The notes beneath the pieces are model-generated. The model was given only the letters and a program-made list of their open reading frames with translations, did not search any database and had not been told where the DNA came from. Both the position numbers and the translations under genes were made by a program. This document shows, piece by piece, positions 1-64,000 of a stretch of 64,000 nucleotides of DNA (within the stretch, counting starts at the first letter, position 1; each line of letters starts with the position of its first letter). This stretch comes from an uncultured Solibacteraceae bacterium (GTDB lineage Bacteria; Acidobacteriota; Terriglobia; Bryobacterales; Bryobacteraceae). Location of the stretch: assembly GCA_964457555.1 (NCBI GenBank), contig CAYWHA010000015.1, positions 7,834 to 71,833 on the forward strand. The letters run 5' to 3'.

Positions 1-1743
1 CCCCTGCCCCGTGTCGTCGCCTCCCAACTGCCGGACCACGACCCACTTGCCGTCCACGAACCGCCCCTCCTGCACATCGCCGAGCCCTACCGTCGCGGGT
101 CCCGGCGAGTTGGGCGTAAACGCAATCCGCATCCCACCCGAACCAGCGCACATGAAGAACTCGTCCGGCCCCGAAGCGACCAGAATCGCGTTGGCTTGCG
201 CCGGCCCTGGCTGCGCGCCCTGGCCGCCGCGTCCACCCGTCTGAGCTTGTGGCGGTCCCGTTTGTGCCGCCTGCCCGCGCCCGGCTGGAGCGGCCGGCTC
301 CGGCGCGATCGGCGCACGGCCCCTGCCAATGTAACTGAGGTTGAGCGTGTAGTCGCCCAGCCGGACACTCTTCGGCGCGTCCCCCTGATTCATGAGTACT
401 GTCGCAATCGTATCCTTTCCCTGTTGCGCCAGAATCGCAGGCGCCATCTCCGAGAGCACGCGGTAGGCCGCGGCCAGCTCGTTATCCGGCGCTACGCTCC
501 GCTCGATGCCGAACGGCGAAAACCCGATAGCGTTGTACTTGCCGACGGCCAGAAACGCATTGGCTGCGTTGGCGCTGGTCTCAGGAACGAAAAATGGATT
601 CCCGTTTCGCGTGAACCTTTGGGCGACCTCGTCGAAGTACTGCAAATAGAGGTCCGGCGCGAGGATGTCCACGGCCGGCGCGCCAGCGCGCCAGATGTCG
701 TGCACCTGCGGCAACGGCCCACCGCTCGGGTACGTCCCTGGCCACGCCATATTCGGCTGCTGCAGCCAGGCATTCACGTACATCGGGATGTTGTATTCCG
801 CCTTGCCTTGCTCTACCACCTTGTTCACGTACTTCGCATAGTTCCAAGCCATGAAGAACTCATCCGCCGGCCAGTGCAGCTTGCGCCAGCCGCTCTGGTA
901 CTCCTCCTGGCTCAGCGGAGGACTGTTGGTTTGAATGGGCATGTCCACGCTGTCGGGTTTGCCCGGCCCGAAAACTTCCTCCCACGTCCCGGAGGTTTTG
1001 GAGCCATTGGCCGTCCAGACCTCTTTAAGCTCCGGCGCCAACGTGTCCTTGTGCTGCTGGAGGTAGTCCATCAGTTCCTTCGGCACAGGTCCGGCGAATG
1101 CCTGGTTGGCCGCATCGGAGCGGTCGCGCGAGTCACGGAGCACGCCCACCTCGTTTTCCACCTGGATCATCAGGACGGTGTGCCGCGGGCCGTCCACTTC
1201 CTTGATGTGGCGCATCAGGGCCCGGAAAGCCCGCGCATCGGCGTCGCGGCTAGCGTTGCCAAACGTGCTGAGCAGTTCGATGCTCCTGCCCCCTTTGATC
1301 CGGATTCGCGGGTACTTCTTGTAGTCCCGCTTCACCCACGTTGGCGCGTAGCTGGAAAGGCCGTTTTTCCAACTCCCAAACCACAGAAACACGAGCTTCA
1401 AATTGTTGCGCCGGGCCTCCTGGATCAAGCCGTCCGTCAGCGCAAACTCGTACTTGCCTTCCGCCGGTTCCATCTGGGCCCAGGAGATGGCGGCCAGCAC
1501 GCAGTTCATGTTGCCCGCCACCAGCCGCGGCCAGATCGGCTGCATGTTCTCCAAACTGGTCGCCGTGTTGTTCCCCAACTCTCCCGTCAGCGCCAGAAAA
1601 GGCTTGCCGTCCACAATCAACTGCGTCGCCGTCCCCTGTTTCTGCAAGTGGGGGATTCCCGATGCGGCCTGTCCGTAGCAGGGGGCCGTAATCGCCGCGG
1701 CGCAACACGCCAGCGCGATCCGTGCGATGGTCATCGATTTCAT
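1..1743 (-). CDS. Secreted clan GH-A beta-galactosidase-like glycoside hydrolase (GH35/GH42-like, DUF5597-type), 3' end cut by window edge
   Basis: Absent from the ORF track because no stop codon lies inside the window. Manual reverse translation from ATG 1743-1741 gives MKSMTIARIALACCAAAITAPCYGQAASGIPHLQKQGTATQLIVDGKPFLALTGEL...FLWFGSWKNG...MIQVENEVG... and stays open for 581 codons to position 1. It is collinear with the paralog at 24607..26325. The + ORF 196..1797 is its antisense shadow. Confidence 0.75.
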   Translation of the reverse strand, partial: MKSMTIARIALACCAAAITAPCYGQAASGIPHLQKQGTATQLIVDGKPFLALTGELGNNTATSLENMQPIWPRLVAGNMNCVLAAISWAQMEPAEGKYEFALTDGLIQEARRNNLKLVFLWFGSWKNGLSSYAPTWVKRDYKKYPRIRIKGGRSIELLSTFGNASRDADARAFRALMRHIKEVDGPRHTVLMIQVENEVGVLRDSRDRSDAANQAFAGPVPKELMDYLQQHKDTLAPELKEVWTANGSKTSGTWEEVFGPGKPDSVDMPIQTNSPPLSQEEYQSGWRKLHWPADEFFMAWNYAKYVNKVVEQGKAEYNIPMYVNAWLQQPNMAWPGTYPSGGPLPQVHDIWRAGAPAVDILAPDLYLQYFDEVAQRFTRNGNPFFVPETSANAANAFLAVGKYNAIGFSPFGIERSVAPDNELAAAYRVLSEMAPAILAQQGKDTIATVLMNQGDAPKSVRLGDYTLNLSYIGRGRAPIAPEPAAPAGRGQAAQTGPPQAQTGGRGGQGAQPGPAQANAILVASGPDEFFMCAGSGGMRIAFTPNSPGPATVGLGDVQEGRFVDGKWVVVRQLGGDDTGQG

Positions 1744-1744
1744 G

Positions 1745-3442
1745 TCAATAAACCCCAAGTGAAACTCGCAATGCGATCGGTTCGGTGCGAAGGTTGAGGC
1801 CGTTGTCGGTTTCGTCGCCGTTCAGGATGCGAATAAACTTGAAGGCCCCGTTTTCGTAGGTCCCCTCTTCCGCGCGCATGAACTGGCGATGCTTATCCGC
1901 CTGCGTCTGCCGGAAATCGACGCGGCAGGAGGATCCAGCGACCAGGAACTGGTTGTCCGAGAGTTGCGCGACCAGCGCCCGTCCGGTTGGGTTCGCTGGA
2001 GTCACCGCGGCCTGCGCGCGCCCGCCCCGCCCGCCTCCGTAGGAGACGATCGCATTCCACGCCCCGAAATGCATCGTTTGCGTCGGCGCACCGGCTTCTT
2101 CCGCGACGGCCTGGAGCTTGCCCTCGTAATTCAGGCGGGCGACATCCCGCATCATCGGGCCGATAATCCTATAATTCTGCTCCGTGGGGGCGAATTGATC
2201 CTGAGGCCCGGGCGCCGCGGCGGTTGGAACTGCGGCGGGAGAACCGGCCTGGGGCGCCGCGGCCGGGAGAATCGTTGGAGCAGCGGGCGGAACGGAGGGA
2301 ACCGTGCTGTAGTCCAGGCCGAAGGGCGAGAAGCCGATGGCCTGAAGGCCGAGAGCGGAGAAGAAGAACCGCGAAACCTGCGCGCCCCCGCTGGTTTCGG
2401 GGACAAACAAGGGATTATCGTCACGGTGGTAGAGGTCCAGCACTTTCAGGTATGCGACCGGATCATTCATGTAAATGTCGGGCGCTTCGATATCGATGGC
2501 CGGGGCCGCGACTTTCCAGATGGGAATCACGTTATCGGTGGGCCCGCCGGCTTCATAGCTTCCGGGTGCGCCCGGCTTGATGGGATCGCGCAGCGCGGCA
2601 TTGGCGTAAAGCGGCAGCGCATAGACCGCCTTCCCCGCCGCCGCGACCTTCCCTACGTATGTGGCTACGGCCCAGGCGTGGAAGTTCACTTCGGCTTCCA
2701 CCCCGAAGGCATCCGTCCAGTTCGCCGGAGCGCCGGCCGGCTTGCCCATGGCCTTGAGCACTTCCGGCGGAACGGGCGCTTCGAAGAGCTTTTGGGCGGC
2801 CGGTGAATAGTCGCGCGTCGAGCCCCACGTGCCGGACTCGTTCTCCACCTGCACGATGATTACGGTGCGCTGCGCATCGAACGCCTTCAGGTGGCGCATG
2901 AACGCGGTGAACGCCCGGATATCCAGCTCCTGCGACGCGGTGCAGAACGGCGAGGGCGAATCCGCCGGCCGCCCGTTCTTGTCGATCAGGTGGAAGTACT
3001 TCGCCGGGTCCGCTTTCATCCACTCCGGCGTGTAGTGCTGGCTGCCGTTTTTCCAGGTACCGAACCATAGCAGGTCGAGGCGCACATGATGTTCGCGCGC
3101 CTGGGTGACGATGGTATCGACCACGGAGAAATCGAACTGTCCCTGATGGGCTTCGATCTGCTCCCAGTAGACGGGTATTTCCAGAGTATTGGCATGGAGG
3201 TATTCGATAGCGGGCCATACCTTCGGCAACATGCCCGGCCAGCCGCTCGAATTATGCGCCTGGGCGCCCAGCATCAGGAACGGCGCCCCATCCACCATCA
3301 AGGCGTAGCGCCCGTCCTTCTTCACCACCTGCGGGATGGGCCGCTCCTTCACCGGCGGTTGCTGCGCCGCGGCGCCAGAGATCGCCAGAAGAGCAACGAA
3401 CGTGGCCAGGCCGAGGCCGTTTGCAACATGCACGATATTCAT
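1745..3442 (-). CDS. Secreted clan GH-A beta-galactosidase-like glycoside hydrolase (GH35/GH42-like, DUF5597-type)
   Basis: ORF 1745..3577 trimmed to ATG 3442, which opens signal peptide MNIVHVANGLGLATFVALLAISGAAAQ. Motifs LLWFGTWKNG and IVQVENESG. Closest paralog is 38470..40209. Its stop lies 1 nt from the start of the downstream paralog. Confidence 0.8.
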   Translation of the reverse strand: MNIVHVANGLGLATFVALLAISGAAAQQPPVKERPIPQVVKKDGRYALMVDGAPFLMLGAQAHNSSGWPGMLPKVWPAIEYLHANTLEIPVYWEQIEAHQGQFDFSVVDTIVTQAREHHVRLDLLWFGTWKNGSQHYTPEWMKADPAKYFHLIDKNGRPADSPSPFCTASQELDIRAFTAFMRHLKAFDAQRTVIIVQVENESGTWGSTRDYSPAAQKLFEAPVPPEVLKAMGKPAGAPANWTDAFGVEAEVNFHAWAVATYVGKVAAAGKAVYALPLYANAALRDPIKPGAPGSYEAGGPTDNVIPIWKVAAPAIDIEAPDIYMNDPVAYLKVLDLYHRDDNPLFVPETSGGAQVSRFFFSALGLQAIGFSPFGLDYSTVPSVPPAAPTILPAAAPQAGSPAAVPTAAAPGPQDQFAPTEQNYRIIGPMMRDVARLNYEGKLQAVAEEAGAPTQTMHFGAWNAIVSYGGGRGGRAQAAVTPANPTGRALVAQLSDNQFLVAGSSCRVDFRQTQADKHRQFMRAEEGTYENGAFKFIRILNGDETDNGLNLRTEPIALRVSLGVY

Positions 3443-3486
3443 GTCGGACGAAGTCCTTTCCGTTGAACGAGTTGTTGGATCGCGAT

Positions 3487-5691
3487 CTACAATCCCACGC
3501 CGATCGCCTGTTGAAGCTTGATGTCGGCCGAGGAGCCTCCCACCATCAGGTTGACCTTCTCGTCCTCCACCACCCACTGTTTCTTCTGCTCATCCCAGTA
3601 GGCCAGGTCCTTGGCCTTGAGCGGGAACAAGACGATCTTCGTCTCGCCGGCCTTCAGGGCGACGCGTTGAAAGCCTTTAAGTTCTTTGATGGGCCGCTCG
3701 ACCTTGGATCCCATGTGCGTCACGTACAACTGAACCACCTCCTGGCCGTCCCGTTTGCCGGTATTGCGAACGTTGACGGTCACGTTCATCTGGCCGTCTT
3801 TGGCCATATGCGAGGAACTGGGGCGAAGGTTCGAGTAAGCGAACGTGGTGTAACTCAATCCGAAGCCGAATGGATACAGCGGCCGACCCTTGAAGTACAT
3901 GTAGGTCCGCCCATTGCGGATGTTGTAGTCCATCATGGGCGGCAAATCGTCGACCGATTTCACCCAGGTTTGCACCAAACGCCCGGCGGGGTTGTAGTCG
4001 CCAAAGATAACGTCGGCTAGAGCGTTGCCTTCTTCCTGGCTGTTGTGGGCCATGTGCACGATGGCGGGCACGTTCTCCTGGGCCCAGTTGATGGCGAACG
4101 GAAAGCTGGCCTTGAGCACCACGATGGTCCGCGGATTAGCCTTGAACACGTCCTTGATCAATTGTTCCTGCGCGGGTTGTAGGTCGATGGAAACCCGATC
4201 GATGCTTTCCTTGCCCTCGCTGGGGTCGCACTTGCCACCGTACGACATGGTTTCGCAGGTCGGGTGGTTGCCGACCACAACGATGGCGACATCGGAGGCC
4301 TTGGCCGCTTCGGCCGCCGCATTGTTGTCGTTGTTGAGGGCGAAATTCACCTTGACGCCATCGCCGACTTTGTTCTTGATGCCGTCGAGCGGGGTAATCG
4401 AATAGGGGTACGAGCCGCTATACCAGTCCCAGGCGACGTCGTTGGACCGCTGGCCGATCACCGCAATGGACCTCAGCTTGGACTTGTCCAAAGGCAGCAG
4501 GTTGTTCTGATTCTTCAGCAGCACGATCGCTTCTTGCGTCACCTGGCGGGCCAGCAGCTTGTTCTCCTCCCTCGCCGGAGGCTCCACGCCGTCTTTGATC
4601 TTGGTGTAGGGAACCATCTCGGGAGGATCGAGCATTCCGAGTTGAATCATCACCCGAAAGCTGCCTCTGATGACTTCCTCAATCTCCGGCATGGTGATGA
4701 TGTTCTTCTGGAGCGCCTGATTGACGGCGTCCTTGTATATGCCGTCGAGAAACTGGTTGATGCCCACTTTGATGGCGCCCGCCGCGGCCGTGGGCAGGTC
4801 CGGAAAGTACTTGTGAGCCCTCACCATGGCGTCGAGAGAACCGGCGTCCGTGGTGATGATGTGATTCACGCCCCACTCCTTGATGGTGATGTCCTTCAGG
4901 ATCGGCTGGGCGGTCATGGGAATGCCGTTCATGCCGTTGTACGCGGCCATGTAAGAGCGTGCTCCCGCTTCGACGCCCATGCGGAACGGCACGGAGTAAT
5001 ATTCGCGCAAGAGCCGCTCGTCGAAGTTGGAGGACGATCCCATGCGGCCCTTCTCATTGCTGTTGGCCAGGAAGTGCTTCAATAGCGCGGCGGTCTGCCA
5101 GTACTTGCGATCATCGCCCTGGAGGCCGCGCACGAACGCGGCGGTCAGCGTGCCATTGAGGTAGGCATCCTCGCCGTAGCACTCTTCATTTCTGCCCCAG
5201 CGGATGTCCCGGCCGAGGTCCGAGTTCGGCGCGCGGACAATCAGGGACTGGGAGCCGCCGCGGCTGTACTTCGCGGTTTGGTTAAACCAGCGCGCTTCGT
5301 AGCCTTCCTCGGCGGCCGCCTTCTGGAGAAGATCGGCGTCCCAGGTCTCCCCAAGCCCGATGGACTGAATGAAGGTCGTCGTCGCTGTGCCATTGGGAGG
5401 TTTGCCTCGTGACAGTCCATGTAAGCCTTCTCCCTGGTTGTAACCTTTGATCCCGAGGCGGGTCAAAGTGGGACCGGGGCCGCCGCGCCCGCCGCCAAGG
5501 TAGTAGTTCGCGCCTAGAACGTCGACCTTCTCGGCCGGGGTCAACAGGGAAATGATGTTCGTGACCCTTTCCTCCATCGGGAGGCTGGGGTTCTGGAATG
5601 GATACTGATACTGCGTTTGGGCGGGCGTCTGGGCAACCCCGGCAACGATCCCGAAACCCAAAGCGCTCAACCATACTGTGACTAGTTTCAT
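3487..5691 (-). CDS. Glycoside hydrolase family 3 (beta-glucosidase/beta-xylosidase type), secreted
   Basis: ORF 3487..5724 trimmed to ATG 5691. GGAGG sits 7 nt upstream (5699-5703) and the signal peptide is MKLVTVWLSALGFGIVAGVAQ. GH3-like motifs KHFLANSNE, GRNEECYGEDAYL and PLYPFGFGLSYTTF. Confidence 0.85.
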   Translation of the reverse strand: MKLVTVWLSALGFGIVAGVAQTPAQTQYQYPFQNPSLPMEERVTNIISLLTPAEKVDVLGANYYLGGGRGGPGPTLTRLGIKGYNQGEGLHGLSRGKPPNGTATTTFIQSIGLGETWDADLLQKAAAEEGYEARWFNQTAKYSRGGSQSLIVRAPNSDLGRDIRWGRNEECYGEDAYLNGTLTAAFVRGLQGDDRKYWQTAALLKHFLANSNEKGRMGSSSNFDERLLREYYSVPFRMGVEAGARSYMAAYNGMNGIPMTAQPILKDITIKEWGVNHIITTDAGSLDAMVRAHKYFPDLPTAAAGAIKVGINQFLDGIYKDAVNQALQKNIITMPEIEEVIRGSFRVMIQLGMLDPPEMVPYTKIKDGVEPPAREENKLLARQVTQEAIVLLKNQNNLLPLDKSKLRSIAVIGQRSNDVAWDWYSGSYPYSITPLDGIKNKVGDGVKVNFALNNDNNAAAEAAKASDVAIVVVGNHPTCETMSYGGKCDPSEGKESIDRVSIDLQPAQEQLIKDVFKANPRTIVVLKASFPFAINWAQENVPAIVHMAHNSQEEGNALADVIFGDYNPAGRLVQTWVKSVDDLPPMMDYNIRNGRTYMYFKGRPLYPFGFGLSYTTFAYSNLRPSSSHMAKDGQMNVTVNVRNTGKRDGQEVVQLYVTHMGSKVERPIKELKGFQRVALKAGETKIVLFPLKAKDLAYWDEQKKQWVVEDEKVNLMVGGSSADIKLQQAIGVGL

Positions 5692-5705
5692 GCCCGTTCC
5701 TCCTG

Positions 5706-7991
5706 TTAGAAGAACACCTTCCACTCGACGTCTTGACCGGTCGTCGATAGATAGTCCACGGTTGTCAGACTGCCGTCAGCCGCGATCTTCGGCGTCAGTC
5801 CCCCGGACAGTTCCACGCGCTTCGCGGAGAAGCCATCCGGAACATAAATACGCAATTGATAAGGGTCGCCCGCCACCGCGCGCGAAACGCCGTGAAGCGT
5901 CCGCTGCGAGCCATCCCAGGCGAGGTCCTTGATGTCGAACGCCATCTGCCGGACATGCCGGCTGGTCGAGATGAGCGTCGGGTGGTCTTGCTTCTCGACG
6001 ATGCTGTAGATGTCGCAGTCGTACGCGTTCAGCGGGCGCGTCGCGAAGCTGCCCTTGAAAGTCCCAATCAGTTTCTTGCTCCAAAATTCATAGACGATAT
6101 ACTCCTTGTTCGGGTCCAGACGCAGGTCCTTCGCCGCATCGAGCGAGGTCGTGAACGGCCGGCTGCCCGCGCCGGTGTAATTGAATACGGCCAGAACGTT
6201 CCATCTTCCAAACGGCCGTGCCACGGGCATATTCCAGACGCGCGCCGGCCGCCGGACGAATAAATCCACGGGATAGGAAACATCCATGGTGGGCGGGCTG
6301 ATCCGTTTCAGCAACTCAATCCGGTCGGCCGGATAGGGCACATTCAAGGCTTCCGATAAGAAAAGCGTATTTCCCGCAATCGCGTGAAAGTTGGCATCCA
6401 CCTTGCCCTGGGCATAAGTGAAGTCCTGTTTGTCCGGCGCGGCGTACTTGAAGATATGGAATCCGTCGGCGTCGTTCCAGAAGACGCGGCCGTTGTAGAA
6501 AAACCGGTTCGCGGATCCCAGCACGGATTCCGTCAACAGTCCCGTGAATTCCTTTCCCGCCAGGGACGATCCCGGCTCCTCGTACCCTTGATCGGCATCC
6601 TCCGAGATCCGGCAGATGTCCACAATCCCGTAGGAATGATCGACGGGCTGCATATTGGAACGGATGACCATTCGCGGGGCCTTCTGGTCGATCGCCTCGC
6701 GCCAGAGCATTCCATCCGCGCGATAGGTTTCAAGCCCGCTCATGAAGGGATCGTACTGTCCCGGCCAGGAGTCCCACCAGTCGGCAAAATCCATCTCCGC
6801 CCGCCCGGTGCTCTTCTCCTGACCCGCGATCCACTGAAGAATCCGGTCACGCTCCAGCTTGACAGTCAGGGGATTGGAGAAATCGATCACCCGTTCGCCG
6901 CCGTACTTGACGGTGTGTACCGGCAGATAGCATTCGGCCGGATAATTCACGCGGGCGGGGCGGCCTTGAGTGCCTCCGCCCATGCCATATATCCCAAAGC
7001 TCCCCTGCGGACCGGGGCCGCCCATGCCCCAGTAGAAATCGACCAGGCCATTATCCTTGAAGAACTTCGCGGCGCTCGCGTTGTTGCCTCCCGACATCCA
7101 TCCGTGGAAGCGGCTGTAGTCGTTCGCTACCCACTCCCGGTCGTCCAGATCGATCGGCCGCCGCTGCTTGAGCCGTATGTCATGGGCGATGGCGATCAGG
7201 TCCGCCTGATGCTCCATGGCGCGAAGCGCGTCTTGATTGAAGTCGATAAGCAGCTTCTCTCCGGCGAAGCTCTTGCCGGGGGGTACCACGATCTTGTAGG
7301 CGCAATATCCCCGGACGTACATGCGGTCGGCGGCCTTGGCACCCCAACCGGACCTCACATCGAACCGGGCGGCTCCCTTGAAGGCCGTCACATGTCCCAT
7401 CAACAGGCTGTTGCCCGTGTCGGCATCCCGAATCACGTGATTCACCTCGTAGGTCTTGGTGGCAATCAGATTTATCACGGATAGGAGATCGTATAGGTCG
7501 CGGTTGCGGGAGTGAGTTCCAAGCGAAATCCATTTGTCCTCGGCCCCGCCCAGGCGCGCATCGGCGGAGGCAAAATAAGTCATCTCGCCGACGTCGACCG
7601 CTTTGCCCGTCCTGTTCGTGCGGCCCAGGCTGACCAGGATGTCGTTCCCGGTCCTGCTGACCGAGAGGCGATACTCGAAATCGAGCTGCCCGGGTTTCTT
7701 CCCGCGTAGCGTTACCGTGGTGAACGATCCGAGACTGTTGGAGTCGTTGTTATCGACCGAGGATGTCACGGCCCAGCCGGCTGGATCGTCGCCAGGAAGA
7801 AAATAGACGTCGTTCAGCACCATTGGCGTCCCTTTGACCTCCGCCGACCAGCGGCAGGCCGTTGGGTCAACCGTGACCAGCAGGTTCCCGGCGTCCATCT
7901 TGATTCGCGTCGCCGCATGGACCGGCTGGAATGGAAAGAGAGCCAGCGCGGCGAACAATCCCGCCGCGCTTAGGTCGGTTTTCTTGTACAT
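5706..7991 (-). CDS. Secreted hypothetical glycoside hydrolase, alpha-galactosidase-like (GH36/GH27 clan-like; function tentative)
   Basis: 761-aa ORF with signal peptide MYKKTDLSAAGLFAALALFPFQPVHA. Motifs AEMDFADWW and FWNDADGF resemble the KWDxN nucleophile and NDPD acid/base regions of clan GH-D enzymes. It sits inside a co-directional glycosidase operon. Confidence 0.55.
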   Translation of the reverse strand: MYKKTDLSAAGLFAALALFPFQPVHAATRIKMDAGNLLVTVDPTACRWSAEVKGTPMVLNDVYFLPGDDPAGWAVTSSVDNNDSNSLGSFTTVTLRGKKPGQLDFEYRLSVSRTGNDILVSLGRTNRTGKAVDVGEMTYFASADARLGGAEDKWISLGTHSRNRDLYDLLSVINLIATKTYEVNHVIRDADTGNSLLMGHVTAFKGAARFDVRSGWGAKAADRMYVRGYCAYKIVVPPGKSFAGEKLLIDFNQDALRAMEHQADLIAIAHDIRLKQRRPIDLDDREWVANDYSRFHGWMSGGNNASAAKFFKDNGLVDFYWGMGGPGPQGSFGIYGMGGGTQGRPARVNYPAECYLPVHTVKYGGERVIDFSNPLTVKLERDRILQWIAGQEKSTGRAEMDFADWWDSWPGQYDPFMSGLETYRADGMLWREAIDQKAPRMVIRSNMQPVDHSYGIVDICRISEDADQGYEEPGSSLAGKEFTGLLTESVLGSANRFFYNGRVFWNDADGFHIFKYAAPDKQDFTYAQGKVDANFHAIAGNTLFLSEALNVPYPADRIELLKRISPPTMDVSYPVDLFVRRPARVWNMPVARPFGRWNVLAVFNYTGAGSRPFTTSLDAAKDLRLDPNKEYIVYEFWSKKLIGTFKGSFATRPLNAYDCDIYSIVEKQDHPTLISTSRHVRQMAFDIKDLAWDGSQRTLHGVSRAVAGDPYQLRIYVPDGFSAKRVELSGGLTPKIAADGSLTTVDYLSTTGQDVEWKVFF

Positions 7992-8009
7992 AGTTCCCTT
8001 TTCGCTACC

Positions 8010-9458
8010 CTACAACTTCCACCCCGCCCGGTAAGACGGAGTGACGTATTGACTTGCCTGAGCGTCGTTGCTCACCCGCATCGCGCCGGCGTCCCATTCG
8101 AGCGTCTTGCCGGTGCGGAGCGCCAGAGTCCCGAGTAAAGCCACTTCCGTGAGCTGACAGGCGAACTCAATCGGCAGGGCGGTGGGCACGCCGGCTTTGC
8201 AAGATCGGGTCCAATCGGTATAGTGGTCGGCCCTCTCGCAGCGCGGCAGTGTTTTCGGAGGCTGCTGGAAATCCCTGAACTTGCTTTCGGGCAGCAAGAG
8301 ACCGCCAGGCAGCCCGCGAGCCGCAGTCCCTCCGCTGAGAGGCCTTCCGAACGGGGCAAAAGGGTTGCCGCCATAGTAGCTGCTCATCAACTTGCCTTGG
8401 TCGCCCACGAAGAGAACACCTTCGCGGGGCATGGCCGTGCCGTGGTCAAGTTCGGCTGGCCGCGGCGGCTTAATGCCTCCGTCATAGAAGAACATCTTCA
8501 GCGGCGGCATCTCGCCTCGCGCCGGGTACTCCCACAAAATCATATTGGCGGAACCTTCGGTTTCCGGCGTCGGAGTCTCCTTGCTCATGTCTTCGTAACG
8601 GGTCGAACGATACCCGTAAATGAGCGATGGCGCCTGAAGCCGCAGTTCTTCGAAATACGTGTGGAGCGTGTGGCACCCCATGTCGCCGACATCGGCGGTC
8701 CCAAAATCCCACCAGGCGCGCCAGTTTGCCGGATGGTACGCCTTGTTGTAGGGCCGGAAGGGCGCCGGGCCGATCCACAGATCCCAATCCATTCCGGCCG
8801 GAGGCGTCCCGGCGCCGGTTGGGCGGGTCAACGAGCAGGGATAGATGGGGTGAAACGTCCAGATGTGAATCTCGCGGATGGGGCCGAGCACGCCGGTATT
8901 CAGAATCTCCGTGGTGCTCCGGGCATAATCGGTGCGGGAATCCTGGATGCTGCCCTTCGTGACGATCTCCTTAGCCGCCAACAGCGCCTTCCGTACCGTT
9001 CGCACCTCGCCGATCGAGTGGGCGACCGGCTTGGCGCAGTAGATGTGCTTCTTCATGCCGATAGCAGCCATCAGCAGAATGGCGTGCATGTGGTCCGGGA
9101 CGGCGATGATCAGGGCATCGAAATTGCGGGACTCTCTATCGAACATCTCCCGGTAATCGTGGTAGCGGCGGGCGGCGGGATAGGCGTCGAAGACCTTGGC
9201 GGCGTAATTGTGGTCCAAATCGCAAAGGGCGACAATCTCTTCTTGCTTGCACGCTTCCAGATAATTGCGGCCCATGCCGCCGATCCCCACCGCGGCGATG
9301 GCCAGTGTGTCGCTGGGCGCCTGATAACCGGCGCCGCCCAAAACACGCCGGGGAACCACCAGCGGGGCCAGACCGGCCACAACCGCTCGGCGCGACAGCG
9401 CCACGTTCGGTCCTTCACCGAGTTTTGTCGTTAGCACACCACATAGTAAGTCCAACAC
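8010..9458 (-). CDS. Tat-signal Gfo/Idh/MocA family oxidoreductase (paralog 1)
   Basis: Has LSRRAVVAGLAPLVVPRRVLGG followed by the Rossmann motif IAAVGIGGMGRNY. Collinear with 10546..12012 and 28197..29798. The exact start is uncertain; an internal GTG near 9437 is possible. Confidence 0.85.
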   Translation of the reverse strand: MLDLLCGVLTTKLGEGPNVALSRRAVVAGLAPLVVPRRVLGGAGYQAPSDTLAIAAVGIGGMGRNYLEACKQEEIVALCDLDHNYAAKVFDAYPAARRYHDYREMFDRESRNFDALIIAVPDHMHAILLMAAIGMKKHIYCAKPVAHSIGEVRTVRKALLAAKEIVTKGSIQDSRTDYARSTTEILNTGVLGPIREIHIWTFHPIYPCSLTRPTGAGTPPAGMDWDLWIGPAPFRPYNKAYHPANWRAWWDFGTADVGDMGCHTLHTYFEELRLQAPSLIYGYRSTRYEDMSKETPTPETEGSANMILWEYPARGEMPPLKMFFYDGGIKPPRPAELDHGTAMPREGVLFVGDQGKLMSSYYGGNPFAPFGRPLSGGTAARGLPGGLLLPESKFRDFQQPPKTLPRCERADHYTDWTRSCKAGVPTALPIEFACQLTEVALLGTLALRTGKTLEWDAGAMRVSNDAQASQYVTPSYRAGWKL

Positions 9459-9605
9459 TACCGTTGCGCCAGATCCACCGGTCGATTCCGCACCAAGTTA
9501 CGGTAAAACGCCTGAGGTAACGTTACGTAGCGGTAACTGTACAGCCGTTTCGGGTCCGAATCGCCATATATAGGCTATAGTGCTAGTGATTTCAAGGAAA
9601 CCTGC

Positions 9606-10529
9606 GTGAAGACCTTCTTGCTTGGCGCGGCATTAGCCACAGTCGCGACCGGCGTATTCGCTACGTTGTTGGCCGCCCAGGACCTACCGCCTTTGAACGA
9701 CGGGAGCGGCCACGGCGACCCGCCGTTTCTATTGGAAACTGGCTGGAAGCCCCTCTTGAACGGCAGGAACCTCGATGGCTGGCAGTTCGTCGATTCCACC
9801 AAAAAGGGCCAATGGGTCGTCACCAGGGCGGTCGTTTGGGGCGGAACCTCGAATCCCACCTTGCTGACGGCCGTGCCTGGGTCAGGCGACCGCATCGTGA
9901 ACACCGGCGTGGACCCCAAGGGTAACGCTTCCAACATATACACCACCGAGAAGTTCGGGGATGTCGAAGTCTATGTTGAGTTCATGGTCGCGGCGCATTC
10001 CAACTCCGGCTTCTTCATGCACGGGCTTTATGAGACGCAGATCTGGGATAGCTGGGGCTTCACGCCCCGGCTGGATACGGACCGGTGCGGTGCCATGTAC
10101 CACTACGACGGCGGGCCAATCGGCGGAATCGACGGCGGGATCGTACCCATGGTGCGCGCAGACCGTCCCCCGGGGCAATGGCAGTCGTTCCAATATTGGT
10201 TTCAGGCCCCGCGTTTCGATGCCGCGGGGAAGAAGATTGTCCCCGCCAAGTTTCTGCGCATCCTGCACAATGGCCAGTTGATACACGAAAAAGTGGAAAG
10301 GCTCGGCCCGACCGTCGCTTCCATGAAGATTCCCGAGGCCGCCACGAACCCGATAATGCTGCAAGGCGATCACGGCGCCGTGGCGTTCCGAAACATCTAC
10401 GTGCGACCGCTGCGCCTGCTGCCTGACCCGCCGGCTCCGGCGTCGGAACCCACCGGACAGGCCCCCATGCCGGCAGGCGGCAGAGGAGGGCGCGGCGCAA
10501 ATCCGCCCGCCCCACCGGCCAAACAGTGA
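9606..10529 (+). CDS. DUF1080 (3-keto-disaccharide hydrolase-like, concanavalin-type) secreted protein
   Basis: GTG start with signal peptide MKTFLLGAALATVATGVFATLLAAQD. Motifs LLNGRNLDGWQFV, NSGFFMHGLYETQIWDS and MLQGDHGAVAFRNIYVRPL are typical of DUF1080. The C-terminal tail is Pro/Gly-rich. Confidence 0.8.
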   Translation: MKTFLLGAALATVATGVFATLLAAQDLPPLNDGSGHGDPPFLLETGWKPLLNGRNLDGWQFVDSTKKGQWVVTRAVVWGGTSNPTLLTAVPGSGDRIVNTGVDPKGNASNIYTTEKFGDVEVYVEFMVAAHSNSGFFMHGLYETQIWDSWGFTPRLDTDRCGAMYHYDGGPIGGIDGGIVPMVRADRPPGQWQSFQYWFQAPRFDAAGKKIVPAKFLRILHNGQLIHEKVERLGPTVASMKIPEAATNPIMLQGDHGAVAFRNIYVRPLRLLPDPPAPASEPTGQAPMPAGGRGGRGANPPAPPAKQ

Positions 10530-10545
10530 GGAGGAGACCGCTCTG

Positions 10546-12012
10546 ATGAACACGAACGATTCGACCAAGAACCCGCTGTCCCGGCGCGCCGCTATCGCCG
10601 CCGGTCTCGCGCCGCTGGTGGTCCCGCGCCACGTGCTCGGAGGACAGGGCTACCGGGCTCCCAGCGACAAGTTGGCCATTGCCGCCGTGGGCGTCGCCGG
10701 CATGGGACGGAACTACCTAAACGGCTGTAAAGACGAAGCCATCGTCGCCTTGTGCGACCTGGATTTCGAATTTGCCGCTCCGGTATTCAAGACCTATCCA
10801 TCCGCCCGCGCCTATCGCGATTTCCGCCAGATGTTCGACAAGGAGGAGAAGAACTTCGACGCCTTGATCGTAGCCACCCCGGACCATTGGCACTCCCATC
10901 TGGTGCTGGCCGGCTTGGCCATGAACAAGCACATTTACTGCGCGAAGCCCATAACCCATTCGGTCGCGGAGGCGCGAGCGGTAAAGGCGGCCGTGCTGGC
11001 TTCCAAAGTCACCACCAAAGCCAGCATTCAGGATTCCCGCACCAGTTACGCGCGCGCCACCACCGAACTCCTGCTGACCGGCGCCATCGGCCCGATTCAC
11101 CAGGTCCATCTCTGGACTCCCACTTACAGTCCCAGCGGCCTGGCAAGACCCGACGCCCAAACCCCGCCCGACGGCATGAACTGGGACGAATGGTGCGGCC
11201 CGTCGCCCGCGCGGCCGTATCACAAGACCTATCACTACGGCAATTGGCGGCCCTGGTGGGACTTCGGCACCGGGACCATCGGCGACTTCGGCTGCCACAC
11301 GCTCCAGATGTTCCACGACGAACTGGAAATGGGCGCCCCCGACTGGGTGAGCGGCGTCGGAAGCCAAGCCTTCTCGCTGTCCGGCCCGGTGCAGAATCCC
11401 GAGTGCATGAGCATCGCCAACACCATTCAATGGCACATTCCCGCCCGCGGTGCCAAGCCGCCAATGATGGCGTTCTTCTATGATGGCGGGCTGCTGCCGC
11501 CGCGGCCGGAAAGCATGCCAGCGGAGGTTCCCATGCCCGGCGGCGGCATCATGTTCGTGGGCGAGAAAGGCGTGCAAGTTTCCGCCTTTTATGGGGGCAA
11601 CCCCTGGCTGCCTTTCGGCGCGCAACCCCGGCCGGGACAGCAGGTGCGCGGCCTGCCCGGCGGCTGGCTCCTGCCGGAGGCCCAATTCAAGGATTTCCAA
11701 CAGCCGCCGGCGACGCTGCCGCGCTGCGAAAAACCGGATCACTACACCGAGTGGGTGCGCATGTGCAAAGCCGGCAAGAAATCCATCACGCCGATCGAGT
11801 TCGCCTGCGGACTGACGGAGTTCGCCCTGTTGGGAACGCTCGCCCTGCGCCGCTACGCACAACCCGTTGCGCCGCCAAGCGCCGGCGGGCGCGCAAACCG
11901 CGAGGCGAAAGTCCTGGCGTGGGACACAAAGGCCATGAAGATCGCCAACGACGATGCCGCCAACGGCTCGGTTGACCCGCCGTACCGCAAGGAGTGGGAT
12001 TACAAGGCGTGA
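10546..12012 (+). CDS. Tat-signal Gfo/Idh/MocA family oxidoreductase (paralog 2)
   Basis: Has LSRRAAIAAGLAPLVVPRHVLGG plus IAAVGVAGMGRNY. Collinear over its full length with the other two paralogs. Confidence 0.85.
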   Translation: MNTNDSTKNPLSRRAAIAAGLAPLVVPRHVLGGQGYRAPSDKLAIAAVGVAGMGRNYLNGCKDEAIVALCDLDFEFAAPVFKTYPSARAYRDFRQMFDKEEKNFDALIVATPDHWHSHLVLAGLAMNKHIYCAKPITHSVAEARAVKAAVLASKVTTKASIQDSRTSYARATTELLLTGAIGPIHQVHLWTPTYSPSGLARPDAQTPPDGMNWDEWCGPSPARPYHKTYHYGNWRPWWDFGTGTIGDFGCHTLQMFHDELEMGAPDWVSGVGSQAFSLSGPVQNPECMSIANTIQWHIPARGAKPPMMAFFYDGGLLPPRPESMPAEVPMPGGGIMFVGEKGVQVSAFYGGNPWLPFGAQPRPGQQVRGLPGGWLLPEAQFKDFQQPPATLPRCEKPDHYTEWVRMCKAGKKSITPIEFACGLTEFALLGTLALRRYAQPVAPPSAGGRANREAKVLAWDTKAMKIANDDAANGSVDPPYRKEWDYKA

Positions 12013-12075
12013 GCCTGCCGCGCGGCATGGCCGGCGTGGGAGTGAACGGCTACGCGATGGCCCAGTTCAACAACT

Positions 12076-13464
12076 TCAAGGTTGATCCTTTGAAACCGTG
12101 ACGCCGGGTCTTTTCACTTCGCGCACCAGAACGAGCGAAGAATTAGCTGGGTCGTCCCGTACGATGTCTGTTCGGATCACCGCTTGAAAGAACTCCGGCA
12201 AGGCCCGCTGCCGGACCGGGTCGAACTGTCTCAGTAACTCTGCCACGCCCGCCGTGGAGGCGAGGAATTCGATTCCCGCCGAAGTCCCATAGGTGTCGAG
12301 TCCCGCGGAACTCACGATCTTGGTTCCCGGCGCGATCCCGGGCAGAACGCTGATCAGCGCATAACTGGCTTTCAGCGCCTTCGTTCCGGGGTCGGACTCC
12401 GAGACGTAGCATGCTTGCTCGCCGGGCTGTGGATTGGAGTTGACGATTTGGCCCTCGTTATTGCAGACTAGCGGCGTCTGGCCGGGATTGACCTTGTCTT
12501 GCAATTCGTTGGCCCAGGGGGACCCCAAGAAGATCACGTTCGCTTCCCGCATAGCATCGTATGTGAGCGCCCGGCTGCGAATCACCTTCAAGGGCCGGCC
12601 GGCTTCCGTGAATAGCTTCGTGAGGCGGTAGACGCTAAGTACTTCGCCAGTGCCCGTCCAGCTACTGCTGAAGATGAAATTGGAACCGAGCCTGACAATC
12701 TCGGGGTCTACATTGGCGTCGCCCGGCGAAATATTCACCGGCACGCCAACGGGAACGCTCACCGGACCCGAATACGGGAGGAGAACTTGATTGCGCGACG
12801 TCCGGAAGCGCAGGAACACAGGATTTGTGAACGAGATCACGCAGTCGAAATCGGGACGGAGCATGCCGCCCCAGACGGCCGAGAGCGGCAGCGCGCGAAG
12901 GTCTTCCCGCCCCACGGGCGCGCGGCGCCCAATCTCCATCCGGAAGGCGAGTGCGCTCGTTAGAACCCCTGCGAAAAACACTGCGGCGAACGCACCCCAC
13001 ACCAGCGCGCGCGGGCGTCTGGTTGCCGGCCCAGCGGGAAGAGCCGTCAATTCGCCCTCAGAACTACTGGCCCCAGGCGCCGGGACTCCGGCGGCAAACT
13101 GTTCTTGATGGCGCTGAAACGACGGGATGTAGCTTCCCTTGGGAATCGTAATCCGGAACTCATCGGCCGCGCCCTCGGCTTCGTAGTACCCTTCGAGGGT
13201 CTTGCGAAGCCGGTGTGCTTGGACGCGAACGCTGTTATCCAACCGGCTATCGAAACTGGCGGGACGCCCAAACACGTCCATCGCGATGGTCGATTCCTTA
13301 ATGTCGTCGGCCGAGCCTTCGGCGCACTTCCGAATCAGATAATCCAGAAGTTGGCGCAAACTGGGCGACTTGCGGAATCTATCGGCCCGCAGCAGCCGTT
13401 CGAGGTACTGTGTTAGGTCCCCAATATCCGCCGCGGCGGGGAACTGCGGTTGAGGTACATTCAT
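12076..13464 (-). CDS. CadC/OmpR-type winged-helix transcriptional regulator with one TM segment and a periplasmic domain
   Basis: N-terminus RFRKSPSLRQLLDYLIRKCAEG...DVFGRPASFDSRLDNSVRVQAHRLRKTLEGYY is a trans_reg_C-like DNA-binding domain. A hydrophobic segment ALVWGAFAAVFFAGVLTSALAF follows. Confidence 0.65.
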   Translation of the reverse strand: MNVPQPQFPAAADIGDLTQYLERLLRADRFRKSPSLRQLLDYLIRKCAEGSADDIKESTIAMDVFGRPASFDSRLDNSVRVQAHRLRKTLEGYYEAEGAADEFRITIPKGSYIPSFQRHQEQFAAGVPAPGASSSEGELTALPAGPATRRPRALVWGAFAAVFFAGVLTSALAFRMEIGRRAPVGREDLRALPLSAVWGGMLRPDFDCVISFTNPVFLRFRTSRNQVLLPYSGPVSVPVGVPVNISPGDANVDPEIVRLGSNFIFSSSWTGTGEVLSVYRLTKLFTEAGRPLKVIRSRALTYDAMREANVIFLGSPWANELQDKVNPGQTPLVCNNEGQIVNSNPQPGEQACYVSESDPGTKALKASYALISVLPGIAPGTKIVSSAGLDTYGTSAGIEFLASTAGVAELLRQFDPVRQRALPEFFQAVIRTDIVRDDPANSSLVLVREVKRPGVTVSKDQP

Positions 13465-13565
13465 TTTCGACGTCCCCGGGACGGTTCTTTCAGCTCAGTT
13501 TAACACGATGGTTAGTTTAGTAAGTCGCGGATGTGTGTATGCTGGACAGCAGCCGATGGTCTTAA

Positions 13566-13949
13566 ATGGAGATGGCGGCGATGAACCGACGGTATTTCTT
13601 GTGTGGGGCGGCGTCGCTCGGCGCGGACCGGGCGATCGCCCAGGATGCGCGCAGGGCCTCGGCGCAAGAATCCGGGAGCAGGCGGCGGGTCGAGAAGTCC
13701 GCGACGGCAGCCATGGCTATGCAGCGCCGCGATTGGGAGCAGGGCATTTTCGCTCAGGCCATGTTCGAAGCAGACAACCAGGATTTCAAGGAGGTCTGGA
13801 AGTACCAGATTCAGATCCCTTGGGCTGCCATCCGCCTCAAGAACGGCAACACGCTGATCACTGGCGAGAGGGACATCCTTACACGTGAAGTCAATCCAGC
13901 GGAGGAAACGCGGGGAGATCGCCGTCAAGAGCGGCGCCCCGATTGCTAA
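13566..13949 (+). pseudogene. Possible chimeric gene remnant: Tat-like signal, hydrolase-like fragment and beta-propeller-like fragment
   Basis: 127-aa ORF. MNRRYFLCGAASLG is Tat-like. AMQRRDWEQGIFAQAMFEA looks like an (alpha/alpha)6 hydrolase fragment. It is joined directly to VWKYQIQIPWAAIRLKNGNTLITGE, which is propeller-blade-like. All three + frames are open here, so coding status is weak. Confidence 0.3.
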
Positions 13950-14031
13950 GAGGAAGGTCGAATGAAGGCGCAGTTCAGCCGCGGCCTATTTCACCGGGAG
14001 GCCCGATGCGCTGGCGAGCCGCAGTCGATTT

Positions 14032-14664
14032 TCAGTCGACATCGATAATGCCGCGGCGAAATGCCTCCGCTACCGCCTGCGCCCGGTCGTTGCAATCCAG
14101 TTTCGCAAAGAGATTGCTGGCGTGAACTCTGACGGTTCCCTCGCCTATGGTGAGATCGGCTGCAATCTCCTTGTTTGACTTACCCTTCGCGATCAGTTTC
14201 AGAATCTCCAATTCCCGCGCGCTCAAAGGCGCGTGCGGGAGACTCTCCGCCAGTTGGGCTGCGATTTCGGGCGGAAGCGGCCGTTGTCCAGCATGGACCG
14301 CGCGGATCGCATCTACCAGATCCTGACCCTTGACGTCCTTCAGAAAGTACGCCCTGGCGCCCGCCTTGAACGCCCGCGAGATGTTCTCGTCTCCGGCGTA
14401 AGTCGACAACACAATGATCCGCGCGCGTGGGAACTTCTCGATGATTCCGCTAATGGCGCCGATCCCGCTCACGCCAGGAATCCGAAGGTCCATTAGAGTG
14501 ACATCGGGCTGGTATTGCTCGAAGTCTTCGATCGCCTGCTTCCCGTTTGCGGCCTCCGCCACGGTGACCATGTCTTGCTGGCTGTTGATTATCGCCTTGA
14601 GCCCAACCCGAACGACAAAATGATCTTCCACAATCATGATGCGAATTTGCGATGCCTGGCCCAT
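14032..14664 (-). CDS. NarL/FixJ-type response regulator (REC + LuxR HTH)
   Basis: IMIVEDHFVVRVGL...DVTLMDLRIPGVSG is a receiver domain. LSARELEILKLIAKGKSNKEIAADLTIGEGTVRVHASNLFAKL is a LuxR-type HTH. Confidence 0.9.
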   Translation of the reverse strand: MGQASQIRIMIVEDHFVVRVGLKAIINSQQDMVTVAEAANGKQAIEDFEQYQPDVTLMDLRIPGVSGIGAISGIIEKFPRARIIVLSTYAGDENISRAFKAGARAYFLKDVKGQDLVDAIRAVHAGQRPLPPEIAAQLAESLPHAPLSARELEILKLIAKGKSNKEIAADLTIGEGTVRVHASNLFAKLDCNDRAQAVAEAFRRGIIDVD

Positions 14665-14690
14665 AGCCTGTTTCCTTCCATTCCGCCTCT

Positions 14691-17600
14691 CTAGGCCGAG
14701 AGCGGCACGATGATCAGCACTTCGGTTCCCTCACCGGGCGCGCTTCGGAGCGTGAAGCGCCCGCCGATCCTCTCGGCTCGGTCGCGCATGCCGGTCAATC
14801 CGTAGTGTCCGATTCCGAGCGGGATCGCTGTCTCCGCATCGAAGCCGCGCCCGTCGTCCCGCACACGCAAGACTAGGTCCTCCCGCTCGTACCTCAACTC
14901 GACGTCGATCGCCTGGGCATGGGCGTGTTTGATCGCGTTTGCCAAAGCTTCCTGGAAAATGCGCAGAAGATTCTTCTCCGTAACCGCGTTCAGCCGCTTC
15001 GGAGCGCCCACCACCAAGACGGAGGGCTGAATCGCGGAGTTGGCTGCCATTTTCCTGGCGATCGCGGGCAGCGCCGTGGGCAGTTCTTGCTTCTCGATCT
15101 CGTCGGAACGCAGATCCCCGACGGCGCGCCTGACTTCCGCCAGGCTGTACCGCGTCAGGTTGCAGGCCTCGTCCAGCCGCTCCCTCAAACCCTGGGGAAT
15201 CTCCTCCAACTGCATGGTCAACGAATCCAACTGCAGCGCGATGCCTGCCAGATTCTGCGCGAAGGTGTCGTGAATATCCTGCGAGATCCGGTTGCGCTCG
15301 GCCAGCACCGCGGAATAGCGCGCCTTCAAATCATGCATACGGAGTCTGTATATCAGCCAGGCCAACAGCAATGCGCCCAGGATGATCGCGCCCAGGAACG
15401 CTCGGGTCTGATACAAATGCGGCCTAAGATAGAACCCGAACGACGCGCCGACTTCATTCCACGATCCGCTAACGGTCCCGGCGATCACACGAAAAAGATA
15501 CCGTCCGGGACGCAAGTTAGCGTAGTATGCGAATCTCCTGCCGCCGGCGTCCACCCAATCGTCGTCGGAACCTTCCAGTATGTACTTGAATCGGACTTTT
15601 TCAGGGTCCACATAGCTGAGGGCGGCATAGTCGATCTCCACCTCTCCGGCCCCCACCGAAAGACTGGGATCCCGGTCCAGCGGTTGCGGCTGCCGGTTCA
15701 CGCTGACGCCCTCAATATGCACCGGAGGGATGTACGAACTGGACGTTAGGCGGCTGGGGGCGACCACCACGACGCCCATCAATGAACTGAACAACATCAG
15801 ACCGCCGGTTGTCTTCCATGCAATAGGCTGGTTGCCGACGTTGCAGGCGCGCGTCTTCATCCCGTCGCGCACGCCATAACTTACCGAGGTGACCTTCCTG
15901 ACCCGCCCGTCCGCGAAGTCCGCCAGTTCGGCTTTGCCGACCTTAAAAAGACCCTGTGCGGAGCTGAACCAAAAGTTACCTATTCCATCATCTAGAATGC
16001 TATAGAGAAAATCGACCCACAGGCCCGATGCCGAAGTATAGGAAAAGAACTTTCCATCCTTGCGCCTGGTCAGCCCGTTACGGGTGGCGAACCACAGCGT
16101 ACCGTCCTCGTCTTCGTAAATCGCATAGACGCGATTTCCCGCCAAACCTGTGCCGTACCCGTAATTGGTGAACCTCCCCTGGCAAAACCGGCTTACGCCG
16201 GCCCCAACCGCGCTGATCCAAAGCGCGCCCTGGCGGTCGCGCAATAACGCGCGGATTCGGTTCCCGACCAGTCCGTCCTGGCTGCGATAATTTCGGAAAG
16301 CCTCCCCGGTCCACTGGTATAGCCCATCCCAGTCGGTTCCGACCCACATGCCGCCGAGAGAATCCCTGTAAATCACAGTGATCAGGGAAGACGGCCGCCA
16401 GCCCGGGAAATCGCTCAAGCGTCCCCCTTCCAGCAGCAGCAGGTCCCTGCCGGCCGCAACCCAGAGCCGGCCTTGCGGGTCTTCCGCGAAAGACCTCACG
16501 GGTCCTGAACGCTCTGAAGGGAGGTTTGTATGATCGACCAACTTCTCCCCGCGATACCGGCTGAACCCATTGGACGCTCCCACCCAGACATCGCCACGCC
16601 GGTCCTGGTAAACGCATCGCGCGATGTCGTCGGGTGCGCCTTCCGGAACGGGCAAGGTTGAGATCTGCTTCACGCGGAGACGGCCCAGGCCGTTCGATTG
16701 GAGTCCAACCCAGAGGCTGTCTTCCCGATCGAGATTCATGCTGTACACCGTGCCAAGGTCCGTTTTTTCATCTTCCAGGGGTAACGGTTCGAATCGTCCG
16801 CTCCGCAGCCGGTAAATCGTCCGCCCCAAGGCTGCCCACACGCCGCCGGCGGGGTCTTCATAGAGCGCCGTAATGGGCGTGCTTGGGCCGTGTTGCGGCT
16901 TGAATATGCCGATCCTGCCCTCCTTCCAGTTCTTGATCAGGCCGTTACTGAACCCAATCCAGAACGAACCATCGGCGGAACAGATCAGTTTCTCAATCGA
17001 TCCGTCGCCTTTCCGGACGAGCCCTCCGAGCGGTTCGAAAAGGCCGTCCGAGCGGCGAAACACCTGCGAGCTCGTGGCCACAAATACGTCGTGCGCAGAG
17101 CGTGCGCAGATGGTATCGCGGGTGGCCGTGGCGTCTCTATCCGGCGACTCGATGCGGATCAAACGCCCGCGTGAATAGCGGCTGAACCCGCTCGCCGTGG
17201 CGATCCAGAGATCTCCGGACGCGTCCTTGTCGATGCGCGTAACGATATCGTCGGGCAGGCCGTCCGCCGTCGTGAAGGTCTTGAACCGTCCATCCTTGAG
17301 GCGGGTCAAGCCGCCTCCATAGGTTCCGATCCAGAGCGCGTGCTCGTCGTCTTCCTGCAGCGCCCAGACCTCGTTATCCTTCAGACTTCCGGTTTCCACC
17401 GTGAACGCGGTGAAACTGGCGCCATTGAAGCGGACCGCGCCGCCATCGGTGCCCAGCCAGATGTAGCCGTCGTGGGTCTGCGCGATGCACCTGATCCTGG
17501 ATTGCGGCAGGCCCTCCGCCTCGCGCCAAAAGTCGATGCCGTAGCCCGCGGACGCAGCCGGCAAACCCGATTCCGTGGCGCTGGCGGGCGGCGCCGGCAG

Positions 17601-17705
17601 CGCCAAGAGCCAGCCCAGGACCAGATATCCCGCGGCGATGCCGCGCGGGCGCCAACCGCGGACCATCCTGCGTGACGGGATCATATCCAGCATCTCAACA
17701 AGCAT
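14691..17705 (-). CDS. Sensor histidine kinase with periplasmic two-component-regulator propeller/Y_Y_Y domains, HisKA_3 and HATPase_c
   Basis: Repeated propeller motifs (IWLGTDGGAVRF, LWIGTYGGGLTR, LWIATASGFSRY and others). One TM segment. H-box ERNRISQDIHDTFAQNL. ATPase motifs VRDDGRGFD and GLTGMRDRAERIGG. Its stop is 26 nt upstream of the cognate regulator gene. Confidence 0.85.
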   Translation of the reverse strand: MLVEMLDMIPSRRMVRGWRPRGIAAGYLVLGWLLALPAPPASATESGLPAASAGYGIDFWREAEGLPQSRIRCIAQTHDGYIWLGTDGGAVRFNGASFTAFTVETGSLKDNEVWALQEDDEHALWIGTYGGGLTRLKDGRFKTFTTADGLPDDIVTRIDKDASGDLWIATASGFSRYSRGRLIRIESPDRDATATRDTICARSAHDVFVATSSQVFRRSDGLFEPLGGLVRKGDGSIEKLICSADGSFWIGFSNGLIKNWKEGRIGIFKPQHGPSTPITALYEDPAGGVWAALGRTIYRLRSGRFEPLPLEDEKTDLGTVYSMNLDREDSLWVGLQSNGLGRLRVKQISTLPVPEGAPDDIARCVYQDRRGDVWVGASNGFSRYRGEKLVDHTNLPSERSGPVRSFAEDPQGRLWVAAGRDLLLLEGGRLSDFPGWRPSSLITVIYRDSLGGMWVGTDWDGLYQWTGEAFRNYRSQDGLVGNRIRALLRDRQGALWISAVGAGVSRFCQGRFTNYGYGTGLAGNRVYAIYEDEDGTLWFATRNGLTRRKDGKFFSYTSASGLWVDFLYSILDDGIGNFWFSSAQGLFKVGKAELADFADGRVRKVTSVSYGVRDGMKTRACNVGNQPIAWKTTGGLMLFSSLMGVVVVAPSRLTSSSYIPPVHIEGVSVNRQPQPLDRDPSLSVGAGEVEIDYAALSYVDPEKVRFKYILEGSDDDWVDAGGRRFAYYANLRPGRYLFRVIAGTVSGSWNEVGASFGFYLRPHLYQTRAFLGAIILGALLLAWLIYRLRMHDLKARYSAVLAERNRISQDIHDTFAQNLAGIALQLDSLTMQLEEIPQGLRERLDEACNLTRYSLAEVRRAVGDLRSDEIEKQELPTALPAIARKMAANSAIQPSVLVVGAPKRLNAVTEKNLLRIFQEALANAIKHAHAQAIDVELRYEREDLVLRVRDDGRGFDAETAIPLGIGHYGLTGMRDRAERIGGRFTLRSAPGEGTEVLIIVPLSA

Positions 17706-17893
17706 ACCGCCAAGCCCGACGTCTTCATCCTATGCAGAAAGCCTAGTCCTATATATGCGATTCGCACAACTTACGGTATGAGGAAAGACTGATGACAGTG
17801 GCAGGCGCATGCAATAGAATCAACCGCAATGCGAATCGGACTTGAATTGGACGAGTCGCTGTGAGTTTGTTTGGACCGCAAAGGAGAAAGCAG

Positions 17894-20800
17894 ATGTTGA
17901 GATTCGGGATAAAGAGAACAGCGTGGGCGCTGGCCGTCGCGTGCGCATTCGCTACCGTAGCGCTGGCGCAGGAGGAAGGTTCCATTGTGGGAACCGTCAA
18001 GGATCCGAGCGGCAAAGTGGTTGCCGGGGCGACCTTAAAGGCCTCCGACCCTGTCCACGGCCTGACGCTGACAGCCACCTCGAACCCGGAAGGGGATTTC
18101 ATCTTTCCGCTGGTCCCGCCTGGAACCTACGCCTTGAACGTCGAAATGTCCGGGTTCAAGAAGGCCGAAAAGATCGATGTTGTGGTGCCAGTGTCCACCA
18201 AGGTCACCGTGGGAGACGTCCTGCTCGAAGTGGGCGGCCTCACGGAAACCGTGACCGTGGCAGCCGATGCCGGGCAGCTTGAGATTCAAGACTCGTCCGG
18301 CGAACGGTCCGACCTAGTGACCAACCGGCAACTCCGCGACATCGGGCTCAACGGCCAAAACATCGTCGATATGATGAAGTTCATTCCCGGCGTCAACGTG
18401 AGCGCTCTGGTGGCGAACGCGGCTTCCACCGTGACCAACATCACTGGCAGTTTCCAAGTCAATGGTACGCGCAGCCTTGAGCACGAATACACGCTCGACG
18501 GCATCACCAACCTGAACCTGGGCAACAACACCGGGGCGCTGGTTTCGATCAACCCCGACGCGGTCGAGGAGGTCAAGATCCTCACGTCGAACTATCAGGC
18601 CGAGTTTGGCAGATCCGGCGGGGGCCTCATCGCGCTGACCACGCGCGGCGGCACCAACGAATATCACGGGGGAGGCAGTTACTTCCGCCGCCACGACAGC
18701 TTGAATGCCGATACCTACTTCAACGATCTGCGCGGCGGCTCAGCCAATGGGTTCCCCCGCCCCCTCTACCGCTATAATTTCTACGGGTGGAATTTCGGCG
18801 GCCCGGTCTACGTCCCGCACGTGGTCAAAGGAAAGAACAAGCTCTTCTTCTTCGTCAGCCAGGAATATTACAGCCAACTCGTGCCCCAGACCTCGTCGAA
18901 CAACATCCGCGTTCCCACGGCCGCCGAGCGCACCGGGGACTTCTCGCATTCAGTGGACGGCAGCGGCAAGGCGATCACCATCACCGATCCGACCACCGGG
19001 CTCCCGTTTGGGGAGAACATGATCCCAAGCACCAGTCTCTACGCCCCCGGCCAGGCAGTCTTGAACTTCCTGCCCCTGCCCAACACCACCGTGGGAGGGA
19101 ACGTTTACAACTACACCTCCCAGGTTCCCAGCGCCTACCCCCGGAACGAGACCATCCTTCGCGGCGACTGGAATATCAAGGGCGATACCCGGCTTAGCGT
19201 GCGCTGGGTTTACAACCACGACGATCAACAATTCGCCTATGGCACGACCACGGCTACCTGGAACTGGCCGCTCACCATCACGGACCGGAGGAACGGCCCG
19301 GGCAGCGTGCCCAGCATTTCGCTCAGCAATAACTTCGGACCAACCTGGGCGAACGATTTCGTTTTCGGAATTGGCCGGGGCGGCGTTACCATCGCGCCGG
19401 AGGGCGACGCGGCCACCCGCGCGACATACGGCATTGACACGCCGTTGCTCTATCCCGGAGCCAACACGTCCAACTTAATCCCAAGCCTGACTTTCGGTGG
19501 GATCGCGAGCGTGGGCAGCGCTATCAGTACCAGCGTCTTCGGGCCTTTCAATCAGCGATTCCTGATCTGGCAAGTCATGGACAGCGTCACCAAGGTTCAC
19601 GGCGGGCACGTGATCAAGTTAGGCTTCTATTTCCAGAGCGCCTCGAATGCCAGCAACAATCAGACCCACGTCGAGAGCGACATCGACTTCACGACCAACG
19701 CCTCCAACCCGCTCAATAGCGGCAACCCCTTCTCGAATGCCCTGCTGGGCGTGTACAACTCTTACACTCAGGCAAACGGGAAGCCGCTTCAGAACTACCT
19801 CTACCGCGACGTCTCCTGGTACGCGCAAGACACCTGGAAGGCCACCCGGCGCCTGACGCTGGACTTGGGCATACGGTTCTCCTGGTATCAGCCGGTTTAC
19901 AACACCAATGGAGATGGGGCCTATTTCAATCCCAACGCATTCAATGCTGCGGCGGCGGAGCGCCTTTACAGGCCGGTTTGCGTCGGCGCCGCGACCTGCT
20001 CGTTGGGGTCGGCCACATACCGGGCCATCGACCCGGCCACCACGGGCCCCGCGACCTTGGCGGACACCCAGCCCGGCTATTACGTCGGAAAGTTGGTGCC
20101 GAATGTCGGCAGCATTAGCAACGGGATGGAACTAGTCAGTCAGGGGTACCCGACTGGCGGCGTCAAGACCCGCGCGATTCTGCCACAGCCCCGTCTCGGC
20201 TTTGCGTATGACGTGACTGGCAACCATAAGACCGTGGTGCGCGGCGGTTTCGGAATCTCAATCGACCGGTACGAGAGCGGCGTCACGGGGTTTGGAGCCA
20301 GCAACGCGCCGTTGGTCCTGCAGCCCACCCTTCAGTATGGCTATCTGCAGAACATCCAGCCAGGCGGGAGCGGTCTTCTGTCGCCGTTGTCAGTCACGGG
20401 CGTGACCGAAAACATGAGTTTTCCGCACATCTACTCCTACAGCATCGGCGTGCAGCGTGAACTCGGAGCCGGTACCGTGATCGATATCTCTTACGTCGGA
20501 TCGAAATCGCGCGATCTCCCCCGCAAGACGAATCTGAATACTCCGCCTTATGGGACAACCTTCACCGCCGCGGCCCAGGACCCGACCAAGTTCGCCAACG
20601 GAGTGATCCCGGCCACCGAACCTAACCTGCCTTCGATTTACTCAAGCGCGGGGCTGAGTTTCAGCGGGGCGGACATTCTAGGCACGGACTTCCTGCGGCC
20701 CTACCAGGGGTACAGCGACATTACGTGGTACGTTTTCGACGCCCAGGCGAATTACAACTCGTTCCAGGTGGCCCTCAATCGGCGGATATCGAAGAATGTC

Positions 20801-21568
20801 ACCTTTGGCGTTGCGTATACTCTCTCGAAGACCCAGACAACCATTTCGGACGATGGCACGTTTACCAGGCTTGTGAATCCATCGCTCGACTATGGGCTTG
20901 CCGCTTTCGACCGCACGCACTACCTGGTCGGGAACTTTGTCTGGGATGTGCCTAGGGGCAGCCGGCTTTTCAAGGATAATAAGGTGGCGGGCGCGATCTT
21001 GGACCACTGGATCTTTTCCGGAGTCACCACGCTTGCATCCGGGCAGCCAACCGATGTCAGTCTCAGCATCTCCGGCCAGGATCCGGGGACCCGTCTGCTG
21101 GGCACCGTTACCAGCGGCAATCTCTCGGGGCAGCAAATGCGCTTCCTGTTAAATGGCAGTCCCCAAACCGGCTCGACGATCAACATGTCGGCCCTGGTGG
21201 TTCCGGGTATCAACGATATCGGCCCATACCCGCGCATGTACCTGCGCTACCCCTGGATCGTGAACCAGGACCTCTCGGTGTTTAAGAACATCCCGTTTAG
21301 CGGAGACGGGAAACGCTACTTGCAGCTGAGAGTGGAGGCGTTCAACGCCCCCAACCATCCCCAGATCTCCGGCTACAACCTGACCAGCAACGTGACCAAC
21401 GGCGCCGGCCAGACCGGGAATGCCATATTCAGCAATTTCACCGGCCTTGTGGCTTCGAACAACGTGCGGCCGGCCGGAAGCACATCGGTCCTTGGGACCT
21501 ACTTTGGGGAGCCTAACGCGGCGCAGAACATGCGCGTCATTCAGTTGGGCGCTAAGTTCTACTTCTGA
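17894..21568 (+). CDS. TonB-dependent outer-membrane receptor with N-terminal carboxypeptidase-regulatory-like domain
   Basis: ORF 17861..21568 trimmed to ATG 17894, preceded by AAGGAG (17881-17886). Signal peptide MLRFGIKRTAWALAVACAFATVALAQ. CarboxypepD_reg-like region GSIVGTVKDPSGKVVAGATL...GTYALNVEMSGFKK. C-terminal beta-barrel ending ...LGAKFYF. Confidence 0.85.
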   Translation: MLRFGIKRTAWALAVACAFATVALAQEEGSIVGTVKDPSGKVVAGATLKASDPVHGLTLTATSNPEGDFIFPLVPPGTYALNVEMSGFKKAEKIDVVVPVSTKVTVGDVLLEVGGLTETVTVAADAGQLEIQDSSGERSDLVTNRQLRDIGLNGQNIVDMMKFIPGVNVSALVANAASTVTNITGSFQVNGTRSLEHEYTLDGITNLNLGNNTGALVSINPDAVEEVKILTSNYQAEFGRSGGGLIALTTRGGTNEYHGGGSYFRRHDSLNADTYFNDLRGGSANGFPRPLYRYNFYGWNFGGPVYVPHVVKGKNKLFFFVSQEYYSQLVPQTSSNNIRVPTAAERTGDFSHSVDGSGKAITITDPTTGLPFGENMIPSTSLYAPGQAVLNFLPLPNTTVGGNVYNYTSQVPSAYPRNETILRGDWNIKGDTRLSVRWVYNHDDQQFAYGTTTATWNWPLTITDRRNGPGSVPSISLSNNFGPTWANDFVFGIGRGGVTIAPEGDAATRATYGIDTPLLYPGANTSNLIPSLTFGGIASVGSAISTSVFGPFNQRFLIWQVMDSVTKVHGGHVIKLGFYFQSASNASNNQTHVESDIDFTTNASNPLNSGNPFSNALLGVYNSYTQANGKPLQNYLYRDVSWYAQDTWKATRRLTLDLGIRFSWYQPVYNTNGDGAYFNPNAFNAAAAERLYRPVCVGAATCSLGSATYRAIDPATTGPATLADTQPGYYVGKLVPNVGSISNGMELVSQGYPTGGVKTRAILPQPRLGFAYDVTGNHKTVVRGGFGISIDRYESGVTGFGASNAPLVLQPTLQYGYLQNIQPGGSGLLSPLSVTGVTENMSFPHIYSYSIGVQRELGAGTVIDISYVGSKSRDLPRKTNLNTPPYGTTFTAAAQDPTKFANGVIPATEPNLPSIYSSAGLSFSGADILGTDFLRPYQGYSDITWYVFDAQANYNSFQVALNRRISKNVTFGVAYTLSKTQTTISDDGTFTRLVNPSLDYGLAAFDRTHYLVGNFVWDVPRGSRLFKDNKVAGAILDHWIFSGVTTLASGQPTDVSLSISGQDPGTRLLGTVTSGNLSGQQMRFLLNGSPQTGSTINMSALVVPGINDIGPYPRMYLRYPWIVNQDLSVFKNIPFSGDGKRYLQLRVEAFNAPNHPQISGYNLTSNVTNGAGQTGNAIFSNFTGLVASNNVRPAGSTSVLGTYFGEPNAAQNMRVIQLGAKFYF

Positions 21569-21749
21569 TGTCCCGGCGCCACCGCGCTTGACGCCTATCT
21601 TCGGGAACCCGGCGCCGCAGGCGCCACGCCCGTCCGCCAGCTGGTCGCCGGGTTCCTCTTCTGAGTTGTTTCAGGCGCCCTTCACGCGCGCTTGCGTTAC
21701 CGCTTTGGCGCTGGCATATAATGGCTTCAGAATCGGGGGGACTTCGTCC

Positions 21750-22961
21750 ATGCACAACGCGATTTCGCGTCGGGAAATGCTTGCCGGCCTCGGCGCATCC
21801 GGTTTGCTTCTGTCGAAAGCGGCATCGGCTATCACCGCGCCCGCGCCTGTCGCGCCGGTTGCGATCGCGCGCTGCAGAACGTATGAACCCTCGGAACTGA
21901 CGCCGGTTCTCAACGGCATGTTCGATAAGTTGGGCGGGCTGGGACGCCTGGTCCAGGGCAAGACCGTCGCCATTAAACTGAACTTCAACGGCGGGCCGAC
22001 CGTCCGGCTCGGGCATCTGCCGTTGGGAGACACTCACTGGCCCCACCCCAACCTCCTCGCCGCCGCCATGCACTTGATGGCGCGGGCCGGCGCGCATCGA
22101 ATCCGTCTGGTGGAGGGGGCGGCGGCGCCACGGACGGATCCTTTCGAAGAGCACATGCTGGACGCCAACTGGGATCCCCGGCAGTTCCTCCGCGCCGCGC
22201 CCCGCGTGGAGTTCGAAAACACCAACTATGCCAACGCCGCCAAGAAATTCACGCGCCTTCCCGTGCCGCACGGCGGCCTGCTGTTTCCCGCCTATGACGT
22301 CAATCGCTCCTACGCGGATTGCGACGTCTTTGTCACCATCGCGAAGTACAAAGACCACCCCACCACCGGCGTCAGCACGGTGATGAAGAACCTGTTCGGC
22401 CTTACGCCCTTGACGGTCTATGGCAACGGGGCCGGTAAGTGGGAAGACAATGACTTGGTCTACGGCAACGACCGCATCCAGATCCTGCATCGCGGATCGC
22501 GCCAGCCTGCCATGGATGCGCTTCCTGAAATCGAACCTTCGTCGCCGCGCGACGACGGCTACCGCGTCCCCCGCATCATCGCCGACCTGACCGCCGCCCG
22601 CCCGGTGCACATGGCAATCGTAGACGGCGTCAAGACCATGGCAGGCGCCCAAACGCCCGACCCTTGGTGCACCCCAGTCGAGCCGGGCGTCCTGATGGCT
22701 GGAACCAACGTGGTCAACACCGCCGCTGTGGCCATAGCTGCCATGAATTACGATCCGCGGGCCCCGAAGGGCACGGTCCCCTTTGAACGGTGCGATAACA
22801 AGCTGCTGCTGGCCGAGCAACTTGGCGTGGGATCGGCCGACCCCGGCCGCATCGAAATTGCCGGACCCGCCATTCGGGAAGTGACATTCGATTTTCGCGC
22901 CCTGCGCGAAAAGCGACGTCTCCTGCGCGGCAGCGCCCCTCCGGCTAGAACCCAAAGTTGA
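21750..22961 (+). CDS. Tat-signal DUF362 domain protein
   Basis: ORF 21420..22961 trimmed to ATG 21750 (MHNAISRREMLAGLGASGLLL, twin-arginine motif). DUF362-like VAIKLNFNGGP and THWPHPNLLAAAMHLMARAGAHRIRLVEG. Confidence 0.7.
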   Translation: MHNAISRREMLAGLGASGLLLSKAASAITAPAPVAPVAIARCRTYEPSELTPVLNGMFDKLGGLGRLVQGKTVAIKLNFNGGPTVRLGHLPLGDTHWPHPNLLAAAMHLMARAGAHRIRLVEGAAAPRTDPFEEHMLDANWDPRQFLRAAPRVEFENTNYANAAKKFTRLPVPHGGLLFPAYDVNRSYADCDVFVTIAKYKDHPTTGVSTVMKNLFGLTPLTVYGNGAGKWEDNDLVYGNDRIQILHRGSRQPAMDALPEIEPSSPRDDGYRVPRIIADLTAARPVHMAIVDGVKTMAGAQTPDPWCTPVEPGVLMAGTNVVNTAAVAIAAMNYDPRAPKGTVPFERCDNKLLLAEQLGVGSADPGRIEIAGPAIREVTFDFRALREKRRLLRGSAPPARTQS

Positions 22962-22970
22962 AGATCGTTC

Positions 22971-24251
22971 ATGCTCACGCCCGAAAGCTGGATTCCATTG
23001 CGCTGGCCGTCCGCTTGGGCCGATCCTGCGCTGCTCGGGTTGCTCGAAGGAACTCCATTCAACTGCCTGGCAATCGAGTGGAACGCGGCTCTCGGTCCCG
23101 TCGCCGCCAAAGCCCGCGCGGCCGGTCTCTCCCTGATAGCCGTCGGAGACGACGCAGTTCGTTCGGCGGGCGCCGCCGCCGGACTGGCGCCCGTGCCCGA
23201 TGACTTGCTCATCGCCTCGGATTCCGTCTGGCCGGCCATCGCCAGCCCGGCGAACGGCGCCGAGCCATCCGGTCCCACAGCCAATCCGTGGATCGATTCC
23301 AACGGCTGGCTTCTGCGGCTTGCCAGAGCGCGCTCGCCTCGCAAGACCGTCTGGCTGACGTTCGAACCGCCCGGCCCGCCCAACGTCGTGCTGCTCGAAT
23401 CCTACCTGCGCGCCCTCGCCGACGCCGCTACGTGGGGCGGCCGGTGGGTGGTCGCTCCCGACTCCGATTTGCGAGGCCGTCTGGCGCGCGGCGATGCGAA
23501 GGCGTTGGCATCCTGGAAGGCCATCGGCTCCGCCGTTGCGCTTTTCGAGCGTCGCCGCGACTGGAACGCTCTGGAACCGCTGGGCGTGGTCGGGGTGGTT
23601 TCGGATTTTGTGGGACCCAACCAGACCATGAGCCAGGAGATCTTGAATCTGCTGGGCCGCCGCAACCTGGCTTACCGCATCCTCGAAGCGCCCTCCGCCG
23701 CTACTGCCCCCCTGGCGGGCTTCCAGGCATTGATCTATGTGGATGAAAGCGCGCCTCCGCCGCCGTTGCGCAGCCGGCTGTTGGCCTTTGCGCGACAGGG
23801 TGGGCTGCTCATGGTCCGCGCCGGATGGGAGCAGCCGGATGCCAAACCCACCGACATGGATCACCCGCGGGTGGATGTCCGCCGTACGGGCAAGGGCCGG
23901 CTCGCCATCTCCAAGACCAGCGATCTGGACCCCTTCATGATCGCGCGCGACGTTCATATGCTGCTCGGCCGGACCTACGACGTGGCGCGGTTCTTCAACC
24001 TCTCGGCGTTTCTTTCCTACTGCGCGGCTTGGCCAGGCTACCCGCTGGAGGTCGTGCAAATCGTCAGTTTCGCCATTCGCTTCCCCAATGACGTTGCCAC
24101 CGTCTGGGTTCCCGGCAAGTGTACTTCCGCGCGCCTCTGGAGTCTCGCCAGCGACGGTCCGGCGCTAATCGAAATGGTCGCGGAAAACGGCGGCACGAGT
24201 CTTCTTCTGCCGCCTGTACCGGTCTATGCCGGCATCGAACTCCGCCGCTAG
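22971..24251 (+). CDS. Hypothetical protein (426 aa), translationally close to the DUF362 gene
   Basis: Protein-like composition, starting 9 nt after the DUF362 stop. The middle region (VVGVVSDFVGPN...ALIYVDESAPP...GGLLMVRAGW) loosely recalls a GATase1-like/GH42 trimerisation fold. No firm family assignment. Confidence 0.6.
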   Translation: MLTPESWIPLRWPSAWADPALLGLLEGTPFNCLAIEWNAALGPVAAKARAAGLSLIAVGDDAVRSAGAAAGLAPVPDDLLIASDSVWPAIASPANGAEPSGPTANPWIDSNGWLLRLARARSPRKTVWLTFEPPGPPNVVLLESYLRALADAATWGGRWVVAPDSDLRGRLARGDAKALASWKAIGSAVALFERRRDWNALEPLGVVGVVSDFVGPNQTMSQEILNLLGRRNLAYRILEAPSAATAPLAGFQALIYVDESAPPPPLRSRLLAFARQGGLLMVRAGWEQPDAKPTDMDHPRVDVRRTGKGRLAISKTSDLDPFMIARDVHMLLGRTYDVARFFNLSAFLSYCAAWPGYPLEVVQIVSFAIRFPNDVATVWVPGKCTSARLWSLASDGPALIEMVAENGGTSLLLPPVPVYAGIELRR

Positions 24252-24265
24252 AGTCCTGCCTTGTC

Positions 24266-24581
24266 TTAGAAAATGTAATTCGATTGGGTCAAGTAATATG
24301 CAGCCAGCCGCTGCTCCTCGCAGCAGGCGTCGATCTGAGAGTTGATCCGGTCGAATGCGGTGCGCACGCCTGACGGGTTGGCGACGCCTACGGCATGATT
24401 TCGGCGAGTTTGGGGCGCAGCAGCCGTGCGTAAGTTCTGGAGAAGAACAGCGCGATGCGCAAGCCCTCGGAATGCGTGCAATGATGTTGTGAAGCCGGAG
24501 GCGGCGAAGGTCGTAGGTCATCTTTCCGAGCGGGTAGTCGGCCTGGTCAAGGCCCAGCATTTCGGCCAGCAGGGCGCGCAT
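24266..24581 (-). pseudogene. Frameshifted C-terminal remnant of a conserved hypothetical gene (YDLRRLRLH motif family)
   Basis: One frame reads MRALLAEMLGLDQADYPLGKMTYDLRRLRLHNIIARIP. The continuation needs frame changes (GLRIALFFSRTYARLLRPKLAEIMP, then ...VRTAFDRINSQIDACCEEQRLAA in ORF 24266..24481). No intact N-terminus is present. Confidence 0.35.
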
Positions 24582-24606
24582 CCTTCTACCTCGGTGTGAA
24601 GCCTCG

Positions 24607-26325
24607 TTAGTATTGGTAAATCTGCAAATGGACTGCTTTGGGAGCGCCGGCAGCCAGTCGAAACCCCTGGCCGGACTCGCCCTTGATGGCCTTGTTCGGC
24701 GCATCGTAATTCAGCATGATGTCATCGCCGTTCAGGCGCCGCCCCGGAATCCAGCGTCCGTCCACGTACGTGCCTTCTTCCAGTTTCGCCACCGCGGCCG
24801 CCGACCCGCCCGGGCCATTGAACGTAGCTTGTAACCCGCCGCCCAGGATGGTGTAGTCGTCGGGTCCGGTGGAAATCACGATAGCGTACGAGGACGTTTG
24901 CGCAGCGCCGGCGCCAGGCGCGCCTCTGCCGCCGCCAACCGCCGGTGTGGCTGCGGGTTGCCCGCCCGCCGCGGTCCCAGCCGTTACCGGCGGCGCCGGC
25001 TGCCGGGATCTCCCCATGGAGAATGCGAATGAGTAGTTGCCTAGTTGGACCGTTTCCGCGGGGTGCTGAGCGCTCAGCGTGACCGCTTTGATCGTGCCTT
25101 TAGACTGCGCCTCCAGAATCTCCGGGGCCGCCTGCGCCAGCAGCGCGTATGCTTGCGCCAACGGCGTGGCCGCATCGGCCTGGCGCTCGATTCCAAAAGG
25201 CGAGAACCCGATTGCGGCGTGATTGCCAATGGCCGTGAACAGATTCGCGGCGTCGCCGCGGGTCTCCGGAATCCACAGCGGATTCCCGGACCGGTCGTAG
25301 CGCGCGCACCATTCCTCGAAGTTCGGGAGGTAGATATCGGGCCCGATGGTGTCGATGCCCGGCGCGCCCTGCTGCCACACATTCAACTGTATTGGCAGGG
25401 CCCCACCCGCGGAATATCCGCCGATTGACTCTCCCAAGTCCACGTTGATGTACGCGGGCAGGGCATACTCGGCCTTGCCGGCTTTGGCTACCTTGTCGAC
25501 GTAGAGAGCGTAATGCCAGGCCATGAAGATCTCGTTGGTCATGGGGTGGTCGCCGAAAACCTCCGTCCAGGTTCCGGACGTCTTCCCGCCGGCCGCTTGC
25601 CAATACTCACGAAATTCCGGGACCAGGTTCTCCTTGTTCTTCACCATGTAATCCACGAGTTGCCTGGGGACTTGGGCGTTGAAGGCGGCCTTGGCCTCCG
25701 GAAGCTGGTCGCGCGTGCCTCCAGGACAGCCCACTTCGTTTTCCACCTGCATCATGATCACGGTGTGGGCTTCGCCATCCACTTCACGGATGTGGCGCAT
25801 GAGCGCGGCATAGGCGTTGGCGTCGGCTTTCCAGTTAGCTTCCTTGAAAACCGAAAGGTAGGTAATCGATTGGCCGTTCTCCGCCAGGAATAACGGATAC
25901 TGCCTGGGATTCTTCTTCACCCATAACGGCGTGTAGGTGGAATCGGCGTTCTTCCAGCTTCCAAACCACAGGAAGATGAGGTGCAGATGGTTCCGGCGGG
26001 CCTCCCGGATGGCGCCATCCACCAGCGAAAAGTCGAATTGGCCCGGCTCCGGCTCGACCAGTTCCCAAGTGACCGCCGCCAGGACCGTATTCATGTTGGC
26101 CGCAGCCAGCTTGGGCCAGAACGGCTCCATGTACTCCATGCTGGACGAAGCCGAGTTAGTCAGCTCACCGGCCAGGATAAGAAACGGGCGGCCATCCACG
26201 ATCATCTGGGTGGCCTTGCCGCGCTTCTCGAGATGCGGAATGGAAGAGGTGGCGGCGGACTGGGCATCCGCCATGACGATCCCAAGCAGCGCGAGGGCGC
26301 TGGGCAGCGCGTACCGGAGTATCAT
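24607..26325 (-). CDS. Secreted clan GH-A beta-galactosidase-like glycoside hydrolase (GH35/GH42-like, DUF5597-type)
   Basis: ORF 24607..26388 trimmed to ATG 26325 (MILRYALPSALALLGIVMADAQS). Motifs FLWFGSWKN and MMQVENEVG. Same subtype as the edge gene 1..1743. Confidence 0.8.
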   Translation of the reverse strand: MILRYALPSALALLGIVMADAQSAATSSIPHLEKRGKATQMIVDGRPFLILAGELTNSASSSMEYMEPFWPKLAAANMNTVLAAVTWELVEPEPGQFDFSLVDGAIREARRNHLHLIFLWFGSWKNADSTYTPLWVKKNPRQYPLFLAENGQSITYLSVFKEANWKADANAYAALMRHIREVDGEAHTVIMMQVENEVGCPGGTRDQLPEAKAAFNAQVPRQLVDYMVKNKENLVPEFREYWQAAGGKTSGTWTEVFGDHPMTNEIFMAWHYALYVDKVAKAGKAEYALPAYINVDLGESIGGYSAGGALPIQLNVWQQGAPGIDTIGPDIYLPNFEEWCARYDRSGNPLWIPETRGDAANLFTAIGNHAAIGFSPFGIERQADAATPLAQAYALLAQAAPEILEAQSKGTIKAVTLSAQHPAETVQLGNYSFAFSMGRSRQPAPPVTAGTAAGGQPAATPAVGGGRGAPGAGAAQTSSYAIVISTGPDDYTILGGGLQATFNGPGGSAAAVAKLEEGTYVDGRWIPGRRLNGDDIMLNYDAPNKAIKGESGQGFRLAAGAPKAVHLQIYQY

Positions 26326-26504
26326 TTGCAAACACCATAGCGCCGTGCACGACGCAGCGCAAGAAATGCGCCGTTCTTCCAGCTTCAATTCAGGCCTGTT
26401 TCTCCGCCACTGGTGTTATACTCGCCGTTCGGCCAGCCGGCGCGCCATCTTCATGGGAGCCGATTGCGAGTGCGCCTGACTGGGCTGCGTTCGGCATCGA
26501 GGAG

Positions 26505-28178
26505 ATGAACATCATGTCGCCTAGGTTTATCGCAATCATGACAGTGACGATAGCGGTGCTTTGGCCGGCGGCAAGCTTCGCCACGGCCGTTCCCACGCCA
26601 CCCTATCCGGGCGCATCGCCCAGCCTAGCCTACCAGGTCACAGTGGACGGCCAGCCCGTGTTCGCCTATCGTTATCCAACATTCAACCAGTTCAACTGGA
26701 TGGACTATGCCAGCTTCAGTATGACCGGCAAGGTGCGCGTCACCATTACGTCGCTCATCAGCGAGCGCGATGTGCGCACCTGCTACATCAGGCCGCTAGC
26801 CTACAACATCCAGCCGCGGATCGAGGGCAATACGATAAGTTTCGATCTCGACAGGCCGCGTTATCTGGTGGTCTTCGTCAACGAGGAGCCGCTGTTCTCA
26901 AGCACCGGCCTGATGCTTTTCGCCGACCCGCCCGAAGCCAACGCTCCTAAACTGGGCGATCCGAATGTGGTCAACATCATGGACTACAAGATCGACAATA
27001 CCGGCAAGGCCGTCGAGACCGCGAAGATCAACCAGGCTATTAGCGACGTGTCCGCCAGGCCCGGCGGCGGCGTGCTCTTTTTCCCGAAAGGCGGCGTCTA
27101 TCTGACGGGGTTGGTGATCATGAAGAGCAACGTGAAGTTTTACGTCGAGGCCGGAGCCGCCATCAAGGGGTCCACCAAGAATGCGGACTACGTCTTGCCG
27201 CCCGCGACAGGGGCGGGCGGAGGAAGGGTGCAGCGGGCGCTGTTCGTCTTTAACAACGTCGAGAATGCCGGCATCATGGGCCGGGGAACCGTCGACGCGC
27301 AGGGCTATCCGTGGTTGTGGAACGATGTTCAACCCGACACGGGGGATGGGCGCGCCAGAACGGCGGAGGGATTGGTCAACGATCCTCATGGGAATGGCGT
27401 CAAGGGCTACGTCGTCAACAACTGCAAGAACGTCACGTTCCAGGATCTTTTCCTCCTCCGTTCCTCGTATTGGACCGTAACCGTCAGCAACACCGATGGT
27501 TTCACCAGCCGGAACATCAAGCTTATCAGCCGCAAGCAGCAGTACCACGACGACGCCTACGACCTGACCGGCGGCAGCAAGCATATCCTAATTGAAAACG
27601 GGTTCGCCATGACCATGGACGACGCTTTTGCCTTTTACGGCGGAGCGGGCGTAGGCCTGGAAGACGTCGTGGTGAAGAACTTCGTGGATTACGGCTACAC
27701 TTCGGCTTTGGTCCTCGGGTATGGAGGGATTCCCGCCGCGAAGCACGTGCGTTTTGAAGACGTGAATTTCATTTCGACCCAGAACAAGTTCGCCATCTGG
27801 ATTCAATTTACGCCCGCGTACTTTACAGGACGGGGCTATCCCAGCCGAGCCAGCAGCAAGCAGGCCTTGGACGATTTCCACTTCATCAACTGCACGTTCG
27901 AGCACGATGGCGGGCAGATCTACGTCGACGGCGGGGATTCGCCCCTTACGAACTTCGTCTTCGAGAACTGCACGTTCTACACTCCGAGCCGACCCGCCAA
28001 GATTACCGGGACGAACATCGCTCCCATCTTGTTCAAGAACGTCAAGCTGAACGGGACGCTGGTAAGGAGCATCGCCCAGTTGACGCGCGCCGGTTGGGAA
28101 ATCTCCGCCCCGATGAAATTCGAAGTTACCGGCCAACCGGCCGCCGGTGGCCGCGCTCCGCACGCGGCCAAGATGTGA
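26505..28178 (+). CDS. Right-handed beta-helix glycoside hydrolase, GH28-like (polygalacturonase/rhamnogalacturonase type)
   Basis: Signal peptide MNIMSPRFIAIMTVTIAVLWPAASFA. Motifs VSNTDGF, MTMDDAFAFYGG and NIKLIS resemble the GH28 NTD/DD/RIK motifs. Confidence 0.7.
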   Translation: MNIMSPRFIAIMTVTIAVLWPAASFATAVPTPPYPGASPSLAYQVTVDGQPVFAYRYPTFNQFNWMDYASFSMTGKVRVTITSLISERDVRTCYIRPLAYNIQPRIEGNTISFDLDRPRYLVVFVNEEPLFSSTGLMLFADPPEANAPKLGDPNVVNIMDYKIDNTGKAVETAKINQAISDVSARPGGGVLFFPKGGVYLTGLVIMKSNVKFYVEAGAAIKGSTKNADYVLPPATGAGGGRVQRALFVFNNVENAGIMGRGTVDAQGYPWLWNDVQPDTGDGRARTAEGLVNDPHGNGVKGYVVNNCKNVTFQDLFLLRSSYWTVTVSNTDGFTSRNIKLISRKQQYHDDAYDLTGGSKHILIENGFAMTMDDAFAFYGGAGVGLEDVVVKNFVDYGYTSALVLGYGGIPAAKHVRFEDVNFISTQNKFAIWIQFTPAYFTGRGYPSRASSKQALDDFHFINCTFEHDGGQIYVDGGDSPLTNFVFENCTFYTPSRPAKITGTNIAPILFKNVKLNGTLVRSIAQLTRAGWEISAPMKFEVTGQPAAGGRAPHAAKM

Positions 28179-28196
28179 CGCCGGCCCCTGGCGCAG

Positions 28197-29798
28197 CTAC
28201 GCCTGGTAGTCCCACTCCTTGCGGTAGGGCGTGCTGACAAGGCCGTTGGCCACATCGTCATTGGTAAATCTCATGGCCTTTGAGTCCCACATGAGGACTT
28301 TGGAGCTTCGGTAGTAGGTCCCTCCCGAGATAACACCCGCCGGGGGCCGCGCCGCGGGATCGTGCACGTGGCCGTCGCTCGATGCGGGAATCCACACGAC
28401 CGCCGAGTCCGACCGGCCGGAACTGCCAAACCCCGTTACACCGGGTCGCGGCGGCGGAGTGCTGGGGCGCGCCGGGGGCGCACTGTACCGCCGCAGCGTC
28501 GCGGTCCCAAGCAGGGCAAACTCCGTGAGGTCGCAGCCGAACTCGATCGGCATGATCGATTTCTTGCCCGCTTTGCAGGCCCGTATCCACTCGGCGTAAT
28601 GGTCCGGCCTCTCGCACCGCGGCAGGTATGGCTCGGGTTGCTTGAAGTCCTTGAAGCGGCTCTCCGGAAAGAGCCATCCGCCCGGCAGCCCTTGCAGCCG
28701 CTGTCCCGGCCGGGGCCCGGTATGGTCCGGCAGCGATGGGCTCCCGCCGTAGAACGCGGAAACCTGCACGCCGTTATCGCCCACGAACATCATGCCCCGG
28801 CCCGGCATCCCAGTCGCGGCGGGCATGCTCAGCGGCCGCGGCGGCTGCAAACCCCCATCGTAGAAGTACGCCATCATCTCCGGGTGTTTGCCGCGCGCCG
28901 GGAAATGCCACTGCACGTAGTTGGCGATGCTCGCGCATTCGCTGTTCTCCACTACCCCGTCCAGGGAAAAGGACTGGCAAGCGTCGGCTGCCACCCAGTC
29001 CGGCGCTCCCATCTCCAGTTCCTCGTGGAACACGTGCAGCGCGTGACAAGCCACGTCGCCCAGGTTGCCCGTGCCGAAATCCCACCAGGGGCGCCAGTTC
29101 CCGTAATGGTAGATCTTGTGGTACGGCCGCGCCGGAGACGGCCCGCACCACTCGTCCCAATCCATCCCCTCGGGTGGCTTCTGGGCCGCCGCCGGTCTGG
29201 CCAGCCCGCTGGGGCAGTGAGTGCCGGTCCAAAAGTGCGCTTGCCGTATTGGCCCGATGGCCCCGCTCAAGAGCAGCTCCGTGGTAGCCCGCGCGGGAGA
29301 AGTGCGCGAATCCTGAAGGCTCGCCTTGGTAGTAACCTTGGAGGCCAGCGCGGCCGCCTTGACCCTCCGGGCTTCGGCGATGGTGCGCGTCATCGGCTTG
29401 GCGCAGTAAATGTGTTTGTTCATCGCCAGGCCCGCCAGCACAAGGTGAGCGTGCCAGTGATCCGGCGTGGCGACAATCAGCGCATCGAAGTTCTTCTCTT
29501 CCTTGTCGAACATCCGCCGGAAGTCTTTGTAGATTCTAGCTCTGGGATAGAGCTGGAACACCGCCGCGGAGAACTCGTGATCGAGATCGCAAAGCGCGAC
29601 GATTTCTTCGCTGCCGCAGCCGGCCACATAGTCCCCGCCCACACCGCCCACGCCTACGGCTGCAATCGTGAGCTTGTCGCTGGGAGCTTGGTAGCCCGCG
29701 CCGCCCAACACATGGCGCGCCACCACCAGCGGCGCGAGGCCGGCGGCCACCGCGCTACGCCGGGACACCGCGCCCCGGGGCGATTCGTTCTGATTCAT
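28197..29798 (-). CDS. Tat-signal Gfo/Idh/MocA family oxidoreductase (paralog 3, with C-terminal insertion)
   Basis: ORF 28197..29834 trimmed to ATG 29798 (MNQNESPRGAVSRRSAVAAGLAPLVVARHVLGG). IAAVGVGGVGGDY Rossmann motif. About 45-60 extra residues near the C-terminus relative to paralogs 1 and 2. Confidence 0.85.
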   Translation of the reverse strand: MNQNESPRGAVSRRSAVAAGLAPLVVARHVLGGAGYQAPSDKLTIAAVGVGGVGGDYVAGCGSEEIVALCDLDHEFSAAVFQLYPRARIYKDFRRMFDKEEKNFDALIVATPDHWHAHLVLAGLAMNKHIYCAKPMTRTIAEARRVKAAALASKVTTKASLQDSRTSPARATTELLLSGAIGPIRQAHFWTGTHCPSGLARPAAAQKPPEGMDWDEWCGPSPARPYHKIYHYGNWRPWWDFGTGNLGDVACHALHVFHEELEMGAPDWVAADACQSFSLDGVVENSECASIANYVQWHFPARGKHPEMMAYFYDGGLQPPRPLSMPAATGMPGRGMMFVGDNGVQVSAFYGGSPSLPDHTGPRPGQRLQGLPGGWLFPESRFKDFKQPEPYLPRCERPDHYAEWIRACKAGKKSIMPIEFGCDLTEFALLGTATLRRYSAPPARPSTPPPRPGVTGFGSSGRSDSAVVWIPASSDGHVHDPAARPPAGVISGGTYYRSSKVLMWDSKAMRFTNDDVANGLVSTPYRKEWDYQA

Positions 29799-29864
29799 GA
29801 TCTGTTCTCGCTTTCCGTCCACCAACGATTGCAAGTCATGCCGGATCCGAATGCCGGGCGACGG

Positions 29865-31313
29865 TTACATATGCCCGTCGAACGAAAGCTCGTTGTCCCA
29901 TTCCGTGGTGGGCTCGAAGAGTCCGCCCTCGTGCAGATTCGCCCTGAGAACGTCCATGTTGATCTCAAAGCCCAGGCCCGGGCCGTCCGGCACCGCGAAG
30001 TATCCTCTGTCGATAATGGGATCGTTCGGCTTATCCGTCCTTCTCACCCGGTCGAGGAAATGCGGAACGTCGGCCATGTGGTACTCGCACGCCAGGAACT
30101 GATCGCCGGCGGCGGCGGCATGCGCACTGGCGAACAGCGTAATCGGGCCGTTGTTATTGTGAATACAGGATGCAACGCCGTACTGCGTGGCCAGGTCGAT
30201 GGCCTTCTTGGTCTCGAGAATGCCGCCGAGATTGGCCAGATCCGGGTGGATGACGGAGATAGCCTGCTTTTCCAGGAGTTCCCTGAAGCCCTCGGCCAGG
30301 TACACGTCCTCGCCGGTGCATATGGGCGTCGTGCAGGCGTCCTTGAGTCTCCGAAGCTGGTCGGGGTAGAACCACGGCACCACGTCTTCGTACCAGGCGA
30401 GGTTGTACTTATCCAGTCTGCGCGCGAACTTGATAAAGGTTTCAATGGGATAGTGACCGTAGTGGTCCGTGGCGATCGGAATCTCATAGCCCACAATACT
30501 GCGAACGGTTTCACAGTAGTCGGCCAGCCAATCCAGCGCTTTGTCGGTGAAAAACGTAGCAGTGAACGGGTGCTCGCCGTAGGGGTTATAGGCGCCCATC
30601 GGGATCTTAGCGCCAGCCGGCGCCGGCCTCGAATCGGCGAAGCCGCCCCACACCGGCCGGTTGGCCGTCGGGTCGGCGGCGGGGCGCGTATACATTCCCA
30701 CGGTGCTTCCCTGCGTGTGGGTGACCTCGTCTTCGCCGCCGGCATGCAGGTCCATCTTGCAGAAGGTCCAACCGGCCGCGATCCGTTCCTTCAAATGTTG
30801 GCCCATGGTTTCCCCAGTGGGTCTGCTGGTGGTGTCGCAGTACAGGCGGACACGGTCGCGCATCTTGCCGCCGAGCATCTGCCAGACGGGTACATTCCAG
30901 GCCTTGCCCGCCAGGTCCCAGCAGGCCACCTCGATGGCGGAAACACCGCCGCCATCGCAACCAAACCCTCCGTGCTTCTTGATCTTGCGGAATATCTCCG
31001 CAACGTTGCAGGGGTTCATTCCGATGATCCGGCTCTTCAAGATCAGGCCGTGCGCTTTGCTGCAATCGTAGCGGATCTCACCGTATCCGGAAATGCCCTG
31101 GTTGGTATCCAGGCGCATCAGCATGGACCGGTCCGAATGGGCAATGCGCATGTCGGTGATCTTCAATGCCGACGGACCTGAATTCGTGTTCACATTGCCG
31201 TTGATTTGCTCCAGGTCGGCGTTGGTGACCAGGCTGCCCGCGGCGACCGCCGTTGTGGCGGATGTCGTCCCGGCGATGAATGTCCTTCGGGAAACGTTGG
31301 GTTTCTGAAGCAC
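29865..31313 (-). CDS. Enolase-superfamily enzyme (mandelate racemase/sugar-acid dehydratase type) with Tat-like signal
   Basis: N-terminus MLQKPNVSRRTFIAGTTSATTAVAAGSLV. Then LKITDMRIAH...MRLDTNQGISGYGE (capping domain) and barrel motifs ATDHYGH, WYEDVVP and IHPDLANLGGI. Confidence 0.8.
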   Translation of the reverse strand: MLQKPNVSRRTFIAGTTSATTAVAAGSLVTNADLEQINGNVNTNSGPSALKITDMRIAHSDRSMLMRLDTNQGISGYGEIRYDCSKAHGLILKSRIIGMNPCNVAEIFRKIKKHGGFGCDGGGVSAIEVACWDLAGKAWNVPVWQMLGGKMRDRVRLYCDTTSRPTGETMGQHLKERIAAGWTFCKMDLHAGGEDEVTHTQGSTVGMYTRPAADPTANRPVWGGFADSRPAPAGAKIPMGAYNPYGEHPFTATFFTDKALDWLADYCETVRSIVGYEIPIATDHYGHYPIETFIKFARRLDKYNLAWYEDVVPWFYPDQLRRLKDACTTPICTGEDVYLAEGFRELLEKQAISVIHPDLANLGGILETKKAIDLATQYGVASCIHNNNGPITLFASAHAAAAGDQFLACEYHMADVPHFLDRVRRTDKPNDPIIDRGYFAVPDGPGLGFEINMDVLRANLHEGGLFEPTTEWDNELSFDGHM

Positions 31314-31565
31314 CGCAATCCTCCTTCCACGTTCTCTCTTCCAAGCCTCTCACGGCGTACTCATCTTCAACGATGAGGGACTGCCACGAATCGACAATCG
31401 CTCGTGACGTGGCAGGCGTATTCTGTAACACTTCAACATCAGCGGGCCCGCGGATGCAAGTCTCCCTCGATCATAGCGGCATCGGCTTCAGCAATAGACT
31501 CATCCGGCGCTGGCTGCGGTCCGGGGCCGCCGGCGGGCGGGCTTTCAGGCGGCTAAGATACGGTA

Positions 31566-34500
31566 ATGCACACACGTGTCAGAAAGAGTCTACTGCTCGT
31601 CATGTTGTTCAATGGCTTCGCTTCCGCCGCGTTCGCGGCATCGGCGATCGCCACACGCCTGGACGACCCCAAAGCGGTTTACCTGATTGCATCCGAATTC
31701 GGCGCGCACGCCGACGGGCTAGGCGACGACAGCGCTGCACTCCAGGCTGCCATCGACAAGGCTGAAAACAACGTTCGCGAAGGTATCCTTTTTGTACACT
31801 CAGGACGGTACCGGCTGACGCGCACCGTCTATGTATGGCCGGGGGTGCGCATCTTCGGGTACGGCGCAACGCGCCCCGTCTTCCTGCTGGCGGCCAACAC
31901 GCCGGGTTTTGAGAAAGGCGTTGGCGTGATGGTGATGTTCACCGGCGGGCGCCCCCGCACCGGGGGCCGAGGCTTCCGCGTACCGTTTCCGCCGCCGGAT
32001 AGCGTGCCGCCCAATAGCGCGATCTCCGACGCCGGCGCAGGCACCTTCTACTCGGCCATGAGCAACATCGATTTCGAGATCGGCGACGGCAACCCGGCCG
32101 CGGTCGCGGTCCGCTTCCACGTCGCCCAGCACGCTTATCTCAGCCACATGGATTTCCATATCGGCTCCGGTCTGGCCGCGCTCACCGAGATCGGCAATGA
32201 GGCCGAGGATCTGCGCTTCTATGGCGGGCGTTACGGCATTCTGACCGATAAGACCTCGCCCGCCTGGCAATTCACGCTGATCGATTCGGAGTTCCAGGGG
32301 CAGCGCGAGGCCGCGATTCGCGAGCACGAGGCCGGGCTTACGCTCCTTCGCGACACCTTCCGCGACGCGCCAAGCGCCATCGATATCGATCCGCAGTACT
32401 CCGACCAGGTGTGGGTCAAGGACAGCCGCTTCGAAAATATGTCGGGCGCGGCCGTGGTCATCAGCAACGAGAAGAGTCCGCTCACCGAGATCGGTTTTGA
32501 AAACGCCGTATTGAAGGACACGCCGGTTTTTGCGCTGCTCCGCGAGAGCGGGAAGAGGGTTGCCGGCAAAGGACCGATGTACCGGGTCAAGAGCTTCAAT
32601 TACGGGCTCATCGTGCCAGGCGAAGGGATGACCGGCGCCACCGGCATGCTCTACGACGCCGCGCCGCTGAGCGCCATGCCCGCGGCGCTGCCTCCGGCAA
32701 TCCCGGCGTTGCCGCCAGCCGAAGAGTGGGTGAACGTTCACTCATTGGGCGTCGCCGGAGACGGAACCACGAACGACACCGTTGCGATCCAAAAGGCAAT
32801 CGATCAGCATCGGGCGCTCTACTTTCCCAGCGGGCATTACGTTGTCAGCGACACGCTCACGTTGAAAACGGACACGGTACTCATCGGGCTGCACCCCACC
32901 ATGACTCAGTTCGACCTTCCCGATGGCACGCCCGCCTATCGGGGCGTGGGATCGCCTCGAGCCGTGATTTCCGGGCCTCCAGGCGGCTCGAATATCCTGA
33001 GCGGCTTCGGGGTTGATGCGGGCGGCATCAATCCTCGCGCTGTGGGCGTGCTGTGGCGCGCGGGGGCCGCTTCCTTGATCGACGATGTGCGGTTCCTGGG
33101 CGGTCACGGCAGCGGGACGAATCCCTATAACAACGATCACACGGCCGACCCCGATCTGCACAAACGCTGGGACGGGCAATATCCCAGTCTCTGGATCACG
33201 CAGGGCGGCGGCGGAACTTTTGCCGACATCTGGACACCGGACACCTTCGCTCAAGCGGGATTCTATGTCTCCGACACCAAAACGCCGGGCCATGTCTACG
33301 AGCTTTCCAACGAACATCACGTTCGCAATGAGATCAAATTCGATCACGTCGAGAACTGGGATGTCAACGCGCCGCAGACGGAAGAGGAGGCTGGCGAGAG
33401 TCCCGAGGCCTTATCGCTGGAATTAGATTGGTCGAAGAACATTACCATCGCTAACTACCACGCCTACCGCGTCACACGCTCGCGCGTGCCGTTTCCCGCC
33501 GCGATCCGTCTCTATCACTCGTCGGACATACGCTTCCGCAATGTTTATGTCAACGCCGAAAGCGGATACTCGACATGCGACCAAAACGGCTGCGGGACCT
33601 TTCTGCGCGTCAGCAAATATCCCTATGATAATTTCATTGAGGATATGACCCATCATCTCGAGACGCGCGAACGGCTGTTTGCCGTGCTCGATGTTCCCTC
33701 CGCGCCGCCCGCGCCAGTCCCCGGCGACGCTTCCGCCTTGCTGGAGCCAGGCGCGAGAGTCCGGAAGCTGGAGGAAGGATTCTTTTCCATCGCCGGCGCG
33801 GCCGTGGATGCTTCCGGCAAGCTCTATTTCGTCGATCGCCATGAGCAGCGGATCTATGGCTGGTCGGCGGCCGAAGGACTCACCATCGAGCGCGATAACC
33901 CGCTGGACGCCGTGAACCTGGCGTTCGACAAGGCGGGTGACCTGTTGGCGCTCTCTTCTGCCGGACCGGAGGGAACGGTGTATTCCTTCCGTCCCGGATC
34001 GTCCAAGGACCAGATCGCCACGCTGACGCCTGCGGAAACCAAACCGCGGCCGGGCGCGCGGGCCGTTCTGCCTGGCAATTACTGGAACAACGGCGAGTTC
34101 AAAACGCAGTTGGACTTCGACACGTTTGTCTACAAGACACTGGCGCAGATGTTCGCTGAAGATGTCACGACCCCGGCAGCCAGGCAATACGTCTCGCCGG
34201 ACGGGAGTATCTTCCTGCCCGCGGGGCGCGTGTTCCAGCAGGGCGCGGCGGACTCCACCGACGGCTGGCGGTTCTCCGATAATCTCGACGCTTATGGCTT
34301 CGTCACTGCCCTTCCCGGCGAACATATCTATGTCAGCAGCACGTCGGAAGACGCCACTTACAGAGCGGCGGTGAACGCCGACGGCTCGCTCGGCGATTTG
34401 CAGCTCTTTGCGAACCGCGGCGGCGAGAGCGTCGCCGCCGACGTGAAAGGCAATGTTTATGTCGCCAACGGACAGATCTTCGTTTACGACCGTGGCGGCA

Positions 34501-34622
34501 GGCAGATCGGGCGGATCGACGTGCCCGAACGTCCGATCGATATCGTCTTCGGGGGCGCCGATCGCCGCACCCTGTTCATTCTTGCCCACCATGCGCTCTT
34601 CGCGGTGAGGGTGCGCATGTGA
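31566..34622 (+). CDS. Secreted multidomain protein: two pectate-lyase-3/GH55-like beta-helix modules plus a C-terminal SMP-30/gluconolactonase/LRE-like beta-propeller
   Basis: Signal peptide. FGAHADGLGDDSAALQAAIDKA and a second copy LGVAGDGTTNDTVAIQKAIDQHRALYFPSGHY (Pectate_lyase_3-type N-caps). C-terminal SGKLYFVDRHEQRIYGWS...GNVYVANGQIFVYD is SGL-like. Confidence 0.7.
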   Translation: MHTRVRKSLLLVMLFNGFASAAFAASAIATRLDDPKAVYLIASEFGAHADGLGDDSAALQAAIDKAENNVREGILFVHSGRYRLTRTVYVWPGVRIFGYGATRPVFLLAANTPGFEKGVGVMVMFTGGRPRTGGRGFRVPFPPPDSVPPNSAISDAGAGTFYSAMSNIDFEIGDGNPAAVAVRFHVAQHAYLSHMDFHIGSGLAALTEIGNEAEDLRFYGGRYGILTDKTSPAWQFTLIDSEFQGQREAAIREHEAGLTLLRDTFRDAPSAIDIDPQYSDQVWVKDSRFENMSGAAVVISNEKSPLTEIGFENAVLKDTPVFALLRESGKRVAGKGPMYRVKSFNYGLIVPGEGMTGATGMLYDAAPLSAMPAALPPAIPALPPAEEWVNVHSLGVAGDGTTNDTVAIQKAIDQHRALYFPSGHYVVSDTLTLKTDTVLIGLHPTMTQFDLPDGTPAYRGVGSPRAVISGPPGGSNILSGFGVDAGGINPRAVGVLWRAGAASLIDDVRFLGGHGSGTNPYNNDHTADPDLHKRWDGQYPSLWITQGGGGTFADIWTPDTFAQAGFYVSDTKTPGHVYELSNEHHVRNEIKFDHVENWDVNAPQTEEEAGESPEALSLELDWSKNITIANYHAYRVTRSRVPFPAAIRLYHSSDIRFRNVYVNAESGYSTCDQNGCGTFLRVSKYPYDNFIEDMTHHLETRERLFAVLDVPSAPPAPVPGDASALLEPGARVRKLEEGFFSIAGAAVDASGKLYFVDRHEQRIYGWSAAEGLTIERDNPLDAVNLAFDKAGDLLALSSAGPEGTVYSFRPGSSKDQIATLTPAETKPRPGARAVLPGNYWNNGEFKTQLDFDTFVYKTLAQMFAEDVTTPAARQYVSPDGSIFLPAGRVFQQGAADSTDGWRFSDNLDAYGFVTALPGEHIYVSSTSEDATYRAAVNADGSLGDLQLFANRGGESVAADVKGNVYVANGQIFVYDRGGRQIGRIDVPERPIDIVFGGADRRTLFILAHHALFAVRVRM

Positions 34623-34698
34623 ACGGCTCCCATTGTGCCACGCGCGCCCGGGCCATACAATGAGCTTTCGAAACTCCGAGATCTTACAAGGAGCCGAC

Positions 34699-37029
34699 AT
34701 GTCCGCGCATCGCGTTCTTGCCGCAGTCTTCGCGTCCGTCATGATTGCCTTGGCCCTCCTGATCCCCGCCACCGCCCAGAGCCCGGCCGGCAAGTCCGGC
34801 CCGCTGCCATATGCCTGGAAGAGCGTCCAAATTGTGGGCGGCGGTTTTGTGGACGGCTTTATCTTCCATCCCACCGCCAAGGGCGTGCGCTACGCCCGTA
34901 CCGATATGGGCGGCGCCTACCGCTGGAACGGTCAGACCAAGCGCTGGGAGCCGTTGCTCGATTGGGTGTCGTACGAGGACTCCAACCTGATGGGCGTGGA
35001 GAGCATTGCGGTAGATCCTTCCGATCCGAATCGCGTGTACCTGGCCTGCGGCACGTATACCAATGCCAATACGCCCAACGGCGCCATCCTGCGCTCGAGC
35101 GACCGCGGCAAGACGTTCGAACGGACCAACGTGCCTTTCAAGTTCGGCGGCAACGAAGACGGGCGCGGCAACGGCGAACGCATGACGGTGGATCCGAACG
35201 ATGGCAAAGTCCTCTATCTTGGCACGCGCCAGACCGGCCTGTGGAGAAGCACGGACGGCGCGGTGACATGGAGCAAGGTGGAGAGCTTTCCCGACGTGAC
35301 CGAAGCGCCGCCCGCCGGTGGAGCGCCCGCGGGAGCTCCCGGACAACCCGGTCGAGGCGTACGCGGCGATGGAATCGTGGTTACGCTGGTCGATCCCCGC
35401 AGCGGCTCGAAGGGCAGGACCAGCTCCATCATTTACGCCGCCGTCTCCCTGATGGGCCGCGATAACCTGTTCCGCAGCACGGACGCCGGGAAAACCTGGC
35501 AGCCCGTGCCCGGCCAGCCCACCCAGTACCGGCCTACTCACATGGTGATGGCATCCGATGGCACGCTCTACCTTTCCTACGGCACGGCGCCCGGACCGAG
35601 CCGCATGACTGCCGGCGGCGTCTGGAAGTTCGATGCCAAGTCCGGCGCGTGGACCGAGATCACGCCGGTGAAGCCCGACGCCTCGAAGAACGAATCGTTC
35701 GGATGGGCCGCGGTCGCCATGGATGCGCACAATCCCAACGCGGCCATTGCCAGTACTTTCGGCCGGATGAACGGCGCCGGCGGCGAGGACGACATGTTCC
35801 GCACCATCGACGGCGGCAAGACCTGGAAGGCGGTGTTCGGCGGAGGAGGCGGCGGCGCGTTCGATTTCAGCCTGGCGCCGTATACCGCCACCACTCCCAT
35901 CCACTGGATGTTCGATATTGAGATCGATCCGGCGGACTCCGAACACGCCATGTTCACGACCGGGTACGGCGGCTGGGAGACTTTCAACCTCACCGATCTG
36001 GATGCCGGCAAGCCCACCAAGTGGAGCATCATGGCCCCCGGCATCGAACAGACGGCGGTGCTCGATATGGTCAGCCCAACCCAGGGCGCGCACCTGCTCA
36101 GCGCGATTGGGGACTACGGCGGGTTCGTGCATTGGGACCTCGACAAGCGGGCGCCGGAAGGGGCTTCCAGCCCGCCGGTGTTCAACAACACGAGCGGGAT
36201 TGCCTGCGGCGCCGGCAAGCCCGAGGTGATCGTACGGGTGGGCGTGTGCTCGCACCACCACCTGCCAGGCTTCAACATCAGCTATTCGCTCGACAGCGGC
36301 AAGACCTGGCAGCCGCCGGCCACCCAGCCTGCAACCGGGCAGCAGGGAGGAAGAGGGCCGAGCACGGGAGACGTCGCGGTTTCTTCCGACGCCGCTACCT
36401 GGGTTTGGATTCCGCGTGGCAGTCCCGCGTTCTTCACCACGGACAAAGGCGCCACGTGGACCGAGTCCAAGGGCGTGCCCAACGGCACGCGCATCATTGC
36501 GGACAGCGTGAACGCGAAGAAATTCTACGGCATGTCGCTGCTTGAAGGCAGGCTCTTCCTCAGCGCGGACGGCGGCGCCACCTTCGTCGAGCAGCCATTT
36601 ACGTTACCCGGCGGTCTGCCCACGCGTGGCGCCGGCCGCACCGATGGCGGCGGCGGCCAGGGCCATCTCTACGCCACCCCGGGCAGGGAAGGCGACATCT
36701 GGCTGGGCGCAGCGGGTGGCCTCTACCACTCCACCGACGCAGGCAGGACCTTCACCAGAATGGAGGGAGTCACCGAACTGCACGGCTTCGGTTTCGGCAA
36801 AGCCGCACCCGGCGCCAGCGACCCGGCCCTATACATGGCCGGGGTCGCAAACGGCCTGCACGGCATCCTCCGCTCGGACGATTGGGGGCGCACCTGGACG
36901 CGCATCAACGACGACCAGCACCAGTGGGGCCTGGTGACGCAAGTTACCGGCGACCCCAAGCTCTACGGCCGGGTTTATGTAGGCACGTTCGGCCGGGGTA
37001 TCCTGTACGGCGATCCCGTGCGGAAATAG
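34699..37029 (+). CDS. GH74-type xyloglucanase / BNR-repeat double beta-propeller glycoside hydrolase
   Basis: ORF 34633..37029 trimmed to ATG 34699, preceded by AAGGAG (34688-34693). Signal peptide MSAHRVLAAVFASVMIALALLIPATAQ. VQIVGGGFVDGFIFHPT...ARTDMGGAYRW and several S-x-D-x-G-K-T-W BNR motifs (SSDRGKTF, STDGAVTW, STDAGKTW, TIDGGKTW, SLDSGKTW, SDDWGRTW). Confidence 0.85.
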   Translation: MSAHRVLAAVFASVMIALALLIPATAQSPAGKSGPLPYAWKSVQIVGGGFVDGFIFHPTAKGVRYARTDMGGAYRWNGQTKRWEPLLDWVSYEDSNLMGVESIAVDPSDPNRVYLACGTYTNANTPNGAILRSSDRGKTFERTNVPFKFGGNEDGRGNGERMTVDPNDGKVLYLGTRQTGLWRSTDGAVTWSKVESFPDVTEAPPAGGAPAGAPGQPGRGVRGDGIVVTLVDPRSGSKGRTSSIIYAAVSLMGRDNLFRSTDAGKTWQPVPGQPTQYRPTHMVMASDGTLYLSYGTAPGPSRMTAGGVWKFDAKSGAWTEITPVKPDASKNESFGWAAVAMDAHNPNAAIASTFGRMNGAGGEDDMFRTIDGGKTWKAVFGGGGGGAFDFSLAPYTATTPIHWMFDIEIDPADSEHAMFTTGYGGWETFNLTDLDAGKPTKWSIMAPGIEQTAVLDMVSPTQGAHLLSAIGDYGGFVHWDLDKRAPEGASSPPVFNNTSGIACGAGKPEVIVRVGVCSHHHLPGFNISYSLDSGKTWQPPATQPATGQQGGRGPSTGDVAVSSDAATWVWIPRGSPAFFTTDKGATWTESKGVPNGTRIIADSVNAKKFYGMSLLEGRLFLSADGGATFVEQPFTLPGGLPTRGAGRTDGGGGQGHLYATPGREGDIWLGAAGGLYHSTDAGRTFTRMEGVTELHGFGFGKAAPGASDPALYMAGVANGLHGILRSDDWGRTWTRINDDQHQWGLVTQVTGDPKLYGRVYVGTFGRGILYGDPVRK

Positions 37030-37101
37030 GGGTGAGCGCGCGATCGGTTGGGCGTATAATCGACACCGGGCCAGGGGTACTGGCGGAAAAGGTATCCGAT
37101 C

Positions 37102-38343
37102 ATGCAGCGAAGAACGTTTCTGCATACACTATTGGCGGGCGCCGGAGGCGCCGCTCTCGGCGGAAAGGTGGCCCGCGCGGCCCTGCCGAAGATGAAAATC
37201 ACCCGTGTCCGCTACTATTCTCCTGGCGCGCAAGGGCGCGCCGGGGCTCCGAGCCTCACCTCAACTGCAAACGTCATCTGTATTGACACCGATGCTGGCA
37301 TTACGGGAATCGGCGAAGGCGGAACGAAGGACACGCTGGAACACTGCGCCTCCGCGCTCATCGGCCAAGACCCCGGCAGGATTGATGCTCTCTGGCAAAA
37401 CATGTTTCGCGGGGCCTTCTACCCCACGGGCCTCGAGAAACTGCATGCGCTTGGCGGTCTTGATATGGCTTTGTGGGACATCAAGGGAAAAGCGCTGGGC
37501 GTGCCGGTTTACGCGCTTCTGGGCGGTCCCACACGCGACTTGTGCGAGTGCTACGGCGGCGGCCCGGCAAGGACCACGATCCGTGAGGCAGCCCGCGCAT
37601 GCATGGAAGCCGGTTTCAAAGCCTTCCGGACCGAGGTAATCGGCCCAGGACTTTCCGAGACGGGAACGAGTTCACGCGGGTCCAAGGACTGGAACCCGCA
37701 CCAGGCGGTGCTGGCCACCTTCAAGCGCTGCCAGGAAGTTCGCGAGGGTGTGGGGGAAGAGGGCGACTTTATTTGCGATTTCCACGGCAAGCTGGACATG
37801 CCCGACGCCGTCACGCTCGCCAATATGCTCGAACCTTTGCGGCCCTATTTTTGCGAGGACCTGGTTCGGAACGAGGCCCTTCCCCTGTACAGGACCATAC
37901 GACAAATGGTCAAAGTGCCACTCGCAACAGGGAATGCGGGCAAGCTTGAGATCAAAGAACTGATCGAGGAACAGTTGATCGATTACGCGCGCGTGAGGCT
38001 CCCGAACTGCGGCGGAATCACGGAGTACATGAAGATTGCCAGCATGTGCGAGACGCACTTTGCGGGGTTGATCCCAGAAGGCACCGGACCGATTTCCACC
38101 GCCGCGGAGGTGCATGTCGCCGCCGCTACAAGCGTGCCATTCCTGTTGCAGGTTAGCGGCGCCTCCACGCGGCCTTACCTGCCTCAGTGCTATGACTTCC
38201 GTCAAGGCAAGGTCTATGTGAATGAGCGGCCTGGTCTGGGCGTCGAGTTCGATCCCAAAGAGGCGACTCCGATCGCGGAAGTGACTCAGCCCGGAAATCT
38301 CGGAGGCATGTTCCGCCCAGACGGGTCATATACGAACTGGTAG
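37102..38343 (+). CDS. Enolase-superfamily enzyme (mandelate racemase/galactonate dehydratase type) with Tat-like signal
   Basis: N-terminus MQRRTFLHTLLAGAGGAALGGKVARA. Then MKITRVRYY...IDTDAGITGIGEGG, LDMALWDIKGKALGVPVYALLGG, DFHGKL and FCEDLV. Confidence 0.8.
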   Translation: MQRRTFLHTLLAGAGGAALGGKVARAALPKMKITRVRYYSPGAQGRAGAPSLTSTANVICIDTDAGITGIGEGGTKDTLEHCASALIGQDPGRIDALWQNMFRGAFYPTGLEKLHALGGLDMALWDIKGKALGVPVYALLGGPTRDLCECYGGGPARTTIREAARACMEAGFKAFRTEVIGPGLSETGTSSRGSKDWNPHQAVLATFKRCQEVREGVGEEGDFICDFHGKLDMPDAVTLANMLEPLRPYFCEDLVRNEALPLYRTIRQMVKVPLATGNAGKLEIKELIEEQLIDYARVRLPNCGGITEYMKIASMCETHFAGLIPEGTGPISTAAEVHVAAATSVPFLLQVSGASTRPYLPQCYDFRQGKVYVNERPGLGVEFDPKEATPIAEVTQPGNLGGMFRPDGSYTNW

Positions 38344-38469
38344 GCCGCAATTCCAGCGTTTGCGAACCATGTAAGCTGATACTTAGCCGCGGCCGGGGCT
38401 CCGGCGCGATGGCTGCATCGGGATGGAGAGCCTTCTCGCCCGCCCTGAAGCAGGAGGAGTGCCCAAGAG

Positions 38470-40209
38470 ATGAACATCACTTCCGCAGTGTTGTGCTCCG
38501 CGCTGGCCGTTGTTGCCGCCGCGACGCTCCAGGCCCAGGCCGGCGTCCATCCGCTGCCGCGCATCGTCGAGAAGAACGGACGCTTCGCCCTGTTCGTAGA
38601 CGACGCCCCATTTCTGGTCATGGGCATCGAGGATCTGACCATGGGCGACTGGCCCCCGCGGCCAACCGTGTGGCCCGCCCTGGAGTACATGGGCGTCAAC
38701 ACCGTCGAGATACCTGTTTACTGGGAGGATTTTGAACCGCAGCCCGGACAGTACGACTATGCGGCGATCGACAGGCTCCTGGCCGACGCTCGCAAGCACG
38801 GCGTTAGCCTCGTCCCGCTCTGGTTCGGGACCTACAAGAACGGCCATCCGCACTATATGCCCGACTGGATGAAGCTGGACCCCGTCCGCTATCCGCACGC
38901 GCTCGACCGGAACGGCCAGGCAGTGGACTCGCCTTCACCCTTCGCGGCCGCTTCGCTCGAGGCCGACAAGCGCGCCTTTGCCACTCTGCTCGGACACCTG
39001 AAGGAAGTCGATCCACAGCGCACCGTGATCATGGCGCAGGTGGAGAATGAGACCGGCAACTGGAACTCGGTTCGCGATTACTCCCCGGCCGCGCAGCAGC
39101 ACTTTGCAGCGTCCGTTCCACCCGAGGTGCTTAAGGCTATGCATGTGGGCGCCACTTCTCCGCCTCCAAACTGGGAGCAGGCTTTTGGTCCCGATGCGGA
39201 CGAGTACTTCAACGCCTGGGCCGTCGCCAGGTATGTGGGGCAGGTGGCCGAGGCGGGAAAGGCCGTTTATCCGTTACCCATGGTGGCCAACGCGGCCCTG
39301 CGCGACCCGTTGCACCCCGGTCCCGCCGGACTGCCCGGCGCACCCGGCGCCTATGAGAGCGGTGGCCCCACTGACAACGTGCTGGGCATCTGGAAAGCCG
39401 CGGCGCCGGCCATCGATATTCTGGGGCCCGACGATTACCAGAACAATCCCGCCGCTTATCTGAAAGCTCTCGATCTGTATCACCGCAGCGACAATCCGTT
39501 GTACCTGCCGGAGACCGGTTGTCCCAACTGCGCCCGCTTCTTCTTCGCGGGCCTTGGCCTGCAGAGCATAGGATTCTCAGCCGCCACCGATGTGACCGCT
39601 CCGGCCCTCCTGGGCGCTCAAGCCGGAATCCAGGCCGCGCAGGCAGGCAATCCCGGCGCGTGGGAAACCTATAAGCCGATGGATGACTTCCTGACGTCCT
39701 GGGGGATGAACTTCCGATTGATCGGTCCCATGCAGCGCGAGATTGCCCGGCTCAATTTCGAAGGCAAGCTCCAGGCCGTGGCGGAAGAGGAGGGACGGGC
39801 AACGGAGATTCTGCCTTTCGGAAGCTGGAATGCCGAGGTCACGTTCGGCGCGGCGCGCCGCGGCTCCACGCCGGCGGCGAATCCGGCTCCGGCCGGGCGC
39901 ATGCTGGTGGCGCAGCTTGCCGACAACCAGTTCCTGGTGACGGGATACGATTGCCGCATCGACTTCCGTCCGGCCGGCACGGAGCAGCAAAAAAAGTCGC
40001 AGCACATCATCCCGGGAACCGATGAGACGCCGTCGGCTCTGATCGACGGCAAATGGCAGCACCGCCAGTTTCTCCGCCTCGAGCAGGTGACCTGGGAGAA
40101 CGGCGCCTTCAGGCACGTTCGCACGTGGGGCGGACGGGGTGGTGAGACGAACGGCCTCTACTTTGGCGAGGCGCCGGTCGTGTTGCGCGTCTCGCTCACG
40201 ACCTATTAG
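38470..40209 (+). CDS. Secreted clan GH-A beta-galactosidase-like glycoside hydrolase (GH35/GH42-like, DUF5597-type)
   Basis: Signal peptide MNITSAVLCSALAVVAAATLQAQA. Motifs PLWFGTYKNG and MAQVENETG. Collinear with 1745..3442. Confidence 0.8.
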   Translation: MNITSAVLCSALAVVAAATLQAQAGVHPLPRIVEKNGRFALFVDDAPFLVMGIEDLTMGDWPPRPTVWPALEYMGVNTVEIPVYWEDFEPQPGQYDYAAIDRLLADARKHGVSLVPLWFGTYKNGHPHYMPDWMKLDPVRYPHALDRNGQAVDSPSPFAAASLEADKRAFATLLGHLKEVDPQRTVIMAQVENETGNWNSVRDYSPAAQQHFAASVPPEVLKAMHVGATSPPPNWEQAFGPDADEYFNAWAVARYVGQVAEAGKAVYPLPMVANAALRDPLHPGPAGLPGAPGAYESGGPTDNVLGIWKAAAPAIDILGPDDYQNNPAAYLKALDLYHRSDNPLYLPETGCPNCARFFFAGLGLQSIGFSAATDVTAPALLGAQAGIQAAQAGNPGAWETYKPMDDFLTSWGMNFRLIGPMQREIARLNFEGKLQAVAEEEGRATEILPFGSWNAEVTFGAARRGSTPAANPAPAGRMLVAQLADNQFLVTGYDCRIDFRPAGTEQQKKSQHIIPGTDETPSALIDGKWQHRQFLRLEQVTWENGAFRHVRTWGGRGGETNGLYFGEAPVVLRVSLTTY

Positions 40210-40271
40210 ATTAGAGGACGCGCCCAGCCTCCTTTAGTGCGGGAAACGCAAGTGCGCATCGAGCGGAACGA

Positions 40272-40299
40272 CGGCGGCGCAGCCTTTCCGGCGCCGCCG
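40272..40299. terminator. GC-rich hairpin between convergent genes (possible bidirectional terminator)
   Basis: CGGCGGCGC (40272-40280), a 10-nt loop, then GCGCCGCCG (40291-40299). Lies between the stops at 40209 (+) and 40317 (-). No U-tract follows, so terminator function is uncertain. Confidence 0.3.
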
Positions 40300-40316
40300 C
40301 GAACCGGGAGGCCGGA

Positions 40317-42887
40317 CTAACGAGTCGCCGGCGAAAGGGTCTGCGGGATTTCCAGCGAAAGACCGTCCACGACTTCAACCGGTTTGGATTCGATCATGAC
40401 GGTCGCGGGCGTCAGCCCTTCGCGCGTGGCAGTCACCGTGAAAGTCCCCGGCATCAGAGTCGCGCGCATGGCCACGCGGTTGATGCCGTCCTCGGTGTTC
40501 AGGTATAGGTTGTTGGTGGAATTCGTGTTGCCGGAGTTATACCCGCCGCGCCAGATGGCCGGACCGGTGGCGGAAACGGCCCTCCCCGTTGAGTTCCAGG
40601 TGAAATCGACGCGGCCGTCGTCGGTCGGACAACGCTCGCCATTGGCATCGACCACTTCGAAGTCGATCAACGCGATATCTTCGCCGTCGGCGCGCAGGCC
40701 TCCAGGAGCGGTGTGGACCGTGAGCTTGATGGCCGCGGGAGCGCCGGCCGTCTTCAGTTCGTGCTGCGCCACAGCGTCGCCACCCTTGTAGCCGACGGCC
40801 CGGATCGCGCCGGGTGCGAACGTGATGTTCGGGAAGGTATACAGATAGCCGTCCTCCGGCTGGGTGACCTTGCCTCGGGAAGCTCCGTTTACGAAGAGCT
40901 CCACGCTGTCCACATTGTTGGCTACGACATACATCGTCTTGGTCGTGTTAGCCGGGTACGTCCAATGCCCGATGATGTGGATGTCCGGCTTTTCGTTCTG
41001 CATCACGCGTTCGGCGAAGTACGCTTCCTTAGGCAGGCGCACCGCGTCAATCTTGCCGCTGACGCGCGCCACCTCGCTCGAATCCTGCCGGCCGTCGGCG
41101 CCGGAATCGATGAAATAGATCGATGCGTACGCGGCCCACTTAGAGTGCGCCGGCTCGGTGTTAGAAATGCGCTCCGACCAGAACGACCAGTAACGCTTCA
41201 CCTGCGCCAGCGCGAACGTCTCGGAGTTGTAGTCCCACGTATCGTTCGGCCCCTTCTTGAATCCAAAATAGGGAGGCGAATAGTCGTCCCAGAATCGTCG
41301 GGCTCCTTCATCGCGGAAATCTTCGGTCTCTACCAGCGGCGCCTTGTCGCGGACCTGGGCGCTATAGGGCCCGCCTAGCATGGTGCCGAACCACTCGGTA
41401 GCAGCCGTCGCCCCTGGATCAGTCAGCGAGCGGCATCCCATAACCCGGCCGCCGTGCGGGTCGAATTGCTTACGCAGGTCCACCATCTGCTGCATCTGTG
41501 ACGCAGTGACTCCGGTATTCCCGGCCTCCCAGAACAGCACGCTCGGGTTGTTGCGGAAGTAAATGATGGTGTCGCGCATGACTTCCACGCGTTGCTCCCA
41601 CTGCCGCCCCTGGGCATCCTCTTCCTTGTCGCCGGCGGGCGCGACTTCCACGATGCCGAACCGGTCAAACGCTTCGACATCCACCTTCTGCGGCGCTACG
41701 TGCATCCAGCGCATGTAATTCCCGTTGCTCTCGCGAAGCATCTGCGCCGTGAAGTCGTGCATCCACTCGGGGTAGCCCGCGCCCACGCCGGCCCATTCGT
41801 TGCTGGTACGCTGAGCGAATCCCTTGAGATAGACAAACTTGTCATTGATATAAACGCCGCCCGTGCCTGCGCCCCCCTTGAATTCCGTCTTGCGGAACCC
41901 GGTGGTCAGCTTGTTGACATCCACAACTTTCCCATCCACGGTCAGGATCGTGTAGACATTGTACAAATAGGGATCGTCGGGGCTCCAGAATCGGGCATTC
42001 GTCAACGGGCCTTTGGCGCTCAGCACGGTCTTTGCGCCCGACGCTATTTCGGCGTCCGCGCCCTGGAACGTGGCTCGCACCACGCCGTCCTTGTCCACCA
42101 CCGCAACTGACAAGGTCACGTTCGCCGGCGGGACCCGCCGATCACTCGTGGCATTGTGCACCTGCGATTCCACCGTCACGTCGCAGCTGTGGGCCGCAAT
42201 ATTGTAGTTGGTGCAGTAGACATAGGCGCCCGTCGTCCCCAGGCCGTAGTACAGCGGCAACGTCTGGTAAATCTTCCCGGTAATGTGCAGCCACACCCGC
42301 CGGTTGATGCCGCCGAAGTCGGGGTTGAAGTCGTTGGCGTTCCATCGGAAGGGCGTGTCCGTGGCTCGCTCCTTGTAGCTTGTGCGGTTGTCCACCTGCA
42401 CAGCCAGCACGTTGTCCTGGTCGCCGAAGAGCGCCGCGGAGGTGATGTCCACGCCGTAGCCCGTTATCCCGTTCTCATACAGACCGAAGGGCTTTCCGTT
42501 GAAATAAATGTCCCCAGCCTGGCGCATGCCCTCGAACTCGATGAACACTTTCGAGCCCGCCGCGCCGGCGGGAAGCCTAAAGTGCTTTCGGTACCAGCTC
42601 AAACCCTGATACTTGCCGCGATCGCCGCCGCTGTGGTCGATGATCACGCGGAACGAATCGACATCGTTGAATGAATGGGGGGTGCTGACGGTCTCCCACT
42701 GGGAGTCGTCGAACGTGACCGCCTGAGCGCCGGGTACGTCCTGGCGGATGAACTTCCAGTCCGAATTGAAACTGTACGTGATCCGCGGCGACGCGGGTGG
42801 CGCGTATCCCGGCTCAGCCGCCGAAAGCAGATTAGCGGAGGCGAGAGCCGTGAAAGCAAGCAGCGGCAGGACATAGTTCGATTGCAT
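40317..42887 (-). CDS. Glycoside hydrolase family 2 (beta-galactosidase/beta-glucuronidase fold), secreted
   Basis: ORF 40317..43154 trimmed to ATG 42887 (signal peptide MQSNYVLPLLAFTALASANLLSA). GH2-like motifs WSPDDPYLY, NGKPFGLYENG and FRNNPSVLFWEAGNTG (aligned by eye with the NHPSxxxWSxGNE region), plus PLVETEDF. Confidence 0.8.
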   Translation of the reverse strand: MQSNYVLPLLAFTALASANLLSAAEPGYAPPASPRITYSFNSDWKFIRQDVPGAQAVTFDDSQWETVSTPHSFNDVDSFRVIIDHSGGDRGKYQGLSWYRKHFRLPAGAAGSKVFIEFEGMRQAGDIYFNGKPFGLYENGITGYGVDITSAALFGDQDNVLAVQVDNRTSYKERATDTPFRWNANDFNPDFGGINRRVWLHITGKIYQTLPLYYGLGTTGAYVYCTNYNIAAHSCDVTVESQVHNATSDRRVPPANVTLSVAVVDKDGVVRATFQGADAEIASGAKTVLSAKGPLTNARFWSPDDPYLYNVYTILTVDGKVVDVNKLTTGFRKTEFKGGAGTGGVYINDKFVYLKGFAQRTSNEWAGVGAGYPEWMHDFTAQMLRESNGNYMRWMHVAPQKVDVEAFDRFGIVEVAPAGDKEEDAQGRQWEQRVEVMRDTIIYFRNNPSVLFWEAGNTGVTASQMQQMVDLRKQFDPHGGRVMGCRSLTDPGATAATEWFGTMLGGPYSAQVRDKAPLVETEDFRDEGARRFWDDYSPPYFGFKKGPNDTWDYNSETFALAQVKRYWSFWSERISNTEPAHSKWAAYASIYFIDSGADGRQDSSEVARVSGKIDAVRLPKEAYFAERVMQNEKPDIHIIGHWTYPANTTKTMYVVANNVDSVELFVNGASRGKVTQPEDGYLYTFPNITFAPGAIRAVGYKGGDAVAQHELKTAGAPAAIKLTVHTAPGGLRADGEDIALIDFEVVDANGERCPTDDGRVDFTWNSTGRAVSATGPAIWRGGYNSGNTNSTNNLYLNTEDGINRVAMRATLMPGTFTVTATREGLTPATVMIESKPVEVVDGLSLEIPQTLSPATR

Positions 42888-43541
42888 GCGAGCCAGTTTA
42901 ACCGATGCACGCCGGACCAGCAATCGTCGGGAGGATGCGCTTGAATGTATAGACCTTCGAGCCGCGTGAAGACGTTGATAGGCACGATCTCGAAGCTGCC
43001 CGAGCGAGGCCCGATCTTCGGCAGCACCGTCATGTCGTATTTGACTTCGCCGACAGCGGCGCTCCCGATTCTTTTTCCCTTTTCCCCGATCCGGTTGCCC
43101 AGATTGGGAAACTCGCTTCGGAAGCCTGCGTAGAGCCTTGATGGAAGAGCTCATGTCGAGCTAAGACAGCAGTCCGCGCTATTCGTACTCGACCCTAACG
43201 ATTACCCGCAGATCGTCGAATGCCAAGTTCAGCTCCGCCGGCCACAATTCGGGGAAAAGGAAGCCGGGCCATGACCTCTGACGCCTTGAGCCACTCTGAC
43301 GAGGGGCGATGCCGGTGGTTCCAGCGTCGCCGCCAACCAGCGGATCGCTGGACCATAGCGCACTTGTCGGCACTAATCAAGCTACGTGAAGATCAGTTAG
43401 CGGCGCTCACGCACACCTATAAGGGCAATAAGTGAATGAATTTAATTGGGGTTAGCCGTATCATTGCACGCCTACTGCACAGAGCTGCTTTTGGGGCGAT
43501 AATTAGGCGAAGACAATTTGACGCAAGTCCTTGAAAATAAA

Positions 43542-43618
<77 letters not shown>

Positions 43619-43701
43619 GCAATGTCACGCAGATATCTAGATCCTAACACGGCGAAGACGGCTGCTCCAAATTCCGGCAAACGCTTTGGTATGTTGTAAG
43701 C

Positions 43702-45492
43702 ATGAAGATCCGCCTGCTTGCCTGTCTCGGGCTCTTTTCCGCCGCCCTGGCCCTGGGGGCCAGTCCGCCGACGCCGCAGCAGGCCCGCAAGTTTATCGAC
43801 GACGCGGAGCAGAAGTTGCTCGTCCTGAGCGTGGATGCGAACCATGCCGACTGGATCAAGTCCACCTATATCACGGACGATACGGAGGCCGTGGCCGCCA
43901 AACTGGATCAGCGGGCCATCGATGCCACCGTGGATTACGCCAAGAAATCGACGCAGTTCGCCGGCCTCAAGCTCGACCCGGAGACTGCCCGCAAGATCGC
44001 GCTGCTGAAGCTCTCCCTGACCCTCGCCACGCCCTCCGATCCCAAGGAGAGCGAGGAACTCACCCGTATCGCCGCGGGCATGGAGGGCGCATATGGCAAG
44101 GGCAAGTACTGCCCCAGCGGGCCGGAAAGCTGCAAGAATCTCGACGATCTGAGCAAGATTATCGCCGAGAGCCGCGATCCCAAACAGCTTCTCGATGCCT
44201 GGACCGGCTGGCACGCAATCGCGCGGCCCATGCGCCAGGATTTCGTGCGCTATGTCGAACTGGCGAATAAGGGCGCGCGCCAACTCGGCTTTGCGGACAA
44301 CGGCGCCATGTGGCGCTCGAAGTACGACATGCCGCCGGACGCCTTCGCCAAGGAACTGGACCGGCTCTGGGAGCAGGTGCGGCCGCTCTACGTTTCGTTG
44401 CACGCGTATGTCCGCGCCAGGCTGCGCGAGAAGTACGGCGACGTGGTTCCGGCCAGCGGTCCCATCCCTGCCGACCTGCTGGGCGATATGTGGGCGCAGG
44501 AGTGGGACAACATCTATCCCCTGGTTGCGCCGGCCGACGCAGATCCCGGCTACGACCTGACCGAACTTCTCAAGAAGCGCAACGCCGATTGGCGGCAGAT
44601 GGTGAAGTACGGCGAAAGCTTCTTCGTCTCGTTGGGATTCGCACCGCTGCCGCAGACTTTTTGGGAGCGCTCGCTGTTTCTGCGGCCCCGCGACCGCGAC
44701 GTGGTGTGCCACGCCAGCGCCTGGGATGTGGATGCTCTCGACGATCTTCGTCTGAAGGTGTGCATTCAGGTCACGGGCGAGGACTTCCTCACGATTCACC
44801 ATGAGTTGGGCCATAACTTCTACCAACGCGCCTACAACAAGCTGGCCCCTTCGTTCCGCGACAGCGCCAACGACGGATTCCACGAAGCCGTGGGCGACAC
44901 CATCGCCCTTTCCATCACGCCCGAATACCTGGTCAAGATCGGCTTGCTCGACCGCGCGCCGGACACTTCCAAGGACATCGGCCTGCTGCTGCACAAGGCC
45001 CTGCAGAAGATCGCCTTTCTGCCGTTCGGGCTGGTGATCGACCAGTGGCGCTGGAAGGTGTTCTCAGGCGAAATTCCTCCCGAGAAGTACAACGAAACAT
45101 GGTGGCAGCTTCGCGAGAAGTATCAGGGCGTCGCGCCGCCGGTGGGGCGCAGCGAGGCCGATTTCGATCCCGGCGCCAAGTATCACGTGGCCGCCAACGT
45201 GCCCTATGCGCGCTATTTTCTGGCCGATATCCTTCAGTTCCAGTTCCATCGCGCGCTGTCCCAGGCGGCCGGATGCAAGGACCCGCTGAACCGCTGCTCC
45301 ATTTACGACAACAAGGCGGCAGGCGCCCGTCTGAGCTCCATGCTGGAAATGGGCGAAAGCCGCCCCTGGCAGGAGGCGCTCGAAAAAATCGCGGGCACGC
45401 GGGAGATGGATGCCTCGGCGATTCGCGATTACTTCGCGCCGCTTGAGAGGTGGCTCGACGCACAGAATCGGGACAAGCCGGTCGGCTGGTAG
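43702..45492 (+). CDS. Peptidase family M2 (angiotensin-converting-enzyme-like peptidyl-dipeptidase), secreted
   Basis: Signal peptide MKIRLLACLGLFSAALALG. Zinc motif HHELGHNFY plus downstream FHEAVGD, as in M2 enzymes (HHEMGH...HEAIGD). Confidence 0.85.
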   Translation: MKIRLLACLGLFSAALALGASPPTPQQARKFIDDAEQKLLVLSVDANHADWIKSTYITDDTEAVAAKLDQRAIDATVDYAKKSTQFAGLKLDPETARKIALLKLSLTLATPSDPKESEELTRIAAGMEGAYGKGKYCPSGPESCKNLDDLSKIIAESRDPKQLLDAWTGWHAIARPMRQDFVRYVELANKGARQLGFADNGAMWRSKYDMPPDAFAKELDRLWEQVRPLYVSLHAYVRARLREKYGDVVPASGPIPADLLGDMWAQEWDNIYPLVAPADADPGYDLTELLKKRNADWRQMVKYGESFFVSLGFAPLPQTFWERSLFLRPRDRDVVCHASAWDVDALDDLRLKVCIQVTGEDFLTIHHELGHNFYQRAYNKLAPSFRDSANDGFHEAVGDTIALSITPEYLVKIGLLDRAPDTSKDIGLLLHKALQKIAFLPFGLVIDQWRWKVFSGEIPPEKYNETWWQLREKYQGVAPPVGRSEADFDPGAKYHVAANVPYARYFLADILQFQFHRALSQAAGCKDPLNRCSIYDNKAAGARLSSMLEMGESRPWQEALEKIAGTREMDASAIRDYFAPLERWLDAQNRDKPVGW

Positions 45493-45504
45493 GCGGTTAC
45501 GCGC

Positions 45505-45750
45505 TTACAAATAGAAGCCGTCCGTCCGATGACCCGGCCAGTCTAGCGCCGCCTGCGCCTGCATGTCCGCGCACAAACGTTCCAAAGCCTCGGATGCCTT
45601 CGAGAAGCTGAACGCCGCCTGGTTATTGGGCCCATAGACTTCGGAAACAAGGGCGCAAAGCTCTTGTATCCGGGCTCGGGATCTGCGCAACTCGGCGCCC
45701 AATTCCCGGTGCTCCTCCAGAGTCAACGGGATCGATTCTGCCGGACGCAT
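45505..45750 (-). CDS. Small hypothetical protein (81 aa)
   Basis: Balanced, helical-looking composition (LTLEEHRELGAELRRSRARIQELCALVSEVYG). No recognisable family. Confidence 0.4.
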   Translation of the reverse strand: MRPAESIPLTLEEHRELGAELRRSRARIQELCALVSEVYGPNNQAAFSFSKASEALERLCADMQAQAALDWPGHRTDGFYL

Positions 45751-45798
45751 TCTCAGTCTGCGATTTTAGCATGGCGTCGTTGAGTTGCTACAATCGCA

Positions 45799-46287
45799 GT
45801 GATGCCCAACGAGATCTACGCACGATTCGATACGTCGGAAGGGACCTTTAAGATCAAGCTCTTCGCCGAGCATGCGCCGCGCACGGTGGAGAATTTCATC
45901 GGTCTCGCCGAGGGAACCAAAACCGGCAAGCCGTTCTACGACGGCACTGTGTTTCACCGCGTCATCCCCAATTTCATGATTCAAGGCGGAGACCCGGAGG
46001 GAACCGGGCGCGGCGGTCCCGGCTATCAGTTTGCCGACGAGTTTCACAAGGACCTGAAGCACACCAAACCCGGCATCCTCTCTATGGCCAACGCCGGGCC
46101 GAACACCAACGGCAGCCAGTTCTTCGTCACCGTGGCCGCCACCCCGTGGCTCGATAATCATCACACCGTGTTCGGCGAAGTGACCGAAGGCTACGATGTG
46201 GTGCTCAGGATATCGGAAGTGCCGCGCGGCTCGCAGGATCGGCCGAAGAAGGAAGTGCGCGTCAATTCCGTCAAGATCGAGCGGTAG
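45799..46287 (+). CDS. Cyclophilin-type peptidyl-prolyl cis-trans isomerase
   Basis: Motifs [29 protein letters not shown] and HTVFGEV. Confidence 0.9.
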
Positions 46288-46308
46288 AGTGCGGCCGCTC
46301 GCGCGCCC

Positions 46309-46884
46309 ATGAGACTGGCCCTATTCGGCGGCACTTTCGACCCGGTCCACGACGCGCATTTGGCGATTGCCCGCGCCGCCGCCGACAGGTTCAGCCTGGA
46401 CCGGGTCCTCTTCGTGCCTGCCGCGCATCCGCCCCACAAGGCCCTCGCGACGCACGCCCTTTACGACGATCGTGTGCGCATGGCGCAACTGGCGTGCGCG
46501 GACGAAAGGCGCTTCGAGGTTTCGCGCCTGGAAGAAAACACGCGGCGCAGTTACTCCATAGACACCATCGAGAAGGTGCGGGCGGAGATGGCCGCGGATG
46601 GCGAACTGTTCTTCATTATCGGCTCCGACGCATTCGCCGAAATCCGAACCTGGCGCCGCTGGCAGGATGTGGCGCGCGCCGTCGAGTTCCTGGTGATCGG
46701 CCGCCCCGGCCACCTCTACGAAGTTCCGCCCGGCGTTCGCTTGGAGCGTCTCGATACGCTCGAGCTGCGCATCTCGTCCTCCGAGATTCGCGCGGCCTTG
46801 GCGGAGGGCCGCCTGCCCCCGGGAGTCCCGCATCCGGTTCTCGATTACATACTCGACCGCGGCCTCTACGGCGCGCGACGGTAA
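46309..46884 (+). CDS. nadD: Nicotinate-nucleotide adenylyltransferase
   Basis: GGTFDPVHDAHL (GxFxPxHxxH nucleotidyltransferase motif), YSIDT, and ISSSEIR near the C-terminus. Confidence 0.85.
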   Translation: MRLALFGGTFDPVHDAHLAIARAAADRFSLDRVLFVPAAHPPHKALATHALYDDRVRMAQLACADERRFEVSRLEENTRRSYSIDTIEKVRAEMAADGELFFIIGSDAFAEIRTWRRWQDVARAVEFLVIGRPGHLYEVPPGVRLERLDTLELRISSSEIRAALAEGRLPPGVPHPVLDYILDRGLYGARR

Positions 46885-46903
46885 GCCCCGGCGTCCTGAT
46901 AGA

Positions 46904-48427
<1,524 letters not shown>

Positions 48428-48445
<18 letters not shown>

Positions 48446-51211
48446 CCTCCGCGAGCTCCTGTTCAACGGCGCCGGGTATCCAATTAAACAGAACTGGTCG
48501 AGCGCAAACAACACCACCGACTCCACCCCGCTCGCCAGCGCCAAGCCTCTCTCTTTCAACCAAGGCGTCGTGTAATCGCTGATTCCCACCAGGTGGCTGC
48601 TCTGCGCCGGCGGGAACCCAAACTGCCCCGGCAATGCAATCGAGCCACGCACCTCGTCCAAATCGCGGTCGCCCGTGAAAGTGAAGTTTTCGGTTTTCAG
48701 GCAGGTCAGCGCCGCGGCGGTCCAAGCCGCGGTCGGATAGTTGACCAGCTTATTCAATGGCGTGTCGTTCGTATCCACCGGGTACAGCGATTCGAAGCGC
48801 GCGTTGGGGTATACGGCCTGCACGAAAGCCATGATCGCATTGGTGAATGCGCCGATCAGCGTGGGCAGGAACGCGCATTCATCCGGGAAGTCCGTGGGCG
48901 GCGCGTTTTGGCTCGGAACGATCCCCATCGGCCGTCCGTATGCCGTCTGAAACGCGCTCTTGGTATACGCGTCGTAGAATGGCATGCCCGCCGCCGATGC
49001 GTTGTACCACCACTGGACTTCCCCGAATTGCAGGTACGGAACCAGACCCGCGGCGCTCATGAGGTTTGCCATATCCAGGTAGACCTGTTGCCAGAACGCC
49101 GTGCTGGCCGGCGAGAAATTGGTCTGAAGCGATGGCGTATTGAGCAGCGCCGCCGTGCCGTCCGGGTAGCATTGTGCGATCCCCGTCGCTGGTTGCGGGT
49201 CGCCATCCTGAAGCTCCATGGAAAACGCCGCCGCCACGTCGATTCCGTACCCCTTCAGCGCCGCGAAGTAGCTCGAGTGCCAGTCACGCGCCGCCCGGTT
49301 GATGCGCGGCGTCGCCGTCAGGTCGGTGCGCCACCCCGCCGCCCACGCCATCGTCGAGAGGTCCCCGTCTACGCCCCCGGCCAGCGGCCCGCTCGCCACT
49401 GCCGTCAGGTGCTGGCTGCCGCCCGTATCCGGGACGACGGTCATCCCGTTTCCAGCCGTCCCCATGGTGCGCGATCGGATGGTCAACACCGCCCCCGCCG
49501 CGCTCGCCTGCACCGCGGTGGCGCCGGCGTTAACCGCGAGCGCCAGCGCGTTGGCCACGCTCGCCGCCGTGTCCGCCATCAAGCTCATGTGTTGAAACAG
49601 CGCTCCACCGACGTTGACCCCGGTGTACAGGCCGAAATCCGGCGTACCCGCGAGCGTCACGGTAGCCGTAGCGTACTGCTGGCCGGGACACGCCAGTTCG
49701 TAAAACCACATCGCGCCGGCATAATGGTTCGCCCGCCCTTGGAAGCCGAGCTTGTCGATCAGCCAGGCGGTGCGCTCCGGTGCAAGGCAAATCGAGTGAT
49801 ACGTGTCCCAGTCCGTCGCCAGCGTCGTGCGCGGGGTGCTGGCGATGGTCGGCAGGTTCGCCGTCGGGTAGGCGATCTCGAAAAAGTCGAAATAAAAGAC
49901 GCCGATTCCGGTCTGCGCGGCCGTCACGGTATGCTGACCCGCGTTGAGATCGGCCACCTTGATCCGGACCAGCAAGTCCTCCACGTCGTCGAACGCCAGA
50001 TTCGCCGCGCTGGTCGCGCCGTCAATGGTAATGGAAATCGGCGCGCCGGCCCCGCCGCCGTTGTTGAACATGCGCGTTCCCAGGAACAGCGTGTGGCCTC
50101 CCGCCGCCGTGTAGGTGCACGACACGGACGATCCTGGCGTCTGCGTGGATCGAATCGACCCGCCCGAGTAGTTGCCCGTCACCGCCTCGTCCCACGCGCC
50201 CGAATAGACCACCAGGTTCGAAGAGTCTTCAGCGCGCCAGCTTCCAGGGCCCGCCACCTGATACGTAAGATTCGCTCCGGCCACCGTCCAGTTTGAGACC
50301 GTCACCTGGAATTCCGTTCGCGCGAAGTTGCCCGGCAGTTGATTGGGGGCCCAAGTCCACCTCATCATCCGTACCGAATTCGTCGGCACCTGGACCAGCG
50401 TCGTGAAAGCCGGCTCCACGTATCCCTGCAGATTGCCGAAATTAAGAGCAACATGCCACAGCGCCGTCGACGTTCCCCCGCTCATCGTCTGCGAGACCGG
50501 CTGCCAGATTTCGGTCTGCGCGCCGCTCGCGTTGCCGTAAACCCCCACACGGTTTCCGTTGGCGCCGGCTGCGGCCTTGTACTGCAGCGTAATCTGCGCG
50601 CCCGATGCCGTGGCCGTCATGCCGGTTGCGGCGGTGTTCGCGGCGATCGCGTTCGCCAGCAGTGTGGCCACGCCCTCCAGCGTGTCGTTGTAGTACATCA
50701 TGTGGGTCGCGTGCTGGCTCGATGGATCCACGCCGTCCGCCGCCGCCCAGGCCAGCTCCACGTAATCGTTGGCCGTTACCGCCCCCGTGAGTTCGAAAAT
50801 CGCCTGCGCCGGCGTCGGCGCCGCGCTCCCCGTCGCGGGCGTCGCGTTCGCAGCCAGCGGCACCTTGTACTCCAGCTCGACGCCGTCCGATCCCGTCGCC
50901 CAGATCCGCAGGTACGGCCAGTCTACCGTCGGCCACAGCGTGCAGTCCATCGCCATGCAATTCTGACGCGCCTCATCGTAGGAGAGCTGCAGGCCGCTCA
51001 GGTCGCCGTCCGGCAGGCAGCGCAGCGCCGGGTGTTCGAAAACGTTGTCGCGGCGCCACTCCACCACCGCCCAATCGAATTGCTGGCGAAACGACCCCGA
51101 TACCGTGAACCCGGTCGCGCTGGTCGCGCTCAAGGCCGCGGCCGCGCTCGGTTGATAGAAGTAGCACTGCAGGTCCCGGTTGGGTTGCAGCTTGGTGAGT
51201 TGTTCCGCCAT
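48428..51211 (-). CDS. Large distal tail protein (candidate fibre/receptor-binding or glycan-binding protein), no family recognised
   Basis: 927-aa ORF starting 7 nt after the stop of the host-specificity-like gene. It is the last gene of the module. Ala/Thr/Gly-rich beta-type composition, with a C-terminal part that looks enzyme-like (YLQFGEVQWWYNA...). Confidence 0.6.
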
Positions 51212-51218
51212 GTTGGTC

Positions 51219-54200
51219 TCACATCCGGATTAGTACGGTCAGATCGGCCCCCGGATACGTTTGCCCCACCGAGAGTATCGCTAGACTAACTTGCGACCCG
51301 GCTGCCAGCGGCGCCAGGGTATTGCCCGCCACGCTATTGGACACCAAAGTCGAGGTCCCGAAAGTCAGCGGACAGTATAGGTTCCCGTTGACGTTCAACT
51401 GAAGTTGTATCGGCGCATCGGCCGCAGTACCCAGCACCGCATAAATCTCGCGAACCGCGTGCGAGGCATCCATCACCAGGGCTGGAGCCGCGTATTGGTC
51501 CACAGCCAGAAAGCCATCCACCTGAATCGTGTACTGTCCGCCGGAGGTTGTGCGCAGTCCCAAATCGGTGGTGTGGGTCAGGGCAATGCTGCCCATTGGG
51601 CTGCTTCCCTTATTGTTGGTCACGACTAGCTCGGCGCTTGCCACGCGTACATCCGGCAGGATTACCGGGAAGCTCCAACTCCCACTGTAAGGACTTCCGA
51701 AAAACTCGGGTGGAAACGCCGCGATCGCGCTCGTGCTTGCCAAATGGTAAACCGGCTCCGGCCCCGCCGTGTGCGCGGTTGCCGGGCTTCCATCGCATCC
51801 TCGCGTCACCTGATAAGTGGCGCCGCCGTTGAGCGCGGCTGTCACGCACATGACTTCCTGGTCGATCTGCAAATAGCTGCCCTTCTGCCCCGGCCCCGGC
51901 AGGCTGAGGTTGATCGTGGTGTCCGCCACTCCCACCGCGTTCGCCAACGTGATTCCCGGCGTGCCCACCAGTTCGTTCCAGTAGTACAGCGTCAGCGTGG
52001 CTGAGGATATCGTGCGCGTGTTCGTCAGGTTGGGGAATGCCACGCCGCTCAACGCCACGGTTCCGCCCTGCGCGCCGTTCCCCAGCCCGAAGAGCGGCTG
52101 CGGCGGAATGGCGGCGTCCCCAAGCCCGCCAATCTGCCAGCGCGTGACCGTCGAAATACCCGGGTCGCATTCCACGTTGTTCACGTTCGCGGCGCGCCCC
52201 GTAATCTGCGCCACCTCGCCCAACCAGTTCGGAATCGCGAACTGCGCCGTCGCGCTGGTGGTCGTCGCGCCGGGATTCCATCCGCTCACCGCCGCCACGA
52301 AGTAGCTGGTGGCATCCGGCTCCACCACCCACGCCGGCGATACCGTTAATGTGGTCGCTGTGTTCGATCCGATCGTCGCTTCCTGTCCCGCCCCGGTCCC
52401 CCGCGTGATCCGCGCCGTCATGCCGCGATACGCATTGACCGTCATGTTGAGCGTTCCGTTGCCCACCGTGTTGGCGGAGTACAGGGTCGCCGCGATCTCC
52501 GGCAGCGCTTCCATGCGCCAGTAGAAATTCGCGTGATCGAAATTGGGGTCCGGCGGCGCGATGTTCAGCGGCGGAAGCCCCGGGTCGGTAAACTGCCCCG
52601 CCATCGCCTGACTGCTCGCAATCCGGTACAATGCCGACGGAGACGCGCCGCGATAGACGTTGAAAGCCGCCGTATTGAGATCGAAGCTCAGCCCCGTCAG
52701 CGTAACGGCGCTTCCACTGCTGGCGATCCCCGCCGTCACCAGGAACGATAGCGCGCTTTCATTCCCCGCCGAATCGAGCGCCGAAACCGCGTAGTACAGA
52801 ACCTGGCCGCTCGCCAGCGTTCCACCCGGCGCCACAGCCGCCGACAAGCTCACAAAGGGGATGCCCGGACCTGCCTCCGCGCTCGTGGCTGGTGGAACGT
52901 AGCTCACCGTGACGGTCACCTGGACCGAGCCGTCGCTGGTGACCGCGTCGGTCTCGGTCACCCCGAACTCAAGATTCCCATTCGCATCCACCACGCTGCC
53001 GATCAGCGGCCGCGGCACACCCATGCCCGCGTCGCTCTGCCGCCGCCCTCCCGTTGCCGAAGTGGGCTGCCCGTTGCTGTCTGCGTACCAGGCGTCGTCG
53101 TGAATCTGCGCCGTGATCGTCGTTACGCGATGGTTGATCCCCGGAGCGATTTTCAAAATACGGAACGGCTGCCGGGTGAATCCTTCTTTGAGGTACGTGA
53201 CCGTGATAATGTCGCCCGGCCGCACTCCGAACGATTTCACGCTCGTTTGGAATTCGATGTACGTGTTGCCCAGCACCGATTTGTTCAGGTTCAGTTGCAG
53301 GATACGCCCTGCCTGGTCGTTGTTCGGAAGCCCTATCGCGTTCAGGCTCGCCGTAATCTCTTGCCCGCAAAGCGTTACATCGTCCGCATCGGCTACCGTG
53401 TAGCTATCTTGCTGGTAATCGTTCAGCGAGTCCTGGAACTCCACGCTGAGACTGTTCGGAGTGTCCGCCATGCTGCGCGAATATACCCGCACGCTCGGTG
53501 CGCCGCTCGGCAGCCGCAGGATTCCGGTAACGCCCGTGCTGCCGTCTCCAAACTCGTAATTCGGCCATCCGCCGTTGAGCGGCTCCGTACTGTTCGACCA
53601 CGCCGGCTGCGTGGGCTGCTCGTTCGCGATGGTGTCCTCCACGCGAAGCTGCAGCAACCCCGCGCTGCTGTAAGTCAGTAGTAGCCGCGCCGTAATCCGC
53701 ACTCCGCGCGCCACGTCGCCCGCGCTCTTTCTCGTCTTCAGCGCCATGTTGCACTGGAACTTGGCGAGCGATATCGCATTGCCGTAGATGTCCACCGCAT
53801 CGATCTGCTGGTCGCAGTCCGCCGCCGCCGCCGCGAAGCTCGCAATGTCAATCTCCGCCGCGCTCCAGCCGAGCCGCCGCAAGATGTCCAGCAGAATCCA
53901 CGCCGGATTGTTGCTGAATTGCGCGCCCGTCTGCACGCCATTCGCGTCGTAAATCGCAATTGTCAGTCCCTGCGCCAGCACCTTGATTCTGGGCAGCGTC
54001 GTCCCGTTGTTGATCTGGTTTGGAACCACCACCGAAAGGTACGCCATGCTTCCGTACGGATCGCCGCCCGGAAAGTTCGCGTCGAACTGCCCCGTGCGTT
54101 GCCCCAGGCTCTGCACGTTGTACCACCCCGTAGCCGTCATGTTGGCGCCGGGGATGCCCAGCGGAATCTGCACCTCGTTAACCAGGACGATCAGCGGCGC

Positions 54201-55079
54201 CTGCATCTCGCCGATCCCCAACAGGACTTGCATCCTCGTCAGATTGCCGTCGTTGCGCGCAAAAACGATGGGGGGCGCGTACCACGCCGTCCCGTACACC
54301 ATCGGCACGAAATCGTTGTACAACGCCGTGTTCAGGCTGATCGCCGAGGCCTGCACGTTCCCCCCGGAGGGCCGCACCAGGATCGACGCCGGCACGAACT
54401 CCAGGCCCCCGAAATTTCCCCACATCCCTCGCGCCTGGCAGTCGCTCCGCGTGTATCCGCAGCTTGTGTACGCAACGCCGCCGTCCAGGTTCCCCGCGCC
54501 GCCCGCAATGTCCGCCGAGTACCCGCAGCGGTAGTACGAAGAGTATTGCCCGTTGCTTCCTCCGTCGATCGCTTCCGTGCGCTGTTCCGCGGTCGCCGGA
54601 AAATCCCACGGGCACGTCCGCTCGATCCGCACCTGCGGCAGCAGAACCCTCTGCAAGCTCATCCGGTTGATCGCCGTCAGCCGGATCGTCGCCTCCAGAA
54701 TCTCGTCCGGCGGATTGCAGATTCCCTGGAACAGCGCCGCGGTCGCGCTGTCAGCCGTCTGAGTCGCCAGATTGTAAATCAGAAAACTCACCGTTAGCCG
54801 CGCGCCCTTAAAACCGATGGATTGCTCCATCTCCGAAAAGTACGAATCCGCGTTCGCTAGCACAATCGAGATCTGCGATAGCCCGTCCACCCCTTGCGCC
54901 GAGGCCGGCTGCATTTCGAAAGCGCTGTGTTCGAGCACCCGCGCCGCATAGGCCTTGCCATTCACGGTGATTCCGTGCGTGCACCAGCTTTCCGTATGCC
55001 CGTTCGCCAGCGTGCAATCGAACAGTAGAAGCGGCGCATCCGTGATCGCCTGCTCCGTCAGACTATAGATGGTTGACAT
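51219..55079 (-). CDS. Tail tip/host-specificity protein: DUF2163 plus BR0599-like hub N-terminus fused to a lambda-J/RcGTA-g15-like central region and FN3-like repeats
   Basis: N-terminus LLLFDCTLANGHTESWCTHGITVNGKAYAARV plus a Cys cluster (RTCPWDF, YYRCGY, YTSCGYTRSDCQARG). The centre, NNPAWILLDILRRLGWSAAEIDIASFAAAAADCD...KFQCNMAL, is typical of Phage-tail_3/J-like proteins. 1286 aa. Confidence 0.65.
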   Translation of the reverse strand: MSTIYSLTEQAITDAPLLLFDCTLANGHTESWCTHGITVNGKAYAARVLEHSAFEMQPASAQGVDGLSQISIVLANADSYFSEMEQSIGFKGARLTVSFLIYNLATQTADSATAALFQGICNPPDEILEATIRLTAINRMSLQRVLLPQVRIERTCPWDFPATAEQRTEAIDGGSNGQYSSYYRCGYSADIAGGAGNLDGGVAYTSCGYTRSDCQARGMWGNFGGLEFVPASILVRPSGGNVQASAISLNTALYNDFVPMVYGTAWYAPPIVFARNDGNLTRMQVLLGIGEMQAPLIVLVNEVQIPLGIPGANMTATGWYNVQSLGQRTGQFDANFPGGDPYGSMAYLSVVVPNQINNGTTLPRIKVLAQGLTIAIYDANGVQTGAQFSNNPAWILLDILRRLGWSAAEIDIASFAAAAADCDQQIDAVDIYGNAISLAKFQCNMALKTRKSAGDVARGVRITARLLLTYSSAGLLQLRVEDTIANEQPTQPAWSNSTEPLNGGWPNYEFGDGSTGVTGILRLPSGAPSVRVYSRSMADTPNSLSVEFQDSLNDYQQDSYTVADADDVTLCGQEITASLNAIGLPNNDQAGRILQLNLNKSVLGNTYIEFQTSVKSFGVRPGDIITVTYLKEGFTRQPFRILKIAPGINHRVTTITAQIHDDAWYADSNGQPTSATGGRRQSDAGMGVPRPLIGSVVDANGNLEFGVTETDAVTSDGSVQVTVTVSYVPPATSAEAGPGIPFVSLSAAVAPGGTLASGQVLYYAVSALDSAGNESALSFLVTAGIASSGSAVTLTGLSFDLNTAAFNVYRGASPSALYRIASSQAMAGQFTDPGLPPLNIAPPDPNFDHANFYWRMEALPEIAATLYSANTVGNGTLNMTVNAYRGMTARITRGTGAGQEATIGSNTATTLTVSPAWVVEPDATSYFVAAVSGWNPGATTTSATAQFAIPNWLGEVAQITGRAANVNNVECDPGISTVTRWQIGGLGDAAIPPQPLFGLGNGAQGGTVALSGVAFPNLTNTRTISSATLTLYYWNELVGTPGITLANAVGVADTTINLSLPGPGQKGSYLQIDQEVMCVTAALNGGATYQVTRGCDGSPATAHTAGPEPVYHLASTSAIAAFPPEFFGSPYSGSWSFPVILPDVRVASAELVVTNNKGSSPMGSIALTHTTDLGLRTTSGGQYTIQVDGFLAVDQYAAPALVMDASHAVREIYAVLGTAADAPIQLQLNVNGNLYCPLTFGTSTLVSNSVAGNTLAPLAAGSQVSLAILSVGQTYPGADLTVLIRM

Positions 55080-55845
55080 AGATAATGTTCACCGTGCACG
55101 AATGGCGGTTTACGCCCGTGGTCGTGACTGCCAGTTGGTCGTCCCTCAGACGCGCGTTCTGATAGACTCCGCCGCTGGTGCTCGCCTGGTACACGGACGC
55201 CCCCGCCTGCGGTTCCGCTTGCATCCCGTATACCTGCACCTGAGCGGCGGCCGGAATTTGTAGCCCGAAACAAATCTCGGCCGCCGCCGCGTCTCCGCTC
55301 CCAACGGAGACGAACCTGTTCCATTGCGTTTGAACTGCTTGGCTCGCTTGGCCGCTCCCCAACAGCATCGTGACCGTCGTAGGCGCGGCTGCCCGCAGAT
55401 AGACGCTCAGGCAGTATTTGTATCCGCCCGGCGCCGTGAGCGTTTGCGAGATCGTCTGCGGCGCCGCGCCTCCATTCGTCAAACTCCACGCTCCCGTTCC
55501 GCCGGTCGGGTCCGCAATCCCGCTGGTGATCGAAAGCTGGGGATCGCGCGCCCAGGCCGCCTGCCCCGGCTCCTCGCTCCATGCCAGCAAATTCGCCCCC
55601 GGGTCCAGGAACGTGAACCCGTTCAGCGTCCCTTGCGCCGACGCGAAGAACTGCTCCAGCGCCGTTAGCTCCGCGTCCGACAGACCCGTGTAGCTCAACG
55701 CCCAATCCGTCGTCGATCCCGCCGCGTCCGCCAGCTTGATCGAGCTTCCGTCCAACGCGGCGTTGATCGCCGTGCGCGCGCGCCGTTCGGTCCGGATCGG
55801 AAACTGGCTCAGCGCGCCCGTTCCAAGTTGTGGATACGTCAGCAT
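55063..55845 (-). CDS. DUF2460-like distal tail protein paralog B (260 aa)
   Basis: MLTYPQLGTGALSQFP...LSDAELTALEQFFASAQGTLNGFTFLDP matches the FP...FF..RxG...F.F.DP pattern of TIGR02217/DUF2460 (RcGTA g12-type). It carries an extra C-terminal beta-rich domain and overlaps its neighbours by 7 and 17 nt. Confidence 0.55.
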   Translation of the reverse strand: MLTYPQLGTGALSQFPIRTERRARTAINAALDGSSIKLADAAGSTTDWALSYTGLSDAELTALEQFFASAQGTLNGFTFLDPGANLLAWSEEPGQAAWARDPQLSITSGIADPTGGTGAWSLTNGGAAPQTISQTLTAPGGYKYCLSVYLRAAAPTTVTMLLGSGQASQAVQTQWNRFVSVGSGDAAAAEICFGLQIPAAAQVQVYGMQAEPQAGASVYQASTSGGVYQNARLRDDQLAVTTTGVNRHSCTVNIIYVNHL

Positions 55846-56207
55846 GACGATCCTCGGTTCTCCATCACCCTCAATACCGTTGCGCCGTTCATCTCTCCGC
55901 TGGCCGTGGTTGGCAGCGTGTCCGTTTCCAGGCTGCAGCTTGGATAAACCGTACCGTCCCAGGGATCGGTGAATGCGAAGTTCCCAAACGCTCCCTGGTT
56001 GTCCTCGAAGAACTGCTCGATGGCCGCCATTTCGCCTTCGTCCAGTTGGCTAAGCGGGATCTCCCATCCGTGCAGCGGGCCGGCGCAGTCCTGGTAGCGT
56101 TGCTCCGTGCCGTCCAGGAAGCGTAACGCCTGGTTCTGATAGCGCACTTTCCGCATCGCCGGATACTGCATCGCGGCATTGGTTTTCAATTTGGGGAAGG
56201 TCGCCAT
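55839..56207 (-). CDS. DUF2460-like distal tail protein paralog A (122 aa)
   Basis: MATFPKLKTNAAMQYP...LDEGEMAAIEQFFEDNQGAFGNFAFTDP aligns by eye with the N-terminal 85 aa of 55063..55845. Confidence 0.55.
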   Translation of the reverse strand: MATFPKLKTNAAMQYPAMRKVRYQNQALRFLDGTEQRYQDCAGPLHGWEIPLSQLDEGEMAAIEQFFEDNQGAFGNFAFTDPWDGTVYPSCSLETDTLPTTASGEMNGATVLRVMENRGSSC

Positions 56208-56209
56208 GG

Positions 56210-56875
56210 CTATAGGTCGTTGACCACATCGTTGATTGAATTGGAATTGAGCATTGCGTTCTTTACCGCCGCTGCGATGTCCGCGCTATGGTCCATGAAC
56301 CATCGCGCATCGAGTGTCTGGCCGTTCGCCGTGGTTTGCGCCGGCCCCGCCACCGCTCCCGCCCCGCTCGAAACGCTGCCGGCCGACCCTCCCGCGCCCG
56401 TCGAAGATCCGCCCAGCGCCCTTGCCGTTCCCATTTGGTCGTAGCTGACGTTGCTCAACGTCCCGCCGCTATCGGCCGCCTGAAAATCGAGTGACGGCGG
56501 CATGACGTACTTAGTCAGTGGCGCGGGTGACTCGGATCCCCCGCCGCTGAATAACCCGATCAACCCCCCAATCAACGGAATCAGACCGAGGCCGCTCTCC
56601 AGAACGGTCTTCGCCACTGAACCCGCCGTCGCTCCGCCCCCGCTGTTGCTTGTCTTCGACATAGCCTCGGCTTCGGTCCTTGCCGGCCGCGGCAGCGTCG
56701 ATGGCGCCACCATGTCTGCTCCGGCCTCGCCTGCGCCGCTCGATTGCGATGCCGTCTCCGCCAGCAAGGCCGCCAGTTCTTCGGTCCCGGCCTTCGCCGC
56801 CAACGCATCGGTCCCTTCGCCGCCCGCAGCCTCTATGAAACTATCGAGTAACTTCTCTTGTATGGTCTTGGCCAT
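56210..56875 (-). CDS. Short tape-measure-like protein (221 aa, Gly/Ala/Ser-rich with a central hydrophobic segment)
   Basis: Sits in the tape-measure position directly after the G/GT genes. Helical N-terminus, hydrophobic GLGLIPLIGGLIGLFSGGG, low-complexity remainder. The assignment rests on synteny only. Confidence 0.45.
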   Translation of the reverse strand: MAKTIQEKLLDSFIEAAGGEGTDALAAKAGTEELAALLAETASQSSGAGEAGADMVAPSTLPRPARTEAEAMSKTSNSGGGATAGSVAKTVLESGLGLIPLIGGLIGLFSGGGSESPAPLTKYVMPPSLDFQAADSGGTLSNVSYDQMGTARALGGSSTGAGGSAGSVSSGAGAVAGPAQTTANGQTLDARWFMDHSADIAAAVKNAMLNSNSINDVVNDL

Positions 56876-57556
56876 TTCTTGTTTCCGTCGAAAGCTCGTT
56901 TTCCAGGATCGCGAACGCCTCCACTTGCCGGGCGCTCAACTCCGCGAAGCCCGTCCCTCCGACCCGCCGCCGCACCAGAAACTCCTCCACCAGCGTCAGG
57001 CTGTCTCCCGTGACATACGATTTTGGACAGGATGTGAGCGAGGCGCCCCTCCTCGCCCACACCAGCGGCGCGCCCGTCCCCTCCGGGTGCGCCATCCATC
57101 CGCATCGCCGCTTCTGTTCCAGACCGGATCTCCGGCAGGCGTCGCACTTCCAACCGGCCTGGTTGGAAAACTGAAAGTGGAAGGCGACAATTAGTTTTTT
57201 CGTTCCGCCTCGTCTAGCCCCGTCTCCGCCCGAACCGCGGCCAGCGCTTCTCGAAACAGATCCTCCGGCCCGGCGCCCGCCAGCGACTCCGGCGTGGCTG
57301 CCGCTCCGTCCACCTCCAAACCCACAACCTCCCGTAAACCCCAAGTCACGTAAAGCCGGTCGATCTCCTTCTGCAGCAGCGCCGCATCCATTTTTTCGCC
57401 CGCGCCGCCCCCCGCCTCCAGAAACTCCATCCGCCGCATCAGTTCGCGCACCTGCCGCATCAGATCCACCCGCCGCGCAAACGACATCTTCGCCACCGTG
57501 TACCGCACCCCCGCCGCAACCGCCGATTCCACCATCCTCACGCTCTCGTAAGTCAT
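56841..57556 (-). CDS. Tail assembly chaperone GT-like fusion made by -1 programmed frameshift (about 238 aa)
   Basis: The -1 frame is open from the heptamer (57194-57200) to the stop at 56841 and has protein-like sequence (LIVAFHFQFSNQAGWKCDACRR...). It has no start codon for its first 33 codons. Span length is 716 nt, which equals 3n-1 as expected for a -1 shift. Confidence 0.5.
57191..57556 (-). CDS. Tail assembly chaperone, G-like (121 aa)
   Basis: Small acidic helical protein between the tube candidate and the tape-measure-like gene. It ends ...EAERKN-TAA, with the slippery heptamer in its last codons. Confidence 0.6.
   Translation of the reverse strand: MTYESVRMVESAVAAGVRYTVAKMSFARRVDLMRQVRELMRRMEFLEAGGGAGEKMDAALLQKEIDRLYVTWGLREVVGLEVDGAAATPESLAGAGPEDLFREALAAVRAETGLDEAERKN
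57194..57200 (-). promoter_or_regulatory. -1 ribosomal frameshift slippery heptamer A_AAA_AAC
   Basis: Minus-strand zero frame reads GAA CGA AAA AAC TAA. This gives X_XXY_YYZ = A_AAA_AAC in the correct phase, immediately before the stop codon. Confidence 0.55.
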
Positions 57557-57569
57557 AGCCCCATCCCTC

Positions 57570-57698
57570 TTGACGCGGAGACGCGGACGCGAAGCGCCAC
57601 AAATCCACCCTGCATTCCCGAACCTCTTATAGAGGTTTTCTCCGCGTCCCCGCGTCTCCGCGTCAAAGCCTTTCTCTGCTTACTCTCCGCGTCAAAGC
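57570..57698 (-). repeat. Inverted plus direct repeat complex built on TTGACGCGGAG, between the tube and chaperone genes
   Basis: Left arm TTGACGCGGAGACGCGGACGCG (57570-57591) pairs with right arm CGCGTCCCCGCGTCTCCGCGTCAA (57643-57666). A central 7-bp hairpin AACCTCT-TAT-AGAGGTT sits at 57621-57637. TCTCCGCGTCAAAGC is repeated at 57655-57669 and 57684-57698. Confidence 0.85.
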
Positions 57699-57703
57699 TT
57701 GCC

Positions 57704-58912
57704 CTACCCGAACGCCACCGTGATCTCGTTGTCCACCGTCCCCTGCGCCCGCGCCCCCCGGAACTTCCACTGCAGCCGGTTCTGCCCGTCCTCGAATTCC
57801 GGAACCTCCGGGATCACGCTGTTCATGTTGACCCCCATCATCAGCCCTTGCGCTTGCCCCAACTGGAACATCACGCTGATGGGCGATTGCTGCCGCGCCG
57901 CCTGGTAAAGCCCGATGGTCGCGCTGTCGTCCATGCTGTAGAGTTCGAAAGCCGCCGTCACCGTGCGCCCCCCGGGCATGATCGCCTGCGGCAGGTTCGT
58001 CCCGAATTCCTTGGCCCGCGCGGCCAACCCGTTCTTCAGCGTTACCGTCCCGCCGGTGATCGTGAAGAACTGCGAGGGCGCGCCCAGCCACGCCTCGCCC
58101 ATGTTTCCGGGCACAATCGAGTAGTCGAACGCGCCCAGCGCCGGCTCCGCCGGGAAGTTCGTCAATGTCCCTTCCCCGCTGCTGAAGCTGCCACTGTCCA
58201 GTAAATCCTGCGCGATCCCGCTGAAGCGGAATTCCTGATAATCCCCGTTCAACAGGATGTCCATCTGGTCGATAGCCCCGCCGCACAGCAGTCTCTGCAC
58301 CGCCGTCGCCGGCGACCAGTAGTCGTAGACGCTCACACTCGGCAGTTCCGTCGCCGGTACGTAAGTCACCGTCGGCGCCACCGCCGTGCCCGCCCCCGGC
58401 AGAGCCGTAAACGGCGCGTTCAATTGCACCGCGGTCGCACTCGCAATCGCCGTCACGAACCGGATCTCGCCGCCGCAACTGACCGCTTGCCCCGCCGTCA
58501 GACCGTGCGCCGCCTGGAACACCAGGCTCCCGGCTGCCGTGCTCGAAGCCGCCGTTCCGCCCGCGAATTCCAGCGGCGTGCCGCCCAGCGCCGCCTGGAA
58601 CAGCGGTCCGTACGCCGGCCCCGGCAGCGTATCGGGCGAGGGCGCGTTGCCCGAAGGCCCGGCCGCCGCCTGCTGCCAGCTCGTCAGAAAGGTTCGAAGC
58701 TCGAAGCTGGTCCGCCTCCTGCCGCCCGCCGGCAGTCCCGGAAATGTCCGGCTGCCGGTCTTGTCCTTCCGCGTGGTAACTTCCAGTTGCTGCTCCACCG
58801 CCAGCTTCAAGGCGGGAATCCGGTTCGCCGAGGTGACCGCCGATACGTTGCCGTAGGCGCTCTCCAATGCCGTGTAGAATCGGTTTGCGTTAGACGAAAT
58901 GTACGAGGACAT
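57704..58912 (-). CDS. Major tail (tube) protein candidate, 402 aa
   Basis: Located after the connector genes and before the chaperones. Beta-rich, Ala/Gly/Thr-rich sequence. Its start lies 2 nt after the upstream stop. Assignment by synteny. Confidence 0.5.
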   Translation of the reverse strand: MSSYISSNANRFYTALESAYGNVSAVTSANRIPALKLAVEQQLEVTTRKDKTGSRTFPGLPAGGRRRTSFELRTFLTSWQQAAAGPSGNAPSPDTLPGPAYGPLFQAALGGTPLEFAGGTAASSTAAGSLVFQAAHGLTAGQAVSCGGEIRFVTAIASATAVQLNAPFTALPGAGTAVAPTVTYVPATELPSVSVYDYWSPATAVQRLLCGGAIDQMDILLNGDYQEFRFSGIAQDLLDSGSFSSGEGTLTNFPAEPALGAFDYSIVPGNMGEAWLGAPSQFFTITGGTVTLKNGLAARAKEFGTNLPQAIMPGGRTVTAAFELYSMDDSATIGLYQAARQQSPISVMFQLGQAQGLMMGVNMNSVIPEVPEFEDGQNRLQWKFRGARAQGTVDNEITVAFG

Positions 58913-58913
58913 G

Positions 58914-59411
58914 TTAGTTGGTGCTCACTCCTATCTCGAGGGCGATCTTCGCCGTCTGTATGAAATTCCTGCCGCCATGTTTCACCGCCGCGAACGATAC
59001 CTCGTATCCGCCTGCGTAAAACATCCCGTTGCCCCAATCCCCCCGGCTCGCGCTCAACGTCTCCGTCACCGCGTCCGTATAGAGTTCCAGGGCGTCTTGC
59101 AGACCCTCCAGCCGGTCGTGCGAGTGCCGCACCTCCACCGTCATCTGGGCCGAGCCGGAGAAGCTCCGGGACTTCTCCTTCAAGGCGTTCACCAACTTCT
59201 CGCAATACACGTTGACCGCCGGATAGGTGACCGTTTCGCTGCGCTCCATCAGGTCCGGCGCCACGTTTTGCGCGCGCACCTGCGCCGTGTTCAGCGCCGC
59301 CGGCGCGCTGTCCGCCGCCGAAAGCGCCGCCAGCGTCGCATTGGCCCCCGCCGGCGCGACGATCAGTTGAATAATCCGGTCGCTGATCGCGCTCCCTATC
59401 TTCTGTGTCAT
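58914..59411 (-). CDS. Head-tail joining/tail terminator-like small structural protein (165 aa)
   Basis: ORF 58914..59588 trimmed to ATG 59411, which overlaps the upstream stop as TAATG. Assignment by position between the coat and tube genes. Confidence 0.45.
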   Translation of the reverse strand: MTQKIGSAISDRIIQLIVAPAGANATLAALSAADSAPAALNTAQVRAQNVAPDLMERSETVTYPAVNVYCEKLVNALKEKSRSFSGSAQMTVEVRHSHDRLEGLQDALELYTDAVTETLSASRGDWGNGMFYAGGYEVSFAAVKHGGRNFIQTAKIALEIGVSTN

Positions 59412-60181
59412 TAGCCCCTCCGCAGCACTCTTGGAACTGGCTTGATGTAGTTGGGAGCTTGCCCTTGTCCCGCCCGCCGGCCGGTCGTCGCCAGCGTCCC
59501 GGGTTGGGTCCAGGTCTGTGCGGTTCCGATCGGCGTCCCATTCTGCCGGAACATCGAATCGGGGCCGCCGCCCACATACACGTTCCATCCCTTCGCGTTA
59601 TTCGGTGGATCCACCGGTTGTACCAGCAGCGTGCTGGCGACCGTCGAGACAGTAGCCGGCAAGGCGCTCGCCCCCTCCTCGCCGGCCTGGTTGGTCCACG
59701 CCATCGTCGCGTAGTAGGTCGCGTCCGGTAGCGCGGTCGGCGCGCCCACTACCGCCGTCACGGTGGGCATCGCCGCTCTGGGGATCGGATCGAGCGCCAC
59801 TCCCGCCCCAATTTGAACCAGCTTGTCGTAAGCCCAGCTCGCCATCGAATGGAATTGGTCCCGCTTGCCCGCATACCGGTCGTTCAACTGGCTGTTGTAT
59901 GCGTCGGCGTACACCATCTCCAGCGCGCGGTAGCTATGCCAGAGCCGCAGCGCCGGCGTCACCACCACGCGGCTGACGCTCGGCTGCGGCGAAAGCCCGA
60001 ACTGGTCCGGATAACTCGTTCCCGTCAGCAGTACTTCGAGCCCCAGCGCCACTTCTTCCTGCGCCAGGGCCAGCTTTTGCGTCACGTCGATACTCTCGGC
60101 ATTGGCTACATCCAGCAGTTGCGAATCCTGCGCCGAAAGATCGTCCATGCTCGATACGAGACCGTCCGTGAACAGAGCCAT
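59411..60181 (-). CDS. Head-tail adaptor-like protein with a C-terminal beta-sandwich-like domain (256 aa)
   Basis: N-terminal helical region (LSAQDSQLLDVANAESIDVTQKLALAQEEVALGLEVLL) resembles gp6-type connector proteins. Assignment by position, low certainty. Confidence 0.45.
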   Translation of the reverse strand: MALFTDGLVSSMDDLSAQDSQLLDVANAESIDVTQKLALAQEEVALGLEVLLTGTSYPDQFGLSPQPSVSRVVVTPALRLWHSYRALEMVYADAYNSQLNDRYAGKRDQFHSMASWAYDKLVQIGAGVALDPIPRAAMPTVTAVVGAPTALPDATYYATMAWTNQAGEEGASALPATVSTVASTLLVQPVDPPNNAKGWNVYVGGGPDSMFRQNGTPIGTAQTWTQPGTLATTGRRAGQGQAPNYIKPVPRVLRRG

Positions 60182-60185
60182 GTCC

Positions 60186-60518
60186 TTACGCCGAGTCCTT
60201 CAGGGCGTCCGCGACCCCCTTCAACTTGTTGAGCTCGGCCGTCGTCAGCACCGAGAACTGCACCCGCGCCGCCGCCGCTGCCTGATCGGCTGCCTGTTTC
60301 GCCACCGCCACCGACGCGCGGAATGCAGTCGCGGCCGCGCTAGTGGCCAGACTGGCTTCCCCTTCCACAATCATCTTCGCCGCGATGTCGCGCGTGACCT
60401 CCGTCAGCACTCCCGCCTTGCCGCCCTCGGACGTCTCCAAACTCACGATCACCGGATAAGGATCCGCGATGTTCGCTTCCGTCGTTCGTATCTTCTGGTA
60501 ATAACTTGTCAGATCCAT
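60186..60518 (-). CDS. Small structural/hypothetical protein (110 aa)
   Basis: ORF 60186..60566 trimmed to ATG 60518 with GGAGAG (60526-60531) 7 nt upstream. The longer TTG-start version would translate through the hairpin repeat. Confidence 0.5.
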   Translation of the reverse strand: MDLTSYYQKIRTTEANIADPYPVIVSLETSEGGKAGVLTEVTRDIAAKMIVEGEASLATSAAATAFRASVAVAKQAADQAAAAARVQFSVLTTAELNKLKGVADALKDSA

Positions 60519-60540
60519 CTTCTTTCTCTCCTTTTTTAGT

Positions 60541-60646
60541 CGAGGGGACAGACGAATCTGTCCCAAGGCGCCGCCGCTGCGCGAGGGGACAGACGAATCT
60601 GTCCCAAGGCGCCGCTGTTGCGCCGCGTGGACAGATCCGTCTGTCC
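60541..60646 (-). repeat. Two 34-bp direct repeats, each carrying an 8-bp-stem hairpin, plus a third related hairpin
   Basis: CGAGGGGACAGACGAATCTGTCCCAAGGCGCCGC occurs at 60541-60574 and 60582-60615. Hairpins lie at 60545-60564 and 60586-60605 (mRNA sense GGGACAGA-UUCG-UCUGUCCC) and at 60629-60646 (GGACAGA-N4-TCTGTCC). Confidence 0.9.
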
Positions 60647-60700
60647 CCGGTCTGCCCCGGTCTGCCCCGGTCTGCCCCGGTCTGTCCCCGGTCTGCCCCC
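60645..60700 (-). repeat. Tandem 10-bp repeat CCCCGGTCTG x5 (sense strand GGGGCAGACC), abutting the coat gene stop
   Basis: Copies at 60645-54, 60655-64, 60665-74 and 60675-84, then a 1-nt insertion, then 60686-95, followed by CCCCC (60696-60700). This gives six G4+ tracts on the coding strand. Confidence 0.95.
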
Positions 60701-61620
60701 TACGTATTCACCTGCACGCCCGAAGTGTTTCTCAACACCGCGCACCCGTACAGCACGTCCACCGTGAACTGCTGAGCCAGCGTATCCGGCTGGTAGCTCA
60801 TCACCACGCGCATCCCGAAGTTGCCCAGCTCCGCGTACTCCGCGATCGCGCCGGTCCCCGGCAGTGGCTGCGGCAGCCGTCGGATCACCAGGCCAAGCGC
60901 GTCCTTCGTGAACGCCATGTTGTGGGTCGTCACCACCGCCGGCGGCGTGCCCGTCTGTTGCACAAACTGCGAGCGGAACACGTAGAAGTCCTTGTACTTC
61001 CCAACCGTGCCGTCGATCAGCGCGTTCAAGCCCGCGGCCCCCGCCGTCTGGAACTCCTCGAACAGCGGAATCTGCCGCCATGCCGAGTAAGTCGCGGCGT
61101 TGACTACGATGTACTTCCTCTCGCTCGGTGGCACCATCGCTTGGAACAGCGTGGTTTCCGCCGCGTCGATGGTCGCTTCCGTGATCGCCGTGCCCGCCGT
61201 CCCCACCACCGGGTTCGAGTTGAAGCCCGCGTACAGGCTCAGCAGGTCGGTTTCGATCTTTTGCGCGATCGCCGCCACCGATGGCTGCATGTACAGCTTC
61301 AGCAGGTCCGGCACTGCCAGCACCCGGATTACGTCCGGTATCTGGAACGTCGCTTCCGCGTGCGTATTCAGCACGATCGCCGCGTTGTTCAGAGGCGGGT
61401 TCTGCGTCAGTACCGCCCCGCCGTTGTTCAGAATGTTGTTCGCCACCATCGTTGGCGGTATCGGGATGTTGACCGTGTCACCGGCATTCGCCAGCACCGG
61501 CTCGTAGTCGCGATTCACAAGGTTCCCCATCACGAGGTTCCCCACCAGTACCGGCAAAGCGTCCGCCGCCACCAGCTTCACAATCGCGCTTGCGACGTTT
61601 GTTGAGGTAATTGCTGCCAT
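60700..61620 (-). CDS. Major capsid protein, P22-coat-like (HK97 fold) family
   Basis: 306 aa. The pattern NLVNRDYEPVLANAGDTVNIPIP..., the size, and the position after a scaffold-like gene fit the P22 coat protein family as recalled. AGGAGAA is upstream of the ATG. Confidence 0.7.
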   Translation of the reverse strand: MAAITSTNVASAIVKLVAADALPVLVGNLVMGNLVNRDYEPVLANAGDTVNIPIPPTMVANNILNNGGAVLTQNPPLNNAAIVLNTHAEATFQIPDVIRVLAVPDLLKLYMQPSVAAIAQKIETDLLSLYAGFNSNPVVGTAGTAITEATIDAAETTLFQAMVPPSERKYIVVNAATYSAWRQIPLFEEFQTAGAAGLNALIDGTVGKYKDFYVFRSQFVQQTGTPPAVVTTHNMAFTKDALGLVIRRLPQPLPGTGAIAEYAELGNFGMRVVMSYQPDTLAQQFTVDVLYGCAVLRNTSGVQVNT

Positions 61621-61675
61621 TCGTTCTCCTGTCTTTTCTTTCTGCCGGGCCTTTCGGGCCCGTACTGTTTCGTTT

Positions 61676-62272
61676 TCACAGCCCCCGTAGGGTCTGCGAC
61701 GCCACGCGCACGATTTCCTCTCGTACCCGCCGCATCTCTTCCGCGCTCATGCCTGGCCGGATTTGGTCGAGAGACACCGTCTCCCGCCCCTCTGCCGGCG
61801 CCTTCAGGGTCGCCGTCATTCCGGTCCCCCCCGCGATCCGAGCCGGTAGAAACTCCGGGTTCTCCGCGACGAAGGCCGACAGATATTCCTTCATACTCAT
61901 CTGTCCGCTTTCCCCGCGAGCTACCAGCCGCCCGTCTTCCGTCCGCTCGATTTCGTCCTTGACCGCCTTGAACGCAAGGTCGATCTTAGCTACTCCCAGC
62001 CGGTGCAGCTCCGCTCGTACCATCGAGCCGCGCTCCGCTTCCTCCGCCAGCTTCCGGCTGTGCTTGTTCTCCGCCACCAGTTCGTTCAGCCTGCGCTCCA
62101 GTTGTTCCCGCCGCTTCCGCTCGTCCTCCAGCTCCGCCTTGTGGGCCGGTTCGCTCTTGGCCTGCTCGTTGCTGGCGTATTCCTGAATTGCTTGCCGCAC
62201 GATAGCCTGCACGTCTATTCCTTCCATAACCCTCCTGTCAGTGGGGCGGGCCTCCTGGCCTGCCTTCTTCAA
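61676..62272 (-). CDS. Scaffolding protein candidate
   Basis: Highly charged coiled-coil region (AHKAELEDERKRREQLERRLNELVAENKHSRKLAEEAERG), lying between the portal and coat genes. Start is uncertain: TTG 62272 or ATG 62227. Confidence 0.55.
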   Translation of the reverse strand: MKKAGQEARPTDRRVMEGIDVQAIVRQAIQEYASNEQAKSEPAHKAELEDERKRREQLERRLNELVAENKHSRKLAEEAERGSMVRAELHRLGVAKIDLAFKAVKDEIERTEDGRLVARGESGQMSMKEYLSAFVAENPEFLPARIAGGTGMTATLKAPAEGRETVSLDQIRPGMSAEEMRRVREEIVRVASQTLRGL

Positions 62273-62304
62273 CTAATCCTTTCCCGGATAGCGATCCATC
62301 CGAA

Positions 62305-62374
62305 CCGCGAACCTCCGTTCCGAGCCGCGAACGTCCGTTCCGAGCCGCGAACGTCCGTTCCGAGCCGCGAACGT
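62305..62374 (-). repeat. Tandem 20-bp repeat CCGCGAACGTCCGTTCCGAG x3.5 between the portal and scaffold genes
   Basis: Copies at 62305-24 (one mismatch), 62325-44 and 62345-64, plus a half copy at 62365-74. Confidence 0.95.
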
Positions 62375-62409
62375 AAGAGAGCGGTTCTTACTGTCTCCCC
62401 GGTCTGCCC

Positions 62410-63792
62410 CTACTCCCCGTACTTCATCCCGTCAATCTCTTCCGCCACCTGGTTCTTAACTTCCTGCCGCGCGTCGCACAAGTACTTGAACGCCAAATTC
62501 TTGAACACCTGCTTCTTCAACGTCTCCGACCCGATCCCCATATCCAGCAGCTTCTTTGCGTCGTCCAACTCCCCGCTGTAATCGTCGATATCGAATTCGT
62601 CCAGGCCCGATACGTCAATCGACACTCCGTCCTGCCGCGCCGCCGCAATCGCCCGCAGCACCTGCTTCATGCTTTCCTTCACCGTGTCTCCATACGCCCG
62701 CAGCACCTCCTGCGTCACGCTGAAGTCCCTCTGCTTGCTGATGCCGGAGATCCGCAAGTCCCCTCCGCTCGGCGTCCCGGCTTGGTTCATCAGGTAACAC
62801 ACCCGGTAGATTTCGTCCTTGAGCTGCACCAGGTTGTCCGCCGCAATCTGATAAACCTTCCCCTCCGGCTCCGTCCACCCGAACCGGTCCTGCGGCCCCA
62901 GTTGGATGTAGTACGACTCCCCTACAATCTGGTTCCATTCCCGCTCCGAATAAACCACCGGAGTCGCGAACAGCCCCATCGTCAGCGCCCACGCCAGCGC
63001 GTTCGATTTATTGAAATGCTCCAGTTGCAGCAGCGCCGCCTTGTTCGTCAGCCACAGCCCGTCCGATACCTGCATGCGGAACAAGGGCACGCGCCGCAAC
63101 GCCGCCAGCCCGTGCTGCCCTTCGTCCACTAACTCCACCGCGCTTGTCTCACCCGCCTTCCGGTAGATCTGGAAGTTCTCGCGGTCGTAGTAAATCCACC
63201 GCGTTTCCCTCCCCCATCGCGCGTCCGTCACCTTCGATTGCTGCAGGCACGTCGTCCGGATTACCGCCCATTCCAGGCTTCCCGTCTCGTCGTGGTTCCA
63301 GTTGATGACCTCCTCCGGACTGTAGTCCACCAGGTACGCCCGCGACCGCCCCGATGCGTCCTCTTCCGCCCGCGTCATCGCCGCCCCGTTCGCCCGCGGA
63401 AAATCCACCACCGTGTACGAGCAGCCGTAGATCATCGTCTGCACGAACCTCTGCCGGAAAAACTCACTTAGGTTCGTGTCCTTCAAATCGCAATTCGCCG
63501 ACAGCACGCTGAAGTAGTCCTTCGCCGCCGCGTCGTTTCCTTCAATCGCCACCGCCGGCGCCCGCCGGATCAGCGTCGCCGCGTACCAGTCCACGATCGA
63601 CCCGATGTAGTTCTCGTAAAATACCCGGTTCAGCCGCTCCTGGTAAATCTCGCCCGGCTCCTTGTGCCGCCGCACCAGGTAATCCGTCGCGTTTGCGCGC
63701 AGCCGTTCGCCGCCCGCGTAAAGGTCCCTGTACTGCTTCCACATCGCCTTGCGCGCGATGTATTCCGGATGTTCGCGATTGATGTTTTGCAT
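62410..63792 (-). CDS. Portal protein (DUF4055-like portal family)
   Basis: ORF 62410..63963 trimmed to ATG 63792, 7 nt after the terminase stop. 460 aa. N-terminus WKQYRDLYAGGERLRANATDYL...YQERLNRVFYENYIGSIVDWY resembles DUF4055 portals. Position fits. Confidence 0.65.
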   Translation of the reverse strand: MQNINREHPEYIARKAMWKQYRDLYAGGERLRANATDYLVRRHKEPGEIYQERLNRVFYENYIGSIVDWYAATLIRRAPAVAIEGNDAAAKDYFSVLSANCDLKDTNLSEFFRQRFVQTMIYGCSYTVVDFPRANGAAMTRAEEDASGRSRAYLVDYSPEEVINWNHDETGSLEWAVIRTTCLQQSKVTDARWGRETRWIYYDRENFQIYRKAGETSAVELVDEGQHGLAALRRVPLFRMQVSDGLWLTNKAALLQLEHFNKSNALAWALTMGLFATPVVYSEREWNQIVGESYYIQLGPQDRFGWTEPEGKVYQIAADNLVQLKDEIYRVCYLMNQAGTPSGGDLRISGISKQRDFSVTQEVLRAYGDTVKESMKQVLRAIAAARQDGVSIDVSGLDEFDIDDYSGELDDAKKLLDMGIGSETLKKQVFKNLAFKYLCDARQEVKNQVAEEIDGMKYGE

Positions 63793-63799
63793 TTGGTTC

Positions 63800-64000
63800 T
63801 CAGTTGAGCAGCCTGACTGTCCGCTCCCCGATGCTTTGCCTTCTGTTGTATTGGTCCCATACCAGATACCCCAGCGCGTCCGATAAGTGCGTCCGCAGCC
63901 GGTCCCGGTCTTTGTCGATGATGCATGAGTCTGTCTTGTATGACACCTGCTCGAAGTCCGCAATCAGTTCCTTGCACTTGCCATCTACTAACAGCCTGAT
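63800..64000 (-). CDS. Terminase large subunit, C-terminal fragment (5' part beyond window)
   Basis: Not in the ORF track (no start in window). Manual translation gives IRLLVDGKCKELIADFEQVSYKTDSCIIDKDRDRLRTHLSDALGYLVWDQYNRRQSIGERTVRLLN-stop. The ...L..D.E......IDK.....TH.SDA.GY pattern is typical of terminase nuclease C-termini. Confidence 0.55.
   Translation of the reverse strand: MRLLVDGKCKELIADFEQVSYKTDSCIIDKDRDRLRTHLSDALGYLVWDQYNRRQSIGERTVRLLN

Follow-up and report, generated by a model that had tools for sequence, protein, structure and literature searches.

In Bryobacterales, a block of phage-derived genes of about 17 kb is inherited vertically as a chromosomal locus and is kept under purifying selection. 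It is a unit without autonomy, consisting of structural and packaging genes only. The larger part of this module lies on the minus strand at 48428-64000 of the window (the whole 64,000-nucleotide stretch of DNA analysed here). The best explanation, which I regard as reasonably likely, is a domesticated, non-autonomous particle-production module that was acquired from a phage by an ancestor of the Bryobacterales, was kept by selection and works in a GTA-like manner. Judging from its genes, the module is probably a gene transfer agent (GTA), and its gene content suggests that the hosts make virus-like particles with it. If this is true, soil Acidobacteria keep a chromosomal block of phage genes for making virus-like particles, through which they perhaps exchange DNA.

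As listed in Table 1, it was confirmed that co-oriented genes run from head to tail, as an earlier note made from the sequence had described. By Pfam, PHROG and NCBIfam profile searches and by position, the products have packaging, head and non-contractile-tail functions only. The order is an 84-aa gene of TerS size, TerL, portal, scaffold, P22-type coat, three neck genes and a 402-aa tube, followed by G/GT, a short tape measure, two Dit-like genes, a J-like hub and a distal protein resembling N4 gp65. The large terminase, portal, coat, tube, DUF2460-like proteins, hub and 927-aa distal protein have HMM support. In contrast, the labels given earlier to the connector-size genes, the scaffold and the 221-aa tape measure found no such support, and these genes are placed by position and composition. 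The tight coupling noted before is seen in the sequence: the stop codon of the 256-aa gene and the start codon of the 165-aa gene share one TAATG junction at 59411, and genes overlap at 55839-55845 and 55063-55079.

Table 1. Genes of the module and its tail-side boundary marker
Feature	Position	Strand	Basis
TerL 3′ end, last 67 codons	63800-64000	-	C-terminus of 436-aa TerL
Full TerL, 436 aa	L001 6511-7821	continues past window	phrog_2 6.5e-36; PF03237 Terminase_6N
Portal, 460 aa, start MQNINRE	62410-63792	-	phrog_145 5.6e-49
Scaffold-like, 183 aa, charged and helical	61676-62227	-	position between portal and coat
Major capsid, P22-coat family, 306 aa	60700-61620	-	PF11651 P22_CoatProtein 1.6e-14; phrog_283 1e-38
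Head-completion/decoration candidate, 110 aa	60186-60518	-	position only; no HMM match
Head-tail connector candidate, 256 aa	59411-60181	-	position only; no HMM match
Connector/tail-terminator candidate, 165 aa	58914-59411	-	position only; no HMM match
Tail tube candidate, 402 aa	57704-58912	-	phrog_290 7e-9
Chaperone G, 114 aa	57191-57535	-	ends in slippery heptamer A_AAA_AAC (57194-57200), then TAA
T extension, -1 frame, G-T fusion	56841-57200	-	frame open from heptamer to 56841
Tape-measure-like, 221 aa	56210-56875	-	position directly 3′ of G/GT and composition; no HMM match
Distal-tail (Dit/gpM-like), 122 aa, DUF2460	55839-56207	-	PF09343 1.9e-9, 37.7 bits vs cut-off 30.4
DUF2460-like N-terminus plus spike-fibre domain, 260 aa	55063-55845	-	PF09343 26.4 bits, under cut-off
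J-like tail hub/central fibre, 1286 aa	51219-55079	-	PF13550 Phage-tail_3 1.7e-10; phrog_31 'central tail fiber J' 6.5e-21
Distal receptor-binding candidate, 927 aa	48428-51211	-	PF23845 8.8e-19, 68 bits vs cut-off 27
Class I fumarase, boundary marker outside module	46904-48445	+	PF05681 4e-73; PF05683 5e-53

The sequence past 64 kb was read on a contig (L001) that shares 13,301 bp with the window at 100% identity. It contains the remainder of TerL, the 84-aa gene upstream of it, a conserved non-coding leader and then host-type genes. The portal also appears as a 517-aa ORF starting at TTG, which is an over-extension of the 460-aa gene called in the source contig. Across the Bryobacterales loci, the portal is 67-96% identical and the scaffold-like protein is 63-97% conserved, the only HMM match of the latter being a weak one (phrog_368, 0.008). 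The coat matches PF11651 with 54 bits (cut-off 24), and its mean identity over 21 compared loci is 85%. The 110-aa and 165-aa candidates are conserved at 44-92% and 49-92%, respectively.

In the tail region, the 402-aa tube candidate has 2475 homologues at E<=0.001, some of which carry PF18906 Phage_tube_2; the best 120 share at least 67% identity along almost the full length. Its AlphaFold model was unusable (pLDDT 39.9). The G/GT chaperone recognized earlier is borne out by the slippery heptamer and the open -1 frame. Among 77 related loci, the heptamer is kept in 76 and the -1 frame relation in all. The 221-aa tape-measure-like protein is rich in Gly, Ala and Ser with one hydrophobic Gly-rich segment, and it is the least conserved gene product of the module (31-84%). 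As for the pair described as DUF2460-like, the 122-aa protein passes the cut-off and also has a weak PF05939 Phage_min_tail match, while the 260-aa protein stays below it. Residues 84-224 of the latter match the RcGTA head-spike-fibre-type model NF048003 GTA_spike_fiber (44.3 bits, cut-off 36). The 1286-aa hub has weak matches to the NCBIfam models lambda_TipJ and GTA_megatron, far under their cut-offs (18 bits versus 800 for GTA_megatron), and the DUF2163-like label once given to its N-terminus had to be dropped, no Pfam match to that region being found even at E<=10. The AlphaFold model of the 927-aa protein (pLDDT 79.3, pTM 0.78) has an N4-gp65-type TIM barrel and beta-sandwiches resembling carbohydrate-binding modules (CBMs), and Foldseek gave matches to CBM35, CBM22 and xylanase folds.

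The borders of the module bear directly on whether it belongs to a group of ordinary temperate prophages that occurs widely in Bryobacterales and is either active or was inactivated recently. Virus-detection pipelines do classify the module as a provirus (IMG/VR; Demina et al. 2025, PMC11924767), every gene is a bona fide phage structural gene, and a related phage-like contig of 60 kb exists. However, profile searches of the window and L001 found no integrase, replication, lysogeny or lysis genes at either border. On the tail side, the 927-aa gene converges on the fumarase gene with an 18-bp overlap (48428-48445), as had been reported, and the flank consists of the fumarase and other host genes, which agrees with the reported absence of integrase, att, lysis and regulatory genes there. 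Neither do integrase, att, lysogeny, replication or lysis features appear past 64 kb, where the leader is followed on L001 by unannotated ORFs, a patatin-like gene, a GT2 glycosyltransferase, GlmM and YbbR. No tRNA lies within about 4.8 kb of the module, and no direct repeats of at least 14 bp (att) flank it. The base composition resembles that of the flanks, as the earlier note had judged by eye (GC 0.631 versus 0.621-0.661), and GC3 is host-like.

Is this true of other species? Integrase, repressor, replication and lysis genes are not recurrent at the borders in more than 60 other species. No Pfam family recurs more than twice in 96 representative flank ORFs, and no integrase was found among the top 25 of 100 families of such ORFs. 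The fumarase gene adjoins the module in none of the 80 fetched species loci. An AsnB-type asparagine synthase gene lies upstream in 33 of 66 loci and an O-antigen-ligase-like gene downstream in 23 of 55, and the alternative host flanks group by the module's own tree. In 64-65 of 66 loci, the first gene is immediately preceded by a 145-nt leader, whose terminator helix shows 97.5% pairing and compensatory changes.

A search with the tube protein gave 389 matching stretches among GTDB contigs taken at one genome per species, which is a count of matches and not the share of Bryobacterales genomes that have the module. The best 80 of these are almost all from Bryobacterales, Solibacteraceae or Bryobacteraceae, and the cultured Solibacter usitatus Ellin6076 is among the carriers (locus L107). 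In loci whose length allows for the complete module, gene set and order are essentially always identical and the extent is constant at about 16.5 kb. More than 571 related contigs are found in IMG/VR; none of the best 80 exceeds 25 kb, and the provirus calls among them were trimmed to 16.0-16.8 kb, that is, to the module alone. Reading frames are intact in 986 of 1018 gene copies (about 97%) although the module proteins diverge to about 60% identity among loci. All 16 genes have dN/dS of 0.05-0.5, and dS to the nearest relative is 0.15-0.34 for the module and 0.20-0.34 for the flanking host genes. The module and AsnB co-diverge moderately (Pearson 0.77; Mantel 0/2000), while the Spearman correlation is weak for TerL and portal. 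The locus is therefore syntenic, intact and under purifying selection across a bacterial order. The constant extent, the conserved host flanks that track the module tree, the intact frames and the host-like GC and dS, together with the bare borders, make an ordinary prophage group improbable. Between the GTA-like locus and the cryptic prophage that the earlier note had offered side by side, the border and synteny/selection checks favour the domesticated, GTA-like one.

The same features speak to a phage satellite or capsid-forming island of the cf-PICI type, which would depend on a helper phage for replication and spread. The module is small, lacks replication genes and itself encodes a terminase, a portal and a capsid, as such an island would. 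However, satellites have integrase, regulatory and replication-initiation genes, none of which is present here, and capsid-forming islands have no tail genes, whereas a full tail is encoded here. The chromosomal position is conserved, and where flanks change, they do so by clade of the module tree. A satellite is thus very improbable.

Does the module have relatives among phages? Among 50,697 sequenced phages, no match exceeded 28% identity, and the tube had no match at all. I found that an uncultured phage-like contig of about 60 kb (Logan SRR21686420_10018, L167) has the genes from TerL through the tube in unchanged order, with identities of 28-56%: TerL 38%, portal 33%, scaffold 33%, coat 56%, the three neck genes 39%, 28% and 28%, and tube 31%. 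It differs in its length, its GC content (53% versus 63%) and a large number of additional co-oriented genes, PAPS-reductase/DUF3440 and Apyc1-like genes among them, and homologues of G/GT, the tape measure, DUF2460, J and the 927-aa protein are not detectable in it. The head-to-tube half thus has a phage relative without the same tail tip. Of the mosaic of head and tail parts proposed earlier, the P22-type coat, scaffold-like gene, DUF2460, spike-fibre domain and J-like hub stand, while a closer kinship with RcGTA does not. The nearest coat homologues come from phages of 60-90 kb, so the head may be roomy enough for the entire 17-kb module, and the classical GTA criterion, by which the cargo is smaller than the locus, may not apply.

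The GTA-like module might work as follows. Transcription would start at the conserved leader that immediately precedes the first gene and read through the conserved intrinsic-terminator hairpin. Since readthrough would be needed, the module would normally be silent and a host-encoded factor would switch it on. A headful-type terminase would then fill procapsids with available DNA, mostly host chromosome. Short-tailed particles would be assembled, lysis functions encoded outside the module would release them, and the 927-aa protein may bind a surface polysaccharide of the recipient cell.

The evidence for domestication fits equally a particle with a function other than transfer, such as a PBSX-like killer or one for interaction with surface polysaccharides. 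As a killer, the tail and the distal protein would harm competitors and the DNA in the head would be irrelevant. The 927-aa protein, with its TIM barrel and CBM-like domains, is the most lineage-variable part (identity to the window copy falls to 31-33% in some lineages), which fits target-surface specificity under diversifying pressure, and TerL gives a weak match to TIGR01547, the model of PBSX-family terminases (3.5e-7, under cut-off). On the other hand, the terminase, portal, scaffold and coat are conserved at least as well as the tail, which argues that DNA-filled heads matter, though PBSX keeps heads too. Profile searches detected no toxin or lytic domain in the tail-tip proteins. I therefore consider a non-transfer particle rather unlikely, though less so than a prophage group or a satellite.

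The element family has been described before. Demina et al. 2025 (Microbiome 13:79, PMC11924767) reported 'group (i)' of putative Acidobacteriota proviruses, presented as new and read as evidence of lysogeny, which includes IMGVR_UViG_639633060_000001 of Ca. Solibacter usitatus Ellin6076. In the literature searched, that paper is the sole publication on the group and no GTA-like reading of it was found; the words GTA, defective, cryptic, domesticated, vertical and conserved are absent from PMC11924767. The Ellin6076 provirus is the same as locus L107, and its proteins match UniRef Q01Z36, Q01Z43 and Q01Z30 exactly. The non-autonomy, order-wide synteny, selection and conserved leader come from the present analysis.

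The 927-aa protein resembles the N4 gp65 'non-contractile tail sheath' in its PF23845 match above the cut-off and in its superposition on N4 tail-complex chains, which are its best Foldseek PDB matches (9lc0_M and 9yf5_SA, E ~1e-8). In N4, gp65 binds the receptor. However, about one third of the 927-aa protein aligns, at 17-18% identity and with a TM of 0.53-0.54 on a 415-aa target, and the N-terminal NCTSP domain is under the cut-off (13.5 versus 27 bits). It would also sit on a siphovirus-type tail tip, whereas N4 has a podovirus tail.

PBSX of Bacillus subtilis is a chromosomally fixed locus for head-and-tail particles that package host DNA and do not propagate. The module is likewise a chromosomally fixed head-and-tail locus without autonomy, and its particles would also package host DNA. 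The PBSX locus measures about 28 kb, encodes a contractile tail and includes a repressor, a late sigma-like regulator and lysis genes, while the module has no repressor, regulator or lysis genes and its tail is non-contractile with G/GT chaperones.

RcGTA, the head-tail cluster g1-g15 of Rhodobacter capsulatus and the type of such agents in Alphaproteobacteria, has its lysis and regulation genes outside the cluster and is host-inherited across a large clade. The module shares this mode of inheritance, and its lysis and regulation genes would likewise lie outside. Both are about 15-17 kb with 16-17 genes, which cover only TerS, TerL, portal, head, neck and tail. In both, the chaperones are frameshifted, the tape measure is short, the distal-tail protein belongs to DUF2460 and the hub is a very large multidomain protein. 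Among the families tested, DUF2460, the GTA_spike_fiber domain and Phage-tail_3 are common to the two. In contrast, the head of the module consists of a scaffold and a P22-family coat instead of a protease and an HK97-type capsid, its tube is 402 aa long, it has the extra N4-gp65-like distal protein and it belongs to another phylum. A closer kinship to RcGTA fails because no RcGTA equivalog model matches, including those for DUF2163 and the g14 peptidase. The module looks like an independent domestication outside the RcGTA family.

From position 48428 to the end of the window, the minus strand carries an unbroken series of tightly packed genes in one orientation. The key genes were assigned with Pfam and PHROG scans, to which NCBIfam scans were added, and are collected in the table below. 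The scaffold gene, the three neck-size genes, and the 221-aa tape-measure-like gene had no HMM support, and their roles were taken from their positions. The PF09343 match of the 122-aa protein is confined to the N-terminal ~80 positions of a 205-position model, and the NCBIfam scan of this protein gave no match. The G/GT pair of tail assembly chaperones is real: a siphovirus-type programmed -1 frameshift lies between the tube and tape-measure genes, where A_AAA_AAC TAA closes G at 57191-57200 and about 115 further codons can be read in the -1 frame. The slippery heptamer and the -1 frame relation are kept in 76-77 of the 77 related loci. At its tail end, the module converges with a class I fumarase gene, with an overlap of 18 bp, and ordinary host genes lie beyond. 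The co-oriented head-to-tail module, the fumarase overlap, and the G/GT genes proposed in the earlier note were thus borne out by the gene calls, the Pfam/PHROG assignments, and the heptamer. Between 50000 and 64000, the GC and AT skews of the plus strand are strongly negative (GC skew down to -0.24, against about 0 to -0.1 in the rest of the window), which means that the coding strand is unusually rich in G and A.

Features of the module and its leader (window coordinates unless L001, the public contig running past the window, is named)
Feature	Coordinates	Strand	Size, matches and remarks
Leader, non-coding	L001 6113-6257	+	~145 nt; 1.4-1.5 kb beyond the window's right end; directly upstream of the first module gene
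Small gene overlapping the TerL start	ATG at L001 6296		called as 112 aa, 84 aa likelier; RBS GGAGGAG
TerL, rest of the gene			436 aa in full; phrog_2, 6.5e-36
Portal	62410-63792	-	phrog_145, 5.6e-49
Coat	60700-61620	-	PF11651 P22_CoatProtein, 54 bits (cut-off 24); phrog_283, 1e-38
Tail (tube) protein	57704-58912	-	402 aa; phrog_290; PF18906 Phage_tube_2 in homologues
122-aa protein			DUF2460, PF09343, 37.7 bits (cut-off 30.4; Pfam)
Paralogue of the 122-aa protein			260 aa; C-terminal part matches NCBIfam NF048003, the RcGTA head-spike-fibre domain, above cut-off
J-like protein			1286 aa; PF13550 and phrog_31
Distal protein			927 aa; PF23845 (TIM barrel of 'non-contractile tail sheath' proteins), 68.1 bits (cut-off 27)

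What lies beyond the window? The coat protein was also found on a 135.5-kb JGI peat-metagenome contig (L001), which is 100% identical to the window across 13.3 kb and supplies 7.6 kb beyond coordinate 64000. The earlier note had held that an integrase, att repeats, and lysogeny, replication, and lysis modules past 64 kb would mark an ordinary prophage; none of these was found in the 7.6 kb, nor was a repressor gene or a tRNA. Past the leader, L001 has divergently oriented unannotated ORFs, followed by a patatin-like gene, a GT2 glycosyltransferase gene, GlmM, and YbbR. Between GlmM and the module (L001 2101-5883, minus strand), the GT2 gene, a 142-aa and a 105-aa ORF, a patatin-like phospholipase gene with a weak CBASS-lipase-like match, and a 274-aa and a 97-aa ORF were observed. 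Of these, only the closest relative, L004, retains any: it keeps the GT2 and patatin genes and the ORFs of 142 and 105 aa but not those of 274 and 97 aa. Since its conservation is limited to L004, this block was rejected as part of the element and assigned to the host flank. The sole tRNA of the window, tRNA-Asp (43542-43618, minus strand), was also rejected as an integration site; it is 4.8 kb off, with five host genes between and no matching repeat.

No integrase was found on either side of the module in the source genome, and no direct repeats of at least 14 bp bracket the module. HMM scans of the module and border ORFs detected no modules for lysogeny control, replication, or lysis in or beside it. 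As genes for replication, integration, regulation, and lysis are all missing, the module is not an autonomous phage. In IMG/VR, more than 571 related contigs were found. None of the best 80 exceeds 25 kb, and the provirus calls among these 80 were cut back to 16.0-16.8 kb, the extent of the module itself. One IMG/VR contig comes from Solibacter usitatus Ellin6076, with exact matches to UniRef Q01Z36, Q01Z43, and Q01Z30. This strain has been described as having neither an intact nor a degenerate prophage (Challacombe et al. 2011, PMC3174227). Exactly this family has recently been reported as the 'group (i)' putative proviruses, specific to Bryobacterales and read as lysogeny, with Ellin6076, KBS 96, and Paludibaculum fermentans P105 listed as hosts (Demina et al. 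2025, PMC11924767); the element family is thus already on record. Against the reading as an ordinary prophage stand the missing border integrase, att repeats, and lysogeny, replication, and lysis modules, as well as the module-sized provirus calls, and I regard it as unlikely. A phage satellite seems more improbable still.

The relation to phages was assessed with a set of 50,697 GenBank phage genomes. The best match of the coat protein in this set was 27.5% identical (Streptomyces phage Galactica) and that of the portal protein 26%; the tube protein had no match, and the 927-aa protein matched only through the TIM barrel, at about 25%. In a search of 1.84 billion cluster representatives, the coat family graded from 75% through 57% to 33% identity. 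The relative at 56-57% sits on L167, a phage-like contig (Logan SRR21686420_10018) of 60.4 kb and 53% GC. L167 shares with the module the gene order TerL, portal, scaffold, coat, three neck genes, and tube, at identities of 28-56%. Unlike the module, it has many extra co-oriented genes, including those for a PAPS-reductase/DUF3440 protein and an Apyc1-like (anti-Pycsar) protein, and lacks a detectable homologue of the half from G/GT to the 927-aa tail tip. L167 is a candidate for a living relative of the ancestral phage. The phage relatives and the head-to-tube half shared with L167 show that the module is phage-derived. The capsid capacity may exceed the locus length, as the closest relatives of the coat are found in phages of 60-90 kb. 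A tailocin was ruled out by the terminase, portal, scaffold, and coat genes, which are all present and highly conserved.

How widely is the module distributed? A search with the 402-aa protein gave 2475 homologues at E<=0.001, the top 120 of which are at least 67% identical over nearly the full length. In a scan of one genome per GTDB species, 389 stretches encode a tube homologue, and nearly all of the best 80 bear a label of Bryobacterales, Solibacteraceae, Bryobacteraceae, or Terriglobia. Many of the compared loci are metagenome bins. Two bins with the module are labelled Verrucomicrobiia and Candidatus Limnocylindrales (L012, DATJYJ010000182.1; L075, DATNFO010000007.1). These are probably contaminated, or their contigs mis-binned, as the AsnB flank of both is 76% identical to a Bryobacterales AsnB reference. 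In one bin (CAZARO01), the tube region occurs on two contigs, L047 and L068, the sole such case among 80 loci, which may reflect either two copies or strain heterogeneity.

Loci of sufficient length have essentially all 16 genes in the same order and a constant length of ~16.5 kb, and the reading frames are intact in 986 of 1018 gene copies. The dN/dS values lie between 0.05 and 0.5 for all 16 module genes in three comparisons. The earlier note had proposed synteny and purifying selection in relatives as a check, and both were found: the module genes are under purifying selection, and the module is not decaying. Against the closest relative, the dS values of the module genes (0.15-0.34) equal those of the adjacent host genes (0.20-0.34), and the GC and GC3 of the module resemble those of the host.

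For the flank comparison, the loci were ordered by a tree of concatenated module proteins. An AsnB-type asparagine synthase gene lies upstream in half of the species, an O-antigen-ligase-like gene lies directly downstream in 42%, and this AsnB and ligase context is found across most of the module tree. The alternative flanks group in coherent clades (amidohydrolase and GalE / HD; DnaC-like and AsnB / TypA; STK and HAMP / SDR and ligase; PanE). Such coherence is expected if the module descended vertically from a single ancestral site and was rearranged now and then, and not if it integrated repeatedly. Judged from the module-bearing species, the module is vertically inherited at a chromosomal locus across the host clade. 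The window's own flanks (GT2 and patatin upstream, fumarase downstream) are a lineage-specific arrangement, the upstream part of which is common to L004, a 93%-identical relative. Among 96 representative flank ORFs from more than 60 species, Pfam detected only host families, none recurring more than twice, and no recurrent recombinase, although singletons are not fully excluded. The co-divergence of the module with the flanking AsnB gave a positive correlation; it was given little weight because one close clade drives it and the orthology of the tandem AsnB paralogues is uncertain. In the loci from L004 to L083, many modules were seen between one or two AsnB genes and an O-antigen-ligase-like membrane protein gene, sometimes with an SDR gene between. 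Together with the GT2 and GlmM genes near the module in the window's genome, this setting points to a possible location within or next to a surface-polysaccharide locus, which is intriguing given the putative carbohydrate-binding distal protein.

A conserved leader was revealed upstream of the first gene. With a profile built from 18 loci, the leader was found in 64-65 of the 66 loci with upstream sequence, at a constant strand and distance to TerL, and it occurs only once in 71.6 kb of the source genome. Three boxes were recognised in it: an invariant TCAC, TGTTTTCA, and TGnTAnnnT, the last similar to an extended -10 and present in 30/30 sequences. About 46 nt past the last of these lies a GC-rich hairpin with five to nine consecutive T's behind it (in L001, 6223-6249 and eight T's). 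Pairing in the hairpin reaches 97.5%, and three of its pairs show compensatory changes. A GGAG-type RBS and an ATG follow within 9-13 nt of the T-run in many loci, leaving no space for a promoter 3' of the hairpin. A second helix, in which the 'TGnTA' box would pair with the stretch directly preceding the terminator, was dropped, since it is 66-77% paired with almost no covariation; the box was thus taken as an extended -10-like signal at the level of DNA. For the conserved TTTTCAA box, an IHF site was also rejected (0/30 sequences fit the strict consensus). The only Rfam match was McaS at chance level (E = 0.66).

Transcription of the module would thus have to pass a putative intrinsic terminator in the leader. 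Phage late operons under Q-type antitermination follow the same read-through logic. The leader suggests that the module may be controlled by antitermination or attenuation. Its conservation and its terminator hairpin would imply a trans-acting factor. HMM scans revealed neither a regulator nor a lysis gene within the cluster or adjacent to it, so that a factor permitting read-through would presumably be encoded elsewhere in the host genome.

At the other end of the module, the tail tip is composite. The earlier note had likened it to an RcGTA/lambda-type tip; the full lambda order M-L-K-I-J was not found. The J part stands as the PF13550 match in the central region of the 1286-aa protein; HMM scans found no L, K, or I homologue, and the remaining lambda-type matches are weak (PF05939 gpM family, 16.9 bits vs a cut-off of 39; lambda_TipJ, 21 vs 1950). 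The description of the module as a mosaic is reasonable, with a head-to-tube half of one lineage and a tail tip that combines RcGTA-, lambda-, and N4-like parts. PDB sequence searches with the 927-aa, tube, and 1286-aa proteins gave nothing meaningful, and the AlphaFold model of the tube (15-sequence alignment) was too poor to use (pLDDT 39.9). For the 927-aa protein, a model from 25 homologues reached pLDDT 79.3 and pTM 0.78. Its best Foldseek matches are the phage N4 tail-complex chains 9lc0_M and 9yf5_SA (E ~1e-8, TM 0.53-0.54), and its beta-sandwich domains match CBM35, CBM22, and xylanase folds. The N4 gp65-type N-terminal domain PF23844 scored 13.5 bits vs a cut-off of 27 in this protein and is carried by some homologues. 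In three species (L015, L016, and L022), the homologue is only 31-33% identical to the window's protein, vs about 55% in most other species, and the remaining module genes show a typical 50-80% identity. It looks as if the receptor-binding protein has been replaced or is fast-diverging there. The modelled CBM-like folds and the lineage divergence would fit a receptor-binding, carbohydrate-recognising role, for which the 927-aa protein is a candidate.

What does the module do? The order-wide conservation, stable context, host-like rates and composition, conserved frameshift, and conserved leader are hallmarks of a domesticated element. According to the HMM scans of module and border ORFs, the contig extension, and the flank annotation, the cluster has head, packaging, and tail proteins only. 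As heads, packaging motor, and complete tail are all retained, the most economical function would be the production of DNA-filled particles, and GTA-like behaviour is on balance the favoured reading of these sequences. GTA particles carry essentially random host DNA, classically shorter than the GTA locus, and deliver it to recipients; for the module, particles, cargo, and transfer are all inferred. The main rival is a PBSX-like killer particle or another particle function, which appears considerably less probable. Returning to GTA-like behaviour, I tentatively propose, at somewhat less than even confidence, that the module is an unrecognised and independently evolved GTA family, the first in Acidobacteriota, fixed across Bryobacterales, with a P22-type head and a composite siphovirus tail, and with antitermination at the leader terminator via a host factor as its on-switch.

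In the literature searched, no claim of a GTA in Acidobacteria, Solibacter, or Bryobacter was found, and, as far as this literature goes, the non-autonomy, vertical inheritance, selection, leader, and GTA-like reading are new. Bryobacterales are among the most abundant bacteria of peat, tundra, and forest soils and include degraders of peat and soil carbon. An order-wide particle system in them, if true, would add a major and so far unrecognised pathway for DNA exchange or cell antagonism. At present, the more than 571 IMG/VR contigs are classed as viral or proviral and taken as evidence of lysogeny; should they be host loci, Acidobacteriota virus-host links and lysogeny estimates need correction. 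The question is directly testable, since cultured strains have the module (Ellin6076; KBS 96 and P105 according to PMC11924767), and its control could be approached through the conserved leader and terminator.

How does the module compare with RcGTA? RcGTA has an HK97-type capsid and a prohead protease (g4/g5), whereas the module has a PF11651 coat and a scaffold-like gene; the protease, NCBIfam capsid, and GTA equivalog models had no match among the module proteins. The likeness to the RcGTA g12-g15 region seen in the earlier note stands in part. The feature shared is g12 (DUF2460/TIGR02217), through the partial-model PF09343 match of the 122-aa protein. The label 'DUF2163-like' had to be given up, as the N-terminus of the 1286-aa protein has no match to g13 DUF2163/BR0599 even at E<=10; no g14 peptidase was found in the module, and the GTA_megatron model of g15 scored 18.2 bits vs a cut-off of 800. 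Given the different head type and the lack of a matching RcGTA equivalog model, the module is, on the protein models, not a member of the RcGTA family. Only a handful of GTA families are known, namely RcGTA-like, BaGTA, Dd1, VSH-1, and VTA, and each of them has altered the understanding of gene flow in its host group.

Follow-up and report, generated by a model that had tools for sequence, protein, structure and literature searches.

We found that two overlapping genes of a phage-like head-tail cluster, located within the 64,000-nucleotide stretch of DNA analyzed here (hereafter the window), are very probably (probability of roughly 0.88) connected by a programmed −1 ribosomal frameshift like that of the G/GT tail assembly chaperones of phages. 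This reading, proposed in the initial annotation of the window, gains support from a slippery heptamer kept in phase in 262 of 264 homologous loci, from a conserved −1-frame open reading frame (ORF) and from the lack of any conserved independent start for its product.

Anatomy of the slippery site

The upstream gene, G, is a 121-codon ORF opening with ATG (57556–57191, minus strand), whose last codons are GAA CGA AAA AAC TAA, exact to the base as first described, and the heptamer A_AAA_AAC, reported at 57200–57194 in the X_XXY_YYZ phase, was confirmed there, two codons ahead of the G stop. The features of the region are as follows:

57704–58912, minus strand: upstream ORF, 402 aa, proposed by position as the major tail (tube) protein
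57191–57556, minus strand: upstream ORF of the pair, G, 121 aa, 13.3 kDa, pI 4.99; proposed tail assembly chaperone, made by standard decoding
57194–57200, minus strand: slippery heptamer A_AAA_AAC, in the X_XXY_YYZ phase of G
57189–57193, minus strand: spacer UAAUU, 5 nt, including the G stop UAA (57193–57191)
56841–57200, minus strand: T, −1-frame extension (KK, 117 codons and TAG) with four invariant cysteines; proposed to be accessed by frameshifting only
56210–56875, minus strand: downstream ORF, 221 aa, pI 4.3, rich in Gly and containing a hydrophobic segment; proposed tape measure protein

From the site, the −1 frame reads AAA AAA CTA ATT GTC... and, as had been claimed, it stays open to 56841 and runs into the following gene, with 117 open codons, a TAG at 56843–56841 and a 35-nt overlap of the T end with the next ORF (ATG at 56875, 221 aa). 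The statement that the first 33 codons of the extension are devoid of ATG also held, the earliest ATG, GTG or TTG within T being an ATG at codon 34. In the proposed mechanism, most ribosomes would make G and stop at the UAA directly past the heptamer, and a minority would slip back one base on A_AAA_AAC, with tRNA-Lys re-pairing from AAA to AAA and tRNA-Asn from AAC to AAA. The slipped ribosomes would then read the −1 frame and yield a GT fusion (...ERKN-LIVAFHFQFSNQAGWKCDAC...) with a predicted size of 238 aa and 26.3 kDa; the stop codon within the spacer may add to the effect. The heptamer had been called textbook, which is correct for eukaryotic viruses; in bacteria, however, the classic sequence is A_AAA_AAG, and in E. 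coli A_AAA_AAC is far less shift-prone than A_AAA_AAG (PMC5009743).

Taken alone, the heptamer and the open frame are both within what chance would give. AAAAAAC was found twice in the window (4.2 expected), so it is not over-represented, and long open alternative frames are common in this 63% G+C DNA, the −1 frame being open for 255 codons, of which the 136 located upstream of the site are Gly/Arg-rich off-frame sequence. Such numbers would suit a coincidence, i.e., an open frame produced by G+C-rich DNA, or a decayed gene in which a frameshift mutation has become fixed. Nevertheless, the whole pattern lies far above chance, because it is conserved in homologous loci and synonymous variation is locally lost.

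Conservation of the site and the starts available to T

The genomes were scanned for homologous loci with a T-only alignment, as a mixed alignment of G and T had no conserved block. A total of 264 distinct homologous loci were compared, each of them from a Bryobacterales/Solibacteraceae (Acidobacteriota) genome or an IMG/VR contig. The in-phase heptamer was AAAAAAC in 258 loci and AAAAAAT in four, and amino-acid divergence among the heptamer-bearing loci reaches 62%. In 263 of the 264 loci, the G stop follows 0–1 codons past the heptamer (0 in 227 and 1 in 36); in the remaining one, it lies 30 codons past it. A −1-frame ORF of 108–126 codons begins at the shift site, and its protein is conserved immediately from there (KKLIVAFHFQFSNQAGW.CD.C...). 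Hence, the check that had been suggested, i.e., whether the heptamer and the open −1 frame persist in homologs, was passed. Exceptions were a contig with a permanent in-frame fusion (L164) and a contig with a disrupted heptamer (L353).

Coincidence or decay is refuted in practice by these conservation data and its probability is negligible: the same two-frame layout recurs in the 262 loci, the T proteins share 50–93% identity, G, T and all neighbours are conserved, and the third-codon-position G+C content in the proposed frame equals 0.77–0.78 on both sides of the site. Moreover, the ratio of observed to expected synonymous diversity is 1.0–1.2 across G, falls to 0.5–0.8 between codons −5 and +25, and then reaches 1.0–1.35. 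Two other candidates were rejected. A Shine-Dalgarno-like upstream stimulator (GAGG, 7 nt ahead of the heptamer) lacks conservation among the loci, and “fusion” proteins annotated in ENA assemblies are not natural in-frame fusions, since their off-frame Gly/Arg-rich stretches indicate wrong-frame gene calls.

According to another interpretation, no recoding takes place, and T is a separate protein initiated at an internal ATG or at a start within the end of G, with no fusion made. This is how the source contig is annotated, with T called as 84 aa starting at the internal ATG (P0121), and in 79 of 259 loci the T frame contains an ATG or GTG 8 codons before the heptamer; therefore, T may possibly also be made independently in those lineages. 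Glu/Gln-Cys codons in G can, however, account for this recurrent start as a by-product. Furthermore, the only T ATG of the window comes after the most conserved part of T, in which three of the four invariant cysteines are located. Between the heptamer and the nearest upstream −1-frame stop, there is no ATG, GTG or TTG in 89 of the 259 loci, that stop is at most 5 codons away in 40 loci, and the first downstream start in the T frame varies from codon 1 to codon 103 and is not conserved. Because so many loci are startless or have near stops and the downstream starts are so variable, independent initiation cannot explain the layout. It would also leave the invariant in-phase heptamer, the G stop placed within one codon and the RNA structure described below without a reason, and we consider it very improbable.

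The six-A run of the heptamer raises the question of transcriptional slippage, in which RNA polymerase would add one A and thereby generate T-frame mRNAs (with the product ...ERKKLIV...) with no ribosomal slip. An extra A yields the same frame, and sequence alone cannot separate these two routes. On the other hand, bacterial polymerases generally slip efficiently only on longer runs, of about 8–9, and the A run is never longer in any of the 264 loci. The base that follows it is always C or U, which fits X_XXY_YYZ, although a Leu codon fixes this base too. We find this route very unlikely, also in view of the downstream RNA structure.

An RNA pseudoknot downstream of the heptamer

A predicted H-type pseudoknot, previously undescribed, starts 5 nt past the heptamer. 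The RNAalifold consensus and the further comparative analysis define the following elements (numbered from the heptamer start):

57178–57188, minus strand: stem 1, 5' arm GUCGCCUUCCA, positions 13–23, from the RNAalifold consensus
57141–57152, minus strand: stem 1, 3' arm UGGAAG-U-GCGAC, positions 49–60, with U55 bulged
57154–57162, minus strand: stem 2, 5' arm CCAGGCCGG, positions 39–47, within the stem 1 loop
57119–57127, minus strand: stem 2, 3' arm CCGGUCUGG, positions 74–82

The two helices, 11 bp (stem 1) and 9 bp (stem 2) long, are both supported by covariation in the H-type topology, and the usual distance between a heptamer and its structure is 5–9 nt, which the 5-nt spacer fits. Pairing is kept in 98.8% of the stem 1 cells (with Val encoded by GUC and Cys by UGC in 81/81 each) and in 98.3% of the cells of the entire pseudoknot, versus 31–48% when the partners were slid. 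The observed covariation score was matched by none of 500 shuffles. Within stem 2, the pair 42–79 is GC in 197 of the 260 sequences, AU in 34 and GU in 7, the change from GC to AU being achieved by two synonymous substitutions (Gln CAG to CAA and Leu CUG to UUG), and the pair 47–74 is GC in 174 and CG in 42 of 260. Within stem 1, six pair types (CG, AU, GC, UA, GU, and UG) were observed for the pair 18–54. When mapped on a tree that was built without the structured sequence, the compensated states demand at least 12 changes for 42–79, at least 7 for 47–74, and at least 14 for 18–54; thus, the compensatory changes in both helices are repeated and independent. The stretch of low synonymous variation, extending from the heptamer to about 80 nt downstream, coincides exactly with the pseudoknot.

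A search of Rfam over 56700–57800 revealed no covariance-model match at E-values up to 1. Two other structures were examined and rejected. The local hairpin UUCCAACC/GGUUGGAA, preferred by RNAfold in the window, competes with stem 1, and its pairs are kept in only 59–96%. The 97-nt hairpin located between the 402-aa gene and G (z = −5.1) was considered as belonging to the signal or acting as a conserved attenuator, and it was discarded because the spacer there is short in most loci.

A covarying pseudoknot placed exactly 5 nt past the heptamer is what characterizes a ribosomal stimulator and would serve no purpose in polymerase slippage, which argues for the ribosomal route. In the programmed −1 frameshift proposed here, the pseudoknot would stimulate the slip.

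The G and T proteins, their gene cluster and related systems

For G and T, taken singly or over all 28 members of one alignment, no match to Pfam (including Phage_TAC_* and Phage_tail_T), PHROG or NCBIfam families was found at E-values up to 1, a tblastn search with GT against 50,697 phage records gave no match, and the profile of 49 G sequences retrieved only chance RNase HII matches from the PDB sequences. The AlphaFold model of G (pLDDT above 90 for residues 10–110) is weakly similar to known tail assembly chaperones. Its best Foldseek match in the PDB was the tail assembly chaperone of HK97 (2OB9), a weak one (E-value of 0.7, TM 0.43–0.49), and most of its named BFVD matches were either tail assembly chaperones (E-values from 6e-3 to 0.3, probability 0.3–1.0) or carried the name “pre-tape measure frameshift protein G”. 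They include proteins of Bacillus phage 019DV002, Gordonia phage Teatealatte, and, under the latter name, Xylella phage Sano, with E-values from 6e-3 to 0.2. These best structural matches share only 8–14% identity with G and show no sequence-profile relation to it. A small and acidic G is usual among tail assembly chaperones, and the C-terminus of G is (E/Q)RKN in more than 90 homologs.

The invariant cysteines of T are C19, C22, C33, and C58. The predicted structure of T has a mean pLDDT of 74 (50–65 in the cysteine region), and Foldseek returned nothing below an E-value of 4. As the model is moderate and the fold search was empty, the suggestion that T may bind zinc draws on these four cysteines only. 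On the lambda model, a coat of G and of the G portion of GT would form around the 221-aa tape-measure-like protein, and the T portion would bring in the tail-tube protein.

It was initially stated that the frameshift fixes the identity of the neighbouring genes, which is too strong a claim. The sole match of the 402-aa protein was PHROG 290 (“minor tail protein”, tail category; E-value of 7e-9), with nothing found in Pfam, NCBIfam or PDB, nor by tblastn against the same 50,697 phage records (INPHARED). For the 221-aa protein there was no family match in Pfam, PHROGs or NCBIfam. Its gene, the least conserved of the cluster, starts with an ATG inside T (an overlap of 23–35 nt is conserved among the loci) and is followed by a DUF2460 gene. 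The placement of G/T, after the 402-aa gene and before the 221-aa one, fits the canonical order of tail genes, and the tube and tape-measure roles of the two flanking proteins are suggested by this position and by the parallel with the gene transfer agent RcGTA.

The order of genes in the cluster is TerL, portal, scaffold, capsid, three small genes, the 402-aa gene, G/T, the 221-aa gene, DUF2460, and a gene for a 1286-aa megatron/J-like protein. The cluster contains head-tail genes only, without integration, replication or lysis genes, and has cellular genes on its flanks. In locus L161, a 17-kb run comprising a 112-aa gene and the genes from TerL to a 927-aa gene lies between patatin-side genes and fumarase. 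Cellular genes adjoin the cluster in nine further loci; only a few loci reach far enough to show the flanks, which differ from one to another. The cluster is widespread in Bryobacterales/Solibacteraceae, being present in 192 GTDB species representatives and in over 400 IMG/VR entries, many of the latter 16–17 kb long with matching ends. A 17-kb module of head-tail genes only resembles a gene transfer agent.

In RcGTA, g10/g10.1 is itself a frameshift pair. The cluster resembles RcGTA (g10/g10.1-g11-g12-g15; PMC7296036, PMC9765227) in its short proposed tape measure protein, 221 aa here and 216 aa in RcGTA, where g11 is followed by g12 (PMC7296036). Other shared traits are a DUF2460 distal-tail protein followed by a megatron-type protein of about 1300 aa with Phage-tail_3, a 260-aa protein with a GTA_spike_fiber domain, and the size of about 17 kb with a head-tail content only. 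Unlike RcGTA, the cluster has a P22-coat-like capsid protein, belongs to another bacterial phylum, encodes an extra 927-aa protein with a TIM-barrel domain, and has no detected equivalents of g13 and g14. In the literature searched, there was no description of this G/T family or of any acidobacterial gene transfer agent. We tentatively suggest, as a possible but rather doubtful interpretation, that the cluster is an undescribed GTA-like (domesticated phage) element of soil Acidobacteria, whose tail assembly would be tuned by a pseudoknot-stimulated frameshift and a zinc-binding T domain.

The G/GT frameshift of lambda and its counterparts in long-tailed dsDNA phages are covered by Levin 1993 and by Xu, Hendrix and Duda 2004, 2013, and 2014, as summarised in PMC5009743, in which the lambda mechanism is described. 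As in lambda, a pair of ORFs immediately precedes the tape-measure position, the −1 slip heptamer occupies the very end of the first one, a small acidic G is accompanied by a fusion about twice its size (here predicted), and the layout is kept among relatives despite sequence divergence. In contrast, the heptamer is A_AAA_AAC instead of the G_GGA_AAG of lambda, neither G nor T resembles any G or T family in sequence, four invariant cysteines are present in T, and the acidobacterial element may not be a complete phage. A conserved pseudoknot past the site is a further difference, as the frameshift of lambda is not known to need a downstream structure of this kind. The A-rich heptamer, the 5-nt spacer and the structured RNA downstream are shared with E. 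coli dnaX, IS-element signals and the coronavirus IBV pseudoknot (PMC5009743, PMC3458567), although dnaX combines A_AAA_AAG with a hairpin and, upstream, a Shine-Dalgarno element, whereas here a two-helix pseudoknot lies inside conserved coding sequence. The tail-chaperone heptamer A_AAA_AAC is also used in the g-t frameshift of the haloarchaeal virus HCTV-2 (PMC5009743), the host of which is, however, archaeal.

Since the G/GT frameshift is already well known, its presence in this cluster is expected biology and no surprise. The site is, nevertheless, missed by current genome annotation, in which T is called as an 84-aa fragment or given a spurious N-terminus, and its recognition corrects the annotation of the whole family in hundreds of acidobacterial genomes and viral contigs. 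It also provides a putative bacterial −1 frameshift stimulator (heptamer, 5-nt spacer, and H-type pseudoknot) with strong comparative support that is absent from Rfam. Well-supported stimulatory structures appear to be uncommon at phage tail-chaperone sites, and therefore this site is a good candidate for mechanistic study. Finally, the site gives a fixed point for identifying the genes of a phage-like cluster made up of structural genes only; this cluster is common in abundant soil Acidobacteria and merits testing as a gene transfer agent.

Conservation of the proposed frameshift site

Features of the site (minus strand)
57556-57191: G, the upstream ORF; ATG start, 121 codons, 3' end GAA CGA AAA AAC TAA; predicted 13.3 kDa and pI 4.99 for G alone
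57200-57194: heptamer AAAAAAC, in the codon phase A_AAA_AAC (X_XXY_YYZ)
T, the -1-frame extension: AAA AAA CTA ATT GTC..., 117 more open codons, TAG at 56843-56841; earliest ATG, GTG or TTG is an ATG at codon 34
GT, the conceptual fusion: predicted 238 aa and 26.3 kDa for simultaneous slippage
56875: ATG of the 221-aa ORF, 35 nt within the end of T

The initial annotation had described the end of G and the phase of the heptamer, a -1 frame open to 56841 with no ATG for its first 33 codons, and an overlap with the start of the tape-measure-like gene, all of which were found as described. Taken alone, the heptamer and the open frame are not beyond chance; AAAAAAC occurs twice in the window vs 4.2 times expected, and the open stretch of the -1 frame spans 255 codons in DNA of 63% G+C, 136 of these being Gly/Arg-rich off-frame sequence across G. 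Third-position G+C content is 0.78 upstream of the site, read in the G frame, and 0.77 downstream of it, read in the -1 frame, which fits a switch of the coding frame and may be considered weak evidence of it. The decisive evidence for the predicted frameshift site is comparative.

With the conceptual fusion as a query, 124 homologous proteins were found, nearly all from Acidobacteria/Terriglobia metagenomes. Almost all G homologs have the C-terminus (E/Q)RKN, after which comes a stop or one extra codon, and conservation of the T-frame homologs begins exactly at KKL(I/L)VAFHFQFSNQAGW.CD.CR..GLE.KRRCGW. A scan of one genome per species indicated a relative in 192 GTDB species (the best 80 are all Bryobacterales, Solibacteraceae or Terriglobia, many of them on megabase-scale contigs), while 424 relatives were present in IMG/VR, and three further scans with divergent queries gave a total of 361 loci with 264 distinct 151-nt segments. 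The initial annotation had named conservation of the heptamer and the two-frame layout in homologous loci as a check, and an in-phase heptamer was found in 262 of these 264 segments (AAAAAAC in 258, AAAAAAU in four). This contradicts a chance origin of the heptamer and the open frame. G stops immediately after the heptamer in 227 segments, after one codon in 36, and after 30 codons in one.

The two exceptions are each a single contig. In a 1.5-kb JGI contig (L164, 1060-1075), a run of four A residues instead of six makes a permanent in-frame G-T fusion (EERK-LIVAFHF), and in an IMG/VR contig (L353) the heptamer is disrupted (AACAAAC); either could be an error, a dead copy or a true variant. 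The full-length "fusion" homologs from ENA assemblies (P0002-P0011, P0044, and P0119) were rejected as natural fusions, as several hold long Gly/Arg-rich stretches that correspond to a wrong-frame reading of G, through assembly indels or frame-crossing gene calls.

A predicted pseudoknot and proposed ribosomal slippage

Synonymous-site diversity (observed/expected), calculated from 146 distinct G+T codon alignments, is 1.0-1.2 through G, falls to 0.5-0.8 between codons -5 and +25, and is then 1.0-1.35, with a second drop only in the last 12 codons of T, where the next gene overlaps. The trough is rich in A/U-ending codons, which is unusual for this genome; in it, Val is encoded by GUC and Cys by UGC in 81 of 81 sequences each. 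A predicted pseudoknot of the H type (loops of 15, 1, and 13 nt) lies 5 nt downstream of the heptamer.

Stems of the predicted pseudoknot (RNA positions counted from the heptamer start)
Stem 1: 13-23 (GUCGCCUUCCA) with 49-60 (UGGAAG-U-GCGAC), by RNAalifold
Stem 2: 39-47 (CCAGGCCGG, within the stem 1 loop) with 74-82 (CCGGUCUGG)

In the ungapped 81-sequence alignment, 98.3% of cells are paired, and sliding the partners by 1-3 columns lowers this to 31-48%. Double changes occur in four pairs, and the observed covariation score was reached in none of 500 shuffles. Among 260 distinct sequences, pair 42-79 is GC in 197, AU in 34, and GU in seven, and neither change alters the amino acid (Gln CAG to CAA, Leu CUG to UUG). 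Pair 47-74 has GC in 174 and CG in 42, and pair 18-54 is CG in 165, AU in 10, GC in 10, GU in 11, UA in four, and UG in three. A neighbour-joining tree of the protein sequence encoded outside the pseudoknot requires at least 12, 7, and 14 changes for these pairs, respectively; therefore, the compensated states are not one inherited event. Where T codon 17 varies between Lys, Arg, and Glu (AAG, AGG, GAG), pairing is kept via G-U. No Rfam match was found for this region, and the local hairpin favoured by RNAfold from the window sequence alone was discarded for its poor conservation across homologs.

A long, near-perfect inverted repeat forming a hairpin of about 97 nt (57570-57666, minus strand; -59 to -66 kcal/mol, z = -5.1) is located between G and its upstream neighbour, the 402-aa gene. 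At most related loci the spacer there is short, and structured inserts of 100-390 nt are present at about 25; the hairpin therefore was not considered part of the frameshift signal and looks like a lineage-specific palindromic insertion.

The arrangement is best explained by -1 ribosomal frameshifting: the ribosome would slip on A_AAA_AAC, with the pseudoknot, and perhaps also the neighbouring stop codon, as stimulator, yielding G plus a minor amount of GT. Production of GT by transcriptional slippage on the A6 run is disfavoured, since the run is short and never longer among the loci, and a pseudoknot is present. In E. coli, A_AAA_AAC is less prone to slippage than A_AAA_AAG, and the g-t site of the archaeal virus HCTV-2 uses A_AAA_AAC (PMC5009743); low frameshift efficiency is what a G/GT system needs. 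The expected roles, by analogy with lambda, are binding of the tape measure for G and recruitment of the tube protein for T (PMC5009743).

Translation and nature of G and T

The distribution of start codons in 259 loci is inconsistent with an independent start of T. In 89 of them, no ATG, GTG or TTG separates the heptamer from the closest -1-frame stop upstream of it, and in 40 that stop lies at most five codons upstream (e.g., GGC UGA ACG AAA AAA CUG in L003). The earliest start 3' of the site varies from codon 1 to codon 103. In 79 loci an ATG or GTG lies in the T frame eight codons upstream of the heptamer because of the Glu/Gln-Cys codons of G (E/Q-C-G-L), and T is annotated by gene callers in those lineages because of this start. 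Outside the source contig, T is annotated solely where a chance start exists, often with eight spurious N-terminal residues. In the public annotation of the source contig it is an 84-aa fragment from the internal ATG (P0121; window 56841-57095), and G is annotated with two starts (114 or 121 aa).

Invariant T residues in a 121-sequence alignment include C19, C22, C33, and C58 (window 57146-57027), in the pattern W-x-C-D-x-C ... R-R-C-G-W ... C-P-K/R-S, which suggests a zinc-binding module; three of the four lie upstream of the only T ATG in the window, which also speaks against an independent start. One JGI homolog of T was auto-annotated as a Zn-ribbon protein.

Searches of Pfam, PHROGs, and NCBIfam with G, T, and the 221-aa protein gave no family, even with individual members as queries, and a G profile retrieved nothing relevant among PDB sequences. 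The AlphaFold model of G (pLDDT >90 for residues 10-110) had as its top Foldseek PDB match, a weak one, the HK97 tail assembly chaperone 2OB9 (E 0.7, target-normalised TM 0.43-0.49). Its best BFVD match was an uncharacterised Caudovirales protein (E 5e-9), and the named matches there were mostly tail assembly chaperones, one of them from Xylella phage Sano ('pre-tape measure frameshift protein G'). A chaperone-like fold is thus plausible for G. The model of T alone had a pLDDT of 74, with low confidence near the cysteines, and gave no structural match.

The host cluster and the G/T family

The site belongs to a cluster of about 17 kb (window 48428-64000 and beyond; 1687-18668 of L161, the source contig) consisting of head and tail genes only.

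Gene order in L161
1: 112-aa gene
2: TerL (Terminase_6N)
3: portal
4: 183-aa gene, listed as scaffold
5: P22-type capsid protein
6-8: genes of 110, 256, and 165 aa, connector-sized
9: 402-aa gene, major-tail position; sole match PHROG 290, 'minor tail protein'
10: G and T
11: 221-aa gene, tape-measure position
12: 122-aa DUF2460 protein
13: 55063-55845, 260-aa protein; DUF2460-like N-terminus and NCBIfam GTA_spike_fiber domain (E 2.8e-11)
14: 1286-aa protein, Phage-tail_3, J/megatron-like
15 (last): 48428-51211, 927-aa protein; Pfam TIM-barrel_NCTSP (E 9e-19)

TIM-barrel_NCTSP stands for 'non-contractile tail sheath protein' in Pfam, and the source of this name was not found in the literature searched. 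The frameshift site had been taken to fix the identity of its neighbours; their positions fit the canonical order, but the putative roles of major tail protein (402 aa) and tape measure (221 aa) are positional assignments and are not fixed by it. At 221 aa, the putative tape measure is similar in length to that of the gene transfer agent RcGTA (216 aa), after which come a DUF2460 distal-tail protein and a megatron of 1304 aa (PMC7296036); the 221-aa gene, too, precedes a DUF2460 protein. At almost every locus T and this gene overlap by 23, 32 or 35 nt, with the start codon of the gene within the final 8-12 codons of T; this overlap (56841-56875 in the window) and the suppressed synonymous variation in it suggest that translation of the tape-measure-like gene is coupled to that of T or G.

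Genes for integrase, replication or lysis were found neither in the cluster nor, in L161, in the 1.7 kb adjoining it on the patatin side; on the fumarase side cellular genes adjoin it directly. Cellular genes also flank nine other loci long enough to include a flank (e.g., asparagine synthase, a membrane glycosyltransferase-like protein, and a sigma-54-type regulator, judged by eye from translations), and the neighbours vary from locus to locus. Dozens of IMG/VR entries of 16-17 kb end about at the TerL start and the end of the 927-aa gene, and the structural genes are all conserved across loci (capsid median identity 81%). Judged from its genes, the cluster is built like a gene transfer agent or a domesticated prophage remnant; no description of this acidobacterial cluster was found in the literature searched.

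G/GT frameshifting of this kind is already well known. G and T form a new sequence family of the G/GT system, in a phylum with poorly known phages; the family is mis-annotated throughout, and it has an unusually well-supported pseudoknot, a candidate stimulator, and a four-cysteine T domain.

Follow-up and report, generated by a model that had tools for sequence, protein, structure and literature searches.

A G-tract array behind a phage-like coat gene of a Bryobacterales genome is very probably the expanded end of a dispersed hairpin repeat

Immediately after the stop codon of a P22-coat-like gene in a Bryobacterales genome, six runs of at least four G are arranged in tandem on the coding strand. 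This array is very probably the expanded G-rich end of a dispersed hairpin repeat of the REP/REPIN or terminal inverted repeat (TIR) kind, and not a signal belonging to the coat gene. The repeat element occupies the spacer that separates the coat gene from the gene following it in a conserved phage-like cluster. In the scenario favored here, this non-coding repeat would recently have stuttered in tandem at its G-rich end, the terminal module GGGG[A]CAGAC[C]. The repeat itself would be of the kind in which short palindromes accompany RAYT-like (IS200-type, Y1/HUH) tyrosine transposase genes. Positions given below refer to the window, the whole 64,000-nt stretch of DNA that was analyzed.

Anatomy of the array and the adjoining palindromic element

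The features of the coat gene, the spacer behind it and the next gene are as follows:

60700..61620, minus strand: gene for the major head (coat) protein, 306 aa, P22-coat-like, with stop codon TAG at 60702-60700
60639..60699, minus strand: G-tract array (from the sequence, Tandem Repeats Finder, G4Hunter and the G4-aware MFE)
60699-60690, minus strand: array unit 1, GGGGCAGACC
60689-60679, minus strand: array unit 2, GGGGACAGACC
60678-60649, minus strand: array units 3 to 5, three copies of GGGGCAGACC
60648-60639, minus strand: array unit 6, GGGGACAGAC, doubling as the left arm of hairpin A
60629..60646, minus strand: hairpin A, GGACAGA-CGGA-TCTGTCC (C15:68462-68479 on the contig)
60606..60628, minus strand: linker ACGCGGCGCAACAGCGGCGCCTT, conserved in the family and with a small GC stem of its own
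60586..60605, minus strand: hairpin B copy 1, GGGACAGA-TTCG-TCTGTCCC
60545..60585, minus strand: second 41-nt unit, a partial linker and hairpin B copy 2 (60545-60564)
60186..60518, minus strand: following cluster gene, 110 aa and without a family match; start codon ATG at 60518, GGAG at 60531-60528

As originally predicted, six runs of at least four G, separated by loops of 6 to 7 nt, start at the coat stop codon on the minus strand, the first run beginning at the G of the TAG (60702 to 60639 reads TAG GGGGCAGACC GGGGACAGACC GGGGCAGACC GGGGCAGACC GGGGCAGACC GGGGACAGAC). Using Tandem Repeats Finder, 60639-60699 was resolved into 5.9 copies of a 10-nt period (94% matches, score 104) or, alternatively, 3.0 copies of a 20-nt period (score 115). 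The 10-mer is not overrepresented in the window (8 matches with at most one mismatch, against 7.3 expected), and its 40 exact copies genome-wide are about what base composition predicts; it is the clustering of the 10-mer, not its abundance, that departs from chance. The 14-mer GGGGCAGACCGGGG occurs in the 6.5-Mb genome in the array and at one site after the portal stop, and nowhere else. A 24-mer, (GGGGCAGACC)2GGGG, was found in only seven other species genomes of the GTDB collection, all unrelated GC-rich bacteria with two-unit duplications, and an exact search for it in IMG/VR viral contigs gave no match.

The array is joined to a composite palindromic element at 60545-60646. The two are regarded as continuous because the final unit of the array doubles as the left arm of hairpin A and because Tandem Repeats Finder links the 41-nt hairpin repeat (period 41, 2.3 copies, score 155) with the array. 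The order of the element is tail unit(s), hairpin A, conserved linker and hairpin B, and the copy in the coat spacer has a six-unit tail and a duplicated hairpin B. Hairpin A, the linker and the first copy of hairpin B form a REPIN-like long palindrome of about 60 nt, with the left arm of hairpin A paired to the right arm of hairpin B in the MFE structure (z = -5.46). Rfam covariance models run against 56000-64000 gave no match at E <= 1. An intrinsic terminator was found on neither strand of the coat spacer, with no hairpin followed by a U-tract; downstream of the hairpins lie CTCG... and an A-run.

The coat ORF matched phrog_283 (E 1.1e-38) and the Pfam family P22_CoatProtein (PF11651, E 1.6e-14), and GTDB species genomes contain at least 496 relatives of it. 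Coat stop and next gene are separated by a spacer of 181 nt, and the array lies approximately 120 nt before the next start codon. Two further repeats were located at the portal gene:

62391..62412, minus strand: isolated copy of the motif with two units, continuous with the portal stop, TAG GGGCAGACC GGGGAGACAG
62299..62395, minus strand: another dispersed repeat, AACCGCTCTCTTACGTTCGCGGCTCGG, with its 20-nt end stuttered 3.8 times

A partial counterpart of the portal-stop copy, TAG GGGGCAGAC, is carried by relative V1, and AACCGCTCTCTTACGTTCGCGGCTCGG has 162 copies in the genome. The occupation of spacers in the phage-like cluster by host repeat families fits a long-resident, vertically inherited element (GTA-like or domesticated) better than a recent prophage. 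The copies behind the coat and portal genes both follow GTAG, and GTAG was considered as an insertion target; this was rejected as approximately 17 other aligned flanks followed no such rule.

A dispersed family of hairpin doublets

Hairpins of the form GGACAGA-N4-TCTGTCC were identified at 33 positions on 14 contigs of the genome, mostly as A-linker-B doublets (n = 12). Most of the other copies have one or two tail units and few G-runs, compared with the six units in the coat spacer; tail units at these copies include GGGACAGACCAG, two copies of GGCAAGACCAG and GGGTAGACCGG. A signal specific to the coat gene is not supported, the array being the tail of a dispersed palindromic element. The refuting case named in the original prediction, a generic genome-wide repeat, largely holds.

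A crude codon-usage ORF caller, which makes genes too long at the 5' end and predicts false ORFs in (GGGGCC)n arrays, placed 12 of the 14 family loci in spacers; at 10 loci, a stop codon lay no more than approximately 50 nt from the element. Orientation varies among the loci, some having the G-rich tail on the sense strand and others on the antisense strand. An alignment of the flanks of 19 copies showed neither GTAG nor CGTC as a fixed tag beside the stems; CGTC was seen only within hairpin B, in its loop and stem. The assembly is a MAG of 255 contigs with 7.1% contamination, and the contigs carrying the family share a common GC content and a second repeat family.

A sibling array adjoins a Y1-type transposase gene

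Seven matches to PF01797 were found in the genome, six of them over the cut-off. An ORF on contig C53 was identified as Y1_Tnp (PF01797, E 2.3e-8), its translation containing HVH and WQGRYY motifs, and scored 48.5 bits against NF047646, under the 80-bit equivalog cut-off. The gene is flanked by 28-nt inverted copies of GGGGCAAACCGGGGACAGACGGGACGTT and is adjoined by (GGGGCAAACC)x6, the sole other array in the genome with loops of at least 5 nt between G4 runs; that the only sibling flanks a transposase gene again argues against a coat-specific signal. The junction 20-mer of the window, GGGGCAGACCGGGGACAGAC, is identical to the C53 inverted-repeat end at 19 of 20 nt, and the family-A repeat and the C53 inverted-repeat family are fused on contig C46. 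The bodies of the hairpins differ between the window element and the C53 inverted repeat, while the G-rich end is common to both. The inverted-repeat arms of the transposase gene, at 1102-1129 and 1899-1926 of L086, are 96% complementary and surround its ORF at 1141-1863.

In the passages of Di Nocera, De Gregorio and Rocco (2013, PMC3733652) that describe them, TIRtrons are RAYT-like "TIRYT" tyrosine transposase genes flanked by TIRs, their ends carry the motif GGGGWSAS, and the most sharply defined TIRYT group is acidobacterial. The C53 Y1/HUH transposase gene with its 28-nt inverted repeats resembles these elements, as does the occurrence of the repeat ends as a moderately abundant dispersed family of singles, dimers and groups. 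The end sequence GGGGACAG, present in the C53 TIR, in the arm of hairpin A and in the second array unit, fits GGGGWSAS, whereas the commonest array unit, GGGGCAGA, fails the motif at position 5. Unlike in a TIRtron, the window hairpins (GGACAGA-N4-TCTGTCC) differ from the transposase-flanking GGGACGTTCCC, with only the G-rich end module in common. Amplification of the end into at least four G4 tracts, as seen here, is absent from the TIRtron description in those passages of PMC3733652.

Arrays adjoining related hairpins were found in four other Bryobacteraceae genomes. The arrangement (GGGGCAAACC)2-hairpin-(GGCTTGCCCC)2 in other genomes of this family indicates that the tail units act as repeated stem extensions.

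These observations could also be read as an array that is itself a DNA-level recognition or processing element for a RAYT/TIRYT-type transposase, offering a G-tetraplex or repeated single-stranded binding and cleavage sites, with the stutter perhaps made by the enzyme and not by polymerase slippage. Both such arrays in the genome lie at GGGGACAGAC ends, one of them directly flanking a transposase gene, and the presence of similar arrays beside related hairpins in the four other genomes points the same way. A published proposal has REPs folding their G-rich 5' arms into tetraplexes, possibly recognized by RAYTs; in vitro, bimolecular tetraplexes were obtained with two G-tracts per REP (Charnavets et al. 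2015, PMC4690160). The oligonucleotides of that study share with the present element a G-rich 5' arm, a C-rich 3' arm, a transposase-associated palindrome and a choice between quadruplex and hairpin, but the six tandem tracts here would allow an intramolecular G4, as predicted by folding. We nevertheless consider a dedicated transposase site improbable, as most family copies have one or two units with few G-runs, neither the sequence nor the length of the tail is conserved, and no transposase gene flanked by family-A hairpins was found in the genome.

Rearrangement of the tail in close relatives

The closest relatives, V1 and V2, have coat genes with 94.7% nucleotide identity to that of the window. 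Both retain a 62-nt hairpin core at approximately 97% identity, and in both the tail, which turns over fast, is rearranged, differing by 30 and 40 nt and in sequence. The suggestion that the array is a site of slippage and length variation is supported by these differently rearranged tails at the same place. The tail is G-rich in all three close lineages (G4Hunter means of 1.23 to 1.32); however, V1 has no PQS at loops of up to 7 nt and V2 none at loops of up to 12 nt, and conservation of the canonical motif was not upheld. Stop-codon readthrough into a coded extension was rejected, since the spacers of the close relatives differ by 30 and 40 nt and keep no frame.

Length variation of perfect tandem units with a 10-bp period, equal to one helical turn, is also what a contingency (phase-variation) locus or an iteron array would display, in which expression of the coat or downstream gene would be switched by changes in copy number or by protein binding to the helically phased units. 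This is extremely unlikely here, as the array lies wholly past the coat stop and some 120 nt ahead of the next start codon, in no reading frame, a promoter scan of 60100-62500 found no promoter-like hexamers, and the tails of the relatives leave no conserved unit for a binding protein.

The genome is a MAG in 255 contigs, and related elements do break assemblies (L051 has Ns at the element, and copies lie at the contig ends of C24, C124 and G099), so the copy number or the whole array could have been created by short-read assembly of a repeat. Such an artifact is very unlikely, as typical reads exceed the 61 nt of the array, the contig around it is 107 kb long, and six independent contigs from metagenomes or IMG/VR have the same element with a G-rich tail at this site.

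In 80 relatives the median coat spacer is 81 nt long, and an uninterrupted stem of at least 8 bp is present in 95% of the spacers; among those of 160 nt or less (n = 68), 85% fold with z below -2. Structure, not sequence, is conserved at the coat spacer. Genomes of the same genus have a single plain hairpin at this spot and no such element, as in G064 (GGGGCAGACG...CGTCTGCCCC). A search of the source genome for the hairpin GGGCAGAC-N-GTCTGCCC, as a local ancestral hairpin from which the array unit might have arisen, found none.

Quadruplex potential and its genomic background

Quadruplex potential was defined as at least four G-runs of at least three G with loops of 1 to 7 nt and a G4Hunter score of at least 1.2, and the array has all of these properties. 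Its G4Hunter mean is 1.23, with 1.6 in the best 25-nt window, and G4-aware ViennaRNA predicts, for RNA and ssDNA alike, a four-layer G4 built from the first four runs that leaves the hairpins undisturbed; the quadruplex potential claimed for the array is supported by these folds, in which the G4 is favored by about 4 to 9 kcal/mol. The genome as a whole contains 49 arrays with at least four G4 runs and 551 canonical PQS, with no bias toward the sense (mRNA) strand, a further argument against a coat-specific signal.

A functional RNA G4 at the 3' end of the coat mRNA, which together with the hairpins would hold back 3' exonucleases, make RNA polymerase pause or delay the release of ribosomes and so tune the ratio of coat to downstream product, is unlikely. 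The canonical PQS is on the sense strand, its predicted folding is favorable, V1 and V2 keep the G-richness of the tail, and two other lineages carry G-rich tandem arrays directly past the coat stop, (GGGGCCA)n in L016 and (GGGATCA)n in L062. PQS were present in 9 of 148 distinct coat spacers of relatives, all 9 sense and none antisense, versus 5 sense and 13 antisense in generic co-oriented spacers of the genome. However, approximately 94% of the relatives' coat spacers have no PQS, the canonical motif is lost in the nearest relatives (the G4-aware MFE of V1 contains no G4), the same element lies in both orientations behind other genes, and the G4Hunter score is unremarkable in a genome with 3,499 regions scoring at least 1.5. 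A sense bias specific to the spacer was considered and rejected: the 9-to-0 distribution equals the GC skew of the whole cluster, the sense strand of which is G-skewed (+0.139, and +0.29 at third codon positions of the coat gene) compared with a skew of approximately 0 in generic spacers and coding DNA of the genome, and is hence not locus specific. The quadruplex does not look like a selected signal, and its potential would be a by-product of repeating an arm that contains GGGG.

Discussion

We infer that the array, read as the expanded end of a dispersed hairpin repeat, arose most likely by replication slippage or unequal pairing. For expression, the feature that probably counts is the strong stem-loop of the element after the coat gene, which may shield the coat mRNA as a partial attenuator or a 3' barrier of the REP type, the hairpins having no U-tract after them. 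The element's hairpins would in that case replace the stem-loop seen at the same spot in 95% of 80 relatives, in which unrelated hairpins would serve that role.

Array and hairpins together are probably of the REP/REPIN or TIR kind. REP, REPIN and BIME elements occur with RAYT transposases in E. coli and Pseudomonas. The present family resembles them in several respects: its palindromes are short and extragenic, each inverted doublet folds as one long hairpin, its arrays are clustered and modular, its copies lie just past stop codons in either orientation, and an effect on mRNA 3' stability or attenuation is plausible. In contrast to those elements, it has no unpaired GTAG/CGTC tag and no cognate RAYT flanked by family-A hairpins, its copy number is in the tens and not the hundreds, and it was found in 4 of 201 sampled genomes of the bacterial family.

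Pneumococcal BOX elements are modular repeats with internal units of variable copy number, and cyanobacterial STRR are heptamer arrays. Like BOX, the element consists of non-coding intergenic modules, one subunit of which varies in copy number between strains; similar to STRR are the (GGGGCC[A/G])n arrays of this genome and, in relatives, the heptamer arrays that follow coat or portal genes. The sequences and phyla are different, however, and no homology is implied. Bacterial G4 regulatory motifs, such as those of Deinococcus, Paracoccus nasT and the Neisseria pilE G4, are conserved in position and functionally tested. The array is likewise a canonical G4 motif in a GC-rich bacterium, but it is not kept even among relatives with approximately 95% identical flanking genes.

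A broader proposal is that G-tract stutters at GGGGWSAS-type ends of RAYT/TIRYT palindromes, seen here in Acidobacteria, may be systematic and linked to mechanism. An ssDNA G4 recognized by the Y1 transposase, or stalling replication, would promote both mobility and array expansion, and the G4 and hairpin in a sense transcript, such as that of the coat gene, would protect the mRNA 3' end. We regard this as doubtful.

The array is a caution for the reading of G4 motifs, as a textbook example at a phage coat stop codon is, in the interpretation preferred here, the unstable end of a selfish repeat spread through the host genome; in GC-rich genomes, a genome-wide repeat census should therefore precede any regulatory reading of such motifs. 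The combination of a G-tract stutter with tyrosine-transposase ends would also make the element a natural test substrate for the published idea of the tetraplex as a RAYT recognition element.

Array and element downstream of the coat gene

The original prediction placed six evenly spaced G4 tracts at the coat gene stop codon, an account that proved correct, coordinates included. By direct reading, the minus strand from 60702 to 60639 runs TAG GGGGCAGACC GGGGACAGACC GGGGCAGACC GGGGCAGACC GGGGCAGACC GGGGACAGAC, and Tandem Repeats Finder (TRF) reported a period-10 array of 5.9 copies with 94% matches (score 104), with an alternative period-20 reading (score 115). The identity of the gene as coat was also upheld by profile matches (phrog_283, E 1e-38; PF11651, E 1.6e-14), and it is flanked by portal and scaffold genes on the upstream side and by small head-tail genes on the downstream side. 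The array does not stand alone: its last unit (the sixth, GGGGACAGAC) doubles as the left arm of hairpin A of a palindromic element.

Features at the coat and portal gene ends
60700-61620, minus strand: P22-type major head (coat) protein gene, ending at the TAG of the array
60629-60646: hairpin A, GGACAGA-CGGA-TCTGTCC
Between hairpins A and B: conserved linker ACGCGGCGCAA..GGCGCCTT
60586-60605: hairpin B, stem as in hairpin A, GGGACAGA-TTCG-TCTGTCCC
60545-60564: second copy of hairpin B, within a 41-nt duplication (TRF period 41, 2.3 copies, score 155)
62391-62412: two-unit copy of the array motif fused to the portal stop, TAG GGGCAGACC GGGGAGACAG

Hairpin A, the linker and hairpin B form one long imperfect palindrome in the 181-nt spacer between the coat stop and the next ATG (60518), and a 211-nt RNA fold reached -104.9 kcal/mol (z = -5.46). 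None of the hairpins of the spacer is followed by a U-tract, a scan of the spacer found no promoter-like or terminator-like sites, and the element had no match in Rfam. Within the window the 10-mer per se is not enriched (8 matches with at most one mismatch versus 7.3 expected), and 40 exact copies are present in the source genome; the unusual feature is the tandem arrangement, not the 10-mer itself. The 6.55-Mb genome has the 14-mer GGGGCAGACCGGGG only at the array and at one further place, behind the portal stop.

Dispersed copies in the source genome

The window corresponds to C15:7834-71833 of the source genome. As this is a metagenome-assembled genome (MAG) of 255 contigs (63% GC, 98.9% complete, 7.1% contaminated), repeat copy numbers are lower bounds. 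A genome-wide search for GGACAGA-N4-TCTGTCC hairpins (family A) returned 33 sites on 14 contigs, mostly arranged as A-linker-B doublets like that of the window (12 doublets in total). GC content is uniform among these contigs and a second repeat family is present on most of them, which argues against binning noise; that the array is an assembly artefact is very unlikely. Read in window orientation, most family-A copies have one or two array-like tail units in front of them (GGGACAGACCAG on contig C60, GGCAAGACCAG twice on C26, GGGGGGACAAGACCAG on C46 and GGGTAGACCGG on C4, for example), the longest tail being that of the window copy, with six. According to a crude codon-usage gene caller made for this analysis, 12 of 14 family-A loci lie in short spacers and at 10 loci no more than ~50 nt separate the element from a stop codon. 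Depending on the locus, the G-tail falls on the sense or the antisense strand.

An "iteron-like" 20-bp tandem array at 62299-62395, in the portal-scaffold interval, represents stuttering at the end of a dispersed repeat of very high abundance, AACCGCTCTCT[T/G]ACGTTCGCGGCTCGG, which has no Rfam match and whose core 13-mer was counted 162 times, over 63 contigs. An inverted pair of this repeat adjoins another Y1 transposase gene on contig C56 (locus L087, 1295-1400). Host repeat families that have colonized the spacers of the cluster account for the hairpins of the window, its 20-bp array and the 14-mer shared by the coat and portal ends. Most probably the array arose by slippage-type stuttering of the G-rich module at the end of a dispersed, REPIN/TIR-like palindrome, and its quadruplex (G4) potential would be a by-product. 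The element works like REP, REPIN and BIME elements; classical REPs carry a GTAG or CGTC tag, whereas the window element, tested for both, has neither, a point against full membership.

Link to Y1 transposases

The sole other array in the genome with G4 runs separated by long loops is (GGGGCAAACC)x6 at C53:34412. It adjoins a 240-aa open reading frame with a Y1_Tnp domain (PF01797, E 2.3e-8), in which HVH and WQGRYY motifs are visible, and which scored 48.5 bits against the NCBIfam REP-associated tyrosine transposase model, below the cut-off of 80. Inverted 28-nt copies of GGGGCAAACCGGGGACAGACGGGACGTT (96% complementary) bracket this frame. The window junction 20-mer, GGGGCAGACCGGGGACAGAC, differs at one base from the first 20 nt of the C53 repeat, a relaxed junction pattern matched nothing in the genome beyond the array of the window, the unit on C53 and a single copy of family A, and family A and the C53 repeat family are physically fused on C46. 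Six Y1_Tnp genes exceed the Pfam cut-off in this genome.

The unit at C53:33950-35300 (loci L004 and L086) is TIRtron-like, built around the 240-aa RAYT-like gene, with tandem 73-nt units, a (GGGGCACAAACC)n array and the (GGGGCAAACC)x6 array on one side, where the assembly has a run of N. Di Nocera et al. 2013 (PMC3733652) describe TIRtrons as RAYT-like "TIRYT" genes with flanking terminal inverted repeats, several with a common GGGGWSAS. Some of them have seeded families of dispersed repeats of moderate abundance, and the most sharply defined group of TIRYTs is acidobacterial. The C53 unit is exactly of the kind described there, and GGGGACAG fits GGGGWSAS. The TIR repeat families of TIRtrons are the most precise comparison for the window element; its putative link to the C53 TIRtron goes through the shared end module only, and this too counts against full membership. 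GGGG[C/A]AAACC arrays of two or three units precede related GGGGAC... hairpins in 4 of 200 sampled other Bryobacteraceae genomes; in one of these, G140, two complementary units lie downstream of the hairpin, and the units behave as repeated stem extensions. By analogy with a comparable proposal for REPs (Charnavets et al. 2015, PMC4690160), the array might be a DNA-level G4 or a repeated site used by a Y1 transposase, which we consider unlikely.

Spacer hairpins of many relatives (loci L021, L035, L039, L046, L058, L060, L099, L111 and L115) end ...CCTGCCCCAC, the complement of GTGGGGCAGG. On contig C100 of the source genome (L090), hairpins of this type, GTGGGGCAGGCG-CTTT-CGCCTGCC, are inverted around a further Y1 transposase gene, an arrangement that looks like a REPtron with a GTGG, not GTAG, tag.

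The coat gene spacer in relatives

Among GTDB species genomes, at least 496 encode a relative of the coat protein, as do at least 594 contigs of IMG/VR; amino acid identity is 75-86% for the matches listed. The genome matches are nearly all labelled Bryobacterales, Solibacteraceae or Terriglobia, and a single coat copy was present in all five genomes checked. The head-tail cluster (48428-64000; loci L005-L084 and L131-L210) is extraordinarily widespread and conserved, and its spacers are colonized by host repeat families. Across 80 relatives the coat-to-next-gene spacer had a median length of 81 nt, and a stem of 8 bp or more with no interruption was present in 95%; among spacers of up to 160 nt (n = 68), 85% folded with z < -2 versus shuffles. 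Spacer sequences differ widely, and same-genus genomes have one plain hairpin without the family-A element; conservation is of a strong stem-loop and does not extend to a motif.

The closest relatives are found on six contigs from metagenomes or IMG/VR and in a single MAG, and show two variants of the site, V1 and V2. Compared with the window, contig L098 (V1) has 94.7% identity in coat DNA and 92.1% in the next gene. Both variants have the element at the equivalent site, with a ~97% identical 62-nt core and a rearranged tail (GAGGGGAC GGGGACAGACC GGACAC GGGACC GGGGACAGACAC GGGATC in V1; GAGGGGGAC GGGGGACA GGGGACAGAC GGACATAGGACC in V2). V1 has no canonical putative quadruplex sequence (PQS) at loops of up to 7 nt and no G4 in its G4-aware MFE structure, and in V2 even loops of up to 12 nt yield no PQS. 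As the core is kept while the tails are rearranged and the PQS lost, the three perfect 10-mers of the window are an expansion that is recent and specific to this lineage, within a hypervariable tail, and the suggestion that the array is a length-variation site held in this comparison. A contingency locus or iteron array is extremely improbable, being excluded by the position of the array.

At the portal stop, V1 reads TAG GGGGCAGAC at the equivalent position; the portal-scaffold spacer of most relatives is only ~8-15 nt. Heptamer arrays, (GGAGTCA/GAAGTCA)n, directly follow coat or portal stops at L052, L060, L082 and L104/L116, and at L052 an inverted complement array follows, giving a long hairpin.

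Quadruplex potential and strand bias

G4Hunter gave the array a mean of 1.23 and a best 25-nt window of 1.6, and ViennaRNA with a G4 energy term folded the first four runs into a quadruplex of four layers, leaving the long hairpin intact; the quadruplex potential originally predicted was thus borne out in silico. With and without the G4 term, array plus element reached -106.8 versus -102.7 kcal/mol as RNA and -64.6 versus -51.6 kcal/mol as DNA. Quadruplex formation by the array is plausible on these models. Its potential is not exceptional for the source genome, where G4Hunter found 14,884 regions scoring at least 1.2, 3,499 of them at least 1.5, and the classical PQS rule (four runs of G3+, loops 1-7) matched 551 times, 49 of these with at least four G4+ runs. 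Most of the 49 are (GGGGCC[A/G])n, and no mRNA-sense preference was found among them.

About 45 (GGGGCC[A/G])n arrays with 4-9 G4+ runs each are present in this genome (e.g., C27:51394-51454, C1:90333-90456 and C6:72883-73166), resembling the cyanobacterial STRR heptamer repeats, and some pair with an inverted C-rich array to form long hairpins. In the relative L016, an array of this type follows both the coat and portal stops.

A selected RNA G4 would be in line with the strand of PQS in 148 distinct coat spacers (sense in 9, antisense in 0), a bias absent from generic co-oriented spacers of the source genome (5 sense versus 13 antisense; GC skew +0.007), and with the G-rich tandem arrays of other kinds that several lineages have joined to the coat stop, such as (GGGGCCA)n in L016 and (GGGATCA)n in L062. 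However, the sense bias arises because composition is skewed across the cluster and is not spacer specific: GC skew is +0.139 and AT skew +0.119 over the whole 15.6 kb (48428-64000, minus-strand sense), with GC skews of +0.24 in portal and scaffold and +0.29 at coat third codon positions, compared with +0.011 in coding DNA genome-wide. Selection for an RNA G4 is improbable.

The G-tract array is real but ordinary and belongs to a known class of repeats. The hairpins of the element would supply the stem-loop that the coat spacer appears to require, given the strong stem in nearly all relatives, and would presumably act as a REP-like 3' barrier or attenuator favoring coat mRNA. The spread, conservation, single copy and host-repeat spacers of the cluster fit a vertically inherited, GTA-like or domesticated element.
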